A DNA stretch of 64,000 bases, taken from the NCBI GenBank assembly GCA_031261985.1, contig JAISIR010000008.1:2122-66121 (forward strand), in the 5' to 3' direction. Positions within the stretch are counted from its first letter, which is position 1, and every line of letters begins with the position of its first letter. This document shows positions 1 through 64,000 of the stretch, piece after piece. A program made the position numbers and the translations under genes. The notes beneath the pieces are model-generated. The model saw only the letters and a program-made list of their open reading frames with translations. It did no database searches and was not told the origin of the DNA. The stretch is from Clostridiales bacterium. GTDB lineage: Bacteria > Bacillota > Clostridia > Monoglobales > WRBX01.

Positions 1-36
1 TCTGTCATTCTCGGTTTGTGTAATAGCTGTTGACAT
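1..36 (-). CDS. 5' end of the next V/A-ATPase gene, probably subunit F (partial, runs off the window)
   Basis: ATG at 36 preceded by AGGTG; reads MSTAITQTENDR. Identity is inferred only from the usual H-I-K-E-C-F-A-B-D order. Confidence 0.35.
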   Translation of the reverse strand, partial: MSTAITQTENDR

Positions 37-75
37 AATTTTATCACCTGATATAATTTTAGTTGAATAGTTGGA

Positions 76-654
76 TTAATTTTTGCAATAATAATATATT
101 GGTGCCAGCCCAAAAACTTTGCGATTTGCAAGCTTCATAAGCTTGATAAGTTTTTGTTTATGGCTACTCTCGGGGTTGCGGAGTGAAAGGTTGACTTCTA
201 AAGATAAGATATTTTTTAGCAACTCGTCGGGCGTTTTATCGATGATAGCATTTGCATCCTTGGTAAATTGCTCATCTAAAATTGTATCAATATCGCGCGC
301 GTTTTTAGTAGAAGTATACTTATTTATCGCGCTAATGATTGCCGAGCTAAGTGTAATTGGCAATAGCTTATAATCGGTATTTTCGATAGCGTGTTCAAGC
401 GCAGAAACCTTGATGTTGCCATTGTTAAACAGATATTTTTGGTAATTTTGTATATTGCCCATAGTTGCCTTAATTATAACTTTTGCGTTGTGATAATCGC
501 TTTTTAAATGCTCGATATCTAGTACAAAAGGAATTTTTAACGACTCGATTAATTGCATATTCTTAGCAATATCATCGTGATTCGTCGATTTAACAGCGGA
601 GGCTCGAACCCTTGCAACAGCATTGGCATAATCTAGCTCGTTGTATTTTTTCAA
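76..654 (-). CDS. ntpC: V/A-type ATPase subunit C, unusually short (192 aa)
   Basis: DYANAVARVRA, DYHNAKVIIKA and C-terminal FGLAPIYYY motifs; lies after subunit E. Confidence 0.7.
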   Translation of the reverse strand: MKKYNELDYANAVARVRASAVKSTNHDDIAKNMQLIESLKIPFVLDIEHLKSDYHNAKVIIKATMGNIQNYQKYLFNNGNIKVSALEHAIENTDYKLLPITLSSAIISAINKYTSTKNARDIDTILDEQFTKDANAIIDKTPDELLKNILSLEVNLSLRNPESSHKQKLIKLMKLANRKVFGLAPIYYYCKN

Positions 655-666
655 GGTTGCAACCTC

Positions 667-1161
667 CTATTTAAATAGAATTTCGGACACGTTTGGCTCT
701 AGCTCTGGGCGCAAAAAGTCTGCGATTTCTGCAAAACTATAATTGTAAATTATTTTGTCGGACTTTATGATTACACCAAGATTATCGTCTAAATAAGTAA
801 CATCTAGGCTAGGTAAATGCTTGTGTTTGTCTACAATTTTAGTGATTAGTGTTTTATACTCGTCGGCGGACATGCTTGCAAAAAGCTTTAAACTATGTTC
901 AAAACAATCGTTTATTACGCCACGTTTTGCGCTCAAAATATCGTTTTTAACCTGCTGACGCTTTTGGCTCAAATGCTTTTCGTGATAATCTTGAGCTTTA
1001 AGTTCTGCCTCGTCGGTTAATTCAGATTTTATCTGCTCGATATCTGTAGCATTTTTCAGGCGAATACTAGATATTTCTTCGTCTGCTTCTTCAAAAATTA
1101 CATTGGCTTTTTCTTCGGCTTCTGCAATGATTTTATCGGTTATTTGAGTTAATTGGCTCAT
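667..1161 (-). CDS. ntpE: V/A-type ATPase subunit E
   Basis: Coiled-coil KIIAEAEEKANVIFEEA...ILSAKRGVI; follows subunit K; GGAGG-type RBS context; 4-nt overlap with K. Confidence 0.8.
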   Translation of the reverse strand: MSQLTQITDKIIAEAEEKANVIFEEADEEISSIRLKNATDIEQIKSELTDEAELKAQDYHEKHLSQKRQQVKNDILSAKRGVINDCFEHSLKLFASMSADEYKTLITKIVDKHKHLPSLDVTYLDDNLGVIIKSDKIIYNYSFAEIADFLRPELEPNVSEILFK

Positions 1162-1640
1162 ATTGTTATCCCCAAAATAATCAAGATAGAGGCAAGTAAT
1201 GCAAGCACGGCGTAGGTTTCTACCATGGCGGCAAATGTCATGCCTTTTGCGACTTCTTCTGGTTTTTGGTCGATTATTCCGATTGCGCTAGCGGCTGCTC
1301 TTGCTTGTGCGATAGCAGAGTAATATCCAACAAGTGCGATAGGTAAGCATGCGCCAAGGAATAATAGCCCTGTTAGTGATGAGATTTCTAGTGTTGCGCC
1401 GCCGATGATGCCTATTTTGTTAAGCATTACAAAGGCGGTTAAAAGTCCATAAATCCCTTGAGTGCCAGGAAGTGCCTGAAGTAGCAATGCTTGACCAAAA
1501 CGCTCTGGTTTCTCGGCGATTAATCCGCTTGCTGCCTCGCCAACTAAACCTACGCCGCGTGCAGAGCCTAAGCCTGTTAGAATAACCGCTATTGCTGCGC
1601 CTAAAATTGCTAAAAACTGACCGTTTGTGAAAATGTCCAT
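1158..1640 (-). CDS. ntpK: V/A-type ATPase proteolipid subunit K (Na+-binding signature)
   Basis: Four TM helices; GLGSARGVG, LPGTQGIYG, AIAQARA, MVETYAVLAL motifs. Confidence 0.95.
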   Translation of the reverse strand: MDIFTNGQFLAILGAAIAVILTGLGSARGVGLVGEAASGLIAEKPERFGQALLLQALPGTQGIYGLLTAFVMLNKIGIIGGATLEISSLTGLLFLGACLPIALVGYYSAIAQARAAASAIGIIDQKPEEVAKGMTFAAMVETYAVLALLASILIILGITI

Positions 1641-1719
1641 TGAAATTCTCCTTATTAAAAAAGTTTATATTCTGGGCAACTGGTGCTTGATTTAGCGAGC
1701 AGTTACCTTGTAAAATTAG

Positions 1720-3630
1720 CTATTTATGTTGTTCCTTAAAAGGGCTGAAAGGCTTACCGCCGCCTTCGTAAAATTTGCTGAAAAACTCGACATATTGTAA
1801 GCGCGAGGAGTGAACAAATGCGCTTAAAGTGCTAATAGCCAAGTTAAATACGTGGCCGACTATAAAGACAAGCGTTAAGATGATAGCACCTGTAACATTG
1901 GTGAATCCGCCGCCGAGCATGCCCATTGCGTTTATTACCATGGCAATTACGCCGGTAGAAAGCCCAAGCGCAAGCAGGCGAGAGTAGGACAGGATATCGC
2001 TTAAATACGCGACGATTCCGTATAGCGAGCCGATGCCTTTGAATAGCTTCATGAACCAATTTTTTGCGCTTCTGCCTTGAGTTAAAACTAGCACACTTGC
2101 GGCGCTGCCAGTTGTTATCATACCTATTTTGGGTTGGATAAAAGCGACGCCGATACCGATTAAGATGAAAATCCAGGTGAAACAATCGGCAATTGCATCT
2201 AGCCATTTACCCTGTTTAAAGTAGGCGAATGCTTGGATTGCTAGCCCAGCGATGATGTGAATTGCACCGACGGCAAAGGCGAAAGCAAGGAAGGGCATAG
2301 GGTTATCCATTGGGTTAAGCCATAGCGGGTTTATGTTGATGTTTAGTGCGGAAGTGAAAAAGTCGCCGAAGTATGAGCCAAAAATTATGCCCCAGAAAAT
2401 CGAGGAAATTCCACAAAAAACCATTAACATTAAAATTTTGTACATCGTGCCTTTTGGTTTAATTGCCCAAACGACTGCGCCGCAGATTATGCTCAAAAGC
2501 GCGCCATAGCCTACGTCTGAGAGCATTATTCCAAATAGAATAAAGTAGAAGAAGGATAAAACGGGGTCGGGGTCGGTCTCTTTGGGCTTTGGCAATCCAT
2601 ATAGTTCGGTAATTAGCTCGAAAGGACGAACAATCCAAGGATTTTTGAGCAAAACAGGAGGTTCTTCATCGGTTTCTATTGGTATAACTGCAACGTCAAT
2701 TGGATTTAATTTTCGTGTTAACGATTCGAGTTTTGAAGCTTCTATCCAACCGCTAAAAATGCAGGTAGATTCAGTTTCGATTATCATTTGCATAGTTTGA
2801 TATTGAGCTAATAAATTAGTGCTTTTACTTAGATATTTAGAAAATTCGGTAAGTTTATTTGTGTTGCTTTCCATTTTATCGCGTAAATTTTGGATATCAA
2901 TATTAAGTGAATTAATTTTTGCAGCGGCAGTTTTGATTAAATCTTTAGGGGTAGTGCAATTTAGCTCGTCTTGTAAATCGGTGAAATCTTGAGTTGTAAA
3001 ATCTTGGGCTTTAAGGTATTCAAAAATTGCATCAGAATCGGTAGAAAAATAGGTAATTGCAAGATAAGTTAGGCTATCGACTTTTGCGATTTCTTGCAAA
3101 TATGCGTTAAAATTATCCTCGATATTTGCCCTTAATTTATCGATATTATTTGTGTAGCCAAGGATTATTTTACAATTTTTAGTAGTGTGATTAAACGAGG
3201 CGTTCCAATTTTGATAAGGTGTGAGCGTTTTAATTGAAGCATTTAAGTAGTTGATTGATTGAGTTTTAGAGTGAATTTCGTCGTTATCGCTGATTATTTG
3301 AGCAAAATCATCTTTATAGCTAACAATATCACCTAAAATGGATTTAATCGAAGTTTTTGTATCAGAATTTGTAATGGTTTCTTTTGTTTTAGTGGAATTT
3401 TTAGGTTTATAAGTTTTAAGAATATTTATAGCATTTTTACAATTTAAAATTTTTTCTGAAAGTTGTTCAGATTTTTTATTAGCGTCGTTTATAAATTGCG
3501 ATTCATCGTTAAAATTTGTAGGTTCTAACTGAACTATGCCTAGTTTTTGAAGATAAGATAAAAAGTCTTTAGAGTTTGACTTTAAAGATATTATTTGAAT
3601 TTTTTGCATAGGTACTATCAATAAAATCAC
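1720..3630 (-). CDS. ntpI: V/A-type ATPase subunit I
   Basis: PPVLLKNP, FGIMLSDVGYG, DILSYSRLLALGL, HSSRLQYVEFFSKFYEGGG. The true start may be a few codons downstream. Confidence 0.95.
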   Translation of the reverse strand: MILLIVPMQKIQIISLKSNSKDFLSYLQKLGIVQLEPTNFNDESQFINDANKKSEQLSEKILNCKNAINILKTYKPKNSTKTKETITNSDTKTSIKSILGDIVSYKDDFAQIISDNDEIHSKTQSINYLNASIKTLTPYQNWNASFNHTTKNCKIILGYTNNIDKLRANIEDNFNAYLQEIAKVDSLTYLAITYFSTDSDAIFEYLKAQDFTTQDFTDLQDELNCTTPKDLIKTAAAKINSLNIDIQNLRDKMESNTNKLTEFSKYLSKSTNLLAQYQTMQMIIETESTCIFSGWIEASKLESLTRKLNPIDVAVIPIETDEEPPVLLKNPWIVRPFELITELYGLPKPKETDPDPVLSFFYFILFGIMLSDVGYGALLSIICGAVVWAIKPKGTMYKILMLMVFCGISSIFWGIIFGSYFGDFFTSALNININPLWLNPMDNPMPFLAFAFAVGAIHIIAGLAIQAFAYFKQGKWLDAIADCFTWIFILIGIGVAFIQPKIGMITTGSAASVLVLTQGRSAKNWFMKLFKGIGSLYGIVAYLSDILSYSRLLALGLSTGVIAMVINAMGMLGGGFTNVTGAIILTLVFIVGHVFNLAISTLSAFVHSSRLQYVEFFSKFYEGGGKPFSPFKEQHK

Positions 3631-3674
3631 CCTTTTTATAAAGAAGTTGAAGCAAGTAAATGCAAGGTATCGTA

Positions 3675-3995
3675 TTATTTATCGCAGAAATCGATAATCT
3701 TTTTCATGATAAATTCATATGCGTTCTCCATATTTTTTTGAGCTTTTTCGATTATATGAGTAGATTTTTCTTTGCCACTTTCTATAATTGCATCGGCTTG
3801 CATTTGCGCAATTTGCTTGTGTTTATCCATAATTTCGCTTGCTTTTTGCGCGCACTCTGTTTTTAATTCTTTAATCTTATTTTGTGCAATTTCGTTTGCG
3901 TCGGCAATTTTTTCTGCTGATATTTGTTTGGCATTGGCTACAATTACGTCAGCTTTATGCTCGGTTTTTTTAATTTCATCAATTATTTGTTCCAT
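3675..3995 (-). CDS. V/A-type ATPase subunit H/G (peripheral stalk)
   Basis: MEQIIDEIKKTEHKADVIVANAK coiled coil; GGAGG upstream of the ATG at 3995; first gene of the ATPase cluster. Confidence 0.75.
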   Translation of the reverse strand: MEQIIDEIKKTEHKADVIVANAKQISAEKIADANEIAQNKIKELKTECAQKASEIMDKHKQIAQMQADAIIESGKEKSTHIIEKAQKNMENAYEFIMKKIIDFCDK

Positions 3996-5140
3996 ACAAA
4001 ATCCTCCGCGGGTGTAGAGTAAAAACCAAATTCGTATAATAGGCAATCGACAATTCGACGTGAAGCGAAGCCGTCGCCATAAGGGTTTGTAGCTTTAGCC
4101 ATTTTGTTGTAAAACGCAGCGTTGTCTAATAATTTCTTGGATAATTCTAGAATTTTTGGCGTTTCGACACCAGCTAATTGCACCGTTCCACTTTCGACAG
4201 CTTCGGGACGCTCGGTTTCGGTTCGTAGCACTAAAACTGGCTTGCCAAGGGCAGGAGCTTCCTCTTGAAGTCCGCCACTATCCGTCATAATAAAGTAGGC
4301 TTTGTTCATTAAATTGTGTAAATCGCTTACGTTTAGCGGAGGCGTAAGATGTACGTTTGGAATGCCCTCTAAGGTAGCACGCACCGTGTTTTGAACGGCG
4401 GGATTAAGGTGGACGGGGTAGATAATCTCGATATCGTTGCCATAACTTTCTGCCAAAGTTTTAAGCGAGTCGCAGATGTTTTGCAAGGGTTGACCTAGGT
4501 TTTCGCGTCTGTGGGCGGTGACAACTATAATTTGTTTGGTATAATCGATATCGTTTAAAGGTTTATAATCAAAAGAATAGTTAGGGTATACCGTGGTTTT
4601 TAAGGCATCGATTACCGTGTTGCCAGTGATGTAGATATGGTTAGCGGGGCAGGCTTGCATAAGCAGATTGTGCTTATTTGCAGGCGTTGGGGCAAAATTG
4701 AAGTTAGACAGAATGCTAATAAGCTGGCGGTTGGCTTCCTCGGGGAAGGGTGAATAAAGGTTGTGAGTTCTAAGCCCAGCCTCGACATGACCGATTTTTA
4801 TTTTATTGTAAAATGCGCTCAAAGCTGCGGCGAACGAGGTTGTTGTATCGCCATGGACAAGGACAACGTCGGGCTGCGCTTTTTTAAAAACGTCGCTTAA
4901 CCCAGTTAAAACCTTCGACGTAATATCCTCTAACGTTTGGCTTTTTTGCATGATATCAAGGTCGTAATCGGGCGTAATATTAAAAATATTTAGCACTTGG
5001 TCTAGCATTTGTCTATGCTGAGCCGTGATGCAAACGGTAGATTCTATTCGCGGATTATTCCTCATCTCTAAAATTAATGGTGCCATTTTTATTGCTTCGG
5101 GACGCGTGCCAAAGACACTCATTATTTTAAGCTTATTCAT
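3983..5140 (-). CDS. wecB: UDP-N-acetylglucosamine 2-epimerase (non-hydrolysing)
   Basis: FGTRPEAIKMAP, VHGDTTT, HVEAGLRT, TDSGGLQEEAP, NPYGDG. Confidence 0.97.
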   Translation of the reverse strand: MNKLKIMSVFGTRPEAIKMAPLILEMRNNPRIESTVCITAQHRQMLDQVLNIFNITPDYDLDIMQKSQTLEDITSKVLTGLSDVFKKAQPDVVLVHGDTTTSFAAALSAFYNKIKIGHVEAGLRTHNLYSPFPEEANRQLISILSNFNFAPTPANKHNLLMQACPANHIYITGNTVIDALKTTVYPNYSFDYKPLNDIDYTKQIIVVTAHRRENLGQPLQNICDSLKTLAESYGNDIEIIYPVHLNPAVQNTVRATLEGIPNVHLTPPLNVSDLHNLMNKAYFIMTDSGGLQEEAPALGKPVLVLRTETERPEAVESGTVQLAGVETPKILELSKKLLDNAAFYNKMAKATNPYGDGFASRRIVDCLLYEFGFYSTPAEDFVWNK

Positions 5141-5171
5141 GTGATTTATCCCCTTTTTATATTAAAAAAGT

Positions 5172-6218
5172 TTATTCAGAACGATTGATTTCTTTAGTTT
5201 CTTTAAAATATATTCCGCCAGCGACAATTAATGCGAACACAGAAATTATTAAGATAATTGCGCGCCCGCCACCGTTTAGCATAAGCACGACTGCCGAAAG
5301 CGAAAGCAGTGAGCTAAGCGTGTAAAGTATGGTTACAGCTTGCTTTTGAGTAAATCCGCGGTCAATAAGGCGGTGGTGCATGTGCCCTCTATCGGGCGTC
5401 ATTGGCGATTGACCTTTTGCCAAGCGACGGAAGATTGCGAAGACGGTGTCGAATATTGGTAATGCTAAAATTAGGAACGGAACTGCGAACGATAACAACG
5501 CATAAACCTTGAATAATCCTAGCAATGATATGCACGCCAACATGTATCCTAAAAACATCGAGCCGGTATCGCCCATGAAAATTTTGGCGGGGTAGAAGTT
5601 GAACGGAATAAAGCCAAAACCGCTGCCAGCAAGTGCGATTGAGAGTATTGCGATGCCGCTTTCGTTCATTATAATGGATATTACTAGCAGCGAAATGGCT
5701 GTGATTGAGGAAACGCCTACCGCTAGACCATCAAGACCGTCTATTAAGTTAACTGCGTTGGTTATGCCGATTATCCAAATTAGGGTAATGGGAATGCTCC
5801 AAAAACCTAGGTTTATATAGCTTTCGGTGTTGAAAGGGTTGGTGAAAAATTCGATTGTTACACCGTGTAAAATTACAACCGAAGCAGCGATTATCTGAAA
5901 TAATAGTTTACTCCAAGCGGGGAGATTTGTCAAATCGTCGATGACGCCAACGGTGACGATTATAACAGCTCCAAGGAGGATTCCTCTGATAGGGATAGTT
6001 ATATCACAAAAACAAAGAATAGCAATTAAAAAACTATAAAATATTGCCAAACCACCAAGGCGAGGGATGGGGTGGTTATGAACGCGACGGCTATCCTTAG
6101 GGATATCCATGGCTCCGATGCGCTCGGCAAAAATTTTGACAATTGGAGTTGTGGCAAAAGCGAGCAAAAATGCGACAATAAAGGTAAAAATTAATCGGAT
6201 ATTATCTAATGCAATCAT
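5172..6218 (-). CDS. MraY/WecA/TagO-family undecaprenyl-phosphate GlcNAc-1-phosphate transferase
   Basis: GVIDD, NAVNLIDGLDGLA, IFMGDTGS, PDRGHMHHRL; multi-TM. Confidence 0.92.
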   Translation of the reverse strand: MIALDNIRLIFTFIVAFLLAFATTPIVKIFAERIGAMDIPKDSRRVHNHPIPRLGGLAIFYSFLIAILCFCDITIPIRGILLGAVIIVTVGVIDDLTNLPAWSKLLFQIIAASVVILHGVTIEFFTNPFNTESYINLGFWSIPITLIWIIGITNAVNLIDGLDGLAVGVSSITAISLLVISIIMNESGIAILSIALAGSGFGFIPFNFYPAKIFMGDTGSMFLGYMLACISLLGLFKVYALLSFAVPFLILALPIFDTVFAIFRRLAKGQSPMTPDRGHMHHRLIDRGFTQKQAVTILYTLSSLLSLSAVVLMLNGGGRAIILIISVFALIVAGGIYFKETKEINRSE

Positions 6219-6279
6219 TTTAACACGTCCTTGAAATTGTGATATTGTAAGATGTTGAGCATTTTGCAGATTTTTAGGG

Positions 6280-7275
6280 TTAAAACCCTATTACTTCGTA
6301 TACTTTATCTAAAGTTTTTTGTGCCAAAACTTGAGCTTTTATCGAAGACTCGGTATAGACTTTTTGAACATAATCGGGGTTGGAATCTAGCTCTTTATAA
6401 CGTTGCTGAAGAGGGCGTAATTCCTCGACAATTGCCTCGGCTAGGGCAGATTTAAACGCGCCATAACCTTTGCCATCAAACTCGTTTTCGACATCGCTAG
6501 TAGATATATTATTTATTGTTGCGTACATGGTGATAAGGTTATTAATTGCAGCCTTTTCGGGGTTATTATCGTCAAATTTCACCTCGTTTAGACTATCGGT
6601 AATTGCGCGCTTAACTTTTTTAACGATAACATCGGGCTCGTCTAAAATTGCGACGTAACCGTTGGTGTTTGGGTCGGATTTAGACATCTTATTTTCGGGC
6701 GATTGAAGGCTCATAATTCTTGCACCAACCTTAGGAATATAGCCGTCGGGCATGGTAAATACGTCACCATAAATTCCGTTAAAGCGGTTAGCAATGTTGC
6801 GGCAAAGCTCTAAATGTTGCTTTTGGTCGGCACCGACGGGGACTAAATCGGCTTGATACAACAGGATATCGGCTGCCATTAAAACGGGGTAAGTGAATAA
6901 ACCTGCGTTAACTCCTGCGTTATCTTGCTTGGCGGTTTTATCTTTAAATTGAGTCATGCGCGAAAGCTCACCTAAATTGCAATAGCAATCCAAAATCCAG
7001 CCTAATTGAGCATGTTGTGGAACGTCGGATTGGAAAAAGACTAGATTATTGCCACCTGCTAAGCCTGCAGCGATGAAGATTTTTAGAATTTCCATGCGAC
7101 GTTGGCGAAAAGTTTGAGGGTCTTGGCGGACGGTGATAGAGTGTAAATCTGCGATGAAAAATATATTTTTATAGTCTTTATTAGCTTGCAAATCTACCCA
7201 GTTTTTAAGTGCGCCTAAGTAATTTCCTAAGGTTAGCTGACCAGACGACTGAATGCCGCTTAAAATTGTTTTCAT
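6280..7275 (-). CDS. trpS: Tryptophan--tRNA ligase
   Basis: LTLGNYLGA (HIGH-like), YPVLMAADILLY, VPVGADQKQHLE, KMSKS. Confidence 0.97.
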   Translation of the reverse strand: MKTILSGIQSSGQLTLGNYLGALKNWVDLQANKDYKNIFFIADLHSITVRQDPQTFRQRRMEILKIFIAAGLAGGNNLVFFQSDVPQHAQLGWILDCYCNLGELSRMTQFKDKTAKQDNAGVNAGLFTYPVLMAADILLYQADLVPVGADQKQHLELCRNIANRFNGIYGDVFTMPDGYIPKVGARIMSLQSPENKMSKSDPNTNGYVAILDEPDVIVKKVKRAITDSLNEVKFDDNNPEKAAINNLITMYATINNISTSDVENEFDGKGYGAFKSALAEAIVEELRPLQQRYKELDSNPDYVQKVYTESSIKAQVLAQKTLDKVYEVIGF

Positions 7276-7320
7276 TTGTTAAACATCCTTTTTGTAAGAT
7301 TTTGCAGAATAACTTATAAA

Positions 7321-8529
7321 TTAACCTACTATTTTTGATAAAATGCCGATGCCTTCCTCGATTTTATCTAGCGGAGATGCGGAAAAGTTAAGTCTAAATG
7401 AGGAAGTGGAATCGGTAGAGTTAGGCAAAAATCCGTTGCCGCTTACAATACAAACGCCTAAGTCGAGAGCTTCTTTTGCGAGAGTTGCGCTATCTTTTTT
7501 GCCACCATAGCACCACAAAAAGAGTCCACCATCTGGTTTAGTCGCTTTAATTCCACTATTTTTAGGGAATAATCTATCAATGCAATTTAACATATGGCTA
7601 CATTGCTTGGAATAATGGGCGTTGCACTTGCTGATATGTTTATTCAAATCAAAATTTTCGATATAATCGTTAACTATCATTTGCGGAATAAGCGGGGTAT
7701 GAACATCTTGCACTTGCTTGCAAACCGTCATTTTATCGATAATCTCGCGCGGTGCAATTGCGTAACCCACCCTTAAACCAGGCGATAAAATTTTAGAGAA
7801 CGAGCCAGTGTAAATTACGTTGCCGCGGTTTTGCGCCTCGCGCTCTAGTTGCATAATTGTTGGAAGACTAGGGGTTGAGGGGTTAAATTTAAGGTCGCCA
7901 TAAGGATTATCTTCTAATATATATACGTTAAATTTATAAGCAAGGTCGATAATTTGCTTGCGTTTTTGAAGCGAAGTTGTAACGCCCATGGGGTTTTGAA
8001 AAGTGGGAATGACATAAATGAACTTTATATTTTTATTGGTTGTTAAGGTTTTTTCTAGAGCTTCGATATCCATTCCGGCGTTTTGCATAGGAACGCCATA
8101 AAGGTTGGCACCAAACGAGCGAAAAGCGTTTAACGCGCCAAGGAATGAAGGGTTTTCGACAACGACACCATCGCCTTCGTTAAGTAGAATCATGGCGGTT
8201 AAATTTATGGCTTGCTGACCGCCTGAAGTTACTAAAATTTGAGGAGAATCTTGGTTTTCGCTAGTATTATCTAATATATTTTGTTCGGTAGCTCGATTGC
8301 GAATTTTTTCGATTAGGGGGGCGTAACCCTCGGTAATTCCATAGTTTAAAGCTTTTGCGGGGTTAGTGTTAAGGATATTTTGAGCGATGCTTGCAAATTC
8401 GTCGGCAGGGTAAAAAGCGGAAGAAGGCATGCCACCAGCAAAAGAAATTATTTTATTATTAGCAAGTGCTTTAAAGGTATCGCGAATTGATGAACCACTT
8501 AAATTGGCAGTTTTATTAGAGAATTCCAA
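7321..8529 (-). CDS. PLP-dependent class I/II aminotransferase (2-aminoadipate/aromatic transaminase-like)
   Basis: ISFAGGMP, PTFQNPMG, ILEDNPYG, GSFSKILSPGLRVG (PLP lysine). Confidence 0.9.
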   Translation of the reverse strand: MEFSNKTANLSGSSIRDTFKALANNKIISFAGGMPSSAFYPADEFASIAQNILNTNPAKALNYGITEGYAPLIEKIRNRATEQNILDNTSENQDSPQILVTSGGQQAINLTAMILLNEGDGVVVENPSFLGALNAFRSFGANLYGVPMQNAGMDIEALEKTLTTNKNIKFIYVIPTFQNPMGVTTSLQKRKQIIDLAYKFNVYILEDNPYGDLKFNPSTPSLPTIMQLEREAQNRGNVIYTGSFSKILSPGLRVGYAIAPREIIDKMTVCKQVQDVHTPLIPQMIVNDYIENFDLNKHISKCNAHYSKQCSHMLNCIDRLFPKNSGIKATKPDGGLFLWCYGGKKDSATLAKEALDLGVCIVSGNGFLPNSTDSTSSFRLNFSASPLDKIEEGIGILSKIVG

Positions 8530-8584
8530 GGTTTATATCGCCTCTTTTAAATAAAATAACATTAAATTATAATTACACATACAA

Positions 8585-8613
8585 ATTGTATCACATTAAA
8601 AAATAAAATGCAA
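8585..8613 (-). promoter_or_regulatory. sigma-A promoter for the aminotransferase-trpS unit
   Basis: TTGCAT-N17-TACAAT on the minus strand. Confidence 0.6.
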
Positions 8614-8617
8614 GCCC

Positions 8618-8646
8618 TTGACACAAAAAAAGTATTATGATATAAT
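8618..8646 (+). promoter_or_regulatory. sigma-A promoter for gatCAB
   Basis: TTGACA-N17-TATAAT with extended TG. Confidence 0.8.
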
Positions 8647-8687
8647 TTTATAGGTCTATAAAGATTATTAAAAGGAGTGTGCGATTC

Positions 8688-8978
8688 GTGGAAATTAACA
8701 TTGAATATATCGCGAATTTGGCAAGGCTAGACAACCCTTCGACGACGGAGGAAGCTAATAAATTACGCAAGGATATGACCGAGATTATTGGTATGGTGGA
8801 TAAAATGAGCGAGGTTGACACGACTGGCGTTGAACCGACGAATCATGCCGCCCCCATGCAAAATGTGTTTAGGAAAGACGAGCTTAAACCTTCGTTCGCG
8901 CGTGATGAGATGCTTGCTAATGCGCCCGAGAGTGTTGCGGGGTGCTATAGTGTGCCGAGTGCGGTGGAAGATGCTTGA
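8688..8978 (+). CDS. gatC: Asp/Glu-tRNA amidotransferase subunit C
   Basis: IEYIANLARL, VDTTGVEPT, NVFRKDE. GTG at 8688 after AGGAG is the likely start. Confidence 0.93.
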   Translation: MEINIEYIANLARLDNPSTTEEANKLRKDMTEIIGMVDKMSEVDTTGVEPTNHAAPMQNVFRKDELKPSFARDEMLANAPESVAGCYSVPSAVEDA

Positions 8979-9053
8979 TAGGCTGGAATCAATATTTTCA
9001 ATGATGAAATGTAAACTGATATAAATTTTTACTTTAAGAAAGAGGGTTAAACC

Positions 9054-10532
9054 TTGGAATTGTATACCAAAACCGCCCACGAGTTGCATAAAATGCTAGT
9101 TGATAAAGATGTTACAAGTGTAGAGATTACCGAAAGTTTTATCGATAGAATAAATGAGGTTGAGCCAAAGGTTGACGCGTTTATTGCTACTACTTTTGAA
9201 ACTGCTTTAGAAACCGCGAGTAAAGCTGACGAGAAAATTCAAAAGGGTGAAGAGATTTCTGCCTTAGAGGGTTTGCCGATGGCTTTGAAGGACAATATGT
9301 CTACTAAAGGCGTGGCGACGACGAGCGCGTCTAAAATGCTAGAGAATTACGTGCCACCTTACGATGCGACCGTGGTTAAAATACTTAAAGAAAACAATAT
9401 CCCTATTTTAGGTAAGACTAATATGGACGAGTTTGCAATGGGTTCTTCGACTGAGACTTCGTACTTTAAAAAGACTAAGAATCCTTACGATTTGCAACGG
9501 ATTCCAGGTGGTTCTAGTGGTGGCTCGGCAGCTTCTGTCAGTGCTAACGAGGCTGTGTTTGCGCTAGGGTCTGATACCGGTGGAAGTATTCGCCAGCCTG
9601 CGTCGTGCTGTGGAGTAGTTGGTTTGAAGCCCACTTATGGCACGGTTTCGCGCTTTGGATTGTTTGCGTTTGCATCGTCGTTGGATCAAATTGGACCTTT
9701 TGCAAAAGATGTTACCGATGCTGCTAATATTTTTAATTTGATTTCGGGGCATGATAGCTTCGATTCTACATCGATTAATATGGAATATCCTGATTATACC
9801 TCTAGTTTAAAAGCCGATGTTAAGGGTTTAAAAATTGGTGTTCCGCAAGAGTTTTTAGGCGATGGAATAAATGTTGAAGTAAAAAATGCTATCTTAAAAG
9901 CGTGCGATAATTATAAGGCGTTGGGTGCAGAGGTTGAGACTTTTTCGCTACCGTTGACTGATTATTTTATTCCTATTTATTACGTAATCTGTTGTGCCGA
10001 GGCTAGCTCTAATTTAGCGCGTTATGATGGTGTTAAATATGGCTACAGGGCGGATAAATTTAGTGATTTAACTGATTTGTATAAAAAGACTAGGTCGCAA
10101 GGGTTTGGTGCCGAAGTTAAGCGTAGGATAATGCTTGGAACTTACGTGCTTTCGAGCGGATATTACGATGCCTACTATAAAAAAGCGCAACAGATGAGGA
10201 CTATTATTAGAAATAATTTTGCCGATGCGTTTAAGAAGTATGATTTAATTTTGACACCGACAGCTCCGACGACTGCCTTTAAAATGGGCGAAAAAATAGA
10301 CGACCCAGTGCAAATGTATTTGGCTGATATATGCACGGTTGTAGTTAATATCGCTGGGCTGCCAGGAATGTCGATGCCTTGTGGTGTAGATAGTGAGGGA
10401 TTGCCGATTGGTATGCAATTGATAGGAAATTCCTTTGCTGAGCCTACAATATTTAGGGCAGGGTTTGCATTCGAGCAAGCAGGATTCTCTAAAATTCCTT
10501 TGCCTACTTTTAAAAACGGAGGTGCAAACTAA
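9054..10532 (+). CDS. gatA: Asp/Glu-tRNA amidotransferase subunit A
   Basis: Amidase signature [35 protein letters not shown]. Confidence 0.97.
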
Positions 10533-11956
10533 TGAATTACGAGACTGTCATTGGTTTAGAGGTTCATGCTGAGCTTAAAACTAAAACTAAAATTTATTGC
10601 GGATGTAGCACGGAATTTGGTGGCGAGGTTAATACTCACACTTGTCCAATTTGCGTGGGTTTCCCTGGCGTGCTTCCTGTTTTAAATAAACAAGTGGTAG
10701 AGTATGCTATCAAGGCGGGTTTGGCTACTAATTGCAACATTACCCCGGTTGGAAAGCAAGATAGAAAGAATTATTTTTACCCCGATTTACCTAAGGCGTA
10801 CCAGACTTCGCAATATGATTTGCCGATTTGTGTTGGAGGATATGTCGAGATAGAAACCGAGGACGGACCTAAGAAAATTCGTTTGACTAGGATTCATATT
10901 GAGGAAGACGCGGGTAAGCTTTTACATGATTTTGGCGAGGGGACGTTGGTCGATTATAATCGCGGCGGGGTGCCTTTGATAGAGATTGTGTCTGAGCCAG
11001 ATTTGCGCTCGAGCCAAGAAGCGCACACGTTTTTAGAGCAATTAAAAGCAATTTTAGAGTATACCGATGTAAGCGACTGTAAGATGCAAGAAGGGTCTTT
11101 GCGTTGCGATGTAAATGTATCGGTGCGTCCAGAGGGAGCGACGGAGTTCGGCATTAGGACGGAGATGAAAAACGTCAACTCGTTCCGTGCAGCGGTGCGA
11201 GCTATAGAGTACGAGAGTAAGCGACAGATTGCGGTGCTAGAGAATGGCGATGAGGTGACTCAAGAAACGCGACGTTGGGACGAGGCGAGCGGTAAAAGTG
11301 TGCCGATGCGTTCTAAGGAAGATGCGCAGGATTATAGGTACTTCCCAGAGCCTGACCTTGTGAATATTGTGATAGATGACGAGTGGGTGGCGCGTGTGCG
11401 TGAGACGTTGCCAGAGCTGCCACAAGCTAGGATTAAACGCTATATAGCCGACCTTGGTTTGACGGATTATGATGCTGGCTTAATTGCTTCTAATAAAAAA
11501 CTTGCCGTGCTATTTGAAGAGACGGTTGCACTTGGAGCTAAGCCTAAAGCTGTAAGCAACTGGATTTTGGGTGATGTATCGCGTATTCTAAACGAGCGTG
11601 ATATAGAACTAGATGAGAGCAAGTTGACTCCGCAAGCGTTAGCTAGTTTGATTGAGTTAATCGAAAAAGGGACGATTAGCAACAACGCTGGAAAGAAGGT
11701 ATTGCCTGATATTTTTGACGGTTGCGATGATGTGACTAAGCTGGTTGAAGAAAAAGGGTTAGTACAAATTAGTGATGATTCTGCCTTGATGGAGATTGTT
11801 ACTCAAGTTTTAGCGGATAATGAAAAATCTGTAAACGATTATAAAGGTGGAAACGAGCGCGCGATTGGATTTTTGGTTGGTCAATGTATGAAAGCTTCAA
11901 AAGGCAAGGGAAATCCACAGAAATTTAATGAATTGCTGAAGCAAAATCTTGGATAA
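10532..11956 (+). CDS. gatB: Asp/Glu-tRNA amidotransferase subunit B
   Basis: IGLEVHAEL, RKNYFYPDLPK, RIHIEEDAGK, EGSLRCDVNVS, YRYFPEPDL. Confidence 0.97.
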   Translation: MNYETVIGLEVHAELKTKTKIYCGCSTEFGGEVNTHTCPICVGFPGVLPVLNKQVVEYAIKAGLATNCNITPVGKQDRKNYFYPDLPKAYQTSQYDLPICVGGYVEIETEDGPKKIRLTRIHIEEDAGKLLHDFGEGTLVDYNRGGVPLIEIVSEPDLRSSQEAHTFLEQLKAILEYTDVSDCKMQEGSLRCDVNVSVRPEGATEFGIRTEMKNVNSFRAAVRAIEYESKRQIAVLENGDEVTQETRRWDEASGKSVPMRSKEDAQDYRYFPEPDLVNIVIDDEWVARVRETLPELPQARIKRYIADLGLTDYDAGLIASNKKLAVLFEETVALGAKPKAVSNWILGDVSRILNERDIELDESKLTPQALASLIELIEKGTISNNAGKKVLPDIFDGCDDVTKLVEEKGLVQISDDSALMEIVTQVLADNEKSVNDYKGGNERAIGFLVGQCMKASKGKGNPQKFNELLKQNLG

Positions 11957-12012
11957 GTTTGATGAGGAATAGCGATTGAAAACTTTAAAAACTACTAAAC
12001 GGAGAGAATTTT

Positions 12013-13167
12013 ATGTCTATTGTAGAGCAATTAAAAAATAGCGAGGTTGTTGGGTTTCGTCAACATTTTCATGCCTACCCTGAACTTTCTAATAGTGAAG
12101 AAAAAACAGCCGAATATATTGTAAAATTCCTATCTAACTTTGAAGGTTTAGAGTTTGCCAAGGGTGTAGCGGGTCATGGCGTTGTGGTGGATATTAATGC
12201 GCCAGGTGCTACTAAAACATTGCTTATGCGCGCGGATATGGATGCGTTGCCGATTGAAGAAAAGAATAATGTGACGTATAAATCTAGGAATAAAGGCATA
12301 ATGCACGCGTGTGGGCATGATGCGCACATGGCAATTTTAATGGGCGTTATAAAGTCGCTAATGGCGCAGGCGGATAAACTTAAAGTTAATGTAAGGTTTG
12401 TGTTTCAACCAGCCGAAGAAGGTGGCGGTGGTGCCGCAAACATGATTAAAGCAGGCGTTTTAGGCGATAATGTAGTGGCGGCAATTGCTTTACACATGTT
12501 CCCTGATATTCCTTGTGGAATGATTGGGCTGAAAAAAGGTGCAATAATGGCATCTGTCGACGAGTTTGTGCTGACGATGAATGGGGTAGGCGGGCACGGT
12601 GCGACGCCAGAGAAAACAAGTGTTTTGCCTTATGTTGCATCGCAGGTGGTTAACGGGTTGTACTCTATGGTGCCACGAAAGTTTGCGCCGACCGAGAATT
12701 CGTTGCTTTCGGTGACAAGTATCGATTGTAAATCGTCTAATAACGTTATGCCGACCGAATGCGTTATAGAGGGTTCTATGCGTAATTTTACCAATTACGC
12801 GCGCGATTTAATGCCTGTGTATGCTGAGCAATTTGTAGGTTGCACGTGCGCGGGGCTAGATGTCGATTATAAGTTTGATGTCGCAAGGTTGTACCCTCCA
12901 CTTATAAATAACGGTGCAATGGTGGACGAGCTAGAAAAGGTTGTTCATAAAATGGCGAAGCCTTATTATTTAGATGCGCCGCTTATGATTAGTGAGGATT
13001 TTGCGTTCTTTGCAGAGTATGTGCCATCGGTATTTGCGCTTTTAGGGTGCGGAAATAAGGCTAAAGGCATTAACAAACCATTGCATTCTGATGAGTTTAA
13101 TATAGATGAGGATTCGTTGGATATTGGCGTAAAAATGTTGGTGCAATTTGCGCTAAATTTTAAATAA
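12013..13167 (+). CDS. M20D-family amidohydrolase
   Basis: RADMDALP, HACGHDAH, FQPAEEG, SEDF, LHS. Substrate cannot be assigned. Confidence 0.88.
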   Translation: MSIVEQLKNSEVVGFRQHFHAYPELSNSEEKTAEYIVKFLSNFEGLEFAKGVAGHGVVVDINAPGATKTLLMRADMDALPIEEKNNVTYKSRNKGIMHACGHDAHMAILMGVIKSLMAQADKLKVNVRFVFQPAEEGGGGAANMIKAGVLGDNVVAAIALHMFPDIPCGMIGLKKGAIMASVDEFVLTMNGVGGHGATPEKTSVLPYVASQVVNGLYSMVPRKFAPTENSLLSVTSIDCKSSNNVMPTECVIEGSMRNFTNYARDLMPVYAEQFVGCTCAGLDVDYKFDVARLYPPLINNGAMVDELEKVVHKMAKPYYLDAPLMISEDFAFFAEYVPSVFALLGCGNKAKGINKPLHSDEFNIDEDSLDIGVKMLVQFALNFK

Positions 13168-13177
13168 AGAGGCATAA

Positions 13178-14557
13178 ATGGAGAATAATAGTTTACATAA
13201 TTCATACGATTGCATAGTAATTGGCGGTGGTTCTAGCGGGTTAATGGCGGCGGGTATGATAAAAAAGATTAGACGCGATGATTTTGGCGGGGATAGCACC
13301 GTGGGGCTTGATTTTGAACCGCTGAATGTGCTTTTGCTTGAGCGGACAGCTAGGTTGGGGAATAAGCTGAGAATCACTGGCAAAGGCAGGTGCAACCTAA
13401 CAAATTCTGCTGATGGTGCCGAGTTTTTTGACAATATTTGCACTAATTCTAGTTTTTTTAGAAGTGCGTTTGCGATGTTTGATAATGCCGACACTATGAA
13501 CTTTTTTGAAAATTTGGGAGTTCCTTTGAAAGTTGAGCGCGGCAATAGGGTTTTTCCTAAAAGTGACAGTTCGCATGATATTGCAAACGCGTTGATTAAC
13601 TTTAATAGCGATAATAAAGTTGAAGTTAAGTATAATTGTGATGTTCAATCGCTTATTTTTGAGGAAACATCTGACGATTTGATTGATTTAGATGGTGCGA
13701 TTAAACATAAACAGACTAAAAAAGTTATCGGTGTAAAGCTTGCAAATGGTGAGCAAATTTTTGCCGACAAAGTGGTAATTGCGACAGGCGGTAAAAGCTA
13801 TCCTAAAACAGGGTCGATTGGTGGCGGTTATTTATTAGCAGAAAGTGTGGGGCATAAAATTATCCCGCCTATGCCTGCCTTGGTACCGTTAGTGGCGGAA
13901 GAAAAATGGGTTGCTTCGCTTTTAGGGCTTTCGTTAAAAAATGTTGAGGTTTCGTTTATTAGTAGCAATAAAAATCCAGGAGCTTCCAATAAAAATCATC
14001 GTGAAAAACAGAATAAACTTTTTGGCGAGATGATATTTACGCATTTTGGAGTTAGTGGTCCGATAATACTTTCGGCTAGCAGCTTAATTAAGGAGTTTCC
14101 TGCAAAAATTAGCATCGATTTAAAGCCTGCGCTAACGGATGAGATGTTATACAAGCGTATTACTAAAGATTTTGATGAATTCAAGAATCGTGATTTGATT
14201 AATGCTTTGGGCAAGTTGCTTCCGCTTAAGTTGATTCCTGTTATCATACAACTATCTAGGATTGATGCGCGTACAAAGGTTAATTCGATAACTAAAGAAC
14301 AGAAAAATAAGCTAGTTAATTTGATTAAAAATTTAACTATTACAATATCTAAGACGCGTGGGATAGATGAGGGGATAATTACTTGTGGCGGGGTAGATGT
14401 GAAAGAAATCAACCCTAAGACTATGGAGAGTAAGCTGTGCAAGGGGCTATATTTTAGCGGTGAGGTAATGGATATTGATGCGCTGACGGGTGGGTTTAAT
14501 TTGCAGATTGCGTTTTCGACTGGTGTGGCTGCAGCCCGCGCGATTGCTGATGTTTAA
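13178..14557 (+). CDS. HI0933/BaiN-family flavoprotein
   Basis: VIGGGSSGLMAA, GNKLRITGKGRCNLTN, ATGGKSYP, FTHFGVSGP, GEVMDIDALTGGFNLQ. Confidence 0.92.
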   Translation: MENNSLHNSYDCIVIGGGSSGLMAAGMIKKIRRDDFGGDSTVGLDFEPLNVLLLERTARLGNKLRITGKGRCNLTNSADGAEFFDNICTNSSFFRSAFAMFDNADTMNFFENLGVPLKVERGNRVFPKSDSSHDIANALINFNSDNKVEVKYNCDVQSLIFEETSDDLIDLDGAIKHKQTKKVIGVKLANGEQIFADKVVIATGGKSYPKTGSIGGGYLLAESVGHKIIPPMPALVPLVAEEKWVASLLGLSLKNVEVSFISSNKNPGASNKNHREKQNKLFGEMIFTHFGVSGPIILSASSLIKEFPAKISIDLKPALTDEMLYKRITKDFDEFKNRDLINALGKLLPLKLIPVIIQLSRIDARTKVNSITKEQKNKLVNLIKNLTITISKTRGIDEGIITCGGVDVKEINPKTMESKLCKGLYFSGEVMDIDALTGGFNLQIAFSTGVAAARAIADV

Positions 14558-14695
14558 AGGTATCGTGGAGTAATTACGCAAACAGTTTCATACTTTATTC
14601 AAAAATGCAAACGCTATATTAGGTTAAATTTTGAATATATCTGCCGAATTTTAAATATACTATATGTACTTGAATTTTTATACCAAATTTTTTTC

Positions 14696-14724
14696 TTGAC
14701 TAAATTTTTAATTTATGATATAAA
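14696..14724 (+). promoter_or_regulatory. sigma-A promoter for trxA
   Basis: TTGACT-N17-TATAAA with extended TG. Confidence 0.6.
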
Positions 14725-14789
14725 ATATATGTTGGTAGTTTATCCAGAAATTGGGTAATATTGCTTACTTTAAAAACGAGGTGCTACAC

Positions 14790-15116
14790 ATGAATACCTT
14801 TATAATAGAGGGAACTGAAAAGAATTTTGACGAGATTACCGCGCAAAAAGACAAGCCTGTTCTAGTCGATTTTTGGGCTGAATGGTGCGGACCTTGCAGA
14901 ATGCTTTCACCGATTATCGATAAAGTTGCCGAGAAAATGAATGACAAAGCTGTTGTATGCAAGGTGAATATCGACGAAAATCCTAACATAGCAAGCAAGT
15001 TCGGAATCATGAGTATTCCTACTTTAATTGTGTTTAAAGATGGCGAAGTTGTCGAGCAAGAGACTGGCGCGCGACCTGAGTCTGCGATAGTACAATTGAT
15101 AGAGGCACATTTGTAG
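14790..15116 (+). CDS. trxA: Thioredoxin
   Basis: DFWAEWCGPC, SIPTL; ATG at 14790 after GAGGT. Confidence 0.95.
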   Translation: MNTFIIEGTEKNFDEITAQKDKPVLVDFWAEWCGPCRMLSPIIDKVAEKMNDKAVVCKVNIDENPNIASKFGIMSIPTLIVFKDGEVVEQETGARPESAIVQLIEAHL

Positions 15117-15182
15117 AAGTTTGTGCTTAGCGGTTGATAGACGTTTGCAAAACTAATTATATTTGATAAAGGACATGATTTA

Positions 15183-15614
15183 ATGGCTGGTAAGGCGATT
15201 TTTCGTAAAAGTTTTAGGGGATATAAAGTTGCAGATGTAAATAAATATTTAGATGATATTATCCGCGATTATTACAAGGTTATCGCCGATAAAGATGCGG
15301 AAATTGCACGTTTAAAAGAGCAAAATTCTGCTAGTGCTAAGGCTTCTAAAATAGCTAACGAGCAAATTAAAGATGTGCATGAGAAGGCGAAATACATAAT
15401 CACGACAGCCGAGCTTGAAGCAAGGGGGATTATTGCGCAGGCGAATTCTGATGCGATTGTGCGTCAGCAAGAGTTGCAACAGCAGATATCGTCGCAACAG
15501 ACTAAGTTGAAGATTTTGCAGGCAGAGCTTGCGGGGCTTAAAAAGTTGGCGAAGAGTAGCTTGCAAAAGTTTGAGGACGAGATTGATAAGTTGCATGTTG
15601 AAGAAGCGGTGTAG
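15183..15614 (+). CDS. DivIVA-domain coiled-coil protein
   Basis: FRKSFRGYKVADVNKYLD N-terminus followed by a coiled coil. Confidence 0.75.
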   Translation: MAGKAIFRKSFRGYKVADVNKYLDDIIRDYYKVIADKDAEIARLKEQNSASAKASKIANEQIKDVHEKAKYIITTAELEARGIIAQANSDAIVRQQELQQQISSQQTKLKILQAELAGLKKLAKSSLQKFEDEIDKLHVEEAV

Positions 15615-15664
15615 ATTATTGCTTGCTTGAGGAAATTTAAATATATTTTTAAACAAATGAGTTG

Positions 15665-16489
15665 CTACTCATTTGTTTTTCTTATTTTGCCAATAATCCA
15701 GAAGATAATGAACATAAAAATATTGGCGGCGACGACGCTTGCGCCAGAGGGCGTGCTATAAATGTAAGAGCTGCACATTCCTATCAAAAAGCAAATGACG
15801 GAAATTATTGCTGAGCATAGGGTTACGCTGATGAATTTTTTGCATATCCGCATGGAGGTAAGGGCGGGGAAGATGATTAAGCAAGATATCAACAGCGCGC
15901 CCATTAAGCGCATACCCAAAACGACGGTAATGGCGGTTAAAAGGGCGATTAGCATATTATAAAGACCAACTTTTGTACCGGTTGCGCGGGCGAAGTTTTC
16001 GTCGAAAGTGACGGAAAAAATGCGCTTGTAAAACACGATGTATAACACCAAAATTATTGCAGATAGCGAGACGGAAAGAACGACATCGCTTGTAGATATT
16101 GCTAAAATGCTGCCGAACATATAGTTGTAGACATCGGTGTTTGCGCCAGTGCTAAGCGAGATGATAATCACGCCGATGGCAAGGCTGCTGGTGGATATTA
16201 AGGCGAGCATTGCATCGCCTTTTATTTTACTATTTTCACTTAGACGAAGGACGAAAAACGCTGCCAAAACCACGATTGGGATAGCCACTAATAAAGGTGC
16301 CTGGTGAAGGGCGGTTGCAATTGCGAGCGCGCCAAACCCGACGTGAGAAAGAGAATCGCCTATCATGGAATATCGTTTTAAAACTAAGCTAACGCCTAGT
16401 AATGATGAGCAAAGGGCGACCAAAACCCCTACCACAAAGGCGCGGAGTATAAAGGTGAATGTAAACATCTCGGTTATTATTTCTAACAT
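15665..16489 (-). CDS. Zn/Mn ABC transporter permease (ZnuB/AdcB family)
   Basis: GDSLSHVGFG, YMFGSIL, GALLIS; multi-TM. Confidence 0.9.
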   Translation of the reverse strand: MLEIITEMFTFTFILRAFVVGVLVALCSSLLGVSLVLKRYSMIGDSLSHVGFGALAIATALHQAPLLVAIPIVVLAAFFVLRLSENSKIKGDAMLALISTSSLAIGVIIISLSTGANTDVYNYMFGSILAISTSDVVLSVSLSAIILVLYIVFYKRIFSVTFDENFARATGTKVGLYNMLIALLTAITVVLGMRLMGALLISCLIIFPALTSMRICKKFISVTLCSAIISVICFLIGMCSSYIYSTPSGASVVAANIFMFIIFWIIGKIRKTNE

Positions 16490-16535
16490 TTATTACACTT
16501 CCTTTTGTGAAAAATACTGAATGAATCAAGGGTTT

Positions 16536-17240
16536 TTAAACGTTGCCGCCGACGATGTGGTTATGATTGGCGTTGCATCCGATAAATTTTTGACCGATTT
16601 CTGTTTTATGATATTGGCTTTTTGTGCCAAAAAACTGTTGCTTTTTTGCTAGGTGAAGAATTGTTTTGCTATAATTAATTGCGCAAATATCATGCGAAAC
16701 CATGATAATTGTGATTCCGTCGTTATTTAAAGCGGTTATTAAATCGTACATCTCGTTTGTTGCAAGAGGGTCTAGCCCCGAGACAGGCTCATCTAAAATT
16801 AGAAGCTCTTTGGTAGAACATAAGGCGCGGGCAAGTAAAACGCGCTGCTGTTGACCGCCGCTTAAATCACGATAGCATTTGTTTTTTAATGAAAGAACGC
16901 CTAGTTTAGATAAGTTTTCGGTGGCACGCAGGCGGTCTTTTTTTGTGGTGAAAAGGGTGTTAAATCCAGATAGCACAATCTCGAAAACGGATGCAGGGAA
17001 ATCTTTTTGAACGATAGTTTGTTGAGGGAGATAGCCCCATTTATCGCTTCTATTTATATTTAATTTGCCTGTCATGGGCTTTTTTAAACCAAGCAAACCT
17101 TTAATTAAAGTAGATTTACCTGCGCCATTCTCACCCAAGACGCATAAATAATCGCCTTTGTTAACTTTAAAATTTAGGTTAGAAATTGCAAATTTGCCTT
17201 CGTACCCAAACGCGACATCATTGCAAGAAATTATGCTCAT
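16536..17240 (-). CDS. Zn/Mn ABC transporter ATPase (ZnuC/AdcC family)
   Basis: GENGAGKST, LSGGQQQR, ILDEP, His-containing tail; probable start MSIISC at 17240. Confidence 0.9.
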   Translation of the reverse strand: MSIISCNDVAFGYEGKFAISNLNFKVNKGDYLCVLGENGAGKSTLIKGLLGLKKPMTGKLNINRSDKWGYLPQQTIVQKDFPASVFEIVLSGFNTLFTTKKDRLRATENLSKLGVLSLKNKCYRDLSGGQQQRVLLARALCSTKELLILDEPVSGLDPLATNEMYDLITALNNDGITIIMVSHDICAINYSKTILHLAKKQQFFGTKSQYHKTEIGQKFIGCNANHNHIVGGNV

Positions 17241-17270
17241 ATAACTACCTTCTCCCAAGAATCTACTTGT

Positions 17271-17299
17271 ATTATATATCAAAAAAATGTATCTGTCAA
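17271..17299 (-). promoter_or_regulatory. sigma-A promoter for the metal ABC genes
   Basis: Perfect TTGACA-N17-TATAAT on the minus strand. Confidence 0.8.
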
Positions 17300-17320
17300 A
17301 CAAAAAATTTTAAAAAAGAC

Positions 17321-17348
17321 TTGACAAATTTAAAAAAAAGTATATAAT
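17321..17348 (+). promoter_or_regulatory. sigma-A promoter of the hrcA-dnaK operon
   Basis: TTGACA-N16-TATAAT. Confidence 0.75.
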
Positions 17349-17361
17349 ATATATAGATGAG

Positions 17362-17388
17362 TTAGCACTCGAGCAAATAAAGTGCTAA
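17362..17388 (+). promoter_or_regulatory. CIRCE operator (HrcA site)
   Basis: TTAGCACTC-N9-AAGTGCTAA, one mismatch to the consensus, upstream of hrcA. Confidence 0.93.
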
Positions 17389-17446
17389 TAACACTAAAAA
17401 AGCTAGGGAAATACAATGTTCGACAATGAAAGAGAGGTGAGTAGTT

Positions 17447-18493
17447 ATGGAAATTGACCCACGTAAAAAGCAAATTTTGCACGCCATAATCGAAAGTTAT
17501 ATCGAAACAGGTGAGCCAGTTGGTTCCAGAACTCTATCTAAAATTGATGGATTTACCTACTCGCCTGCGACTATTAGAAACGAGATGTCTGACCTTGAAG
17601 ATTTAGGGCTGTTAGAGCAACCACATATTTCGGCAGGCAGGATTCCGACGGATTTAGGGTATAGGTTTTACGTCGACCAACTAATGCATAAAAATGAGCT
17701 TAACCCTAATGAAATTAGCTTTTTAAACAGTGCTATTGATGATAGAGTTAGACAAATTGACTCGTTGCTTGGTGATATTGCTAAAATGTACACAAAAGTT
17801 AGTCAATATACAATTTTCACTCAAGCTCCTACGCGGATTCAATCGATTATAACAGATTTAGATATTATCCCGCTGAATTCTGAATATATATTGCTAGTTG
17901 TCGCTACTAATGATAAATCTGTCAAAACGACGCAAGTTAAGACGGATAAGCCATATACGATTCAGATGATTGAGCGGTTATCGGGCGCGTTAAAGCATGC
18001 GTTTATAGGTAAAGATTTAAGTGATATAACGCTTGACAAGTTAAAGGATATTCAGACTCGCGTGTTTGCCACCGATAATTACTTGCCATCGGTATTAGAT
18101 GTTTTATTTAGCAGGTTAAAAAATGATTATAAATCCTCGTTTCACCTGCGTGGGGCGGCTAATTTGCTTAACTTCCCTGATTATAACAATATCGCCCAGG
18201 TGCGAGATTTAATCAGCTTTTTAGATGATGAAGAAAACTTGATTGACGTAATTAATTCGGTTAAGGACCCCGACGATAACGACGAGATTTATATAACTAT
18301 CGGCAAGGAAAATCGGCGTGATGAGCTTAAAGGGTCATCGGTTGTGATTTCTAAGTATAAAACCGCCGATAATCGCGTGGGAGCAATTGGTTTGATAGGA
18401 CCTACGCGAATGAATTATGCAAAAGAGATATCGTTTTTAGATTATATTAGCAAAAAATTAGAGAGCTTAGAAAAAGGAGATGATAATAAATGA
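17447..18493 (+). CDS. hrcA: Heat-inducible transcription repressor HrcA
   Basis: YIETGEPVGSRTL, SPATIRNEM, HISAGRIPTDLGYRFYVD, IGPTRMNY. Confidence 0.97.
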   Translation: MEIDPRKKQILHAIIESYIETGEPVGSRTLSKIDGFTYSPATIRNEMSDLEDLGLLEQPHISAGRIPTDLGYRFYVDQLMHKNELNPNEISFLNSAIDDRVRQIDSLLGDIAKMYTKVSQYTIFTQAPTRIQSIITDLDIIPLNSEYILLVVATNDKSVKTTQVKTDKPYTIQMIERLSGALKHAFIGKDLSDITLDKLKDIQTRVFATDNYLPSVLDVLFSRLKNDYKSSFHLRGAANLLNFPDYNNIAQVRDLISFLDDEENLIDVINSVKDPDDNDEIYITIGKENRRDELKGSSVVISKYKTADNRVGAIGLIGPTRMNYAKEISFLDYISKKLESLEKGDDNK

Positions 18494-19071
18494 TGCAAGA
18501 TGTTAATAAAGAAAACATTTCTGAAGTTGTGGAAAATGTTGAGGTTGTTCAGATTGAATCTGATATGAATAGTGATGATTCTGCAAACGATAATGCGAAA
18601 GCAAAAAAATCTGTTAGAAGAGCAACCGTCAAAAAAAGTGAGGAGAAAACTGACGAAACTGATTATAAAAGTGCTTATTTAAGAACATTAGCGGATTTTG
18701 ATAACTTTAGAAAACGCATAGCTAAAGAGCGCGCTCAGCAAAAAGTTTCGACAGTTGCAGATGTTATCGCCGAAATTTTGCCGATTATGGATAGTATAAA
18801 TAATGCTATAACAGTTGCAGAAAATAGCGATGACGCCCCATTTAAAGAGGGGATGGAAGCTATTTTAAGGCAGGCGGATTCGTCGTTTACTAAGCTAGGA
18901 ATTAAACCCATTGATGCCGTTGGGAAGCAATTTGACCCGACGTTTCATAACGCTATTATGCACATCGATGATGAAAGTCATGGCGAAAACGAAGTTATCG
19001 AAGAGTTTAGTAAAGGTTACATAATTGATGATTATGTGATAAGGCATTCGATAGTTAAAGTTGCAAATTAA
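18490..19071 (+). CDS. grpE: Nucleotide exchange factor GrpE
   Basis: YLRTLADFDNFRKR, FDPTFHNAI, GY...IRHSIVKV. Confidence 0.95.
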   Translation: MMQDVNKENISEVVENVEVVQIESDMNSDDSANDNAKAKKSVRRATVKKSEEKTDETDYKSAYLRTLADFDNFRKRIAKERAQQKVSTVADVIAEILPIMDSINNAITVAENSDDAPFKEGMEAILRQADSSFTKLGIKPIDAVGKQFDPTFHNAIMHIDDESHGENEVIEEFSKGYIIDDYVIRHSIVKVAN

Positions 19072-19153
19072 AGGGATTTGCTTATGAAAATGTAATTATA
19101 ATATATCAAACAAAATACTAACAAAACTTACAAATAGAAAGGGAGTAATAATT

Positions 19154-20983
19154 ATGAGTAAAGTTATAGGTATCGATTTAGGTACAACAAATTCTTGCGT
19201 TGCAGTGCGCGAGGGTAACGAAAATGTAGTAATAGCCAATAGCGAGGGCGCGCGTACGACTCCGTCTGTTGTTGCGTTTACAAAGGATGGCGAGAGGTTA
19301 GTTGGGCAATTAGCTAAACGTCAGGCGGTTACTAACCCAGACGGAACTGTTAGCTCTATAAAACGTCATATGGGTTCGGATTATAAAGTTAAGGTTGATG
19401 GGAAAAATTACTCGCCGCAAGAGATTTCGGCGATGATTCTTCAAAAATTAAAGGCGGATGCTGAAGCGTATATAGGGCAAGATGTTACACAGGCGGTAAT
19501 TACGGTTCCTGCTTACTTTAGCGATGCGCAACGTCAGGCGACTAAAGATGCCGGCAAGATTGCAGGGCTAGAGGTGCTTAGGATTATCAACGAGCCGACG
19601 GCTGCCGCGCTTGCGTATGGCTTGGATAAAACCGATGCTGACCATAAAATTATGGTTTACGATTTAGGCGGTGGTACGTTTGATGTTTCTATCCTAGAAA
19701 TTGGCGATGGCGTGTTTGAAGTTTTAGCTACATCTGGTAACAACATGCTAGGCGGTGACGATTTTGATAAGAAAGTTATGGATTGGCTAGCAGATGAGTT
19801 TAAAAAGAGCGAGGGGATTGACCTTAGGAATGATAAAGTTGCCCTTCAACGTTTGACCGAGGCGGCTGAGAAGGCGAAAATCGAGCTATCTAGCAGCATG
19901 ACGACTAATATTAACCTTCCGTTTATAACTGCCGATAGTAGTGGACCTAAGCATTTGGATTTAAATCTATCGCGTGCTAAATTTGATGAATTGACTGCTG
20001 ACCTAGTTGAAAAAACGATGGAGCCTTGTAAACGCGCGCTTTCTGATGCAGGGTTAAGTGCTAACGATATCGCCAAGATTTTGCTAGTTGGTGGTTCAAC
20101 GCGTATCCCTGCTGTTCAAGATGCTGTTAAAAAATTGACAGGCAAAGACCCTGCTAAAAGTGTTAACCCTGATGAGTGTGTTGCGGTTGGCGCGGCTATT
20201 CAAGGTGGCGTTTTAGCTGGTGATGTAAAGGATTTAGTGTTATTAGATGTTACTCCGCTATCGCTTGGTGTAGAGGTTATGGGCGGAATTTGCGATGTAG
20301 TTATCGAGCGTAACACAACGATTCCTACCAAAAAAACTCGTGTTTACTCGACGGCGGCAGATGGGCAGCCAGGCGTTGAAATTCATATTCTTCAAGGTGA
20401 GCGCAAAATGGCGGCGGATAATAAGAGTATTGGTAGGTTTAATCTAACTGGAATCCCGCCTGCTCCTCGTGGCGTGCCGCAAATTGAGGTTACTTTTGAC
20501 ATTGACGAGAATGGTATTTTACATGTATCTGCTAAGGATTTAGCGACTAACAACGAGCAGAAAATTGCGATAACAGCAAGCACTAATATGAGTGATGCAG
20601 ATATTGACGCAGCTGTTAAAGATGCCGAGAAATTTGCTGACGAGGATAAGAAAAAGAAAGAACTTATAGAAGCTAAAAACGCTGCAGATAGCATGGTTTA
20701 CACTTGTGAGAAGACGCTTAAAGAAGTTGGCGACAAAGCAAGTGATGACGAGAAAAAGGCTATCGAAAGTGAAATTGCGGAACTTAAAAAAGCTGCTGAG
20801 GGCGACGATGTGGAGGCGATTAAGGCAGCGACCGAGAAGGTTACGCAAAAGTTCTATGATTTATCGTCTAAGTTGTATCAACAAGCGAACCCTGCAGAGG
20901 GCGCGGGTGCAGCCGAGGCAGGTGCGGAAAATGGCACAGAAGGCGACCCTGCAGATAATGTTGTTGACGTTGAAGAAGCGTAA
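19154..20983 (+). CDS. dnaK: Chaperone DnaK
   Basis: [31 protein letters not shown]. Confidence 0.99.
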
Positions 20984-21058
20984 AAAGAAAATGAAGAATT
21001 GAGAATTGAGAATGATTGAAATAAATTCTCGATAAATCTCGAATTAAATAAAAAACCC

Positions 21059-21197
21059 CGTCATTCTGAACTCGATTCAGAATCTATATGCTTATTTTAA
21101 ATGAAAAAAGTTGATTACAACTTAGCGTATAGATTCCGCGTCTAGCGCGGAATGACAGGATTGTTACTAAGTGCCAATGCTGGTGCGAGGAATGACG
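21059..21197. repeat. CGTC/REP-like palindromic doublet plus a partial third unit
   Basis: GTCATTCTGAACTCGATTCAGAATCTATATGCT (21060-21092) and an inverted unit reading GTCATTCCGCGCTAGACGCGGAATCTATACGCT on the minus strand (21124-21156); partial GGAATGACG at 21189-21197. Confidence 0.75.
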
Positions 21198-21265
21198 GAT
21201 TGCGTTTATTCCTGGAAATTGTTTTGTAAACCGTTTAGCAAACTAGCAAAAAAAGGAGCAATATC

Positions 21266-22432
21266 ATGTCGACAAAACGTGATTATTATGAAGTTTTAGG
21301 TATAAATAAAAGTGCGTCGGCAGATGAAATTAAGAAGGCGTATAGAAAGCTTGCGAAGAAATATCACCCAGATATGAACCAAGACGACGAGAATGCCAAG
21401 GAAAAGTTTCAAGAAATTGGTGAGGCTTATGAGGTGTTAAGCGACACCTCTAAGCGCGCTAATTACGATAGGTTTGGACATGCTGCCGCTAATGGTAATT
21501 ATGGTGGTGGCTATGGCGGCGCAGGCGGATATGGAGGGTATCAATACTCATCTGGCGGCGGGTTCAACGATTTTGACTTTAACTTTGGTGGATTCTCGGA
21601 TATCTTTGATTTATTTGGTGGTGGTGCGGGTAAAAATCGCGCGTCTAAGACAGGACCCTTGCGTGGGAACGATTTAAACAGAAGCATCGAGCTTACTTTT
21701 GAAGAGGCTGCGAATGGCGTTAGTAAGACGATAAATGTGACTCATACCGAGAAATGCTCGACCTGTAACGGAAGAGGTGCTAAAAATGCTTCGGATGTTG
21801 AAACTTGCAAAGTTTGTAACGGGACGGGGCAGATTAAGAAGCAAATTAACACTTTTTTAGGTGTTTCGATGTCGGTTCAGGCGTGTAATCATTGCCATGG
21901 AACGGGGAAAATTATCAAGAATAAATGCGCAACTTGTGATGGAAAGGGCGAGGTGCGCAAGAGTAAGTCGCTTAATGTTAAGTTCCCTGCTGGGATAAAC
22001 ACAGGCGAGAGCTTGCGTGTAGCAGGCGAGGGTGATGCAGGAAAGCGTGGCGGAAGTAGTGGTGATTTGCTGCTTCAGGTTCGTATTAAGCCACATAGCA
22101 TTTGGTCGCGGCGCGGGTATGACGTGTATATGGATTTGCCGATTACCATAGTTGAGGCTTGCCTTGGTGGCGAAGTTAAGGTGCCGACTGTGTACGAGAT
22201 GTCTACTTTGAAAATTCCTGAGGGAACGCAAAACGCAACCGTCTTTAGAATGAAAGGCAAGGGGATTAAGCATTTAAGGGGAAATGGCGCGGGTGACCAT
22301 TACATAACTATTAATGTTGAGGTGCCGAAGTCGCTTTCGTCTAAGGATAAAAAAGCAATGCGTGAGCTTACCAAAAGTGGTGTTTACAAAGAACGGAAGA
22401 AATATGAGCAAGCAGTGGCAAGTATAAAGTAG
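21266..22432 (+). CDS. dnaJ: Chaperone DnaJ
   Basis: J domain with HPD, G/F region, four CxxCxGxG repeats. Confidence 0.98.
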
Positions 22433-22468
22433 TTTTTGTGTATTCTGTTTTATCAATCATAAAGAAAT

Positions 22469-23233
22469 GTGCGTGATGCTATGTTTAATTTTAAGCAAAA
22501 AAATGTGGTAATGCCTAAGGATTCTACCGTGTCGGTTGTAATTGTTGCGGCAGGGAGTGGCGAGCGTTTAGCTGCTGAAGCAGGCGCGGAAAACGGTAAA
22601 GCGTTATTACAAGTGGCTGGCAAGCCGTTGATTCAGCATTCGCTTGAAATTTTTGCGCAAGTGGATAGGGTTAAGGACATTATTGTTGTCGCGCGCGAGA
22701 TTGATATCTTGGCGATATATGACATCGTAAACAACGAGCAAATTCCTAAAGTTCGCAACATTGTACCTGGCGGTTCAACGCGCCAACACTCGGTTTATAA
22801 TGGGTTGAAAGAGGTATCGACAGATTATGTTTTGATTCATGATGCTGCGCGCCCTTGCATTACGCTTGATGATATTAACGATTTAATTACGCGATTGGTA
22901 GAAAATGGGCGGCCTGTTACCTTGGCATCTAAAATTATCGACACCATAAATCGCGTGCAAAATGGTACGATTGTTGACACTCTTGACCGCGATGAATTGT
23001 TTGTAGTCCAGACTCCGCAAGGGTTTAACACAACTAAGCTAAAACATGCGCACGAGAAGGCGATTGACGATGGTTTTGAATCGACTGACGATGCTGGATT
23101 GCTTGAAAATTTTGGCGAGAAGGTGCATATTGTTCGTGGCTCGTCGCAGAATATAAAAATTACTTACCCTGACGATGTGTTAGTTGCCGAAGCGATTTTG
23201 GCAGCGAGGGAGAATGTTTATGGCGTCTTCTAA
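22469..23233 (+). CDS. ispD: 2-C-methyl-D-erythritol 4-phosphate cytidylyltransferase
   Basis: VAAGSGERL, GGSTRQHSV, IHDAARP, QTPQGF, TDD, KITYPDD. Start uncertain (22469-22511). Confidence 0.93.
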   Translation: MRDAMFNFKQKNVVMPKDSTVSVVIVAAGSGERLAAEAGAENGKALLQVAGKPLIQHSLEIFAQVDRVKDIIVVAREIDILAIYDIVNNEQIPKVRNIVPGGSTRQHSVYNGLKEVSTDYVLIHDAARPCITLDDINDLITRLVENGRPVTLASKIIDTINRVQNGTIVDTLDRDELFVVQTPQGFNTTKLKHAHEKAIDDGFESTDDAGLLENFGEKVHIVRGSSQNIKITYPDDVLVAEAILAARENVYGVF

Positions 23234-23717
23234 TAATGTATCTTCGCTTAGGATAGGGCAAGGTTACGATGTGCATAAATTGGTGCATGGCAGGCGGCTT
23301 GTTCTTTGTGGCGAGGAAATCCCCCACGAAAAAGGTTTGCTAGGGCATTCGGACGCTGATGTTGCGACTCATGCGCTTATAGATAGCTTGCTTGGGGCTG
23401 CAGGGTTGGGTGATATTGGTAGGCACTTCCCTGATTCTGATGTTAGCTTTAAAGATGCGAATAGTTTAAGTTTGCTTGCACGAGTGGTTGACATAATCTA
23501 CGACTATACTATTATAAATGTCGACCTTACGATTGTTGCGCAAGAGCCTAAATTAGCGGGGTATATCCCTAAAATGCAGACTAATTTAGTAAGAATTTTG
23601 CGGTGTGATAATGTCAACATAAAGGCGACGACTACCGAGGGGCTTGGCTTTGAGGGGCGTTGCGAGGGGATTAGTGCTAAATGCGTGTGTTTGCTACAGA
23701 AAAATAACGATAATTAA
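23220..23717 (+). CDS. ispF: 2-C-methyl-D-erythritol 2,4-cyclodiphosphate synthase
   Basis: RIGQGYDVH, GHSDADV, GDIGRHFPD, KATTTEGLGF; ATG at 23220 overlaps the end of ispD. Confidence 0.95.
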   Translation: MASSNNVSSLRIGQGYDVHKLVHGRRLVLCGEEIPHEKGLLGHSDADVATHALIDSLLGAAGLGDIGRHFPDSDVSFKDANSLSLLARVVDIIYDYTIINVDLTIVAQEPKLAGYIPKMQTNLVRILRCDNVNIKATTTEGLGFEGRCEGISAKCVCLLQKNNDN

Positions 23718-23766
23718 AACTATCTGCAGATATTTATAATTTTTAGAAATTTACAAGGGTTGATTT

Positions 23767-23793
23767 TTAGCACTCGTTGTTATAAAGTGATAA
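23767..23793 (+). promoter_or_regulatory. CIRCE operator upstream of groES
   Basis: TTAGCACTC-N9-AAGTGATAA (2 mismatches in the right arm). Confidence 0.85.
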
Positions 23794-23859
23794 CAGGAAT
23801 TACAATGTATCAAATATAGATTTACACTTAAATTAAAAATTAATGAGGAGGAGTTTAAA

Positions 23860-24144
23860 ATGAACATACAACCACTTGCAGACCGTGTTGTATTAAAGCC
23901 TACAGAGGCAGAAGAAGTTACTAAAAGCGGGATTGTCCTACCAGGAAATGCTCAAGAAAAGCCCCAAATTGCTGAGGTTGTAGCAGTTGGTCCAGGCGGA
24001 ATTGTTAATGGCGATGAGGTTAAAATGGAAGTTGCTATTGGCGATAAAGTCTTAATTTCTAAGTATTCTGGTACCGAGGTTAAGGTTGATGGCGAGGAGT
24101 ATACTATTGTTCGTCAGATGGATATTTTAGCAAAGATTGCTTAA
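23860..24144 (+). CDS. groES: Co-chaperonin GroES
   Basis: PLADRVVLK, TKSGIVLP, VAVGPG. Confidence 0.98.
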   Translation: MNIQPLADRVVLKPTEAEEVTKSGIVLPGNAQEKPQIAEVVAVGPGGIVNGDEVKMEVAIGDKVLISKYSGTEVKVDGEEYTIVRQMDILAKIA

Positions 24145-24205
24145 GGTGTTGATTACACTTAAGTAAATCAAGACTAAAATATCAAAACGAGTTAAACAAA
24201 TTTAA

Positions 24206-25855
<1,650 letters not shown>

Positions 25856-25925
25856 GATTCCGCTTAAGTTGGCATAAATTAACTTGCCCGCTTTGTGAGA
25901 TATATCGGGAGTAATACTCCGACAG

Positions 25926-25964
25926 AAATCCCTTTTATTGCTTATGCAATGAAGGGGATTTTTT
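25926..25964 (+). terminator. Intrinsic terminator after groEL
   Basis: AAATCCCTTTTATTGC-TTAT-GCAATGAAGGGGATTT stem (with G.U pairs) followed by a T run. Confidence 0.75.
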
Positions 25965-26000
25965 CGAGTGTGATGCAATGATTTTTTGAAACTATAAGAT

Positions 26001-26017
26001 TTAACACAAACTTAACA
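26001..26017 (+). promoter_or_regulatory. TTAACA-N5-TTAACA direct repeat (OmpR/PhoP/WalR-type box)
   Basis: Exact hexamer repeat with 11-bp period, 18 bp upstream of a -35 element. Confidence 0.5.
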
Positions 26018-26035
26018 TAACACATTGAAATTGCA

Positions 26036-26064
26036 TTGACTTTTACGATTAAATGTGATATAAT
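26036..26064 (+). promoter_or_regulatory. sigma-A promoter for the orphan gene at 26097
   Basis: TTGACT-N17-TATAAT with extended TG. Confidence 0.75.
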
Positions 26065-26096
26065 TTTTCTGTAAAAGTTATATCGGGGGAGAAACT

Positions 26097-27242
26097 ATGG
26101 ATGATTTAAAAATACTCCGCGCTGACGGCACGCCTTATCCTGATGCTCGCGTCAAGATGCAAAAAGATTTAAGCTGTTATATCAATCAAGAGTTAGGAAT
26201 AACCAAAGAAAATTTAAAATCAGTTTTAAAAGCGATAGAAAAAAACGCAACAGATTTAGATGCTACCGAGCAAGCCAAGCTTATGGATTCGCTTTTGAAT
26301 GTTTATATCGATTCCGATGTAATTATAGAATTTATGCGAGAAGTCAAGCTTTATTATGGGCAAGAAGAACTACTAAAAGCAAGTATGTATCTTAAAAAGA
26401 GCGACGCTAATGAAATTTTTAAACTAGCTTACGAAAAATTCGGTTTTCATTTAACGAATAATTATGAGAGTAGAATAGACCGACAGATAAGTTCTATCGA
26501 CGATTATTTTCACACGCCGAATCTTAAATATAAAGACAATGATGTCGGACGAAATTCTCTGACTTATTTAATAGATAACGCCAAAAACGAAGAAGCATTT
26601 TTATTCGTCATTTCTAGAATAAAAGAGAATAATTTTGATAAATCTTGGATTCAATATGCGTTAGAAAAAATCGAATTCCCCATTACTGACCATTTTTACA
26701 ACCAATTACTAATGTTAGGGCTTGAAAAATCTCATAAAAAGGTCATGGATGAACTCTATTCAAAACTTCCTAAAAATCAAGACGCTATCACTCCTAAAGA
26801 TTATTTGAAAATGTTAAGGAGTAAACAGATTACTAAAGAAGAATTTGTCGAAAAACTTACTATTAAAGAACGAATTGCTTTTTTGTTAGAAGAAGCTGAT
26901 GTGAAAGACCAAATTTATCTGCTAAAAAATCATTTAGTTAATTACGACTCTCTATTTTTATTGCCGCGTGCCGAAGGTTTAAATATGAGGTATTATTTTG
27001 AATTGCTTAAAAACCGCAAGATTACCAAAGAAGATTTTGCCGCGCTGTTTAACGATAAAACCAAGCTAGAATTATTTAATATTTTAGATGTTCCTGATAA
27101 ACTTTATTTGATAGAACAAAAGGTAATGGATAAGAACTCTTTTGGTAATCGGGAATCAAAATCTGAATTCTTTGATAAAGCCGAGATAGAAGTGCAAATT
27201 AGTTTCATACATCGCCAATTTTCTTTTGTATGGTGCTGTTAG
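26097..27242 (+). CDS. Hypothetical alpha-helical protein with an internal ~60-aa duplication; probably the 5' part of a frameshifted gene
   Basis: Long ORF with its own promoter; no family recognised; repeat pair YLKMLRSKQITKEEF / YFELLKNRKITKEDF. Confidence 0.7.
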   Translation: MDDLKILRADGTPYPDARVKMQKDLSCYINQELGITKENLKSVLKAIEKNATDLDATEQAKLMDSLLNVYIDSDVIIEFMREVKLYYGQEELLKASMYLKKSDANEIFKLAYEKFGFHLTNNYESRIDRQISSIDDYFHTPNLKYKDNDVGRNSLTYLIDNAKNEEAFLFVISRIKENNFDKSWIQYALEKIEFPITDHFYNQLLMLGLEKSHKKVMDELYSKLPKNQDAITPKDYLKMLRSKQITKEEFVEKLTIKERIAFLLEEADVKDQIYLLKNHLVNYDSLFLLPRAEGLNMRYYFELLKNRKITKEDFAALFNDKTKLELFNILDVPDKLYLIEQKVMDKNSFGNRESKSEFFDKAEIEVQISFIHRQFSFVWCC

Positions 27243-27717
27243 TAATTTATCACTTAAGCAAATGGAGGCGATAGAAAATGCGGGTCATAAAGGATATGAT
27301 TCATCATTAACAGGCGTTATTGAATGCCGTTGGAAAAGTGATTGCGGAAGGTGTTCGGTAGAGTCAAATAGGGAAAAACTTAAAAACGGCGTGTTCGGCT
27401 TTTTAAAACTTAATAGTTTGGGAAGTGATGAAGGCGGCAGAACTCATGAGCGATTCCGGCTAGATACTTATCATTGGGCTCCAGATAAAGATTATGATTC
27501 CTCGAGATATATGGACGAACTGGAAAGAGTAGAAAGATGCCTAGGCGGTTATCGCGAATATAAACGAAGCGAAGATGTAGATAAAGCAATAAAGGAGTAT
27601 AAGCAAAGAGTAATAGCTCGCAGGCGGAAGTATAAACCAGTAATCAAAAAGAATATTGCCACTCATGCTAAAGAGTTTAAACTTAACCCAATTAACAAAA
27701 GACGCTATTGTAGATAA
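27226..27717 (+). CDS. Hypothetical protein; probably the 3' part of the preceding gene in the +1 frame
   Basis: Overlaps the upstream ORF, has no RBS, and its frame is open from about 27192; basic C-terminus. Confidence 0.5.
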   Translation: MYGAVSNLSLKQMEAIENAGHKGYDSSLTGVIECRWKSDCGRCSVESNREKLKNGVFGFLKLNSLGSDEGGRTHERFRLDTYHWAPDKDYDSSRYMDELERVERCLGGYREYKRSEDVDKAIKEYKQRVIARRRKYKPVIKKNIATHAKEFKLNPINKRRYCR

Positions 27718-27730
27718 TAGCGTCTTTTTT
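27697..27730 (+). terminator. Intrinsic terminator, probably bidirectional
   Basis: Perfect 13-bp stem AAAAGACGCTATT/AATAGCGTCTTTT plus T run, between convergent genes. Confidence 0.85.
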
Positions 27731-27771
27731 TGTATCAAACATTGCTTGTAACCGTGCTAAATATTGGTTAA

Positions 27772-28068
27772 TTACTCGGCGAACTTAAACTCGTCTTTAT
27801 GTTTTTGTTGGAATAATACAAAAACCGCTTCAGAGATTTTTTCGTCCTCGACAGCCTCAAACATAACCTCTTCGTTCTCGGTTATTTGTTTCATAACAAA
27901 AACTTCGGCTTCGTCTCCGGCTGAATCTTCTGTAAGATTCTCTTCAAACGGAGTGATAAGTGCGTACTCGCCACCATTGTATTCAACGGTATCTAGAAGT
28001 TCAAATTCGATTGTAACTCCGTCGTTATCGGTTAGAGCAACAACTTGGATTTCTTTTTCATCAGCCAT
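27772..28068 (-). CDS. DUF1292-like acidic protein
   Basis: VALTDNDGVTIEFELLDTVEYNGGEYAL; next to ruvX as is usual in Firmicutes. Confidence 0.8.
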   Translation of the reverse strand: MADEKEIQVVALTDNDGVTIEFELLDTVEYNGGEYALITPFEENLTEDSAGDEAEVFVMKQITENEEVMFEAVEDEKISEAVFVLFQQKHKDEFKFAE

Positions 28069-28173
28069 TATAATCTCCTCCTTAGGGATTTTAACTTAAT
28101 GTATAGGTAAATAAAGTTTACATAATTATAACGAGTAGTATATGTATTAGCAAGATTAATGAAAATGTTCGGC

Positions 28174-28605
28174 TTAGCCTATGCTTTTTAAGTAGTCTTC
28201 TAAAATAATCACGGCAGAAAGGACATCGACCGAAGATTTACCTTTTTTAGTGTTGATGCCACATTCTTGCATAATAGAAGTAGCTTGTTTAGTGGTTAAT
28301 CGCTCGTCGTAAAAGGTAATTTTGCAAGCGTGGTTGATAATTTCCAACTGGGTCTTAAGTATTTCGGCAAACGTTTTAGTTTTTTGCGCCCTAAAGCCAA
28401 GCGTGCCATCCATATTTTTAGGCAGACCAACGACGATAGTATGAACGGAGCTATCCTTTGCAAGGCTTGCCACTTTAGTAGCTACAATTTTGGCAGAATC
28501 AGAGATAATTGTATCTAAAGGTTGGGCTATAATGCCAAGAGGGTCGGAAATTGCGACACCTGTTCGTTTATCGCCAAAATCTATTGCCATAATTTTATTA
28601 ATCAT
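28174..28605 (-). CDS. ruvX: YqgF/RuvX RNase H-fold resolvase-like protein
   Basis: MAIDFGDKRTGVAISD, VVGLPKNMDG, YDERLTT, VD..SA..IL. Confidence 0.93.
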   Translation of the reverse strand: MINKIMAIDFGDKRTGVAISDPLGIIAQPLDTIISDSAKIVATKVASLAKDSSVHTIVVGLPKNMDGTLGFRAQKTKTFAEILKTQLEIINHACKITFYDERLTTKQATSIMQECGINTKKGKSSVDVLSAVIILEDYLKSIG

Positions 28606-28651
28606 TACTATAATTGTACCACATATTAAGGGTTATGTCAAGCAAAAGTTT

Positions 28652-30217
28652 TTAGTGTCTAAAATGGCGCATGCCTGTAAAAATCATAGCTATGCCATAT
28701 TTGTTGCATAAATCTATGCTATCGTTGTCGCGAATGCTTCCACCAGGCTGAATTATTGCGGTAATGCCTGCTTTTGCCGCGGTTTCGACACAATCACTAA
28801 ATGGGAAGAAAGCATCTGATGCCATAACCGAGCCGCGAGCTTTATCTTCGCCTGCAAATTTAAGGGCAAGCTCTAGGGCGGTAATTCTGTTGGTCTGACC
28901 AGGGCCGACACCGACTGTTGCGTAATCTTTAGCTAGCACAATTCCGTTGGATTTTGCATATTTAACCGCCAAATATGCGAACCTAAGCTGCTCCATTCCT
29001 TCAGGCGTAGGCTGCTTTGTAGTGACGGTTTTGCACTCGGTTATAAAGCCGGTGTTTAGGTCTTGAATCAACAGACCTCCGCCCACTTTTTTAGTGTCTA
29101 CTCCTATAGTTTTACGCTCGAAATCTGGCAGCTCTAGCACACGAAGGTTAGGCTTTTGCTCGAAAACCTTTAAAGCCTCGGGGGTGTAGCTAGGTGCGAT
29201 TACAATTTCTAAGAAAATTTTGACCATTTCGTTCGCAGTTGCTTCATCAATTTGCGCGTTCGTAGCAACAATTCCGCCGAAGATAGAAACAGGGTCGGCA
29301 TTATAGGCACTTAAATATGTATCGTAAATATTAGTTCCAATGGCTACACCGCAGGGGTTTGCATGCTTTACAGCCACAACAGCTACCTCGCGTGAGTTGT
29401 TTTCTAGCTTGGTTAAATCTTGAACCAAACTTAGTGCCGCTTCGGTATCATTGACGTTATTAAACGAGATTTCCTTACCTTGAATCTGCTTTGCGCCTGC
29501 AATTGTGCCACTAACATCAAGCGGTTCGCGATAGAACGCTGCCGATTGATGAGGATTCTCGCCATAGCGCATATCCTGAGCTTTTTCGTAAGTTAAAGTT
29601 AGTTTATCGGGATACTTGCCAAAATCGCCTTCTTGACGAAGATAGTTGCAAATTAGGGCATCGTAAGCGGCGGTGTGTTCAAAAACTTTGTAGGCAAGCT
29701 CGCGTTTTAGGGCAGACGCCTTCATACCATTTAGAGGAAGCTTGCTATTTAACATATCTAAAACTCGCGAATAATCGGCAACATCGCACACGACAAACAC
29801 GTCTTGCCAGTTTTTAGCAGCGGCGCGAATAGCGGTTGGGCCGCCGATATCTATGTTCTCGATAGCTTGCTCGAAAGTACAATCGGGCTTGCTAATAGTC
29901 GCTTTAAAAGGGTACAAATTAATGGCAACAATGTCGATAGGTTCTACGTTTAACTCGGCTATTTGGCGCATATGCTCGGGGTTAGAGCGCATTGCTAAAA
30001 TGCCTGCGTGAATGTTAGGGTGCATGGTTTTAACACGACCATCTAAACACTCGGGGAAGTTAGTGATTTTAGTAACAGATATAGCGTTTACACCTGCATC
30101 TTGCAATGTTTTTAGAGTGCCGCCAGTAGAAATAATTTCGTAACCTTTTGCCTCTAAACCTTTTGCGAAATCCACCACGCCGGTTTTATCCGACACACTT
30201 ATGAAAGCTCTTGCCAT
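28652..30217 (-). CDS. purH: Bifunctional AICAR transformylase/IMP cyclohydrolase
   Basis: ISVSDKTG, DGRVKTMHP, DIGGP, MRYGENPHQ, KHANPCG, SDAFFPF, GMRHFRH. Confidence 0.98.
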   Translation of the reverse strand: MARAFISVSDKTGVVDFAKGLEAKGYEIISTGGTLKTLQDAGVNAISVTKITNFPECLDGRVKTMHPNIHAGILAMRSNPEHMRQIAELNVEPIDIVAINLYPFKATISKPDCTFEQAIENIDIGGPTAIRAAAKNWQDVFVVCDVADYSRVLDMLNSKLPLNGMKASALKRELAYKVFEHTAAYDALICNYLRQEGDFGKYPDKLTLTYEKAQDMRYGENPHQSAAFYREPLDVSGTIAGAKQIQGKEISFNNVNDTEAALSLVQDLTKLENNSREVAVVAVKHANPCGVAIGTNIYDTYLSAYNADPVSIFGGIVATNAQIDEATANEMVKIFLEIVIAPSYTPEALKVFEQKPNLRVLELPDFERKTIGVDTKKVGGGLLIQDLNTGFITECKTVTTKQPTPEGMEQLRFAYLAVKYAKSNGIVLAKDYATVGVGPGQTNRITALELALKFAGEDKARGSVMASDAFFPFSDCVETAAKAGITAIIQPGGSIRDNDSIDLCNKYGIAMIFTGMRHFRH

Positions 30218-30282
30218 TTTTAAATTTTCTCCTTTATTATATAAATACGCTGCGCGCGAGTAATCGCGCTCTGCTTGTAAAG

Positions 30283-30846
30283 TTATATGTTTAAAATTTG
30301 TTTGACAACTTGAGGAAGAATCATGTGCTCAGCCTGTTGCATCACACGTTTTTGCAAGGTTTCGGGCGTGTCGTTTGGCAAAATTTGTACACATTTTTGT
30401 GCGATGATTTCGCCGCCGTCAACAATATCGTTAACATAATGCACAGTCGCGCCAGTTACTTTTACACCACGATTCAGGGCGGCTTCGTGAACTTTTAACC
30501 CATAAAAACCATCACCGCAAAAAGAAGGGATAAGCGAGGGGTGGACGTTGATAATTTTTTTATCGAAAGTGGTTAGGATATCGCCTTTTAGAATTTTAGT
30601 GTAGCCTGCTAGGACGATTAAATCTATTTGAAGGTCGGTAAGAGTTTTTAACAGTTGCGTATCGTCGTCGATTAAAGCGGTGTCAATTCCTGCAATCCCC
30701 GCCCTTTGCAAGGCATATGCACCAGCTTTGTTAGAGATTACAATGGTAATATATTTAGCTAAATCGTTATCGATTAACGCTTGTAAATTAGTTCCGCCGC
30801 CGCTTACTAAAACCGCTATTCGCTTGTTATTTTCAGTATTGTTCAT
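30283..30846 (-). CDS. purN: Phosphoribosylglycinamide formyltransferase
   Basis: VLVSGGGTNLQAL, INVHPSLIP, GATVHYV; probable start at 30846. Confidence 0.95.
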   Translation of the reverse strand: MNNTENNKRIAVLVSGGGTNLQALIDNDLAKYITIVISNKAGAYALQRAGIAGIDTALIDDDTQLLKTLTDLQIDLIVLAGYTKILKGDILTTFDKKIINVHPSLIPSFCGDGFYGLKVHEAALNRGVKVTGATVHYVNDIVDGGEIIAQKCVQILPNDTPETLQKRVMQQAEHMILPQVVKQILNI

Positions 30847-30893
30847 GAAAATATCCTTTCGGTTATTATTTGCGTTGTGCCACAAAGATGAGA

Positions 30894-31916
30894 TTATAGC
30901 AGGATTATTCCGTCATCGCCAGCAACAACTTCGCCGATTTCGTACGCGCTATCGCCTAAAATTTTTAGTGCAGCATCGGGCTGAGAAGTGGCAATTACCA
31001 TGCCGACGCCCATGTTGAAGGTGTTGTACATCTCGTTTTTAGGAACATTGCCTAGGCGCGAAATCATGTTAAAAATAGGGTGAATTTGAACTTTTGAGGT
31101 ATCAATTTTTGCAGTCATACCATTTGGCAACATGCGCGGAATGTTTTCGATAAATCCTCCGCCTGTGATGTGAGAAATGGCGGAAATGTCGCAATTATCG
31201 ATTAAATTTAGAACTTCTTTAACGTAAATTTTTGTAGGTGTTAAAAGCACGTCGCAAATTTTAGCGCCAAGTTCTTCGGAATATTGATTGATTCTATTTA
31301 GCGCAGAATCGTCGAAAATACCGAAGATTGAGCGGACAAGCGAGAAGCCATTGCTATGTACCCCGCTAGATTTAATGCCGATTAATGTTTGACCAGGCTT
31401 AACTTTTTCGCCCGTTATAATTTTACTTTTTTCGACCGCACCAACGGCGAACCCTGCTAAATCGTACTCGTCTTCGGGGTAAAAGCCAGGCATCTCGGCA
31501 GTTTCGCCGCCGATAAGGCTGCAACCTGCAATAACGCAACCATCTGCTACCCCTTTTACAATTTGCTCAACTTTGTTGGGGTAGTTTTTGCCGACTGCCA
31601 AATAGTCTAGGAAAAACAAAGGCTTAGCCCCGCCACAAACTATATCGTTAACACACATTGCAACGCAATCTTGACCGATAGTATCGTGGCGATTCATGAT
31701 AAACGCTAACTTTAACTTGGTGCCAACGCCGTCGGTTCCACTAACTAACACAGGCTCCTTAAGCTTTAAACTAGATATATCGAATGCGCCGCCAAACCCG
31801 CCAAGCCCGCCTAACACAGCGTTTGACATTGTTTTTGCTACATGTTTTTTGATTAGATTAACGCTTTCGTACCCTGCTTCTACGTCTACACCAGCGTTTT
31901 TGTAATGTGTATTCAA
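30894..31916 (-). CDS. purM: AIR synthetase
   Basis: YKNAGVD, GTDGVGTK, GGETAEMPG, HITGGG, FNMGVG. Confidence 0.97.
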   Translation of the reverse strand: MNTHYKNAGVDVEAGYESVNLIKKHVAKTMSNAVLGGLGGFGGAFDISSLKLKEPVLVSGTDGVGTKLKLAFIMNRHDTIGQDCVAMCVNDIVCGGAKPLFFLDYLAVGKNYPNKVEQIVKGVADGCVIAGCSLIGGETAEMPGFYPEDEYDLAGFAVGAVEKSKIITGEKVKPGQTLIGIKSSGVHSNGFSLVRSIFGIFDDSALNRINQYSEELGAKICDVLLTPTKIYVKEVLNLIDNCDISAISHITGGGFIENIPRMLPNGMTAKIDTSKVQIHPIFNMISRLGNVPKNEMYNTFNMGVGMVIATSQPDAALKILGDSAYEIGEVVAGDDGIILL

Positions 31917-31919
31917 GAA

Positions 31920-33491
31920 TCAAACCTCTTTCCCTAAACATTTATCTTTGTGAACTCGTTCGTAATCTTCGGGTACTTCTATAGGATACTCGCCCGAGAA
32001 GCAACCATTGCAAAAGGTAGGTGCGTCAGAATCGCATTTGACTAGGTTATGCAGCGAATCGATGCTTAAAAAGCCTAAACTATCGGCACCAATTAACTTG
32101 CAAATTTCATCAATCGTGTATTGGTTGGCGATTAAATCGTCGCGCGAGGGGATGTCGGTGCCAAAGTAGCAAGGGTGCTTAAAAGGCGGCGCGCTAACGC
32201 GCATGTGAACCTCTTTTGCTCCAGCTTTTTTAAGCAGATTTATGATTCGGCGGCAGGTGGTGCCTCGAACGATGCTATCGTCTACCATAACAACTTTTTT
32301 ACCATTAACCGTCTCTTTTAAAGCGTTCAGCTTAATTTTTACGCCATTTGTGCGAAGCGATTGAGTAGGGGCTATAAAAGTGCGGCCAATGTATCTGTTT
32401 TTGATAAGCCCGACACCATATTTAATGCCGCTACGCTTGCTATATCCTATGGCTGCGGTGATTCCGCTATCGGGGACGCCTATAACGATATCTGCATCAA
32501 CTGGGTGTTGATTAGCAAGCTCGATACCTGCGCGAATCCTTGATTTATACACGCTTACGCCGTCGATGTAACTATCGGGACGCGCAAAGTAAATATATTC
32601 AAAAATGCAATTAGTACGCTGCTTAGGCTGATTTGTTAGGCGATAACTGGTCATTTTACCGTCTACTATTGCAATCATCTCGCCTGGTTCGACATCGCGA
32701 ATAAACTCGGCACCAACAGCGTCTAACGCGCAACTTTCGGAAGCAAAAATAATGCTATCGCCAATTTTACCCATACAAAGCGGGCGGAAACCGTGAGGGT
32801 CGCGGACGGCAATGAGTTTACGCGGAGTCATAATCAAAAAGCAATATGCACCTTCAATTTGCTCGATAACTTTAGGGATAGTTTCTTCAATTGAGTTATT
32901 TTTACCACGTTCCTTGGCAATTAAATAACTAACCACCTCGGTATCGCTTGTAGAATGGAAGATGGCGCCGTCGGCAATTAGTTTATCTTTGATTTCGGCT
33001 ACATTGCTAATATTCCCGTTGTGCGCGATGGTTAATGGACCGTTCATGTATTGGGTAACCAAGGGTTGAGCGTTCTCGCGGAAGCTATCGCCAGTGGTAG
33101 AATAACGAACGTGACCGATTCCTGAAGAACCTTTACCAAGTTCTTGTAAAGTTTTAGATGAAAAAACATCGGCAACTAAGCCCATATCTTTATGATAGGT
33201 GATAATTCCGTTGTCTTTGACTGCAATGCCACAACTTTCTTGACCGCGATGTTGCAAGGCGTATAGACCAAAATAGATTAATTCAGAAGCTGCGATATCA
33301 TCATTTGGTGCGCCAGAAACACCGAAAATCCCACATTCTTCCTTGGGTTTGTTGTCTTGTAAAGTAGAACAGCTTTCACTGTTTTGCGGCGTATTATTTT
33401 GCGGATAATCGTGTAAAGCCGAACAGCCTGCGCACGTGCTACAGTCGTAGCAACTCGAGACAGAATCAAGATTTTTTTCGTTATTATTCAT
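31920..33491 (-). CDS. purF: Amidophosphoribosyltransferase with a long Cys-rich N-terminal extension
   Basis: EECGIFG, LQHRGQES, GHVRYST, VDDSIVRGTT; Fe-S Cys motifs CIFEY, PCYFG, CNGC. Confidence 0.96.
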   Translation of the reverse strand: MNNNEKNLDSVSSCYDCSTCAGCSALHDYPQNNTPQNSESCSTLQDNKPKEECGIFGVSGAPNDDIAASELIYFGLYALQHRGQESCGIAVKDNGIITYHKDMGLVADVFSSKTLQELGKGSSGIGHVRYSTTGDSFRENAQPLVTQYMNGPLTIAHNGNISNVAEIKDKLIADGAIFHSTSDTEVVSYLIAKERGKNNSIEETIPKVIEQIEGAYCFLIMTPRKLIAVRDPHGFRPLCMGKIGDSIIFASESCALDAVGAEFIRDVEPGEMIAIVDGKMTSYRLTNQPKQRTNCIFEYIYFARPDSYIDGVSVYKSRIRAGIELANQHPVDADIVIGVPDSGITAAIGYSKRSGIKYGVGLIKNRYIGRTFIAPTQSLRTNGVKIKLNALKETVNGKKVVMVDDSIVRGTTCRRIINLLKKAGAKEVHMRVSAPPFKHPCYFGTDIPSRDDLIANQYTIDEICKLIGADSLGFLSIDSLHNLVKCDSDAPTFCNGCFSGEYPIEVPEDYERVHKDKCLGKEV

Positions 33492-33970
33492 TATATATCC
33501 AGTCCTTTATCAATTTTTTCAATTGTGTCAGACATGTCTTGTTTAAATTCAATTAATTTGTTGGTCAAATCATCGTTATTTAATGCTAAAATTTCAATGG
33601 CTAAAATGGCTGCATTTTCGGCACCATCAATAGCAACGGTGGCGACGGGTATACCTTTAGGCATTTGGACGGTAGAAAGAAGGCTGTCGAGCCCGTCCAT
33701 TGTGGAAGATTTTATAGGAAGACCGATAACAGGAAGGGTGGTAAAAGCTGCGATAACACCTGCTAAATGCGCGGCTTTCCCGGCAGCGGCGATGATAACA
33801 TTTGTTCCGTTTGCACGCGCATTTTTTGCAAAATCTGCAGCGCGGTCGGGCGTTCTATGAGCAGAAATAACGTTGACAGTGTAGGGAATGTCAAACTTTT
33901 TTAGCATATCAACAGATTTTTTTACAATGGGTAAATCAGAATCGCTTCCCATAACTATAGCGACATTCAT
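33491..33970 (-). CDS. purE: N5-CAIR mutase
   Basis: VMGSDSD, SAHRTP, AGKAAHLAG, VQMPKGIPVATV; ATG at 33970 after GGAGG. Confidence 0.96.
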   Translation of the reverse strand: MNVAIVMGSDSDLPIVKKSVDMLKKFDIPYTVNVISAHRTPDRAADFAKNARANGTNVIIAAAGKAAHLAGVIAAFTTLPVIGLPIKSSTMDGLDSLLSTVQMPKGIPVATVAIDGAENAAILAIEILALNNDDLTNKLIEFKQDMSDTIEKIDKGLDI

Positions 33971-34012
33971 GTTAATAACCTCCGAAAATTCATCAAAATT
34001 CAACACAATTTT

Positions 34013-34042
34013 ATTATATCATTTTAGTTGAGAAGTTGTCAA
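34013..34042 (-). promoter_or_regulatory. sigma-A promoter of the pur cluster
   Basis: TTGACA-N18-TATAAT with extended TG. Confidence 0.65.
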
Positions 34043-34120
34043 GGCTTTATTGTAAAAATTACGATTTTTTTTATTAAGTTGATTTATATTTTATTGTGTG
34101 TTTAAAATTTAAAATTAATC

Positions 34121-34149
34121 TTGACATATTTTGCATATAAATGTATAAT
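34121..34149 (+). promoter_or_regulatory. sigma-A promoter of cysS
   Basis: TTGACA-N17-TATAAT. Confidence 0.8.
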
Positions 34150-34269
34150 AGGAATAGATTTTTGCGAGCTTGTCCGCAAAAATTTCAAAATTACTTTAGA
34201 AGTGAAAGCGGATTCATTCCGCTGAAGCGTATTTGTTCAATAGAAAATATTAAAGGTAAGGTGAATTTT

Positions 34270-35670
34270 ATGAAATTGTACAACGATTTAACATTAAATA
34301 AAGACGAATTTATCCCGATTGAATCAGGAAAAGTTAAAATGTATTCGTGCGGCCCAACGGTTTATAATTATTTTCATATAGGTAATGCACGTCCGTTTAT
34401 TTTATTTGATGCGCTTAGAAAATTCCTTGAGTTCAAAGGGATTCAAGTAGATTTTGTACAAAATTTTACCGATGTAGACGATAAGATGATTAATAAGGCT
34501 GCAGAAATGGGGATTTCGGTAAAAGAGTTAGGCGATATGTTTATCGAAGAATACAAGAAAGATGCGAGTGCGCTTGGGATTTCGCCGCCTACTTATGCTC
34601 CGCGTGCAACTGAAACTATTGATGAAATTATTGATATGGTTAAAGTTTTGGTTGATAAAGGATTTGCTTATGAAGTCGATGGTGATGTTTATTTTTCTAC
34701 CAAAAAATTTGCGGATTATGGTGCGCTTTCGCATAAGAATTTAGATGATTTATTAGAAGGTGCGCGAATTGCGGTCGGCGAAAAAAAGCAGGATAATGCT
34801 GACTTTGCTGTCTGGAAAGCGCAAAAGACAGATGACGAAATTGCGTGGGATAGTCCTTGGGGGAAGGGGCGTCCTGGCTGGCATATTGAGTGTTCGTGCA
34901 TGGCGAAAAAATTCTTGGGTGACACAATCGATATCCATACCGGTGGGCAAGATTTGATTTTTCCTCATCACGAAAACGAGATTGCGCAGAGCGAGGCAAG
35001 CAATGGTGTAAAATTTTCTAATTTTTGGATTCATAATGGATATATCAATATTGATAACAAAAAAATGTCGAAATCGGCTGGAAATTTCTTTACTGTCCGT
35101 GAAATTTTAAAGGATTTTGACGGTGAAATTGTTCGATTCTTTATGCTAAGTAGTCATTATCGTAGCCCTATAAATTTTTCGTTCGAGTTGATGAATCAGG
35201 CAAAATCTGGGTTAGAGCGTATTTATACTTGCTTGAGCAATATTGATTTTGAACTTAAAAATGCTGCTGGAATTGATAAAAGAAATGATGTCGCTAATTT
35301 TGACGAATATTCTAAGCAATTTAGTGATGATTTTGTATCGGCACTTGATGATGATTTTAACACAGCCTTAGCTATATCTTCGATTTTTGAATTTGTAAGG
35401 TTGGTTAATAGCGATATTCATGAGTTAAGTAAAAATCAGCTTAATGCAGCAAAAGCTTTAATCTTAAAACTGGGTAAAGTACTTTCGCTTTTTAATAAAA
35501 ATGTTGAACAGAATGAAAGTAAAGTTGATGACGATGTTGAAAAACTAATTAAGGAACGCGAAGATGCGCGAAAGGAAAAGAACTTTACACGCGCAGATGA
35601 GATTCGTGAAATCCTTAAAAACAAAGGAATTATTATTGAAGATACTCCAATGGGAACGAAAATCGTGTAA
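34270..35670 (+). CDS. cysS: Cysteine--tRNA ligase
   Basis: CGPTVY, HIGN, GRPGWHIEC, HHENE, KMSKS; ATG at 34270 (the upstream ATG lies in the promoter). Confidence 0.98.
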   Translation: MKLYNDLTLNKDEFIPIESGKVKMYSCGPTVYNYFHIGNARPFILFDALRKFLEFKGIQVDFVQNFTDVDDKMINKAAEMGISVKELGDMFIEEYKKDASALGISPPTYAPRATETIDEIIDMVKVLVDKGFAYEVDGDVYFSTKKFADYGALSHKNLDDLLEGARIAVGEKKQDNADFAVWKAQKTDDEIAWDSPWGKGRPGWHIECSCMAKKFLGDTIDIHTGGQDLIFPHHENEIAQSEASNGVKFSNFWIHNGYINIDNKKMSKSAGNFFTVREILKDFDGEIVRFFMLSSHYRSPINFSFELMNQAKSGLERIYTCLSNIDFELKNAAGIDKRNDVANFDEYSKQFSDDFVSALDDDFNTALAISSIFEFVRLVNSDIHELSKNQLNAAKALILKLGKVLSLFNKNVEQNESKVDDDVEKLIKEREDARKEKNFTRADEIREILKNKGIIIEDTPMGTKIV

Positions 35671-35687
35671 AGTAATTATGCTTTACT
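35666..35687. repeat. GTAAAG-N8-CTTTAC palindrome, copy 1
   Basis: GTAAAG TAATTATG CTTTAC, overlapping the cysS stop codon. Confidence 0.8.
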
Positions 35688-35730
35688 TAGTTTCGATTTA
35701 ATATTCGCGGATATAAGGGGAAGTATAAAT

Positions 35731-36144
35731 ATGAACGAAAATGATAAAAATATTTATAAATGCAATGTGTCTGCGGAAAATTTGAAGACATTAAACTCGG
35801 TTACTTTGGCATATATAGGCGATAGCATATACAATTGGTATATTAAAAAAAGGTTGCTAGAGCAAGGGATTAAGACGATTGGCGAGCTTCATAAAAATGC
35901 TAGCTATTTGGCAAGTGCCAAGTGTCAATCGCTAATTTATGATGAGCTGCAAAGCCTGCTGGAACCAGATGAAATTGATGTTTTAAGACGTGGTAGGAAT
36001 GCAAAATCGACTGTTCCGAAAAGTGCGACTGTTGAAGAGTATAAAAAAGCGACGGCTGTGGAAGCTCTGTTAGGATACATCTACATAAAAGGTGATTTCG
36101 ACCGTTTGGGTTATTTATTGGAAAATGCTATAAAAATTAGTTGA
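35731..36144 (+). CDS. mrnC: Mini-ribonuclease III
   Basis: LAYIGDSIY, RRGRNAK, YKKATAVEALLGY; follows cysS as is usual. Confidence 0.92.
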   Translation: MNENDKNIYKCNVSAENLKTLNSVTLAYIGDSIYNWYIKKRLLEQGIKTIGELHKNASYLASAKCQSLIYDELQSLLEPDEIDVLRRGRNAKSTVPKSATVEEYKKATAVEALLGYIYIKGDFDRLGYLLENAIKIS

Positions 36145-36250
36145 TATTAATGGGGGGTAAGCCTTTTTGCTTGCAACTATAACGTTAGTGACATAATTTA
36201 TCAACGTCCAATAATTCTGAAAAACGCACCTTTTATCCGAGGTGTAGTGT

Positions 36251-37069
36251 ATGAAAAAGATATTATTATTGACTTTAGGAGATGCGTTATTAGCTTTTAG
36301 CATAATGCATTTTTTAATTCCCGCTAAGCTTGCGACGGGCGGTGTTAGCGGCTTAGCCTCGGTAATTTACTTTGTCACTGGCTGGCAAGTGGGTATTATG
36401 GTTTTTATTTTAAACATACCTATTTTTATTGCCGGGTGGATTTCGTATGGAAAAAAGTTTGTTGTAAAATCGCTTTATAGTACAATAATGCTATCAGTTT
36501 TTCTTACTCTATTCGAGTTTATCCCGATAATTCACTACGACGCGCTACTTTCGAGCGTATATGGTGGCGCAATAGGTGGTTTAGGGATGGGGATATCGTT
36601 TTTAGCAGGCGGAACCACGGGTGGAACGGACATAATCGCCAAAATTCTCAATAAAAAAACACCTAATATATCGATTGGGAATTATGTACTTTTAATTGAT
36701 GCTCTTATTATTGCCGCGACTTGCGTGGCGGTAAGCGATTTGAACGCTGGATTATACTCGGTTATTGCGCTATTTATAAATGCAAAAGTTATTGATATAG
36801 TTTTGCAAGGTACAAATTTTGCCAAAATGGCGATGATTGTTACAGATAAGACTGAAGAAATAATAGCAAACATCCATGAAAAATTGCAGCGTGGAGCTAC
36901 TAAATTGCAGGGAAAGAGGACGTTTAGTAGAAGGAATACAGAAGTTATTTTTTGCACAGTAGGGAATAATCAAGTTGTTAAATTGAAAAAGCTTGTGACG
37001 ATGATTGATGAAAATGCTTTTATTGCGATAACCGATGCGCGAGAAGTAGTTGGTAGGTGGAATAGGTGA
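36251..37069 (+). CDS. YitT-family membrane protein
   Basis: LATGGVSG, GGTTGGTDI, RGATKLQG, DENAFI. Confidence 0.88.
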   Translation: MKKILLLTLGDALLAFSIMHFLIPAKLATGGVSGLASVIYFVTGWQVGIMVFILNIPIFIAGWISYGKKFVVKSLYSTIMLSVFLTLFEFIPIIHYDALLSSVYGGAIGGLGMGISFLAGGTTGGTDIIAKILNKKTPNISIGNYVLLIDALIIAATCVAVSDLNAGLYSVIALFINAKVIDIVLQGTNFAKMAMIVTDKTEEIIANIHEKLQRGATKLQGKRTFSRRNTEVIFCTVGNNQVVKLKKLVTMIDENAFIAITDAREVVGRWNR

Positions 37070-37077
37070 TAAGTTAA

Positions 37078-37153
37078 TGTAAAGCAGAATTGCTTTACTA
37101 AAAAACGTGCGATGATTTATACCAAAAAACAAGTAAAGCAATTAAGCTTTACT
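37078..37153. repeat. GTAAAG-N8-CTTTAC palindrome doublet (copies 2 and 3)
   Basis: Copies start at 37079 and 37133, between the convergent yitT and galU genes. Confidence 0.85.
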
Positions 37154-38036
37154 TGTTGATATCATAGATTGTTTGCTTTAAAAATTTCAAAAAATCATCT
37201 TTTAAATCGTCGCGTCGCAGAGCATATTCCACAATTGCCTGAATAAATTCTTGTTTATTGCCTAAATCGTAGCGTCTGCCGTTGAAGATGTACGCTTTCA
37301 TTTTTTCTGACTTTGCCAAGGTATTTAACGCATCGGTAAGCTGAATCTCGCCACCGCTACCTGGTTTTGTTTCTTCTAAAATACTAAAAACTTCGGGGTT
37401 AATTACATATCTGCCTAAAATTGCAACATTGCTCGGAGCGGCATCTACGCTAGGTTTTTCTACCAATGAATCGACACTATAAATGCTTGGCTCAATCAAT
37501 TTGCCGTCGACTATTCCATACTTGTTAACGTTTTCGCGTGCGACTTCTTGAACGCCAAGTACGCTGACTCCGCTATTATCATACACATCTATTAGTTGCT
37601 TAAGGCAAGGAGTTTCCTGGTTATTCGTGTACACCACATCGTCGCCAAGCATAATTGCAAATGGTTCGTTACCCACAAAACTTTTGGCGTATAAAATGGC
37701 GTTGCCTAAGCCTTTCATCTCTTTTTGACGGATGTAATGGATATTTGCAAGGTTAGAAATCGCTTGTAATTCCTGCAACATCTCGGTCTTTCCAGAGTTT
37801 TCAAGTTCGGTTTCAAGCTCGTAAGATTTATCAAAGTGGTCCTCGATAGCTTTTTTAGTGCGCCCAGAAATTATAAGAATATCCGTGATTCCGCTGGCAA
37901 CTGCCTCTTCGACTATAAGTTGAATGGTAGGAATGTCTATCACGGGCAACATTTCTTTAGGCACAGCCTTGGTTGCAGGTAAAAATCGTGTGCCTAAGCC
38001 TGCCGCTGGGATAACTGCCTTGGTAACTTTTTGCAT
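37149..38036 (-). CDS. galU: UTP--glucose-1-phosphate uridylyltransferase
   Basis: PAAGLGTRFLPATK, KEMLP, LGDD, VEKP, GEIQLTDA. Confidence 0.97.
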   Translation of the reverse strand: MQKVTKAVIPAAGLGTRFLPATKAVPKEMLPVIDIPTIQLIVEEAVASGITDILIISGRTKKAIEDHFDKSYELETELENSGKTEMLQELQAISNLANIHYIRQKEMKGLGNAILYAKSFVGNEPFAIMLGDDVVYTNNQETPCLKQLIDVYDNSGVSVLGVQEVARENVNKYGIVDGKLIEPSIYSVDSLVEKPSVDAAPSNVAILGRYVINPEVFSILEETKPGSGGEIQLTDALNTLAKSEKMKAYIFNGRRYDLGNKQEFIQAIVEYALRRDDLKDDFLKFLKQTIYDINK

Positions 38037-38146
38037 TATGTATTTTCCTTTCTTTAACTATCGATTTCTCTTATAATTTATATATTAAAAATATAAAAAG
38101 GTGAAGAAGCGAATCCCCACCCTTATTAATTTTTAGTTAATATGTA

Positions 38147-38497
38147 TTAAGCCAAGCCGCGACCAAGAACAGGAGTAGCCTTAACTTCTGCAGTTTTAAG
38201 AGCGGCAGCTTGAGTTTTAGATTTATCGGCAATTTTAAGAGCCTCATTAATTTTTGTATTCATAACTATAAATAGTTTCTCAAATTTTGGGAAATATTGA
38301 GAAAGATGGTCAAAAAGTTCTGGCTGAAATAAAGTACCATTTTCACCTTTAGGCATGCGAGCATCAAAATAATGTAGCATTGCCTCTTTTTTAGCTTGCA
38401 TTTTAAGATTAGGTTCCATTTCTAAAATAAATAAACCTAAAGCTTTACTATTTTTAAATTGCTTGCCTGTGCTAGTCATCTCTTTTGTCATTTTCAT
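38147..38497 (-). CDS. Hypothetical protein (116 aa), no family recognised
   Basis: ORF with its own promoter and a G-rich pre-start sequence. Confidence 0.65.
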   Translation of the reverse strand: MKMTKEMTSTGKQFKNSKALGLFILEMEPNLKMQAKKEAMLHYFDARMPKGENGTLFQPELFDHLSQYFPKFEKLFIVMNTKINEALKIADKSKTQAAALKTAEVKATPVLGRGLA

Positions 38498-38571
38498 TTT
38501 AAAGACCCCCGATACTACTTTTGTGTTTGTCTGCCTAATAGTTAGACGTGCAGATAAACACTATACATCAT

Positions 38572-38599
38572 TGTAATACTTCTGTAACATTATTGTAAC
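38572..38599. promoter_or_regulatory. Triple direct repeat TGTAAT-N5-TGTAAC-N5-TGTAAC
   Basis: 11-bp period; overlaps the predicted start site of the 38497 gene. Confidence 0.55.
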
Positions 38600-38602
38600 T
38601 CA

Positions 38603-38632
38603 ATTATAACATAAGGATATGATACCTGTCAA
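38603..38632 (-). promoter_or_regulatory. sigma-A promoter for the orphan gene at 38497
   Basis: TTGACA-N18-TATAAT with extended TG. Confidence 0.7.
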
Positions 38633-38648
38633 GTCTTTTTTAAAAAAT

Positions 38649-38665
38649 TTAACATAAAATTAACA
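38649..38665. promoter_or_regulatory. TTAACA-N5-TTAACA direct repeat
   Basis: Exact hexamer pair, 16 bp upstream of the minus-strand -35. Confidence 0.5.
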
Positions 38666-38746
38666 TTATAGCATTAAATTCAAGCGAATTCAGCCAATTT
38701 TGGATAATATTGTAAATTTTTGACGAAGAGAATCGACATATTTTTC

Positions 38747-38775
38747 TTGACATAACCTCGAGTATATTATATGAT
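38747..38775 (+). promoter_or_regulatory. sigma-A promoter of murC
   Basis: TTGACA-N17-TATGAT. Confidence 0.7.
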
Positions 38776-38832
38776 ATAACTATATTAGCAGCAATATTCA
38801 TGCGATTTTTACCGATTTTTAGGAGTGATATA

Positions 38833-40182
38833 ATGAATCATGTGCATTTTATAGGCATTGGCGGAGTTTCGATGAGTGGGCTTGCACAAATTCTACTTAA
38901 TAATGGTGTTGAAGTTTCGGGCTCGGATAGGCAAAACAGCCCGACGATTGAAATTTTGCGAAATTTGGGAGCTGCGATTTATATAAATCACGCTGAAAGT
39001 AACATAAATAATCCAGATTTGGTTGTGTACACCGCGGCGATTCACAATGATAATGAGGAACTTATGGCGGCGCGGGCTAAGGGGATTCCTACAATTACAC
39101 GCGCGGAGTTTTTAGGCAAGCTTATGGGTGAGTACGAAACCTCGATTGCTATAGCAGGGACGCATGGGAAAACGACGACAACCGGCATGATTGCTAGCGT
39201 TTTTATGGCTTGTGCTAACCCGACGGTGCTACTTGGTGGTAACATGAGTTCTATGAATGGTAATGTGCGGATTGGTGATAAAAAACAAATTATCGTTGAG
39301 GCGTGCGAGTATTGCGATAGTTTTTTAGAGTTTAATCCTAGTGTTTCGCTGATTACTAACGTAGAAGCTGACCATTTAGACTATTTTGACGATTTAGATG
39401 ATATTATCGAGTCTTTTCATCAATTTATGGCGCAAAGCGGGCGAGTGGTGGTGAATGCTGACGATGCGAACGCCATGCGAGCTAGCGAGGGGATTGAGTG
39501 TGTGAAATATTCGGTTGACTATTCTGATTCAACCATTTCCTCTACCAACGATAGAGCCGATTATATTGCTAAAAACATTAGGAATATTCAGGGGAAAACA
39601 CGTTATGAAGCGTGGCATAAGTGTATCAAATTGTGCGATGTTGAGCTTAGTGTAAGAGGGTTACATAATGTGAGCAATAGTATTGGTGCGCTAGCTGTTT
39701 GTCATAGTTGTGGCGTGGCGGTGACGGATATTATTAAGGGTTTGGCAGCGTTTAAAGGGACGGAGCGTCGGTTTGAATACAAAGGTTCGCTTAACGGAAT
39801 TGATTTGTATGATGATTATGCGCATCATCCGACGGAAATTAAGACGACGATTGCAACAGCCCAGGAATTACCTAATAAAAACGTATGGTATATTTTTCAA
39901 TCGCACACTTACACGCGCACGTTAAAGCTTAAAGATGAGTTTATTGAAGTACTATCACCTTTGAAAAACCTTATTATTGCGGACATTTATGCAGCTCGTG
40001 AGGAGCCGATTGATGGTGTAAGTGGTAAGGATATGGCGGAATGGTGTGGGGCAAAATATTTGGGTGATTTTGATGCCATTGCCGCGTATTTGCTGGAAAA
40101 TGCTAAGCCAGGCGATGCGATAATTACAGTTGGCGCAGGCGATGCGGTTGACATAATCGATAAAATTTTGTTGAAAGAGTAA
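38833..40182 (+). CDS. murC: UDP-N-acetylmuramate--L-alanine ligase
   Basis: HFIGIGGVSMSGLA, AGTHGKTTTT, VEACE, DDYAHHPTEI; ATG at 38833 after AGGAG. Confidence 0.97.
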   Translation: MNHVHFIGIGGVSMSGLAQILLNNGVEVSGSDRQNSPTIEILRNLGAAIYINHAESNINNPDLVVYTAAIHNDNEELMAARAKGIPTITRAEFLGKLMGEYETSIAIAGTHGKTTTTGMIASVFMACANPTVLLGGNMSSMNGNVRIGDKKQIIVEACEYCDSFLEFNPSVSLITNVEADHLDYFDDLDDIIESFHQFMAQSGRVVVNADDANAMRASEGIECVKYSVDYSDSTISSTNDRADYIAKNIRNIQGKTRYEAWHKCIKLCDVELSVRGLHNVSNSIGALAVCHSCGVAVTDIIKGLAAFKGTERRFEYKGSLNGIDLYDDYAHHPTEIKTTIATAQELPNKNVWYIFQSHTYTRTLKLKDEFIEVLSPLKNLIIADIYAAREEPIDGVSGKDMAEWCGAKYLGDFDAIAAYLLENAKPGDAIITVGAGDAVDIIDKILLKE

Positions 40183-40222
40183 GGAGTTATTAACAAACGA
40201 TTCTCGTATTACAGACTAATAT

Positions 40223-40254
40223 AAAAAAGGAGAGGCAATTAACCTTTCCTTTTT
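40223..40254. terminator. Bidirectional terminator between murC and trkA
   Basis: AAAAAGGAGAGG-N7-CCTTTCCTTTTT. Confidence 0.7.
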
Positions 40255-40279
40255 AGTATAAGTTAGCATTTACCTTGAA

Positions 40280-40948
40280 TTAATCCCTGCTAGCTTTCTT
40301 GAAAAACTTAAGTGTATCGTTTTTGCCTTCGTTGGTGCAAAGCATTATAAGCCTATCGCCACGCTCGAAAATTGTTTCACCGTTGGGGATTATCCCTGCG
40401 CCATTGCGCATGATACAACCGATGACAGCAGTGGCAGGGAACCCGATATTAGCAAGGGATTCGCCGATTATTTTGTTGTTTTCCATTAAAGTGTATTCTA
40501 TCAGCTGGATTTTCCCATCTTCTAGAGGTAAAAAGTTGACAACTTCCTCGACCGATGCCATTTGCTCGATTATTTGAGCGACAATGTGTGTGTCGGAAAT
40601 AACGGTGTTAATGCCTAGCTTTTGGAAAACGCTAACGTTTTTTGGGTTTGTAACGGTGGCAAATGCGCGACGAATGCCAAAAGCTTTTTTTGCAAGCTGA
40701 CAAATGACTAGATTATGAGAATCCTTTGGCGTAAGTGCAATTAGCAAGTCGTAGCCGTGAACGCCTGCATCTTCCAAGACAAATGGCTTGCTACCATCAC
40801 CCAAAATTACATCTATATTAAATGTGCGCGAAAGGTTGTTGCAATCGTCTTCGTTATTATCTATTACAACAATTTGATGTTTTTTATCTTTAAGCGAGCT
40901 GACAAGGTAATCGACCTTTTTGCCTGCGCCTACAATAGCAATTTTCAT
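40280..40948 (-). CDS. TrkA/KtrA-family RCK protein (TrkA-N + TrkA-C)
   Basis: IAIVGAG, ILGDGS, LEDAG, IIPNGETIFERGD. Confidence 0.88.
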   Translation of the reverse strand: MKIAIVGAGKKVDYLVSSLKDKKHQIVVIDNNEDDCNNLSRTFNIDVILGDGSKPFVLEDAGVHGYDLLIALTPKDSHNLVICQLAKKAFGIRRAFATVTNPKNVSVFQKLGINTVISDTHIVAQIIEQMASVEEVVNFLPLEDGKIQLIEYTLMENNKIIGESLANIGFPATAVIGCIMRNGAGIIPNGETIFERGDRLIMLCTNEGKNDTLKFFKKASRD

Positions 40949-41000
40949 TATAATCCCTCATTTAAATTTGTTCGGTGTGTGTAAAAGTATTTGTGCTTGC

Positions 41001-41465
41001 TTAATTATTCGCAAAAATCTCTTCAAACGATGACATACACAATTTAGTTGGATATATCGTCTTGATATCGTAATCTTGGTTAATAACCTCTTTTGTATCG
41101 TCATAAATTCGCGAAACAACAATAGGCACATCGTAAATTGCCTTAGCTATTTGCGAAATCATGATGTTTACGTTATCGTAATTTGTAACCGCGACAAGTG
41201 CGCGAGCCGTTTTAATGCCTGCTTTTTCCAAGACATTTACATCTGTTGCATCGGCTGCCATGGCGAACCCACTATAATCGGGAGATAGCTTGCGGAAAGA
41301 TTTCTCGTCGACATCGATTACAGTTACGTCTTTGCCTTGGTCGGATAAAAATGCAGAAATTGAGGCACCAAGCCTGCCAGAACCAACAACAATGGTCAAG
41401 TTTGAACGCTTTGTTGGCTTAGGAATTTGATTTTGATTTGATTTTTTACCATTTATATAAAACAT
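41001..41465 (-). CDS. TrkA-N (RCK-N only) protein
   Basis: VVGSGRLG, VIDVDE, ADATDVNVLEKAG, VTNYDNVN. Confidence 0.85.
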   Translation of the reverse strand: MFYINGKKSNQNQIPKPTKRSNLTIVVGSGRLGASISAFLSDQGKDVTVIDVDEKSFRKLSPDYSGFAMAADATDVNVLEKAGIKTARALVAVTNYDNVNIMISQIAKAIYDVPIVVSRIYDDTKEVINQDYDIKTIYPTKLCMSSFEEIFANN

Positions 41466-41511
41466 TTTAACACCTCTGTTAAAGTTTGCATTGGTTTAGT
41501 GTACCAGAATG

Positions 41512-41540
41512 AGTATAACGCTAAAAGTATAATTTGTCAA
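41512..41540 (-). promoter_or_regulatory. sigma-A promoter of the trkA pair
   Basis: TTGACA-N17-TATACT. Confidence 0.75.
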
Positions 41541-41571
41541 GATAAATTTATAATATTACTAAAAATTACAA

Positions 41572-41646
41572 TGTAAAGTATAATTGCTTTACTAATTTTT
41601 GATATCTATCAACATAACAATTCTTGTAAAGTTAGTTAGCTTTACA
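41572..41646. repeat. GTAAAG-N8-CTTTAC palindrome doublet (copies 4 and 5)
   Basis: Copies start at 41573 and 41626; the second contains the mnmA stop codon. Confidence 0.85.
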
Positions 41647-42726
41647 GATAATTCCTCCGCCTAAAACTATATTTTCGTCGTAAAGCACTACAGCCTGCCC
41701 ATTGGCGATATACTTTTGTTTTTCAAGGAATTCTACGCAAATTTTGTTATCGTCAACGGCATGAACAACAGCGGGGACTTCTTTAGAGTTGTATCGCACG
41801 CGCGCGTTGCACTTGATGCTGCCTTGCAAATTAGGGATAGACACCCAATTAATATCCTTTGCAATAAGTGAATTTTTATAGGTTTTATCTTCAGTTCCGA
41901 CGGTTACGATGTTATTTTTTGCATCAATATTGCAGACGTAAAGAGGAGTGGAAGATGAGATGCCAAGACCTTTTCGCTGTCCAATAGTATAATTGAAGTA
42001 ACCGTTGTGTTTACCTAAAATCTCGCCCTCTGTATTTACTATATCACCAATTTTAGGGTTAATTCCGTTTTGAGCCAAAAAATCGGTATATTTACCATTA
42101 GGAACAAAGCAAATATCTTGGCTATCGGGCTTATTGGCATTGATAAAACCATTCTCGTTAGCGATATCTCGAACATCGTTTTTTGTCATTTTACCAAGGG
42201 GAAGCAGGGTTTTGCTAAGTTGATTTTGTGTTAAATTATACAAAACATAGCTTTGGTCTTTAGTTATATCGGTAGATTTTTTTAAAAGCCAACGTTTAGA
42301 AGTTTTGTCATACTCGATTATAGAGTAATGACCTGTTGCTAGATAGTCTTGCTCGAACTTATCGAGAGTATCGAATAGCGCGCCAAATTTTACATAGCGA
42401 TTGCAATCGATGCAAGGGTTAGGAGTTATCCCGTTTTTATAACCCTCTATAAACCTAGATATTACCTCGTTTTTGAAGATGTCTTTATAGTTTAGTAGGT
42501 AAAAGGGAATGCCTAGTTTAGTTGCAACATTGCGTGCATCGTTACTATCTAAAAAAGAGCAACAAGTGCGAGAATTAGCATCGCAAGCTTCGGCACAACT
42601 AGGTGTATCCTCGGTTTCAAACATCTTTAGCATAACGCCAGAGACGTCATATCCATTTTGCTTTAATAGCAAAGTAGCGACGGAGCTATCGACTCCACCG
42701 CTCATTGCAGAAAACACTTTTTTCAT
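41632..42726 (-). CDS. mnmA: tRNA 2-thiouridylase MnmA
   Basis: AMSGGVDSS, TPNPCIDCN, ATGHY, KDQSY, DSQDICF, TIGQRKGLG. Confidence 0.97.
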   Translation of the reverse strand: MKKVFSAMSGGVDSSVATLLLKQNGYDVSGVMLKMFETEDTPSCAEACDANSRTCCSFLDSNDARNVATKLGIPFYLLNYKDIFKNEVISRFIEGYKNGITPNPCIDCNRYVKFGALFDTLDKFEQDYLATGHYSIIEYDKTSKRWLLKKSTDITKDQSYVLYNLTQNQLSKTLLPLGKMTKNDVRDIANENGFINANKPDSQDICFVPNGKYTDFLAQNGINPKIGDIVNTEGEILGKHNGYFNYTIGQRKGLGISSSTPLYVCNIDAKNNIVTVGTEDKTYKNSLIAKDINWVSIPNLQGSIKCNARVRYNSKEVPAVVHAVDDNKICVEFLEKQKYIANGQAVVLYDENIVLGGGIICKAN

Positions 42727-42778
42727 ATGTAAAAATCCTTTAAATCAAGTTATTCTGTAAACTAATTCTGTAAACCAA

Positions 42779-43288
42779 TTATTCTTTTGCTACTTTTATA
42801 AAGGTGAGCCCATAGGCTACAAGCCCGTTAATTGTACCTTTTATAATGTTGAATGCAATGATGAATGGGAGCAGCGGAATGACTGCGTTAATGGGTGTGC
42901 CTAGGAATAACGGAGTAAAAATTAAGTTCCAAATTATCATTATAATGGTCATGGCGGCGACGCCTAGGAGTATTGAAACTAGCTTGCTAAAGCGTTTATT
43001 TGCCGCGCCTAACACGATGACGAATGTCCCTGTTGCAAAAATGTGCATTATAATACCTATGATTCCGCTAGAAGAGCTTACGGTTACACCTTGGATAATG
43101 CTAGCTATTATGGTAATTATCATGCCATCTATTGGGCTAAACATTAGCGTAGAAAAGTAGATGGGAATATCGGCTGGGTCGTACTCTAAAAATGGTACTT
43201 GAGGGAGTAGTGGGAAGTGGAACAAGTAGACTAGAATTATGGAAATTGCTGCTAAAACCCCACATCGTGCTATCATTTTGGTTGACAT
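42779..43288 (-). CDS. ECF transporter S component
   Basis: Hydrophobic; FPLLP..PFLEYDPADIP; ATG at 43288 after AGGAG. Substrate not assigned. Confidence 0.85.
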   Translation of the reverse strand: MSTKMIARCGVLAAISIILVYLFHFPLLPQVPFLEYDPADIPIYFSTLMFSPIDGMIITIIASIIQGVTVSSSSGIIGIIMHIFATGTFVIVLGAANKRFSKLVSILLGVAAMTIIMIIWNLIFTPLFLGTPINAVIPLLPFIIAFNIIKGTINGLVAYGLTFIKVAKE

Positions 43289-43292
43289 AAGT

Positions 43293-44366
43293 TTACTCCT
43301 TATTGGTGTATCGTTTAAATATATTTTTATCGCTTGCAATAGCATATGCGTCGTCCCAAGAAATATCACCTTTTGCATATAAGGCAGCAAGGTATTTATC
43401 TAGGCTTATCATGCCATCTTCGCCGCCCGATTGGATAGAGTTATCGACTAAATGGATTTTATCCTCGCGGATTAAGTTGGAAATTGCATAGTTTACTATC
43501 ATAATCTCGAATGCGGCAATGCGCCCAGAATTATCGGTTTTAGGAAGAAGTGATTGAGATACAACCGCGCGCAAGGCACCTGCCAACTGAACTCGAACTT
43601 GTTGTTGCTGGCTAGGAGGATAGGCGTCGATGATTCGGTCGATAGTTTTAGCCGCGCCAGTTGTGTGTAGGGTAGAGAAGACTAAATGCCCAGTTTCTGC
43701 CGCGGTTAGAGCGATAGAAATAGAGTCGAGGTCGCGCATCTCGCCGATTAGAATAACGTCGGGGTCCTGACGAAGGATATACCTAAGCGCATCGGCGTAA
43801 TCTTTAGTATCGTTGCCGATTTCGCGCTGGTTTACTATACATTTTTTGTGTTGATGAACGTACTCAATAGGGTCTTCAAGTGTTATAATATGTTTATGCT
43901 GAGTTTCGTTAATTAAGTTGATAATAGATGCTAAAGTTGTGGATTTACCTGAACCTGTAGGACCTGTAACAAGGACTAATCCGTTTTTAAGTTTAGCTAA
44001 ATCGGCAACAGATTTTGGCAACCCAAGCTCGTCGGGAGTAGGAATTACATCGTTTAATCGGCGCATAACGGCTGCATAATTACCTTTTTGCTTAAAGGCG
44101 TTAATTCTAAAACGACCGATTCCTGTGTAGGTTGCAGCGCAATCCGCCTCGCCATGTTGCTCAAACTCGCTATATTTAATAGCCGGCAGGATAATGTGGA
44201 GTAAATTGGTAACTTCTGATTGAGCAAGAGCGTGGTCGTCGTAAGGTGTAACGCTGCCGTTAACACGCACCATAGGAGGCAGACCCACGGTTAAATGGAT
44301 ATCACTACCGCCTTTTTGTTTAGTCCATTCTAAAAGATTTCGTAAATATTCTTGCATAATTTTCAC
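43293..44366 (-). CDS. pilT: Type IV pilus retraction ATPase PilT
   Basis: SDIHLTVG, GPTGSGKST, EDPIE, LRQDPD..GEMRD, AISNLIRE. Confidence 0.93.
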   Translation of the reverse strand: MKIMQEYLRNLLEWTKQKGGSDIHLTVGLPPMVRVNGSVTPYDDHALAQSEVTNLLHIILPAIKYSEFEQHGEADCAATYTGIGRFRINAFKQKGNYAAVMRRLNDVIPTPDELGLPKSVADLAKLKNGLVLVTGPTGSGKSTTLASIINLINETQHKHIITLEDPIEYVHQHKKCIVNQREIGNDTKDYADALRYILRQDPDVILIGEMRDLDSISIALTAAETGHLVFSTLHTTGAAKTIDRIIDAYPPSQQQQVRVQLAGALRAVVSQSLLPKTDNSGRIAAFEIMIVNYAISNLIREDKIHLVDNSIQSGGEDGMISLDKYLAALYAKGDISWDDAYAIASDKNIFKRYTNKE

Positions 44367-44399
44367 TCCTAATTAAACTTCGTAATTAAACTTTCGTAA

Positions 44400-46088
44400 T
44401 CAAACCTCGTAAGAAATTTTCAGCAATTCTTCAAAGCTAGTTTCACCCTTTAAAACTAATTTTGTACAATTTGTCTTCAAAGTATCCATGCCTGTTTCGA
44501 TAGCGATTTTTTGCAGGTCGTCACTATTAGCGTTTCTTGTTATGTGCTTTCTGAATTCTGGGGTGATATGTAGAATCTCGAAAGTAGCCATACGCCCTTT
44601 GTACCCCGAGTTTGCGCAGGCCTTACAACCTTTGCCGCGATACAATTTAGTAGGCGGTTTTGGTAAATCTAAAAATTCGATTTCTTGAGGTGAGGGGGTG
44701 TAAGATTCTTTGCAATGAGGGCAAATTTTACGAACTAAACGCTGAGAAATAACGCCGACCATAGAGCTTGCGAGCAACATAGGCTCGATGCCCATATCGA
44801 TAAGGCGAATAATGGTGCTGACCGAGTTATTTGTATGTAATGTTGATATAACTAAATGTCCTGTAACAGCAGCGCGAATCGCGATTTCGGCGGTTTCGTT
44901 ATCGCGCACCTCACCAACGACAATGACATCTGGGTCTTGCCTTAAAAACGCACGAAGAGAGTTAGCAAAAGTTACGTTTGCTTTGTTATTTACTTGAATC
45001 TGGTTGATTCCGTCGATAACTGCCTCGATAGGGTCTTCGACCGTCAAAATGTTAACGTCTTCATCGTTTTTCTCGGAAATTATGGTGTACATAGTTGTAG
45101 ATTTACCCGAGCCTGTAGGTCCAGTTATAATAACCATTCCATGAGGAACAGACAGGATTTCGTCTAGTTTTTGTTCGTCGCTTTCAAGAGTTATAATTTC
45201 GTTTTTAGCGCGAAGCAAATTCTCTTTATTTATAATACGAACAACCGCTTTTTCGCCCAAAACAGCAGGGATAACGGACACACGAAAATCGTAAGTAATA
45301 TTCTCGATTTTACGAGTGAAGCGACCGTCTTGAGGGCGGCGAGTTTCGGCAATGTTCATATTAGCGGTAATTTTAAGGCGAGTGATAAGTGCAGAGAGCA
45401 AGCGTAAATCGTGGTTCATAACAGTTTTTAGCTCGCCATCTAAACGGAAGCGAATGCGAATGAAGTTGCTAAATGCTTCGATATGGATATCACTAGCAGA
45501 CATGCGCACAGCTTGCTCGATGATAGAATTTAGCATTTTAACAATTGGTGCGTTGCTTATGTTTTCTTCGATATTATCTGAATTTTCCTCAAGCTCATCT
45601 AGGTAAGCTTGTTGTTCTTTTTGATACTCTTCGGCTGCTTGAAGCGCCTCTTGACGACCATAATGTATAGAAATTGAGTTGTTAACCGCGACGGCCGAGG
45701 CGAAATATGGCTCTACTTTTAAGCCAGTGTACATGGCAACATCGTCGATAGCTACTAGGTTAAGCGGGTCGCTCATTGCAATGCGGATGGTGGTGTCGTT
45801 ACACACAAGCGGGACAAGCGAGTGTTTGCGTGCGGTGCTCTCGTTTAAAACAACAACAGCTTCGGGGCTAATTTCGTGGTCCTCGAACTCGATATACGGA
45901 ACGCCGACTATATTAGAAAGTAGCTGGATAACCTCGCCTCTGGTAAGTGATGCGATATTGAGCTGGTCTAAATTTGCAGCCATTAATTTGTTTACTAAAA
46001 GTGCGCTATTTGCTTGTTCTTCGGTTATTAAACCAAACTTTACAAATAATTCTGCAAGCTTTTTGGCGGTTTCGCTCAATTTCATCAC
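44400..46088 (-). CDS. pilB: PilB/GspE-family assembly ATPase
   Basis: ASDIHIE, RRPQDGR, GPTGSGKST, LRQDPD, CPHC...CKAC Zn motif. Confidence 0.9.
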   Translation of the reverse strand: MMKLSETAKKLAELFVKFGLITEEQANSALLVNKLMAANLDQLNIASLTRGEVIQLLSNIVGVPYIEFEDHEISPEAVVVLNESTARKHSLVPLVCNDTTIRIAMSDPLNLVAIDDVAMYTGLKVEPYFASAVAVNNSISIHYGRQEALQAAEEYQKEQQAYLDELEENSDNIEENISNAPIVKMLNSIIEQAVRMSASDIHIEAFSNFIRIRFRLDGELKTVMNHDLRLLSALITRLKITANMNIAETRRPQDGRFTRKIENITYDFRVSVIPAVLGEKAVVRIINKENLLRAKNEIITLESDEQKLDEILSVPHGMVIITGPTGSGKSTTMYTIISEKNDEDVNILTVEDPIEAVIDGINQIQVNNKANVTFANSLRAFLRQDPDVIVVGEVRDNETAEIAIRAAVTGHLVISTLHTNNSVSTIIRLIDMGIEPMLLASSMVGVISQRLVRKICPHCKESYTPSPQEIEFLDLPKPPTKLYRGKGCKACANSGYKGRMATFEILHITPEFRKHITRNANSDDLQKIAIETGMDTLKTNCTKLVLKGETSFEELLKISYEV

Positions 46089-46120
46089 TTCCTTTTGTAT
46101 GAGGTAAGAATATTTGCGTA

Positions 46121-48550
46121 TTAGTTATCTTTTTTATTAACTACGATATCGTCATCAACATAATCGACATAAATGCTATCGCCATCTTTTAGTTCGTTAG
46201 TTATTAACATGTGTGAAAGCTTGGTTTCTACATGCTTTTTGATGATTCTACGCATTGGTCTTGCGCCATATTTTATATCGTAGCCTTTTTCGACTATGAA
46301 ATCGCACAAGCTATCGCTCCACTCAACGTTGATAGACTTTTCTTTTAATCCTTCTTCTAATTCGGATAATAGAAGTTTGGCGATATCTAATAATTGTGGT
46401 TTTTCTAGCTGTTTAAACGGAATTACTTCGTCAACACGGTTTAAAAATTCGGGGCGGAATAGCTCTTTTAGGGCAGCGTTAACCTTGGTATCTATGCTTG
46501 ATTGACTAGTTTTATTAAAGCCATACGCGCCTTCTTTAGAGGTGCTCCCTGCATTAGATGTCATAATTATAACCGCGTTCTCAAAGCTGACAGCTCTGCC
46601 TTTGCTATCGGTAATCCTGCCCTCGTCTAGTACTTGCAGCAGAACATTGAATATATCGTGATGAGCTTTTTCAATCTCGTCTAACAAAATAACGCAATAT
46701 GGGTGACGACGAACCTTCTCGGTAAGCTGACCAGCGTCGTCATAACCGACATATCCAGGAGGTGAGCCGATGATTTTGCTAACGGCGTGCTTCTCCATAT
46801 ATTCGCTCATGTCAAGGCGGATAAGTGCATCTTCGCTTCCAAACAATTCGGTTGCTAATTGACGAACAAGCTCGGTTTTACCAACGCCTGTTGGACCCAC
46901 AAATATGAACGAAACAGGGCGGTGACGTGGGGATAATGCAGCGCGATTAACTCGGATTGCGTTTGAAACCGTTTTGATTGCATCATCTTGACCTATAACT
47001 TTTTTTGCAAGACGTGCATCTAGGCTCATTAATTGGTTACTTTCGTAATCGGTAATGCGTTTGACGGGAATTTTAGTCCACATCTCGATAATTTCTGCAA
47101 TATCGTGCGGATTTATAACGATATTCTCGCATTGATTCTCTAAATTATTAATTTTTTCTTCTAAATAACACTCTTTACTTTTTAAATCGGCTGCTTTTTT
47201 ATAATCGCTAATACTATCGGCTGCTGCAGCGTTTTCTTTATCCTTTTGAATATTATTAAGCTCGTTTTTAAGCTTAGCAAGCTCCCATAATTTAGTGTTT
47301 GTTAGGTTAATTCTTGAACCCGCCTCGTCTATAACGTCGATAGCTTTATCTGGCAAGAATCTATCGGAAATATAGCGTTTAGAAAGCTTAACAGCCAACG
47401 CAATTACTTGGTCGGAAATTTTAATGTGATGATGTTTTTCGTAATATGGGCGCAGACCTTTAATAATATCGATGGTTTCTTCCTCGGTAGGTTCTTCGAC
47501 CATAATCGGTTGAAAACGACGCTCTAGTGCAGAATCTTTTTCGATATATTTACGATATTCGTCTAGTGTTGTAGCGCCGATGATTTGAATCTCGCCCTTG
47601 GCTAATGCAGGTTTTAAAATATTAGCGGCAGACATTGCTCCGTCGGCATCCCCCGCTCCGACGATGCTATGAATCTCATCTATTACTAATATAATATTTT
47701 TAAACTCGCGTGCTTCGTCAATGATGGACTTCATGCGAGCCTCGAACTGACCTCTAAACTGTGTACCAGCCACGACGGAAGTTAAATCTAGTTGATAAAT
47801 CTCTTTATTCAAAAGTTTTGGCGGAACCTTATGCTCACAAATTCTAACAGCTAAACCCTCGGCAATTGCGGTTTTACCAACGCCTGGCTCGCCTACTAAA
47901 CAAGGGTTGTTTTTAGTGCGACGGTTTAAAATTTGCATCATGCGTTGGATTTCGGTATCACGGCCCACAACGGTGTCAAGCTCGCCATTGCGTGCTTTAG
48001 CGGTTAGGTTAGTGCCAAATTTATCTAGATTTTTAGGTTTGCGTTGCTTAGGCTTTACCTTGGTTGCGGTAGCTTTTACATGCTCGCTATTTTTATCGTC
48101 CATAGGGAAGCCGCCACCTATGCCCATTGGTGCGAACTTGCTAGCAAAATTGCGCAAAGCCTCGAAAGGGTTAATGTCGTCGCCACCCATTTGAGGTATA
48201 TGTGGAATTGTGGTGTCGCTTGGCTCTGTGTCCGTGTCTGCATCGGTTTCGGTTTCATCGGCATCAACATCGGTGATTTTACCAAGCATTTCTGCGCCAC
48301 CCATCTCTGCTAAGGCGTTTTCAAACTCGTCCATATCTTCCATGTCGATACTAATTCCTTCTATAATACCTCTACCTAATTCTTCAAATTCTTCTGGCTC
48401 TATGCCAATAGACTTCATGATTTCGTCGATAGGAGCAAGGTTAAGCTCTTTAGCGCAGGTTAGGCACATTCCCTCGCTACTTTGTTTGCCATTTTCTATT
48501 TTAGTGACAAAAACGACGGCTAAGTTCTTTTTACAATTAGAACATAACAT
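46121..48550 (-). CDS. Clp ATPase with N-terminal Zn finger (ClpE/ClpC-like)
   Basis: CSNC...CLTC N-terminus; two AAA modules (GEPGVGKT, GPTGVGKT); RLDMSEYME, GARPMRR. Confidence 0.93.
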   Translation of the reverse strand: MLCSNCKKNLAVVFVTKIENGKQSSEGMCLTCAKELNLAPIDEIMKSIGIEPEEFEELGRGIIEGISIDMEDMDEFENALAEMGGAEMLGKITDVDADETETDADTDTEPSDTTIPHIPQMGGDDINPFEALRNFASKFAPMGIGGGFPMDDKNSEHVKATATKVKPKQRKPKNLDKFGTNLTAKARNGELDTVVGRDTEIQRMMQILNRRTKNNPCLVGEPGVGKTAIAEGLAVRICEHKVPPKLLNKEIYQLDLTSVVAGTQFRGQFEARMKSIIDEAREFKNIILVIDEIHSIVGAGDADGAMSAANILKPALAKGEIQIIGATTLDEYRKYIEKDSALERRFQPIMVEEPTEEETIDIIKGLRPYYEKHHHIKISDQVIALAVKLSKRYISDRFLPDKAIDVIDEAGSRINLTNTKLWELAKLKNELNNIQKDKENAAAADSISDYKKAADLKSKECYLEEKINNLENQCENIVINPHDIAEIIEMWTKIPVKRITDYESNQLMSLDARLAKKVIGQDDAIKTVSNAIRVNRAALSPRHRPVSFIFVGPTGVGKTELVRQLATELFGSEDALIRLDMSEYMEKHAVSKIIGSPPGYVGYDDAGQLTEKVRRHPYCVILLDEIEKAHHDIFNVLLQVLDEGRITDSKGRAVSFENAVIIMTSNAGSTSKEGAYGFNKTSQSSIDTKVNAALKELFRPEFLNRVDEVIPFKQLEKPQLLDIAKLLLSELEEGLKEKSINVEWSDSLCDFIVEKGYDIKYGARPMRRIIKKHVETKLSHMLITNELKDGDSIYVDYVDDDIVVNKKDN

Positions 48551-48619
48551 ATTTATTCACCTCATAATTTTAAATTTTGGGTTGATATTTTGAAAGCATC
48601 TTGTAACACGTGAATCGTA

Positions 48620-48648
48620 ATTTTAGTGAGTAAAATCAAGGCTTTCAA
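48620..48648 (-). promoter_or_regulatory. Putative sigma-A promoter of the clp-pilB-pilT unit
   Basis: TTGAAA-N17-TAAAAT. Confidence 0.5.
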
Positions 48649-48665
48649 GCGATATCAATTTTTTT

Positions 48666-49250
48666 TTAATCTTTTGAATTATTACTTTTATTGGCTTCGT
48701 TTGTGGTATAATTATCGCCAAAAGTTTCTTCATAAGCAACTAAACATTCAGAAATTACTCTTAAAGCTTCGTCGCGCCCCATGATTTTTTCAACAACTGT
48801 TTCTTTGTTCTCGAGATATTTATAAACTTCAAAAAAGTGCTTGATTTCTTGGAATAAATGCACAGGAAGGTCGTGAATATCGTTATAACAGCTTAAAGAT
48901 GGGTCTTTATGCGGGATGGCAATGATTTTTTCGTCCATAGCTTCGTCGTCAATCATCTTTAACACGCCAATAGGGTAGCAATTAACTAGAACTAATGGGG
49001 TAATGGGTTCTTGACACAATACTAAAATATCTAGCGGGTCGCCATCTTTTGCATAAGTGCGTGGGATAAAGCCATAGTTAGCAGGGTAGTGGGTGGCGGT
49101 GTAAAGCACGCGGTCTAAAATAAGCAAGCCTGTTTTTTTATCAAGCTCGTATTTCATTTTACTTCCTTTAGAAATTTCTATAACAGCGGTTAAACTTTCG
49201 GGAGTAACGCGGGATTTATCTAAATCGTGCCAAATATTCATTATATTCAC
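48666..49250 (-). CDS. ppa: Family I soluble inorganic pyrophosphatase
   Basis: IEISKGS..KYE, YPANYGFIP, DGDPLD, DEKII. Confidence 0.95.
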   Translation of the reverse strand: MNIMNIWHDLDKSRVTPESLTAVIEISKGSKMKYELDKKTGLLILDRVLYTATHYPANYGFIPRTYAKDGDPLDILVLCQEPITPLVLVNCYPIGVLKMIDDEAMDEKIIAIPHKDPSLSCYNDIHDLPVHLFQEIKHFFEVYKYLENKETVVEKIMGRDEALRVISECLVAYEETFGDNYTTNEANKSNNSKD

Positions 49251-49367
49251 CTCGAAAATTGTTAAGAATAATAAGGGAGTTGATTATTTAATGCTTAATT
49301 AAGTAAATAAGCAGCTTCAGCCAACAAAAATCGCATTCTATGACTTACCTCTATCATTCCCCTATAT

Positions 49368-49396
49368 AGTATATCACAAAAAAATAATTTGGTCAA
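49368..49396 (-). promoter_or_regulatory. sigma-A promoter of ppa
   Basis: TTGACC-N17-TATACT. Confidence 0.7.
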
Positions 49397-49401
49397 GTGT
49401 C

Positions 49402-49429
49402 TTGACATATTTTATTAAATATGTAATAA
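49402..49429 (+). promoter_or_regulatory. Putative sigma-A promoter of pgk
   Basis: TTGACA-N16-AATAAT with extended TG. Confidence 0.55.
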
Positions 49430-49453
49430 TAGAGGGGGATTATCGCATTGTTT

Positions 49454-49481
49454 TTTACAATTGTGTTACAAACCCTTTACA
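49454..49481 (+). promoter_or_regulatory. Triple direct repeat TTTACA-N5-GTTACA-N5-TTTACA
   Basis: 11-bp period in the pgk leader. Confidence 0.5.
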
Positions 49482-49517
49482 ATTCAAGGTACAAACTATA
49501 AATCGAAGGAGATTTTT

Positions 49518-50702
49518 ATGAACAAAAAAACTGTTAAGGATATTAATGTTGCTAATAAAAGAGTATTATTGCGTTGCGACCTTAATGTTCCGTTAGACGA
49601 AAATTTTAAAATTACCGATGACACTCGAATAAATGGTGCGTTGCCTACTATTGATTATTTAGTGGAGCAAGGTGCGAAAATAGTTTTATGCTCGCATTTG
49701 GGGCGTCCTAAGGGCGAGGTTAACCCTAAATTCTCGCTTAAACCAGTGGCTGATGAGTTGAAAAAACGTAGTTATAACATAGTTTTTGCCTCTGATGTTA
49801 TTGGTGAAGATGCCAAGGCTAAAGCAGCTGCTTTGCAAAATGGCGAGATTTTATTGCTAGAGAATTTGCGCTTTCATAAAGAAGAAACCGATAACGACCC
49901 CGAGTTTGCTAAGGCATTGGCTGAGTTTGCCGATGTATATGTAAATGATGCGTTTGGCGCGGCGCACAGGGCACATGCTTCAACCGCGGGGGTAGCTCAA
50001 TATTTGCCAGCTGTGTCTGGATTTTTATTGCAAAAAGAGTTGCAAGTTTTAGGCGATATGTTAGAGAATCCTAAACATCCTTTTGTTGCAATAATGGGTG
50101 GAGCTAAGGTTAGCGATAAAATTCCAGTTATAAAAAACTTGATGAACATTGCAGATACTATAATTATAGGCGGGGGCATGGCTTACACATTTGCAAAGGC
50201 TTTAGGCGGCAAAATTGGTAAGTCTATTTGCGAAGATGACAAAATTGCTTTAGCACTAGAGATTATTGGCGATGCAATGGAGAAAAATGTGAGGATTGTT
50301 TTACCTGTCGACACCGTTGCTACCAAGGAATTTTCTAACGATAGCCCGGCGAAAGTGTTCTCGACTCGTGCGATTGATGATGATTATAGCGGCATGGATA
50401 TTGGTGAGAAAACTCGTGAGATATTTGCAAATGACTTACGCGATGCAAAAACCGTTATTTGGAATGGTCCGATGGGCGTGTTTGAGTTTGATAATTTTGC
50501 AAAGGGTACTTTTAAAATTGCAAAAACCTTGGCAGAACTTGATGATTGCATGACTATAATTGGCGGTGGCGATAGTGCTGCAGCAGTTAAAAAACTTGGA
50601 TATGGCGATAAAATGGGGCATATATCTACCGGTGGCGGTGCTTCGCTTGAGTTTATTGAGGGCAAGGAATTGCCAGGCGTGGCTGCGCTTAATGATAAGT
50701 AA
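49518..50702 (+). CDS. pgk: Phosphoglycerate kinase
   Basis: [48 protein letters not shown]; ATG at 49518. Confidence 0.98.
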
Positions 50703-50819
50703 ATTGCTAATGATAAGTAAAATTTTTATGCAATAGTTTTATGATAAGCGATACATTTTGTGAATGTGTGGAGCTTTTAATTAATCAAATCTATTTTTAA
50801 AGAAGAGGAAAGTATTTAA

Positions 50820-51602
50820 ATGAAAAACGTTATTTATGCAGGAAATTGGAAGATGAACAAGACAAATTTAGAGGCAGAATCGTATGCTGATGAGATTTTA
50901 AATCTAATTGAACAAAATAATTTAAACGATAAAAAAATTATAATCTGCCCGCCATTTACATCTATTAATACATTAGCTAAAAAGCTTAAAGGAAGTAATG
51001 TAAAAGTAGGCGCGCAGGACATTTTTTCGGAATCTAACGGTACGTTTACAGGTTGTATTTCTGCCGAAATGGTTGCAGGCGCAGGCGCTGAGTATGTTAT
51101 AATTGGGCATTCTGACCGTCGCAATAAGTTTGGCGAAAGCGATGAAATAGTTGCAAAAAAGGTTAATCTTGCTTTGGGTGTTGGTTTAAAACCCATACTT
51201 TGTGTAGGCGAAACCTTGCAGCAACGTAACGATAATATGACGATGCAAGTTCTGACTGAACAGCTGACTATTGCGTTGGCAGATGTTGCGGCAGCTGATT
51301 ATTCTAATATAATTATCGCGTACGAACCCGTGTGGGCAATAAGTAGTGGGAAGGTTCAAAAAGGTAGTAAAAGCCAGGCAGCAAATAGTGCAACAGCCGG
51401 CTTGGATTGCATGAATATTCGCAAACTTTTACGCGATAAATTTGGTGAATCTACCGATGCGATTGCGATTTTATATGGCGGAAGCATGAACTCTAGTAAT
51501 TGCAAGGAATTTTTTGCTCAAGACGAGATTAGTGGCGGGCTTATGGGTGCGGCGTCGCTTTCAGCATCTGATTTTATTGAAGTAATGTTGAACGAAGAAT
51601 AA
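50820..51602 (+). CDS. tpiA: Triosephosphate isomerase (divergent)
   Basis: AGNWKMN, IGHSDRR, AYEPVWAI, YGGS; located between pgk and gpmI. Confidence 0.93.
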   Translation: MKNVIYAGNWKMNKTNLEAESYADEILNLIEQNNLNDKKIIICPPFTSINTLAKKLKGSNVKVGAQDIFSESNGTFTGCISAEMVAGAGAEYVIIGHSDRRNKFGESDEIVAKKVNLALGVGLKPILCVGETLQQRNDNMTMQVLTEQLTIALADVAAADYSNIIIAYEPVWAISSGKVQKGSKSQAANSATAGLDCMNIRKLLRDKFGESTDAIAILYGGSMNSSNCKEFFAQDEISGGLMGAASLSASDFIEVMLNEE

Positions 51603-51663
51603 GGGTTAATACATAATGTTTTAGAAAACACGATAAATTTTGCAAATAGAAGAGGCTAAAAAT

Positions 51664-53184
51664 ATGCTTACACTTTTAATTTTGGACGGGTTTGGAATTA
51701 ATAATGATTCGTTTGGTAACGCGATTGCCCAGGCTAACACTCCTAATTTAGATAGAATTTTCAAGAATTATCCTTATACTCAAATTCAAGCGAGCGGTTT
51801 AGCTGTTGGCTTGCCAAAGGGTCAAATGGGGAATTCTGAAGTTGGGCATATGAACATGGGCGCGGGCAGGGTTGTGTATCAAGATTTAACCTTAATTGAT
51901 AAATCTATAGAAGATGGCGATTTTTTTGAGAACCCTGCGTTTAAAAATGCTATAGATAATTGCAAAAACAATGGTTCTGCCTTGCACTTGATGGGATTGC
52001 TAAGCGATGGCGGCGTGCATAGCCATATTACACATTTATATGCGCTGCTTCAATTGGCTAAAAACTCAGGGCTAACCAAGGTTTACGTGCATGCGTTTTT
52101 AGATGGGCGCGATACTCCGCCGCAAAGTGCTGTTGATTATATCGCTCAGTTACAAGATAAAATTGCAGAAATTGGCGTGGGCGAAATTGCTACTTTATGT
52201 GGAAGATACAACATTATGGACCGTGATAACCATTGGGATAGGATTCAAAAGGGTTATGACGCGATTTGCAACGGCAAGGGGAATTTTGCCACGGATGCTA
52301 TAGAGGCGGTTAAGGCTTCGTACGCTGCCAAACGTGACGATGAATTTGTGGAGCCGATAGTAATTACTAAGGATAAAAAGCCAGTTGCAACCTTGAATCC
52401 TGGCGATTCTATTATTTGCTTTAATTTTCGTAAAGATAGGGCGCGACAGTTTTCTCACGCGTTTGTAGATGAGGATTTTGCTGGTTTTGAAAGAAAATAT
52501 ATCCCAACTACTTTTGTTGCATTCACTAATTATGATAAAGAGCTAAAAAATATCGAAATTGCCTTTAATCCGCCACCTATTTTGAATAATCTAGGCGAGT
52601 ACACGACTTCTTTAGGCTACAAAAATGTTAGGATTGCCGAGACGGAAAAGTATGCGCACATCACCTTTTATTTTAACGCGATGGTTGATAAATGCTATAG
52701 TGGCGAGGATAGAATTCTGATTCCTTCCGAAAAAGTTGCTACGTTTGACCTTTCGCCAAAAATGCGTGCGATGGAGATTAAAGATAAAGCTATAGAGGCG
52801 ATAAATTCTAAAAAATATGACTTTGTGTTTATTAACTTTGCGAATTGCGATATGGTAGGTCACACCGGTAATATTTCGGCTGCTATCCAGGCGGTTGAGG
52901 CTGTCGATTCTGCAACGCAAGAAGTAGTTGATGCTGTTAAAAATGTAGGTGGAACAACGGTTATCACTGCCGACCATGGCAATGCCGAGGTTATGCTTGA
53001 TAAAACTACGAAAATTCCTGTTACTTCGCACACCACCAGCCCTGTTCCGTTCTGCATTGTAAGCGATTCTAGTTATGTTCTTAGGGCGGATGGCAAGCTG
53101 GCTGATGTTGCGCCAACGATACTAGATTTAACCGATATCACTAAACCTGCAGAGATGACAGGCGAGAGCTTGATAATTAGGTGA
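51664..53184 (+). CDS. gpmI: 2,3-bisphosphoglycerate-independent phosphoglycerate mutase
   Basis: ILDGFG, GQMGNSEVGH, DGGVHSH, AETEKYAH, DMVGHTG, TADHGNAE. Confidence 0.97.
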   Translation: MLTLLILDGFGINNDSFGNAIAQANTPNLDRIFKNYPYTQIQASGLAVGLPKGQMGNSEVGHMNMGAGRVVYQDLTLIDKSIEDGDFFENPAFKNAIDNCKNNGSALHLMGLLSDGGVHSHITHLYALLQLAKNSGLTKVYVHAFLDGRDTPPQSAVDYIAQLQDKIAEIGVGEIATLCGRYNIMDRDNHWDRIQKGYDAICNGKGNFATDAIEAVKASYAAKRDDEFVEPIVITKDKKPVATLNPGDSIICFNFRKDRARQFSHAFVDEDFAGFERKYIPTTFVAFTNYDKELKNIEIAFNPPPILNNLGEYTTSLGYKNVRIAETEKYAHITFYFNAMVDKCYSGEDRILIPSEKVATFDLSPKMRAMEIKDKAIEAINSKKYDFVFINFANCDMVGHTGNISAAIQAVEAVDSATQEVVDAVKNVGGTTVITADHGNAEVMLDKTTKIPVTSHTTSPVPFCIVSDSSYVLRADGKLADVAPTILDLTDITKPAEMTGESLIIR

Positions 53185-54567
<1,383 letters not shown>

Positions 54568-54613
54568 ATTTTGCATGATACAGTAAACATAATTTGTAAA
54601 GGAGATACAAAAA

Positions 54614-54859
54614 ATGGCATGGTTAAAAATTAGTTTAATAGTGCTACAACTTATCATTAGTTTAGTTTTGATAATTGTAGTTCTGTTACAACCAAGCAAA
54701 ACTGCTGGGCTATCACAGTCAATTTCTGGCGGAGAAACCGAGACTTTCTTCGGCAAAAACGGTGGTTCTACCTACGAATCTATTATGAAACGCGTAACCA
54801 GCGTGTGCGCGATTCTGTTCTTGCTAACCTCTATTGCATTATCGATTTTTGCTTTATAA
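54614..54859 (+). CDS. secG: Preprotein translocase subunit SecG
   Basis: Two TM helices, VLLQPSKTAGLS..I.GG; follows eno as is usual. Confidence 0.92.
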   Translation: MAWLKISLIVLQLIISLVLIIVVLLQPSKTAGLSQSISGGETETFFGKNGGSTYESIMKRVTSVCAILFLLTSIALSIFAL

Positions 54860-54897
54860 TTGAGGGTTACAAGGGTTTAAGCGAGGATTTTTGCATT

Positions 54898-54936
54898 AAA
54901 AAAGCTATGGAGCGAGTAATGTTCCATAGCTTTTTT
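54898..54936. terminator. Bidirectional terminator after secG
   Basis: AAAAAAGCTATGGA...TCCATAGCTTTTTT. Confidence 0.85.
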
Positions 54937-54967
54937 GCGTTTTGTTATATATTCTAATGTTACATTT

Positions 54968-55515
54968 TTAGTTTTGCGTATTTTTTAAGTGTTTTAAGTG
55001 TTTTAAGTCTAAAAATATTCCACACAGACATATTGTAAATAAGACAATTTCTTCTGCCACGCCCAATGGCGAACCGATTAACCAATTGTATGTGAAATAT
55101 AATATAGATTGAGGAATTTGCAGGTATTTAAAGGTTAAATGATTCTTTTGTAACATTGAGTAAACTTGGCAAAATATTGCGATTAGGGGTAAAAAGCTAA
55201 TGAATCCTGCATATGTAAAAATGAAAATAGCAATAGAGGCGGCGTCTAAAATTAGCATTGTTACAAGTTGACGGCGTTGAAAGGTTGCGGTCTTTGAAAA
55301 ATAGGGAAGGTTGCCGCAAATGCTAACGATAAAAGAAATAACTATAAGTCCCGCGCCTGTCCACGCTTGCAGGAGTGCAAATGATGATATGAAAAATATG
55401 TTTGAAATTAACATATTAATCTGAATCCATCGCATGTTACGTATAAGGTATGTCGATAGAACCAACAGGAACCAATAAACACGCAAATTTGTGATAAGAT
55501 AAAAGCCGTTGACAT
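54968..55515 (-). pseudogene. YgjV-like inner-membrane protein with an apparent 1-nt frameshift near 55470
   Basis: GAGGT RBS + ATG at 55515 gives MSTAFILSQICVFIG; the body (LLVLSTY...LLQAWTGA) is in another frame; adding one T at GGTTCC joins them. Could be a sequencing error. Confidence 0.55.
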
Positions 55516-55534
55516 AATTTTACCTCTTCAATAA

Positions 55535-55556
55535 AGTAAAGTATTACGACTTTACT
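55535..55556. repeat. GTAAAG-N8-CTTTAC palindrome, copy 6
   Basis: AAGTAAAGT-ATTACG-ACTTTACTT, downstream of dxr. Confidence 0.8.
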
Positions 55557-55595
55557 TGACATAATTTTATAAATATGAATATTGTTGTTGCTTTA

Positions 55596-56654
55596 TTATT
55601 CAAATACTTTTTCGACTGTTTTTTGAATGTCTAAAAAGTTGATTTCACCCTTTAAAAACTTAGCAACTGCCTCGTCATTTGCTTTGTTAACTTTTAGTGG
55701 ATAATCACCACCTAAACGCCCTGCTTTAACGCCTAACTCAAAACAAGGGTAGCGATTTTTATCTACATCGGCAAACGAAAGTTGTGAAAGCTTTGTAAAG
55801 TCAATCTGCTTTACATCGATGTTTTGCTTATTGGGGTATGTTATAGCATTTGCAATTGCCAAACGCATATCGGGCATGGCAAGTTGCGCAATAACACTAC
55901 CATCTACAAACTCTACCATACTATGGATAATACTCTCGCGGTGCAAAACAACATCGATTTTATCGTAGGGTAGACCAAACAAATGGTGCGCTTCTATGAC
56001 TTCAAATGCCTTGTTCATCATGGTTGCGCAATCGATAGTAATTTTGGCTCCCATGGTCCAATTGGGGTGTTTTAGTGCATCGGCAGCGGTTACATTATTT
56101 AGTTCATTAAGTGGGTTATCCCTGAATGCGCCGCCCGATGCAGTGATGATAATCCTTGAAATATCCTGAGGTTTAAAGCCGCGAATACATTCAAAAATTG
56201 CTGAATGCTCGCTATCTATCGGAAGTATATCTGCTTTACAGTCTTTAGCGAGTTTCATAACTTCATCGCCAGCTGTTACTAATACTTCTTTGTTTGCAAG
56301 TGCAATAGTTTTGCCAGATTTTATGGCAGATTTAGTTGGTTCGATGCCTGCGACGCCGACCATGGCTGAAACGACCATGTCACCCTTGACAAGCTGAGCT
56401 ACTTTACATGCACCTTTTTCGCCATATTCAATATTTACGTCAGGGAAATCGCGGAGTAATATCCTAGCATTCTCCTCGGTTTTCACCGAAACCATTTTAG
56501 GCGCAAATTTTTTAATCTGTTCCGACAACAATTCTATGTTATCACCGCACGAAAGCCCAACTACTTTACAACCTAATTTTTCGGCAACGTCTAAGGTTTG
56601 AGTTCCAATCGAACCTGTCGAACCTAAAACGATTAAATTTTTACTCTTTTGCAT
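55596..56654 (-). CDS. dxr: 1-deoxy-D-xylulose-5-phosphate reductoisomerase
   Basis: LGSTGSIGTQTL, LANKE, PIDSEHSA, TASGG, HPNWTMGAKITIDCATMMNK. Confidence 0.97.
   Translation of the reverse strand: MQKSKNLIVLGSTGSIGTQTLDVAEKLGCKVVGLSCGDNIELLSEQIKKFAPKMVSVKTEENARILLRDFPDVNIEYGEKGACKVAQLVKGDMVVSAMVGVAGIEPTKSAIKSGKTIALANKEVLVTAGDEVMKLAKDCKADILPIDSEHSAIFECIRGFKPQDISRIIITASGGAFRDNPLNELNNVTAADALKHPNWTMGAKITIDCATMMNKAFEVIEAHHLFGLPYDKIDVVLHRESIIHSMVEFVDGSVIAQLAMPDMRLAIANAITYPNKQNIDVKQIDFTKLSQLSFADVDKNRYPCFELGVKAGRLGGDYPLKVNKANDEAVAKFLKGEINFLDIQKTVEKVFE
55794..55815. repeat. GTAAAG-N8-CTTTAC palindrome, copy 7 (inside dxr)
   Basis: GTAAAG TCAATCTG CTTTAC; encodes VKQIDFT on the minus strand. Confidence 0.65.
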
Positions 56655-57133
56655 ACTTGTAACACTCCATACAACATAATTATTTCTAAAGGCAATAAGA
56701 TTATATTCTTAATAATACGCTGCAATGTTATAATTTCGGCGGGGGTGTTGCCATAAAGCATTATCAGCCAAATGGTGTTTAATACTATGTTAATTACTAC
56801 GCAAACCGTGATTTGAGCTAGCGCGCACCTAACAAAAGAACGTTTTTTATGTAGTATTAAGCCATATATCATGCCTGTTAAAATCGCAGAAATGGTGAAT
56901 CCCCACATGAACGGTCCTTTAGGGTAAGCGAAAAATCCGATGATATCGGTTGCGCCGCCTACAATTGCACCAATTTGCCATCCATAAAACGCACCCGCTA
57001 ATGCGATTGTCAAAAATTTAAATGATATGTGCAATGTTGCGTTTACTTGAATTGTCATCGTGTCTAAAACTAGGTTTAACGAGACTAAAAGTGCGCAAAT
57101 TACTAAGGTTTTTAGTTTGATTATAACCACCAC
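56633..57133 (-). CDS. Folate-family ECF transporter S component (FolT-like)
   Basis: LVICALLVSL..VL, ISFKFL, DIIGFF.YPKGPF..GFT.SA; overlaps the dxr start. Confidence 0.8.
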   Translation of the reverse strand: MVVIIKLKTLVICALLVSLNLVLDTMTIQVNATLHISFKFLTIALAGAFYGWQIGAIVGGATDIIGFFAYPKGPFMWGFTISAILTGMIYGLILHKKRSFVRCALAQITVCVVINIVLNTIWLIMLYGNTPAEIITLQRIIKNIILLPLEIIMLYGVLQVCKRVKI

Positions 57134-57162
57134 TTTCGATATTTTTCGTCATCTATACATAT

Positions 57163-57191
57163 ATAATATCAAATTTAATAAAAAAAGTCAA
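57163..57191 (-). promoter_or_regulatory. sigma-A promoter of folT-like/dxr
   Basis: TTGACT-N17-TATTAT. Confidence 0.65.
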
Positions 57192-57198
57192 ATATATC

Positions 57199-57227
57199 TT
57201 GCATTTTTTTTTGATGTATGATACAAT
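57199..57227 (+). promoter_or_regulatory. sigma-A promoter of recN
   Basis: TTGCAT-N17-TACAAT with extended TG, 6 nt before the ATG. Confidence 0.65.
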
Positions 57228-57233
57228 GGCGAT

Positions 57234-58922
57234 ATGTTAGTTAATATAGATATTAAAAACATTGCAATAATTAAGCATGTTTCACTAGATTTCACCAAGG
57301 GTTTTAATGTGTTGACGGGCGAAACAGCGGCGGGTAAGTCGATAATTATCGACTCTATTAACATGGTTTTAGGCAGGCGTGTCAACCGTGATGTAATCCG
57401 TTCGGGGGAGAATAATGCTAGCGTGAGCGCGGTTTTTGAGTATGACATAACAGTAGCTAGCCAGCTTAAAGAACTTGGTATAATTAACGAGGAAGATGCT
57501 TGTGTGGGCGCCGATGCCGATGCGTTTGCGAGTGTTGGCTCTATTTTGCTGCAACGCGATATTACGCACGAAAAATCGACCTGCAGGGTAAATGGCAAGG
57601 TGGTTCCTACTATTATTCTGCAACAAATTGGTGATTTGTTAATAGATATCCATGGGCAGCATGATAATCAATCGCTGCTAAACCCTAATAAACACATTAA
57701 TTTTTTAGACGATTATGCTAATGTTGGTTTTGAACTTAGTGAATATCGAGATAAATATAGCGAGTATAAAAAAATTCAACAACAAATTAACGATTTAGAG
57801 TGTAACGAGCGTGAGAAATCTCAACGACAAGACATGCTTAACTTTCAATTAAACGAGCTTGAATCAGCGAATTTGCGTTTAGAGGAAGAAGATGAGCTAG
57901 TTGCGCGTAAGAAGATTATCAATAATGCTGAGAAAATTTATCAGCGTTTATCGGTTGCGCAGCAAGAGTTAGATAATTTTAATATTAATCGCGTGATTAA
58001 ATCTTTGCAAGATGTATCTGAAGTATCTGACGAGCTTAATAATCCTTTGGAAAAACTTATAGATATTCAAGATAATTTGCGAGATGTGTCTTACAGAATA
58101 AGCCGAGTTTTTGAGGAATATAACGTGAATCCTAATGAAATCGACGATATCGAGGCGCGTTTAGATGTAATTTATCGTCTGAAGCGGAAATATGCGCCTT
58201 CGGTTGCAGAATTATTAGAATATAAACAAAAAATTCAAGATGAGTTAAATGCTTTAAATAATAGTGATGAGTTGCTAAGTGATTTACATAAACAAATTTC
58301 AATTTGTGAAAATAAGCTAAAAATGTCGGCTGAAAAGTTAAGTGAAAAGAGATGTGCCTCAGCTGCAAAATTACAAGGAAAAATCACGGAAATTTTACAT
58401 GAGCTTGACATGCAAAAATCTCAGTTTTTTGTTGACATAAATAATATTGATTATTGTGAAAATGGTTGCGACCACATATGTTTTAAAATAGCTACTAATG
58501 CAGGGGAAGATTTAAAAGATTTAACGAAAATCGCTTCTGGTGGCGAGCTTTCTAGGATTATGTTGGCGATAAAATCTATTTTGAATGATGAGAATCAAAC
58601 GGATACTTTGATTTTTGACGAAATAGATTCTGGAATAAGTGGACGAACTGCTCAAAAAGTTGGCGAAAAGATATCTGATTTAAGCAAGAAAAAGCAGGTT
58701 ATTTGCATCACTCATCTGGCGCAAATTGCGGCTATGGCAGACACTCATTTTAAACTAGAGAAGCATGAAGATAACGGAAAAACGCTGACGGAAGTTTTCA
58801 ATTTAGACTACAAAGAGCGGAAAGATGAGCTGGCTAGGATAATTGGTGGAGCGAAGATTACCGATATCACTTTAAAAAGTGCCGAAGAAATGCTGGATTT
58901 TGCTAGAAAGATTAGTGCGTAA
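57234..58922 (+). CDS. recN: DNA repair protein RecN
   Basis: LTGETAAGKS, IHGQHD, ASGGELSR, IFDEIDSG, CITHLAQIAA. Confidence 0.96.
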   Translation: MLVNIDIKNIAIIKHVSLDFTKGFNVLTGETAAGKSIIIDSINMVLGRRVNRDVIRSGENNASVSAVFEYDITVASQLKELGIINEEDACVGADADAFASVGSILLQRDITHEKSTCRVNGKVVPTIILQQIGDLLIDIHGQHDNQSLLNPNKHINFLDDYANVGFELSEYRDKYSEYKKIQQQINDLECNEREKSQRQDMLNFQLNELESANLRLEEEDELVARKKIINNAEKIYQRLSVAQQELDNFNINRVIKSLQDVSEVSDELNNPLEKLIDIQDNLRDVSYRISRVFEEYNVNPNEIDDIEARLDVIYRLKRKYAPSVAELLEYKQKIQDELNALNNSDELLSDLHKQISICENKLKMSAEKLSEKRCASAAKLQGKITEILHELDMQKSQFFVDINNIDYCENGCDHICFKIATNAGEDLKDLTKIASGGELSRIMLAIKSILNDENQTDTLIFDEIDSGISGRTAQKVGEKISDLSKKKQVICITHLAQIAAMADTHFKLEKHEDNGKTLTEVFNLDYKERKDELARIIGGAKITDITLKSAEEMLDFARKISA

Positions 58923-58964
58923 GCGTGTAATTTGTTTTACGGGAAATTAGAAAGTGTGTAAAAC

Positions 58965-59342
58965 ATGAATACTAAAGGAATGGTTATAAAAACAACTGAA
59001 AACATAGCAACTGTAAAGGTTCCAAGAAGCTCTAGTTGTGGCGGTTCGTGCGCTTCGTGTGGTATGTGTGGGAATAATTATGTTATTGTCGAAGCTGAAA
59101 ATAGTATTGGTGCAAAAGAGGGGCAAGTAGTAACGCTTGTCTCTAAAACTTTTGACATTTTGATGATTGCGCTGATAACTTACTTGCTTCCGTTAATCAT
59201 ATTGCTTTCACTTGGGATAATTTTTAAGACGTTAAGTTTGTGGGCGGTAGTAGCTTCAGTCCTCGCATTTGCAGGATATTTTTTCATTGTAAAGTATATC
59301 AACTTGCGTGTTAAAAAACCGCGGATAGGACAGATTTTATGA
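58965..59342 (+). CDS. RseC/MucC-family (SoxR-reducing system) protein
   Basis: RSSSCGGSCASCGMC, AENSIGAKEGQVV, two C-terminal TM helices with YLLPL. Confidence 0.8.
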   Translation: MNTKGMVIKTTENIATVKVPRSSSCGGSCASCGMCGNNYVIVEAENSIGAKEGQVVTLVSKTFDILMIALITYLLPLIILLSLGIIFKTLSLWAVVASVLAFAGYFFIVKYINLRVKKPRIGQIL

Positions 59343-59944
59343 AATGTTACATTGTAATTGGGCATTATGGTTCTGGTAAAAGTGAAGTAGCGATAAATCT
59401 TGCAATTCACTACAAAATTAAACGGATTGTAGATTTGGATATCGTTAACCCTTATTTTAGATTAAATGATGCGTATAATGTTTTAGAAAAAAATAATATT
59501 GAGGTAATTTCTTCGCAATTTGCAGGGACGAATGCCGATTTACCCAGCCTTCCACATAATATTAATAGGGTTTTTGATGCAAATGACGATGTTGTATTTG
59601 ATGTGGGTGGCGATGACGTTGGTGCAAGAGTTTTAGGACGATTTCGCGAGGAATTTGCTAAGATGAATTGCCAGGTGATGATGGTGGTTAATACTCGTCG
59701 ACCCGAAACTTCTGATGCAAATATGATAATTAAACAAGCTAATGAAATTGAGGCGGCGTGCGGATTAAAAATTTCTTATCTTATTAATAATACTAATTTG
59801 ATGAATGAAAGTACCGAGAAAATGCTGGAAAACTCTAGGCTGATTTTTGACGAAGTACCTATCCCGCTCCTCATGACGACGACGATGATTCCGAATATTC
59901 CCGATACATTTTTGATGAAAAGATACCTGACTCAAGCTATATAA
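59339..59944 (+). CDS. P-loop NTPase of unknown function preceding the OFOR genes
   Basis: GHYGSGKSE Walker A, DLDIVNPYFR, FDVGGDD.GAR.LG, NTRRP. Confidence 0.75.
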   Translation: MKCYIVIGHYGSGKSEVAINLAIHYKIKRIVDLDIVNPYFRLNDAYNVLEKNNIEVISSQFAGTNADLPSLPHNINRVFDANDDVVFDVGGDDVGARVLGRFREEFAKMNCQVMMVVNTRRPETSDANMIIKQANEIEAACGLKISYLINNTNLMNESTEKMLENSRLIFDEVPIPLLMTTTMIPNIPDTFLMKRYLTQAI

Positions 59945-59977
59945 ATGTTACAAAATTTTAATTAAGGATGTGAAATA

Positions 59978-60184
59978 ATGCCGAAAGTTACAATTAATAT
60001 TAATAAATGCAAAGGTTGCAAGCTATGCACTAGCGTTTGCCCTAAAAAAATCGTGGTGATTGATAAAAAAACATTGAACGCATCTGGGTTTTGCCCTGCT
60101 TCGATTTCTGAACCCGAGAAGTGCATAGGCTGTGCGTTTTGTGCGCAAATCTGCCCGGATGTAGCGATTGAAGTTGAAAAATAG
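59978..60184 (+). CDS. 2x[4Fe-4S] ferredoxin, OFOR delta subunit
   Basis: CKGCKLCTSVCP and CIGCAFCAQICP. Confidence 0.92.
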   Translation: MPKVTININKCKGCKLCTSVCPKKIVVIDKKTLNASGFCPASISEPEKCIGCAFCAQICPDVAIEVEK

Positions 60185-60262
60185 GGTTATGCCTAATGTT
60201 GCAAAGCTCTAAATGAATTACATAATTATCTCAAAAACTAGTAAACGAAAGGATATTTGAAT

Positions 60263-61381
60263 ATGTCTGATAAAGTATTGATGAAAGGAAATGAGGCGGC
60301 GGCAGAGGCGGCGATTCGTGCTGGCTGCAGATATTTCTTTGGATACCCCATAACGCCGCAGACGGAAGTTTCTGCTTATATGGCTAAAAAAATGCCTAAA
60401 ATTGATGGTGTGTTTTTGCAGGCGGAAAGTGAAGTTGCTGCAATTAATATGGTTTTTGGTGCAGCGGGAGCAGGCGCGCGCGCTATGACGTCGACTTCTA
60501 GCCCTGGCTTTAGCCTTAAACAAGAGGGTGTTTCGTACATCGCTGGTGCGGATTTACCTTGCGTTATTCTAGATGTTGTGCGTGCTGGTCCTGGTTTAGG
60601 CGGGATTCAAGCAGCGCAATCTGATTATTTCCAAGTTACCAAAGGTGGCGGGCATGGCGATTATCGTCTTATTGTTCTTGCACCTTCGACGGTTCAAGAA
60701 ATGGCGACTTTTACTGCGTTGGCCTTCGATTTAGCCGATAAATACCGTAACCCTGCGCTTGTTTTGAGTGATGGAATTTTAGGTCAGATGATGGAACCGA
60801 TTGATTTTGACGATGTAGAGGCGGGGTTTGACCCTAGCAAAATTCGTGATTTTAGTGATAAACCGTGGGCGACGACTGGGACGAATTGTAAACGTGGGCA
60901 GAACTTAATTAAATCCATTAACACTAACCCAGTTGAGCTTGAGCAGGAGAATATCGAGCGTTACGCTAAGTATGCCGAGGTTGAGAAGAACGAGAAGCGT
61001 TGCGAGACAATTGGCGTGGAGAATGCGGATGTTTTATTTGTTGCGTATGGAACGAGTGCTAGGATTTGTAAAAATACTATTGAATTGCTTAAAAAAGAAA
61101 GGGTTACCGCTAAACTTTTTCGTCCGATAACGCTGTGGCCTTTCCCCGATGACGCTTTAAAACTAGCTGCAAAAAATGTTAAGGCTGTGGTTGTGGTCGA
61201 GATGTCGCATGGTCAAATGATTGAAGATGTGCGGCTAAATATCCAGGATAAACCAATATATTTTAGTGGTCGAAGCGGTGGAATGATACCACTGCCAGCG
61301 GATATTGCTAAGGTTGCGATTGATGCGGTTAGTGTTATAAAAAATGATGGTTCTAATACTTATGAAGGAGGGCGAGAATAA
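60263..61381 (+). CDS. 2-oxoacid:ferredoxin oxidoreductase alpha subunit (VorB-like)
   Basis: GNEA, GYPITPQTE, QAESE.AA, TSSPG.SLKQE, RAGPGLG. Confidence 0.92.
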   Translation: MSDKVLMKGNEAAAEAAIRAGCRYFFGYPITPQTEVSAYMAKKMPKIDGVFLQAESEVAAINMVFGAAGAGARAMTSTSSPGFSLKQEGVSYIAGADLPCVILDVVRAGPGLGGIQAAQSDYFQVTKGGGHGDYRLIVLAPSTVQEMATFTALAFDLADKYRNPALVLSDGILGQMMEPIDFDDVEAGFDPSKIRDFSDKPWATTGTNCKRGQNLIKSINTNPVELEQENIERYAKYAEVEKNEKRCETIGVENADVLFVAYGTSARICKNTIELLKKERVTAKLFRPITLWPFPDDALKLAAKNVKAVVVVEMSHGQMIEDVRLNIQDKPIYFSGRSGGMIPLPADIAKVAIDAVSVIKNDGSNTYEGGRE

Positions 61382-62217
61382 TGGAAAAAGTTTTTTCTAA
61401 ACCACATGTTTTAACGGATACACCTACTCATTATTGCCCCGGCTGCACGCATGGTGTGATTCATAGAATCGTTGCTAAAGTTATCGACGATTTGGGAATA
61501 GAAGGCGACACGATTGGGATTTCGCCTGTTGGTTGCGCAGTTTTTATGTATAATTACTTCCATTGCGATTTTCAACAAGCTGCTCATGGGCGCGCTCCTG
61601 CGGTTGCAACTGGTGTAAAACGTGTTCACCCTGATAAAATTGTGTTTACATATCAAGGTGATGGCGACCTTGCAGCGATTGGGACAGCTGAGACTGTTCA
61701 TGCTGCAACACGTGGCGAAAACATCACTATAGTTTACATAAACAACTCGATTTATGGTATGACAGGTGGGCAAATGGCACCGACTACCTTGATGGGGCAA
61801 GTTACGCAGACTACTCCTTATGGGCGCGAGGCGTCTACTCAAGGCTTCCCAATCGGAATTGCCGAGATGCTTTCGACCTTGGAAGGACCTTCGTATATTA
61901 AACGTTGCGCGGTTGATTCTATAAAGCATATTAAAGATACAGAAGAGAGTTTGCGCGTTGCTTTTCAACGTCAGATTGATAAAAAAGGCTTTTCACTTGT
62001 GGAAATTTTATCTACTTGCCCGACTAATTGGGGAATGCCACCGTTAGAGGCGATGGAGTGGGAGCGCGAAAACGTTTTTAAGGTATTTCCGCTTGGATTA
62101 TACAAGGATAAAGAAATTAATTTCTACCATAAAGACGTTGCAAATGCTGACGAAAAAGCTATAAAAGCTTCTGAGAATTCTGGCACCGATTGTGATTCGA
62201 TAAAGGAGGAAGACTAA
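61381..62217 (+). CDS. 2-oxoacid:ferredoxin oxidoreductase beta subunit (TPP-binding)
   Basis: YCPGCTHG, HGRAPAVATG, YQGDGD, NN.IYGMTGGQ, CPTNW. Confidence 0.92.
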   Translation: MEKVFSKPHVLTDTPTHYCPGCTHGVIHRIVAKVIDDLGIEGDTIGISPVGCAVFMYNYFHCDFQQAAHGRAPAVATGVKRVHPDKIVFTYQGDGDLAAIGTAETVHAATRGENITIVYINNSIYGMTGGQMAPTTLMGQVTQTTPYGREASTQGFPIGIAEMLSTLEGPSYIKRCAVDSIKHIKDTEESLRVAFQRQIDKKGFSLVEILSTCPTNWGMPPLEAMEWERENVFKVFPLGLYKDKEINFYHKDVANADEKAIKASENSGTDCDSIKEED

Positions 62218-62753
62218 TGACAACGCATTCTATTTTATTATCTGGATTTGGCGGGCAAGGGATACTTTTTGCGGGGAAATTGCTAGCATATATGGGATTA
62301 ATTATGGATAAAAATGTGTCCTGGTTGCCTTCTTATGGACCAGAAATGCGTGGAGGGACAGCGAATTGTAATGTAATAATTTCCGACGACACGATAGGTT
62401 CGCCGATAATTAACAATCCTTCAACATTGATTTGTATGAATAAGCCCTCGTTTAATAAATTTGTACCAATGGTTGAAAAAAATGGATTAGTAGTTTTAGA
62501 TAGTTCTTTGATAGATATAAAAGGCGAACGAGGGGACATAAATTTTGTCGAAATTCCTGCGACTCAAATTGCGACGGATAATCAACACCCTAAATTGGCT
62601 AACATGGTTATGCTAGGTAGGACGCTAAAAGAACTAAATCTAGGCGATGAAAGTGTAGTGATTTCCGCACTTAAAAAGACTATACCAAACAGAAAAATTG
62701 AAATGTTAGAAGTTAATAAGAAAGCAATTTTGGCTGGATATAACTTTACATAA
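62217..62753 (+). CDS. 2-oxoacid:ferredoxin oxidoreductase gamma subunit
   Basis: SGFGGQG, SYGPEMRGGTA, ANMVMLG. Confidence 0.92.
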   Translation: MTTHSILLSGFGGQGILFAGKLLAYMGLIMDKNVSWLPSYGPEMRGGTANCNVIISDDTIGSPIINNPSTLICMNKPSFNKFVPMVEKNGLVVLDSSLIDIKGERGDINFVEIPATQIATDNQHPKLANMVMLGRTLKELNLGDESVVISALKKTIPNRKIEMLEVNKKAILAGYNFT

Positions 62754-62842
62754 AAATTTTGCGTTTTTTGTAAACTTAATAATCACTATTGTAATTTTAC
62801 CGATAGATTTGTAAATAAGATAATTTGGGGATGAAATATTTT

Positions 62843-64000
62843 TGAAAGATTTGTTCGACAAAAAAGTAATAGAACTAGCTAGAGTGGCTGAGGATAATAT
62901 AAAACCATTATTTGAAAAAATTGAGGAAATAGAAGAACATAATCAGCTTAAAGTTTTGATGGCTTTTAAAAATAATAATGTAAATGATGCGCATTTTGTA
63001 TCTACTAATGGCTATGGCTATAACGATTTAGGGCGAGAGTGCATCGAAAGTATTTTTGCCGAGGTGTTTAATGCCGAGGATGCTTTAGTTAGGTACAATA
63101 TAAACAATGGCACGCATGCGATTTCGCTATGTCTTTGGGCAGCTTTACGCCCAGGTGATACCATGATTTCTATCACAGGAACCCCTTACGATACTTTGGC
63201 AGAAACTATTGGTATAACTGGCTTTGGCAATGGCTCACTTAAGGATTTTGGTGTAAATTATACTGAGCTTAATTACGAGAAAGAAGATTACATAAATATT
63301 ATCAAAAGTTTAAAACCTAAGGTTGTGTTTATACAAAAATCTAAAGGGTATAACTATAAAAATTCACTATCTACGGTCGACATAAATAATTTACAAAGTG
63401 CAATTAGTAGAATTGTTCCTGATACGATTTTTGTAGTTGATAATTGCTATGGAGAGTTTGTAGAGCTGGATGAGCCTAGTGGTGATTTGCTAGCTGGCTC
63501 GCTAATTAAAAATTTAGGTGGCGGCATTGCGCAAGCAGGTGGTTACGTTGTAGGGCGCAAAAACTTGGTTGAGCAAGCTGCGTACAAATTAAATGCTGTT
63601 GGATTAGGCAAGGAATGTGGTGCTTCGTTAGGTGCTAACAGAGAATTGCTTATGGGAATTTTTATGGCACCTCATGTAGTGGCTCAAGCGCATAAAACCG
63701 CGTTATTTACCTCTGAATTGTTCAAGTTGGCGGGTTTTGATACCAACCCAGAGACTACCTTGCACACCGATTTAATTCAGGCTATTAAGCTAAAATCTAA
63801 GCAGCAATTAATTGATTTTTGCCAGGGGGTTCAAAGTTTTTCGCCTGTTAATAGTGCTTTTCTTCCTGTGGCTGACGACATGCCTGGATACTCTGACCAA
63901 GTTATAATGGCCGCGGGTACGTTTGTGCAGGGTTCGTCGATTGAATTATCTGCCGATAGTGCAATTAAGGAACCTTATATTGCCTATTGTCAGGGCGGAT
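62843..64000 (+). CDS. YnbB-like PLP enzyme (methionine gamma-lyase / 'aluminium resistance' family), 3' end outside the window
   Basis: Not in the ORF track; translated by hand from TTG at 62843: NQLKVL.AF, GYGYNDLGRE, GTHAI, DNCYGEFVE, GSLIKNLGGG, PGYSDQVIMAAGTFVQGSSIELSAD. Confidence 0.88.

Follow-up and report, generated by a model that had tools for sequence, protein, structure and literature searches.

An exact tandem repeat, TTAACA-N5-TTAACA (hereafter the box), precedes sigma-A extended -10 promoters in the small, 1.44-Mb genome of a gut Clostridia bacterium. Its distance from them is fixed and helically phased, with the center near -62, and the set of genes behind it is strongly enriched in lineage-specific proteins without assigned function. 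We consider it rather probable that a single regulator, acting as an activator, binds this repeat and controls a large regulon of orphan genes specific to the lineage, among them two orphans in the window (the whole 64-kb stretch of DNA that was analyzed). All results come from one metagenome-assembled genome, and the gene calls are crude ones made within this analysis.

The original prediction had singled out the two orphans for a near-identical 17-nt leader and for the box, and all of the sequence features that it described were found where it had placed them. The orphan 1 locus is composed as follows.

26001 to 26017, + strand: box 1, TTAACACAAACTTAACA, TTAACA-N5-TTAACA in forward orientation, center at about -62 relative to the orphan 1 promoter
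26036 to 26064, + strand: orphan 1 sigma-A promoter, TTGACT, 17-nt spacer, TG-extended TATAAT (11/12 match, TG present)
26073 to 26089, + strand: leader motif copy 1, AAAAGTTATATCGGGGG, 7 nt before the ATG at 26097
26085 to 26089, + strand: GGGGG Shine-Dalgarno sequence within leader motif copy 1
26097 to 27242, + strand: orphan 1 coding sequence, 381 aa, all-helical
27190 to 27717, + strand: continuation in the +1 frame, open from 27190, with a 163-aa ORF from 27226
27697 to 27728, + strand: intrinsic terminator closing the orphan 1 unit, a 14-bp stem and then a T run

Box 1 ends 18 nt upstream of the promoter and has a weight matrix score of 34.6. Its flanks agree with the genome consensus, aAAAT-TTAACA-cAAAT-TTAACA-TAAa, and the 58 nt from its start to the -10 element are the modal spacing of the genome. 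We infer a transcription start at about 26071. The +1-frame continuation belongs to the same transcription unit as orphan 1, a 100% identical Logan contig has the same arrangement of the two, and the +1-frame ORF is probably a frameshifted tail of orphan 1. Judged by these sequence features, orphan 1 is a textbook member of the box-gene set.

The orphan 2 locus lies on the opposite strand.

38649 to 38665, - strand: box 2, TTAACATAAAATTAACA as written on the + strand, center at about -61 relative to the orphan 2 promoter
38603 to 38632, - strand: orphan 2 sigma-A promoter, TTGACA, 18-nt spacer, TG-extended TATAAT (12/12 match, TG present)
38572 to 38599, - strand: GTTACA-N5-GTTACA-N5-ATTACA, a threefold direct repeat covering roughly +1 to +27 of orphan 2
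38525 to 38559, - strand: hairpin in the orphan 2 leader, GTTTATCTGC...GCAGACAAAC
38506 to 38522, - strand: leader motif copy 2, AAAAGTAGTATCGGGGG, 8 nt before the ATG at 38497
38510 to 38506, - strand: GGGGG Shine-Dalgarno sequence within leader motif copy 2
38147 to 38497, - strand: orphan 2 coding sequence, 116 aa, basic, helical
38097 to 38124, - strand: intrinsic terminator closing the orphan 2 unit

Box 2 reads TGTTAA-N5-TGTTAA on the orphan 2 strand and is therefore inverted relative to orphan 2. It ends 16 nt upstream of the promoter, lies 57 nt from the -10 element, and scores 30.5. An exact box 16 to 18 bp upstream of an extended -10 promoter, as predicted, is thus present at both orphans. 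The [G/A]TTACA repeats at the orphan 2 start are an instance of a second enriched tandem motif in this genome and may constitute a repressor site. The murC gene has a separate promoter of its own at 38747 to 38775.

Three ORFans were searched against large databases holding billions of proteins, and no homolog of orphan 1 or of orphan 2 was found among them, so the two genes that could not be assigned to a family are true ORFans. Both stand alone, as had been proposed, each closed by its own terminator.

The boxes had been presented as private to the two orphans, which proved wrong. The exact box occurs 61 times in the genome and once in the reversed sequence used as a control, while 30 related genomes contain 0 to 6 copies each, including 3 in the one genome from the same family. 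A weight matrix found 127 matches in 106 clusters, compared to 6 in the reversed-sequence control. The abundance of the box is far beyond chance. Most of these sites (94/106) are intergenic, and the box is present at 59 of 203 extended -10 promoters (29%). The distance from box start to the -10 element was 58 to 59 nt in 59 of 92 promoters, and an independent promoter set contained minor classes at 48 to 50 and 78 to 80 nt as well as counts at 67 to 70 nt that are partly upstream repeats of longer arrays. When the 203 extended -10 promoters were aligned without bias, TTAACA peaked sharply at 24 to 25 and 35 to 36 nt upstream of the -35 element. The repeats, usually two and rarely three, extend from -70 to -54 and stand 18 bp upstream of a good -35 element; between -53 and -36 there is no conservation, and the core promoters are near-consensus sigma-A promoters. 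This position and phasing suggest that the box is a promoter element.

The opposite orientations of the two boxes are real and recur elsewhere. About 12% of sites, box 2 among them, are inverted. Of the 106 boxes, 16 face a strong promoter with their inverted side, and in 7 of these 16, orphan 2 included, the spacing is 55 to 57 nt. Inverted and forward sites share the same center. The copies are not simple duplications, because the spacer positions of the box carry no information; only 14 of the 81 box genes are paralogous to another box gene. The site holds ∼29 bits, and ∼14.7 bits would be enough for 106 sites. Such an excess is harder to reconcile with a simple site read by one factor than with two factors recognizing it or with a promoter module that was copied recently.

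Box genes differ from the rest of the genome. Seventy-nine box genes matched 46 Pfam families, compared to 113 for 79 length-matched controls, and of 28 box genes that were also scanned singly, only 2 reached the Pfam cutoff. The dispersed set of lineage-specific genes that had been proposed is signaled jointly by the box, but the 17-nt leader is no part of it. Box genes are AT-richer (GC3 of 0.33 versus 0.395 for others), and their products are more hydrophilic (GRAVY of -0.52 versus -0.20) and less often contain hydrophobic segments (14% versus 33%). They are mostly single-gene units, each with its own terminator, and had no match to phage families. The few known genes with a box are greA, a gene for a PBP5-type carboxypeptidase, sepF, ftsE, and an NlpC/P60 gene. 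Box-gene products are predicted to be mostly encoded by AT-rich genes, hydrophilic, cytoplasmic-looking, and without known relatives.

The 15/17 identity of AAAAGTTATATCGGGGG and AAAAGTAGTATCGGGGG is a fact, and the two orphans are the only places in the genome with the exact pattern. Its reading as a shared translational control element did not survive comparison with other genes. Among 743,590 gene pairs, 441 reach at least 15/17 within the last 32 nt before the gene, a rate that predicts about one such pair in a stretch the size of the window. Nor is a GGGGG ribosome-binding site special to the orphans, as it is found upstream of 114 genes (9%). No third copy was seen genome-wide even with 3 mismatches, the near-matches being generic ribosome-binding-site contexts. 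Likewise, no intergenic sequence complementary to the motif was seen with up to 3 mismatches. No Rfam family was matched, the overall fold of the orphan 2 leader is unremarkable (z = -0.37), the ribosome-binding site is unpaired, and the likeness breaks off abruptly at either side. That AAAAGTNNTATCGGGGG is a private control element, such as a small RNA or protein target coupling the two orphans, is therefore very unlikely, although besides its exclusive occurrence it can claim that a C immediately 5′ of the G run is rare and that the orphans rank in the top 0.12% for upstream identity among GGGGG-site genes, where 8 of 6,441 pairs have at least 10 of the 12 preceding bases in common. We read the leader motif as two GGGGG-type ribosome-binding sites that are alike by chance, and not as a control element. 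GGGGG sites were found at 27% of box genes versus 8% of others (P = 2e−6); only this site type, and not the 17-nt leader, is a trait of the box-gene class.

Four OmpR/PhoB-family (Trans_reg_C) response regulators are encoded in the genome, and it is among these candidates that the regulator most likely belongs. One of these scores 334 bits on the YycF/WalR model, just under its cutoff of 340, and a PhoP/PnpR-like response regulator is encoded as well as a PnpS/PhoR-like kinase. There is no sign of autoregulation, because none of the four response-regulator operons has a box. In Firmicutes, the WalR/VicR (YycF) operator consensus is TGTWAH-N5-TGTWAH, and footprinted VicR sites are found on either strand (PMC4168254; PMC9210968). 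The whole genome of C. difficile has 29 exact intergenic matches to the WalR consensus (PMC9210968). The reverse complement of the box, TGTTAA-N5-TGTTAA, matches this consensus exactly, the hexamers are 5 bp apart in both, a near-equivalog of WalR is encoded here, and a few cell wall and division genes (the PBP5-type gene, NlpC/P60, ftsE, and sepF) have the box. However, known WalR regulons comprise tens of genes, mainly for exported cell wall enzymes, whereas here ∼100 promoters precede mostly cytoplasmic ORFans, and only one variant of the hexamer, TGTTAA, has expanded, its flanks conserved and its position constant near -62. The true WalR site may instead be the second tandem motif, which is of the TGTAAY type, more varied, and found upstream of surface-protein genes.

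The core binding site of Bacillus subtilis PhoP has the consensus TT(A/T/C)ACA with spacers of ∼5 bp. The box shares its TTAACA hexamer and its phasing of 11 bp, and both read forward on the coding strand. Pho boxes, however, usually consist of at least four repeats that replace the -35 element, unlike the two or three found here, and the box targets have no evident link to phosphate. The PhoP core site was reportedly defined by Liu and Hulett in 1998 (cited in PMC2275107). No known WalR or PhoP regulon resembles the box genes in content. In function, the box-gene set can be likened to the effector regulon of Legionella and Coxiella controlled by PmrA, reportedly described by Zusman et al. in 2007, in which an OmpR-family regulator, a tandem repeat with an 11-bp period, and dozens of scattered, AT-rich, lineage-specific genes come together; this is an analogy only, as phylum, repeat sequence, and position differ.

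The box might instead be UP-element-like and be read by an alpha C-terminal domain, with phased A-tracts adding DNA curvature. Its reader would be the RNA polymerase alpha subunit or one of two large lineage-specific proteins (668 and 1,042 aa), ORFan-like and encoded besides rpoA, that contain two to three RNA_pol_A_CTD domains. Both of these genes lie behind box promoters, and the 668-aa protein is essentially without relatives and therefore as lineage-specific as the box. As in the UP elements of rRNA and phage promoters, the A/T-rich module sits at a fixed distance upstream of strong promoters; its A-tracts recur every 11 bp (AAAAT...cAAAT...TAAA), both orientations keep the same center and helical phase, and two readers on one site would suit the information excess. 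We nevertheless regard this reading as doubtful. The box lies upstream of the classical UP position (-60 to -40), in front of an unconserved stretch, and its exact hexamers with an invariant C point to base-specific reading in the major groove, unlike alpha-CTD on A-tracts. Furthermore, the C-terminal domain of RpoA is normal on its family model (101.7 bits), yet relatives lack the box, and the box is absent from most housekeeping promoters.

It is improbable that box, core promoter, and GGGGG site form just a portable, strong constitutive cassette without dedicated regulator or regulon logic, one brought in by AT-rich genes of horizontal origin or copied onto them. The base composition of box genes, the twofold excess of information, and the GGGGG sites that travel with the class are in keeping with such an origin, as are ∼eight promoters with a near-identical 70-nt module that includes a covarying hairpin and the box-like promoters on unrelated metagenome contigs, one of which has 7 sites among tiny ORFs. 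Against it, sequences are unrelated outside the box and promoter hexamers, conserved housekeeping genes (greA, the PBP5-type gene, sepF, and ftsE) are also behind the box, and neither phage-family matches nor a viral contig with this architecture was found. Strict helical phasing, irrespective of origin, favors a protein as the reader of the box, and copying of a cassette and a regulon do not exclude each other. If a repressor or silencer of foreign AT-rich genes nucleated at the box with high affinity, this would account for targets that are AT-rich ORFans and for core promoters so near consensus that activation is not obviously needed. We consider this highly improbable, since activation, and not occlusion or spreading, typically works from a fixed, phased position such as the one near -62, which lies outside the polymerase footprint, and since housekeeping genes such as greA share the box.

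The explanation that we favor, activation by one regulator of the tandem repeat, would place a dimer of a winged-helix protein on the two hexamers, one helical turn apart on the same face of the DNA. In class I activation of the CRP type, the site is at -61.5. The box shares with this architecture its center, alternative positions one helical turn off, function in both orientations, and a location upstream of an intact core promoter; it differs in being a direct repeat and not a palindrome, with a binding protein that is only a candidate. Orientation independence is unusual for head-to-tail dimers. From this class I position, ∼62 bp upstream of the start, the dimer would recruit RNA polymerase to the promoters of the lineage-specific genes. 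At orphan 2 it would do so from the same box at the same distance in the rarer, inverted orientation, and the [G/A]TTACA repeats at the start may bring in a second, repressive input.

Two genes in the window, orphan 1 (381 aa) and orphan 2 (116 aa), begin behind similar 17-nt leader motifs (15/17 identical) and downstream of the same tandem repeat, TTAACA-N5-TTAACA, hereafter called the box. Every coordinate originally predicted for these motifs, boxes, and start codons was borne out when the window was reread, and a promoter scan places a promoter between box and leader motif at each locus:

26001-26017 (+): box 1, TTAACACAAACTTAACA, 18 nt upstream of the -35
26036-26064 (+): orphan 1 promoter, TTGACT-17-TG-TATAAT
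26073-26089 (+): orphan 1 leader motif, AAAAGTTATATCGGGGG, preceding the ATG at 26097
26097-27242 (+): orphan 1
27697-27728: terminator of the orphan 1 unit
38649-38665: box 2, the same box on the strand opposite to orphan 2, 16 nt upstream of the -35
38632-38603 (-): orphan 2 promoter, TTGACA-18-TG-TATAAT, perfect
38522-38506 (-): orphan 2 leader motif, AAAAGTAGTATCGGGGG, preceding the ATG at 38497
38497-38147 (-): orphan 2
38124-38097: terminator of the orphan 2 unit

Transcription is predicted to begin 6 to 8 nt past the -10 of box promoters, at ~26071 (+) for orphan 1 and ~38596 (-) for orphan 2. Because each orphan unit is closed by its own terminator, both stand alone amid housekeeping genes, with groEL/ruvX-purH on the one hand and an NTP-transferase gene/murC on the other. 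A putative groEL terminator was seen by eye at 25926-25965 (+), ~35 nt upstream of box 1 (AAATCCCTTT...AAGGGGATTT, then a T run). It is absent from the terminator scan, which allowed loops of 3 to 8 nt, and its loop is probably longer than this limit. If this terminator is real, the orphan 1 cassette would begin straight after the end of a housekeeping operon.

Large protein databases were searched for three ORFans. For both orphans, a word-indexed search of 5.8 billion clustered proteins returned only the query, as did an exhaustive phmmer search of 1.84 billion representatives with orphan 1, and neither has a paralog in the genome. No Pfam family scored above the cut-off for either protein, orphan 1 having two weak subthreshold matches, to NPH3 and RST. 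AlphaFold2 without an alignment gave low-confidence helical models (pLDDT of 48.6 and 54.2) that are too poor for fold searches. Orphan 1 runs on in the +1 frame into a 163-aa ORF (27226-27717) that has no ribosome-binding site of its own; the frame changes within 27190-27242, and the terminator of the unit comes after this second ORF. The two are probably one gene of ~540 aa with a frameshift. A Logan contig has the same arrangement, and since it is 100% identical, it is not independent evidence. A look-up of the GroEL neighbor yielded no independent strain, just one 100% identical contig.

The leader motif had been proposed as a private control element shared by the two genes. The pattern AAAAGTNNTATCGGGGG occurs before these two genes only in the genome, a single metagenome-assembled genome of 1.44 Mb in 21 contigs with 40% G+C, and a search with 3 mismatches added nothing but ordinary ribosome-binding-site contexts. 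Among our own rough calls of 1,221 genes, 441 of 743,590 gene pairs match at 15/17 or better in the last 32 nt, so about one such pair is expected per 64-kb window. When the 114 genes with GGGGG at the ribosome-binding position were aligned on the G run, at least 10 of the 12 preceding bases were common to 8 of 6,441 pairs, the orphan pair included. Rfam has no family anywhere in the window, shuffled sequence folds as well as the orphan 2 leader (z = -0.37), in which the ribosome-binding site stays open, and no intergenic sequence is complementary to the motif with 3 mismatches allowed. The motif thus resembles neither a riboswitch or known leader RNA, for want of a curated family and a better-than-shuffled fold, nor a regulon-wide translational motif, as its upstream recurrence does not exceed chance. 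From these counts, we conclude that the 17-mer is best regarded as a chance resemblance. The real trait is the type of ribosome-binding site, and short likenesses near such sites are poor ground for inferring shared control.

The box behaves differently. Exact copies number 61 in the genome versus 1 in a reversed-sequence control; 30 relatives have 0 to 6 each, including 3 in the one further genome from the same family. Aligned copies give the consensus aAAAT-TTAACA-cAAAT-TTAACA-TAAa, followed by ~14 unconserved bases, TTGnAA, 17 nt, and TGgTATAAT. A weight matrix at >14 bits finds 127 matches in 106 clusters (6 in the control), 94 of them between genes and 92 followed by a good -10. The boxes are therefore not private to the two orphans, as had been supposed, but number ~106 sites genome-wide.

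Box position is nearly fixed. The start of the box lies 58 to 59 nt from the -10 in 59 cases. A spacing of 58 to 59 nt also predominates among 203 extended -10 promoters collected separately, where minor classes fall at 48 to 50 and 78 to 80 nt and counts at 67 to 70 nt are in part upstream repeats of longer arrays. The same 203 promoters, with no selection on the box, show sharp TTAACA peaks 24 to 25 and 35 to 36 nt upstream of the -35, and 59 of them (29%) carry a box. These fixed distances put the box center near -62, on a constant helix face.

The original prediction also noted that the two boxes have opposite orientations. This is correct and proved meaningful when promoters were scored on both sides: on the inverted side, a strong promoter is present at 16 of the 106 boxes (7 at 55 to 57 nt, others at 66 to 67 and 77 to 78 nt), and 8 of these 16 lack a good forward-side promoter. 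Box 2 lies 57 nt from the orphan 2 promoter, which scores 13 versus 7.5 on the forward side. Box 2 is thus assigned to orphan 2, at the canonical distance from its perfect promoter and inverted as at other promoters. Assignment to murC, for which box 2 would be forward on the + strand, was rejected, since a separate promoter for murC is present at 38747-38775, 25 nt ahead of the start of that gene. The pattern indicates that the box probably works either way round about the same center.

As judged from sequence, the box is not a repeat element: the bases between it and the promoter hexamers carry no information, and just 14 of 81 box genes (genes behind box promoters) have a paralog within this set. 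Its information content of ~29 bits is twice the 14.7 bits sufficient for 106 sites, and this excess suggests either recent copying of a promoter module or a second reader or binding factor. Outside this genome, the box consensus gave 99 scattered single matches in genome contigs from many phyla, and the full promoter architecture gave 40 single matches of mixed origin in metagenome contigs and none in viral contigs. One metagenome contig, L203 (Ga0310691_10088725; 3.2 kb, 41% G+C), has seven box-like sites with a weight-matrix score above 14, each beside a hairpin and between acidic ORFs of 52 to 87 aa, in a layout relative to the genes unlike that of the window's genome. Within this genome, a subfamily of box promoters has a 70-nt module in common (box starts at C11:55748, C5:27465, C10:6820, C13:85637, C17:47831, C3:19470, and C2:53298, C numbers being contigs), in which the -35, TTGCAA, sits in a hairpin loop (GCGGATT...AATCCGC) with a T run after it. 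The hairpin shows compensatory changes (GAGGATT/AATCCTC and GACGGATTT/AAATCCGTC), and the module looks as if a terminator had merged with the promoter that follows it.

Box genes differ as a class from the rest of the genome. At E ≤ 1e-5, 79 box genes matched 46 Pfam families, versus 113 for 79 length-matched others. When 28 box genes were scanned singly (the 20 with the top box scores and 8 mostly from paralog pairs), only two reached the Pfam cut-off, one encoding a GGACT-like protein and the other a product with repeats of the alpha C-terminal domain. The recognizable members are greA, sepF, ftsE, and genes for a PBP5-type carboxypeptidase, an NlpC/P60 protein, a GT2 glycosyltransferase, an HD-domain protein, and YlmC; the boxes upstream of cysS, rlmN, and era are weak and doubtful. 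Box genes are AT-richer than others (GC3 of 0.33 versus 0.395), in keeping with GC3 values of 0.29 and 0.21 for orphans 1 and 2, and their products are much more hydrophilic (GRAVY of -0.52 versus -0.20), are enriched in D, K, E, and N, and less often have a hydrophobic segment (14% versus 33%). A GGGGG ribosome-binding site, typically after a leader of 25 to 40 nt, precedes 27% of box genes versus 8% of others (P = 2e-6). PHROGs searches with the 79 box genes matched housekeeping members only and nothing phage-like. The predicted dispersed regulon of lineage-specific genes therefore stands, far larger than supposed, but it is defined by the boxes and not by the leader motif.

The genome is enriched for a second tandem motif as well, [G/A/T]TTACA-N5-[G/A/T]TTACA, with 46 matches, 45 of them intergenic, and main variants at about zero in the control. 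It is often present as three or four repeats overlapping or following the -10 and precedes pgk, guaB, glyA, and many genes for signal-peptide or surface proteins. Example sites are as follows:

window 38572-38599 (-): second motif
C1:6388-6415: second motif
C16:18494-18521: second motif
C6:69448-69486: second motif
C9:51575-51602 (window 49454-49481): second motif

The real WalR-type operator may be this motif, in the role of a repressor site. Three of its repeats lie at 38599-38572, at the predicted transcription start of orphan 2, which probably receives two inputs.

The WalR/VicR consensus is TGTWAH-N5-TGTWAH, two hexamers with a 5-bp spacer (PMC4168254), and sites footprinted with VicR are known from both strands (PMC4168254; also PMC9210968). 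The reverse complement of both boxes, TGTTAA-N5-TGTTAA, is an exact instance of this consensus, which matches the genome 150 times versus 34 in the control. However, the W/H degeneracy is not seen: one variant, TGTTAA/TGTTAA with conserved flanks, accounts for 61 of the 150 matches, and the remaining variants form a separate TGTAAY class. The likeness extends in part to content, as the PBP5-type gene, NlpC/P60, ftsE, and sepF carry boxes, but the regulon is not mainly one of cell wall or exported proteins, ~70% or more of box genes having no family. Read forward, the hexamer of the box is reportedly that of Bacillus subtilis PhoP (Liu & Hulett 1998). Direct repeats of TT(A/T/C)ACA at an 11-bp phase are present here as in the Bacillus-type Pho box, and adjacent TTAACA pairs up to 40 nt apart are spaced 11 nt start to start in 61 cases and at any other spacing at most 5 times. 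The four or more repeats overlapping or replacing the -35 in that box are not seen, however; 88 of the 106 sites score once on a two-hexamer matrix, read as two hexamers, with 18 nt between their end and a good TTGnAA -35 downstream. The 25 families listed for box genes include no pst or pho family. The center near -61.5, with alternatives at integral helical turns, is like that of a class I activator site. A literature search returned the WalR consensus and no description of a regulon like this one. The operator type and class I geometry are already known; what is new is the occurrence at ~100 promoters in 1.4 Mb, the restriction to a single lineage, the cassette-like uniformity, and the placement of the best sites almost exclusively before ORFans.

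A pair of hexamers spaced by one helical turn is the hallmark of winged-helix regulators of the OmpR/PhoB family, and we infer that a regulator of this family reads the box. The genome encodes four: a near-equivalog of YycF/WalR, a PhoP/PnpR-like regulator paired with a short PnpS-like kinase, a VanR-like regulator, and an RppA/CopR-like regulator. In contig order, the four are encoded at C2:64035-64787, C5:88136-88837, C11:104906-105595, and C12:5295-5924. The C2 response regulator falls just short of the cut-off of NF040534 (YycF), with 334 bits versus 340, and no WalK-type kinase was identified beside it. None of the four operons has an autoregulatory box. The PhoP-like pair sits directly upstream of a strong box, a proximity that is not significant given one box per 14 kb.

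The main rival to such a regulator is recognition of the box by an alpha C-terminal domain. In its favor, the genome encodes, beyond rpoA, two ORFan-like proteins with two to three RNA polymerase alpha C-terminal domains, both of them box driven, and the shorter has essentially no relatives among 5.8 billion proteins:

L029:405-2408, contig C5:20224-20712 (-): 668-aa protein with two copies of the domain
L014:11305-14430, contig C1:101051-102106 (-): 1,042-aa protein with three copies of the domain

Yet the box is placed further upstream than the classical UP position and contains an invariant C. The conserved block spans ~-75 to -50, whereas -53 to -36 is uninformative and a UP tract would cover ~-40 to -60. 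RpoA's own domain looks ordinary, yet relatives lack the box. An OmpR/PhoB-type reader remains our preferred reading.

More broadly, and as a tentative reading only, the genome may devote an expression system of its own to a set of private proteins that evolve fast. A single master regulator, possibly together with the lineage's own alpha-CTD-repeat proteins, would read a high-information box at -62. Roughly 60 to 80 ORFans, about 5% of genes, would be joined to a standard cassette made up of this box, a consensus sigma-A promoter, a short leader carrying a GGGGG ribosome-binding site, and a private terminator. We take the PmrA-effector regulon of Legionella and Coxiella to be the nearest functional analogy, although nothing here shows secretion. 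If the reading is true, this would be a Gram-positive counterpart of the Legionella regulon, and functionally linked orphan genes could be found from the promoter alone.

No part of a genome is less tractable than its orphan genes. In this case, a single short signal joins ~100 promoters, some 60 or more genes without relatives among them, and ties these to a handful of known transcription and cell division genes. It also shows that a common operator type, the TGTTAA/TTAACA tandem repeat, can be expanded in one lineage into a global promoter class. If one regulator reads the box, the whole set would become experimentally addressable at once, through the regulator, its condition, and a regulon read-out.

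Follow-up and report, generated by a model that had tools for sequence, protein, structure and literature searches.

Tens of short, exact or nearly exact palindromes per chromosome, placed both within and between genes and regionally clustered, characterize the site-protein pairs matS/MatP, NBS/Noc, SBS/SlmA and parS/ParB. At datA and DnaA-box clusters, high-affinity sites soak up an autoregulated protein, whose free level thereby depends on how much DNA is present, and in the stoperators of Cluster A mycobacteriophages (L5 gp71, Bxb1 gp69) an operator at the repressor's own promoter is accompanied by dozens of near-identical sites in transcribed regions, at which the bound protein blocks elongation. 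YlxM belongs to a different field: as an accessory protein of the SRP, it binds Ffh and SRP RNA. It is conserved in Firmicutes, and minimal cells cannot live without it; it is viewed almost wholly in that accessory capacity, and what is known of its DNA-binding side comes from one Mycoplasma study. The operon concerned, mpn656-660 of M. pneumoniae, is presumably the rpsP-trmD-rplS part of the Firmicutes ylxM-ffh-rpsP operon. M. pneumoniae YlxM (MPN424) gave ChIP-seq peaks and was found to repress this one operon (Yus et al. 2019, PMC6721554). The DNA-binding domain of KorA resembles the YlxM fold (PMC2665229).

The stretch of Clostridia DNA considered here (the window, 64,000 nucleotides) contains seven exact matches to the palindrome GTAAAG-N8-CTTTAC, starting at 35667, 37079, 37133, 41573, 41626, 55536 and 55795, with none before 35667 or after 55814. 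These copies and their coordinates, together with the absence of the motif from the first 35 kb, had been reported in the original prediction and were all recovered by the window scan; 100 dinucleotide-preserving shuffles of the window contained 0 copies. The sequencing runs that hold this sequence are DNA only and come from a termite-gut metagenome. In all seven copies the 6-bp arms are exact and the spacer is 8 bp, in agreement with the arms of the palindrome known from ylxM-ffh promoters (TGTnAAG-N8-CTTnACA); none of the seven lies at ylxM or in the corresponding promoter position. The boxes and one neighbouring promoter are the following:

35666..35687, no strand: box 1, tGTAAAGtaattatgCTTTACt, holding the cysS stop codon TAA (35668-35670)
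37078..37099, no strand: box 2, tGTAAAGcagaattgCTTTACt, 9 nt past the yitT stop codon
37128..37157, minus strand: box 3 (core 37133-37152), a 12-bp stem followed by TTTTTT, holding the galU stop codon (37149-37151)
41512..41540, minus strand: sigma-A-type promoter TTGACA-17-TATACT of the TrkA-N gene (41001-41465), by consensus match alone
41572..41593, no strand: box 4, tGTAAAGtataattgCTTTACt, upstream of the promoter of the trkA-type gene
41625..41646, no strand: box 5, tGTAAAGttagttagCTTTACa, holding the mnmA stop codon (41632-41634) and forming a doublet with box 4 (53 bp)
55535..55556, no strand: box 6, aGTAAAGtattacgaCTTTACt, between the dxr stop codon and the start of a ygjV-like gene
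55794..55815, no strand: box 7, tGTAAAGtcaatctgCTTTACa, inside dxr, in the codons ...I D V K Q I D F T K...

As had been noticed from the beginning, six of these copies lie at or near gene ends and three contain the stop codons of cysS, galU and mnmA, the exception being the copy at 55795 (box 7), which is 199 nt ahead of the dxr stop codon and not at a gene end. Box 1 sits 44 nt 5' of the start of mrnC (mini-RNase III), whilst box 2, in the gap where yitT and galU converge, makes up a doublet with box 3 whose start-to-start distance is 54 bp. The doublet of boxes 4 and 5 is located upstream of the predicted TrkA-N gene promoter, and the left arm of box 4, when read on the minus strand, could be a second -35 element (TTTACA-16-TATTAT). 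Box 6 is flanked by a 14-bp direct repeat, TTGACATAATTTTA, and an orphan 116-aa gene within the cluster has no box in its leader. Placement at gene ends, seen in six of the seven window copies, would suit RNA-level or REP-like hairpins, that is, 3'-end, terminator or stabilizer stem-loops that spread to gene ends, and so would box 3, whose 12-bp stem and T-tract after galU form a hairpin of -15.7 kcal/mol. This box likely doubles as the galU terminator. Nevertheless, it is the sole window copy resembling an intrinsic terminator, the other six hairpins being weak (-4.5 to -9.3 kcal/mol) and lacking a T-tract; moreover, about half of the copies in this genome, and most of those in its relatives, are intragenic in either orientation, and the copies have neither common flanks nor target-site duplications.

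When the whole genome of 1.44 Mb is considered, 17 exact copies are found, and their spacer is always 8 bp long. Scanning the genome with spacers of 0-7 and 9-14 bp returned 0 copies at each length, the range 0-20 excluding 8 gave 3 copies altogether, and the swapped arrangement CTTTAC-N8-GTAAAG gave 0. One-mismatch variants at spacer 8 amounted to 9, against 1-6 at control spacers, and two-mismatch variants were at background level; reversed-pattern controls gave 0-2 copies per genome. Unrelated metagenomes supplied a negative control: their galU loci, 590 kb in total, contained 0 copies with N7, N8 or N9, the closest metagenome galU locus being 67% identical. Eight of the 17 copies are internal to ORFs, compared with a mean of 0.18 and a maximum of 2 in 300 synonymous-codon shuffles, and contig C1 of the relative G036 holds 10 ORF copies against 0.44 expected. 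Copies are therefore maintained by selection at the DNA level, inside genes too, and the excess over background on which the original prediction had been staked holds both genome-wide and with codons preserved. The idea that the boxes are a functionless by-product of composition, codon usage or conserved peptides would draw on the glgB copy, which encodes the conserved peptide motif YVKxxGFTH and recurs in the relatives G004 and G040, and on the ligA copy, which lies within a conserved (V/S)KVxD(L/F) region. In view of the counts at spacer 8, of the shuffles and of the control loci, it is scarcely credible and is refuted for the set as a whole, a by-product origin being possible for the glgB copy alone.

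The copies also share features outside the arms. The first base of the spacer is a pyrimidine in 16/17 copies and the last one a purine in 16/17, and the base preceding the core is A or T in 33/34 half-sites, so that preferences first described for the window hold across the genome. Position 1 of the spacer is A in 0/34 half-sites here and in 0/40 at ylxM promoters, and positions 3-4 are largely A/T in both the dispersed and the ylxM-promoter copies; the resulting 22-bp consensus can be written as T-GTAAAG-[not A]-N-W-W-W-W-N-[not T]-CTTTAC-A. Among more than 100 copies across genomes no compensatory arm changes were found, the arms being invariant and the loop fixed in length and free in sequence. 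Since only spacer 8 is used and the arms never co-vary, the box is a DNA element and not an RNA element, and the hairpin explanation introduced above becomes very unlikely. The original prediction had preferred a sequence-specific binding site to ordinary terminators, a preference now supported by the fixed 8-bp spacing, the invariant arms, the selected intragenic copies and the weak hairpins, and binding by a dimer is predicted on these grounds. Its further suggestion of a REP or RNA-processing tag has lost ground, given unrelated flanks without target-site duplications and the intragenic copies.

Several other kinds of repeated element were considered and set aside. A mobile element of the REP, BIME or MITE type is contradicted by unrelated flanks and spacers, by the absence of target-site duplications, by the invariant arms and by the 8/17 copies in ORFs, and a flanking direct repeat of at least 10 bp is seen at just 1/17 copies. 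A DNA-uptake sequence is not in question either, because the hexamer GTAAAG alone is not over-represented (877 observed vs 937 expected). The box differs from the 16-bp parS palindrome TGTTNCACGTGNAACA, and three canonical parS-like sites (TGTTCCACGTGGAACA) occur elsewhere in the genome, at C10:8685-10832 beside the Soj and ParB genes (soj-spo0J). Noc-NBS sites are absent from the genome save for a single match with 1 mismatch. To our knowledge, the box does not fit the spacing of cre, Rex, TnrA, LexA, PadR or NtcA sites.

The motif also occurs elsewhere. Matching the coordinates of exact boxes against those of ylxM identified another 38 Clostridia genomes with an exact box upstream of ylxM, at a distance of at most about 120 bp; often it is the sole copy. 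In 20/20 Clostridia genomes, representing many families, an exact box with identical arms is present between a TTGACA-17-TATAAT-like promoter and ylxM-ffh; wherever the sequence was inspected, it is directly behind the -10 element of the sigma-A promoter, and at most ylxM promoters it begins 1-3 nt past that element. More generally, an N8 or N7 box is found 375-650 nt ahead of ffh in 63 of the 80 named Firmicute genomes analysed, which include Bacilli. The genome studied here has its own ylxM box on another contig (C7:14440), in the order TTGACA-17-TATAAT-7 nt-box-ylxM, and no second box was found at its rpsP. Dispersed and ylxM copies agree in their half-site profile: the core is preceded by T, the first spacer position is never A, and the centre is A/T-rich. 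In other words, the window palindromes are extra copies of the conserved ylxM-ffh promoter box. Of the three candidates originally put forward, a dimeric regulator operator is therefore the closest, the box being a conserved palindrome of ylxM-ffh promoters in Clostridia and other Firmicutes; for the extra copies, a nucleoid-organising site may still apply. The motif had also been called unrecognised, which is right insofar as the searchable literature, queried with YlxM, UPF0122 and sequence words, gave no account of such an operator, and wrong insofar as the motif is not an orphan. In the ylxM leaders, a seventh base pair in the transcribed orientation is U.G in 13 cases vs C.A in 4, which speaks for an RNA hairpin; however, with the box 1-3 nt past the -10 element, standard promoter geometry implies that at most ylxM promoters the transcript should start within the left arm, so that no hairpin would be possible.

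Since the box is present at the ylxM-ffh promoter throughout Clostridia, YlxM is most likely its reader. In a profile search YlxM matches PF04297 and Sigma70_r4 above cut-offs, it matches the PDB entries 1xsv and 1s7o, and its recognition helix, ITRQ(G/A)VRD.IKR, is conserved throughout the order. The gene is single-copy in this genome and present in 149/150 Clostridia genomes, and the three box-free relatives (G002, G003 and G022) all lack a ylxM match. Given the sigma-region-4-like HTH of YlxM and the ChIP-verified repressor function of its Mycoplasma pneumoniae counterpart, the box is best read as a putative YlxM operator, with YlxM as its probable binder. The half-site CTTTACA resembles a -35 element, and the HTH of YlxM resembles region 4 of sigma-70.

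This genome, like several families of its order, has 6-32 exact copies, and the expansion is limited to a few families of that one order. In the f4/f5 relatives, which are rich in N8 copies (6-32 dispersed N8, few N7), the ylxM-proximal box has a spacer of 7 bp in 9/9 genomes, whilst in the present genome and in the relative G001 it has the same N8 spacer as the dispersed copies. Within the order, N7 at ylxM and many N8 copies are associated (9/9 vs 6/6). As a rule, the proposition that N7 at ylxM predicts many N8 copies fails in 24 independent N7-type genomes (0-2 N8 copies; one exception with 6), and the link is therefore phylogenetic and not general. These observations bear on the possibility that the dispersed N8 boxes are read by another dimeric protein, for instance a nucleoid-associated protein or global regulator peculiar to the lineage, with an HTH of the sigma-4 or LuxR type, that shares or has captured the YlxM half-site, the ylxM promoter being merely one of its targets. 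The N7 ylxM boxes of f4/f5 would agree with such a reader if YlxM there is tuned to N7, as would an expansion confined to few families when ylxM is near-universal and the clustered and partly intragenic sites, which recall those of chromosome-organizing proteins. The relative G038, with 9 boxes and no ylxM match, counts against YlxM as the reader, although its assembly is only 73% complete. On the other hand, both this genome and G001 have an N8 box at ylxM, whose flank and spacer preferences are those of the dispersed copies; N7 copies, too, are enriched in f4/f5, where they lie among the N8 copies (one N8-N7 pair in G010 is 54 bp apart); no candidate gene for such a reader was found, and canonical ParB/parS is present separately. 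A second reader thus appears unlikely, and we consider it probable that the copies are multiplied, selected ylxM-type operator palindromes read by YlxM dimers.

The clustering of the copies is real: seven fall within 20 kb, compared with a maximum of 5 in 5000 random placements, and for 13/17 the nearest copy is at most 1.5 kb away (mean of 0.55 in simulations), so that they occur mostly in pairs or small clusters. Other regional clusters are those of G010 (9 copies within 60 kb) and G036 (8 within 75 kb). GC skew in contig C1 of G036 tracks gene strand, and the assembly of the present genome consists of 21 contigs; neither GC skew nor DnaA boxes nor synteny placed the clusters relative to origin or terminus. 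Intragenic copies occur in different frames and either orientation. Genes bearing or adjoining a box include cysS, galU, mnmA, dxr, ligA, glgB, prfB, mutS2, tyrS, hpf and hisA here, and uvrA, uvrB, gltX, purL and spoIIIAA in G001; a regulon logic was rejected, these being unrelated housekeeping genes with no common function. Turnover is high: sites are mostly non-orthologous among G000, G001, G004, G010 and G036, with the positional exceptions of ylxM, ligA (1-nt shift), the peptide-constrained glgB copy and the 3' end of tyrS, where pairs are found in both genomes at differing nucleotide positions. In this genome, 9/17 copies lie at gene boundaries (p = 4e-5), an excess easier to reconcile with a local transcriptional role than with a pure sink, whereas the mostly intragenic copies of G001, G004 and G036 point the opposite way.

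Taken as YlxM operators, the boxes would work as follows. A symmetric dimer of the HTH protein would read the 22-bp box on double-stranded DNA, and at the ylxM promoter its binding would result in negative autoregulation. Box pairs may be bound cooperatively by YlxM dimers, as the 53-54 bp doublets resemble the layout of native two-box ylxM promoters, in which boxes are 50-57 bp apart. The copies would chiefly serve as high-affinity docking sites whose exact position carries little weight. Titration sinks, roadblocks or an architectural role are candidates for what the extra sites do. As a sink, they would buffer free YlxM and hence the set-point of the ylxM-ffh-rpsP operon; alternatively, they could be architectural anchors. 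Likely side effects of a box at a gene boundary are a roadblock or insulator at cysS|mrnC, mnmA|trkA and dxr|ygjV. In this lineage of termite-gut Clostridia, the DNA-binding role of YlxM may thus extend to the whole genome. More speculatively, and in our view rather improbably, YlxM would be a chromosome-wide DNA-binding protein in addition to its part in SRP, and operator clusters synonymously written into housekeeping genes would form a DNA-content-dependent sink or anchor that, given repression by YlxM of its own operon (ylxM-ffh-rpsP-khpA), couples the expression of SRP and ribosome-assembly genes to chromosome copy number, or else an SRP-nucleoid tether.

A letter-perfect, class-wide palindrome at the ylxM promoter provides a concrete candidate operator and addresses the question of why Gram-positive SRP operons hold a sigma-4-like HTH protein. 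Its 6- to 32-fold multiplication, essential genes included, suggests that the DNA-binding activity can matter far beyond autoregulation. A sink or anchor function of the extra copies would add a new case of operator titration, here on a bacterial chromosome; for the SRP pathway, no titration or architectural circuit derived from a housekeeping operon's operator has yet been reported.

Compared with known systems, the closest protein is M. pneumoniae YlxM, of the same family (UPF0122/PF04297, sigma-region-4-like HTH), for which DNA binding and repression were shown (PMC6721554), with one target operon against the 17-32 boxes of this lineage, where binding is predicted from sequence. The 12-bp operator of KorA/KorB of plasmid RP4 occurs at promoters only and never within genes (PMC2665229), unlike the boxes described here. 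Like stoperators, the boxes combine an own-promoter operator with many dispersed extra sites; stoperators, however, are asymmetric, orientation-dependent and phage-borne, whereas the boxes are symmetric and chromosomal and are not known to affect elongation. datA and DnaA boxes differ in protein and motif, and a sink role like theirs is a proposal for the boxes. Finally, matS, NBS, SBS and ram-type sites are alike in copy number, intragenic copies and regional clustering, and differ in sequence.

The palindrome (22-mer form, TGTAAAGCAATTAAGCTTTACT), hereafter the box, occurs in the window as seven exact matches to the core GTAAAG-N8-CTTTAC, at the same seven positions as in the original prediction, and 100 dinucleotide-preserving shuffles of the window yielded no copy at all. 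The adjoining genes were named by Pfam scans.

Exact box cores in the window and their surroundings (start of core, strand where assigned, description)
35667: box 1, holding the cysS stop codon; mrnC starts 44 nt further on
37079: box 2, 54 bp from box 3, the pair lying between the convergent yitT and galU genes
37133 (37128-37157, minus strand): box 3, holding the galU stop codon, with the stem extended to 12 bp and followed by TTTTTT
41573: box 4, 53 bp from box 5, the pair lying between mnmA and a TrkA-N gene
41626: box 5, providing the mnmA stop codon
just downstream of boxes 4 and 5: TTGACA-17-TATACT promoter of the TrkA-N gene
55536: box 6, between dxr and a ygjV-like gene
55795: box 7, within dxr, 199 nt ahead of its stop codon

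When the search covers the whole host genome, G000 (1.44 Mb in 21 contigs, the window being C9:2122-66121), 17 exact boxes are found, every one with a spacer of 8 bp, and no copies at spacers of 0-7 or 9-14 bp. The swapped order CTTTAC-N8-GTAAAG is absent from the same genome, and the hexamer GTAAAG by itself shows no over-representation there. One-mismatch boxes are scarce, with 9 as compared with 1-6 at control spacers; three of the nine belong to a GTCAAG/CTTGAC variant that brings the genome total to 20 if counted, and two-mismatch boxes stay at background level. The original prediction had proposed a codon-preserving background, and this null is decisive for the excess in G000: eight copies lie entirely inside ORFs, whereas 300 synonymous-codon shuffles placed 0.18 there on average and never more than 2. 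An outside comparison, on 590 kb of contigs that carry galU but come from unrelated metagenomes, gave no copies at spacers 7, 8 or 9. The copies are also clustered, with seven in 20 kb as compared with at most five in 5000 random placements, and for 13 of the 17 the next copy is no more than 1.5 kb away (simulated mean 0.55); nine touch intergenic DNA (p = 4e-5). The window sequence turned up in termite-gut metagenome runs, all of DNA and none of RNA, and a search of galU loci in metagenomes found no close relative of G000. Separately, contig C10 of this genome (C10:164-13009) opens with spoIIIAA/spoIIIAD-like genes, which makes it probable that the organism forms spores; on the same contig, soj and parB are shortly preceded by three identical parS-like sites (TGTTCCACGTGGAACA).

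Box 3 alone has the look of an intrinsic terminator, with a stem of 12 pairs, a T-tract and a folding energy of -15.7 kcal/mol; a T-tract is missing from the other six window boxes, which fold at -4.5 to -9.3 kcal/mol. Box 3 would be an operator copy that doubles as the probable galU terminator. The stop codons of cysS, galU and mnmA do fall within boxes 1, 3 and 5, as had been noticed earlier, and genome-wide the GTAAAG arm supplies a TAA stop in four of the 17 boxes (cysS at 35668, galU at 37149, mnmA at 41632 and tyrS at C18:3584). Two identical 14-bp direct repeats, TTGACATAATTTTA, at 55509-55522 and 55556-55569, bracket box 6, and both begin with a consensus -35 on the plus strand, antisense to dxr. 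Repeats of at least 12 bp are met at about 0.1% of random positions, and the arrangement may represent either a local 47-bp duplication or a box-gated pair of antisense promoters.

Beyond the host, the box is present in 38 of the 41 genomes of the order (pattern search of 40 relatives plus G000) at 1-32 copies each, the reversed control pattern giving 0-2 per genome in the same set, and class-wide in 94 of 151 genomes, mostly as a single copy, with recurring A/T-rich spacer sequences. All 20 single copies that were fetched sit between a TTGACA-17-TATAAT-like promoter and ylxM-ffh, the signal recognition particle (SRP) operon, usually starting 1-11 nt past the -10 element. Matching of coordinates placed an exact box at most ~120 bp upstream of ylxM in 38 genomes. 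Ffh searches led to 80 named Firmicute genomes, of which 63 have a box with an 8-bp (N8) or 7-bp (N7) spacer 375-650 nt upstream of ffh, that is, just upstream of ylxM; Bacillus, Paenibacillus, Peribacillus, Syntrophomonas and many Clostridia are among the 63. The host itself has this arrangement at C7:14440, where TTGACA-17-TATAAT is followed after 7 nt by the box and then by ylxM-ffh-rpsP-khpA. The symmetrised half-site profile is the same for dispersed and ylxM copies, both showing T (W in G000) before the core, a first spacer base that is never A, and an A/T-rich centre. Two-box ylxM promoters with a spacing of 50-57 bp are numerous (loci L188, L193, L205, L210, L214, L218 and L231); in them the right arm of the upstream box (CTTGACA) forms the -35 element and the downstream box lies over the transcription start.

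The box is best read as a DNA rather than an RNA element, since its arms never co-vary, the spacer is fixed in length and free in sequence, and the box begins 1-3 nt past the -10 element at most ylxM promoters, so that, from standard promoter geometry, the transcript should begin inside the left arm. The candidate reader is YlxM, the SRP accessory protein. In G000 it is a single-copy protein of 116 aa that matches PF04297, Sigma70_r4 (above cut-off) and, among crystal structures, 1xsv and 1s7o. No fold is structurally closer to the KorA repressor's DNA-binding domain than that of YlxM (PMC2665229). The Mycoplasma pneumoniae protein (MPN424) is a repressor of one operon and yields specific peaks in ChIP-seq (PMC6721554), and that of Streptococcus mutans binds Ffh and SRP RNA (PMC8546722). 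The half-site CTTTACA resembles a -35 element, which would suit a σ4-type reader, and the recognition helix of YlxM is nearly invariant within the order, in line with the invariant arms of the box. A search for ylxM in the three box-less relatives (G002, G003 and G022) gave no match; nor did one in G038, which has nine boxes in an assembly that is 73% complete. That YlxM binds the box is an inference.

Copy number rises from one in most Clostridia to 17 in G000, 16 in G001 (a member of the same family) and 6-32 in several genera of families f4 and f5. Contig C1 of G036 holds ten boxes in ORFs versus 0.44 expected, which indicates that selection at the DNA level is not limited to G000, and the majority of copies are intragenic in G001, G004 and G036. 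The genes concerned (cysS, galU, mnmA, dxr, ligA, glgB, prfB, mutS2, tyrS, hpf and hisA in G000; uvrA, uvrB, gltX, purL, der, miaA and spoIIIAA in G001) have no common function, and positions turn over between genomes, few places being shared: ylxM, ligA, glgB and the 3' end of tyrS. The ligA boxes of G000 (C4:15508, L005) and G001 (C71:9902, L034) fall in the same conserved (S/V)KVxD(L/F) segment, shifted by 1 nt and hence in different reading frames; the glgB box spells out the conserved peptide motif YVKxxGFTH and may have arisen as a by-product of that coding. At tyrS, the box pairs of G000 (C18:3568-3664, L002; 77 bp) and G010 (C2:80092-80164, L069; 54 bp), from two families, occupy non-orthologous nucleotides, which suggests that the location is maintained while individual sites turn over. 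Pair spacings elsewhere are 66, 77, 110 and 125 bp; those of the window doublets (54 and 53 bp) and of G010 are close to those of native two-box ylxM promoters, and this resemblance to a two-operator layout suggests that binding at doublets could be cooperative.

Within the order, the ylxM-proximal spacer is 7 bp in nine of nine multi-copy f4/f5 relatives (L051-L055, L060 and L062-L064, in G012, G026, G030, G010, G004, G009, G028, G020 and G036) and 8 bp in six of six low-copy relatives. An N7 box with the same arms lies near ylxM in 27 of the 80 Firmicute genomes (L169-L245), and lineage-specific retuning of the operator is suggested. N7 copies are modestly enriched in the f4/f5 multi-copy relatives, interleaved with N8, and absent from G000 and G001. 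The pairing of N7 at ylxM with dispersed N8 copies in these relatives leaves room for the main rival, a second, N8-specific protein reading the dispersed boxes in f4/f5, which we consider rather improbable. That N7 at ylxM predicts multiplication was rejected: 24 independent N7-type genomes hold 0-2 N8 boxes, with one exception of six, so the within-order association with copy number is phylogenetic. A C-terminal YlxM motif, (L/V)PW(V/I), is common to f4 relatives with at least six boxes and absent in low-copy f4 (aligned sharers: G004, G012, G026, G030, G028, G036, G020, G009 and G014); it may merely mark a subclade.

Reading by YlxM is the most likely account. Dimers of the protein would bind each box, those at the ylxM promoter exerting negative autoregulation, and the extra boxes would serve as high-affinity docking sites, occupied cooperatively where paired. 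Frequent change of position, the presence of copies within genes and the absence of regulon logic all favour a position-independent role, which could be that of a sink buffering free YlxM or of an architectural anchor. The boundary-biased boxes of the window probably also act locally, as a roadblock or insulation at cysS|mrnC, mnmA|trkA and dxr|ygjV, and through the terminator hairpin at galU. No description of the box was found in the searchable literature, and the YlxM family has one published DNA-binding precedent. With the box, an overlooked activity of a protein conserved in Firmicutes can be tested precisely and at low cost. What is new is a box multiplied under selection inside housekeeping genes; phage stoperators and titration loci likewise carry operator copies beyond the promoter.
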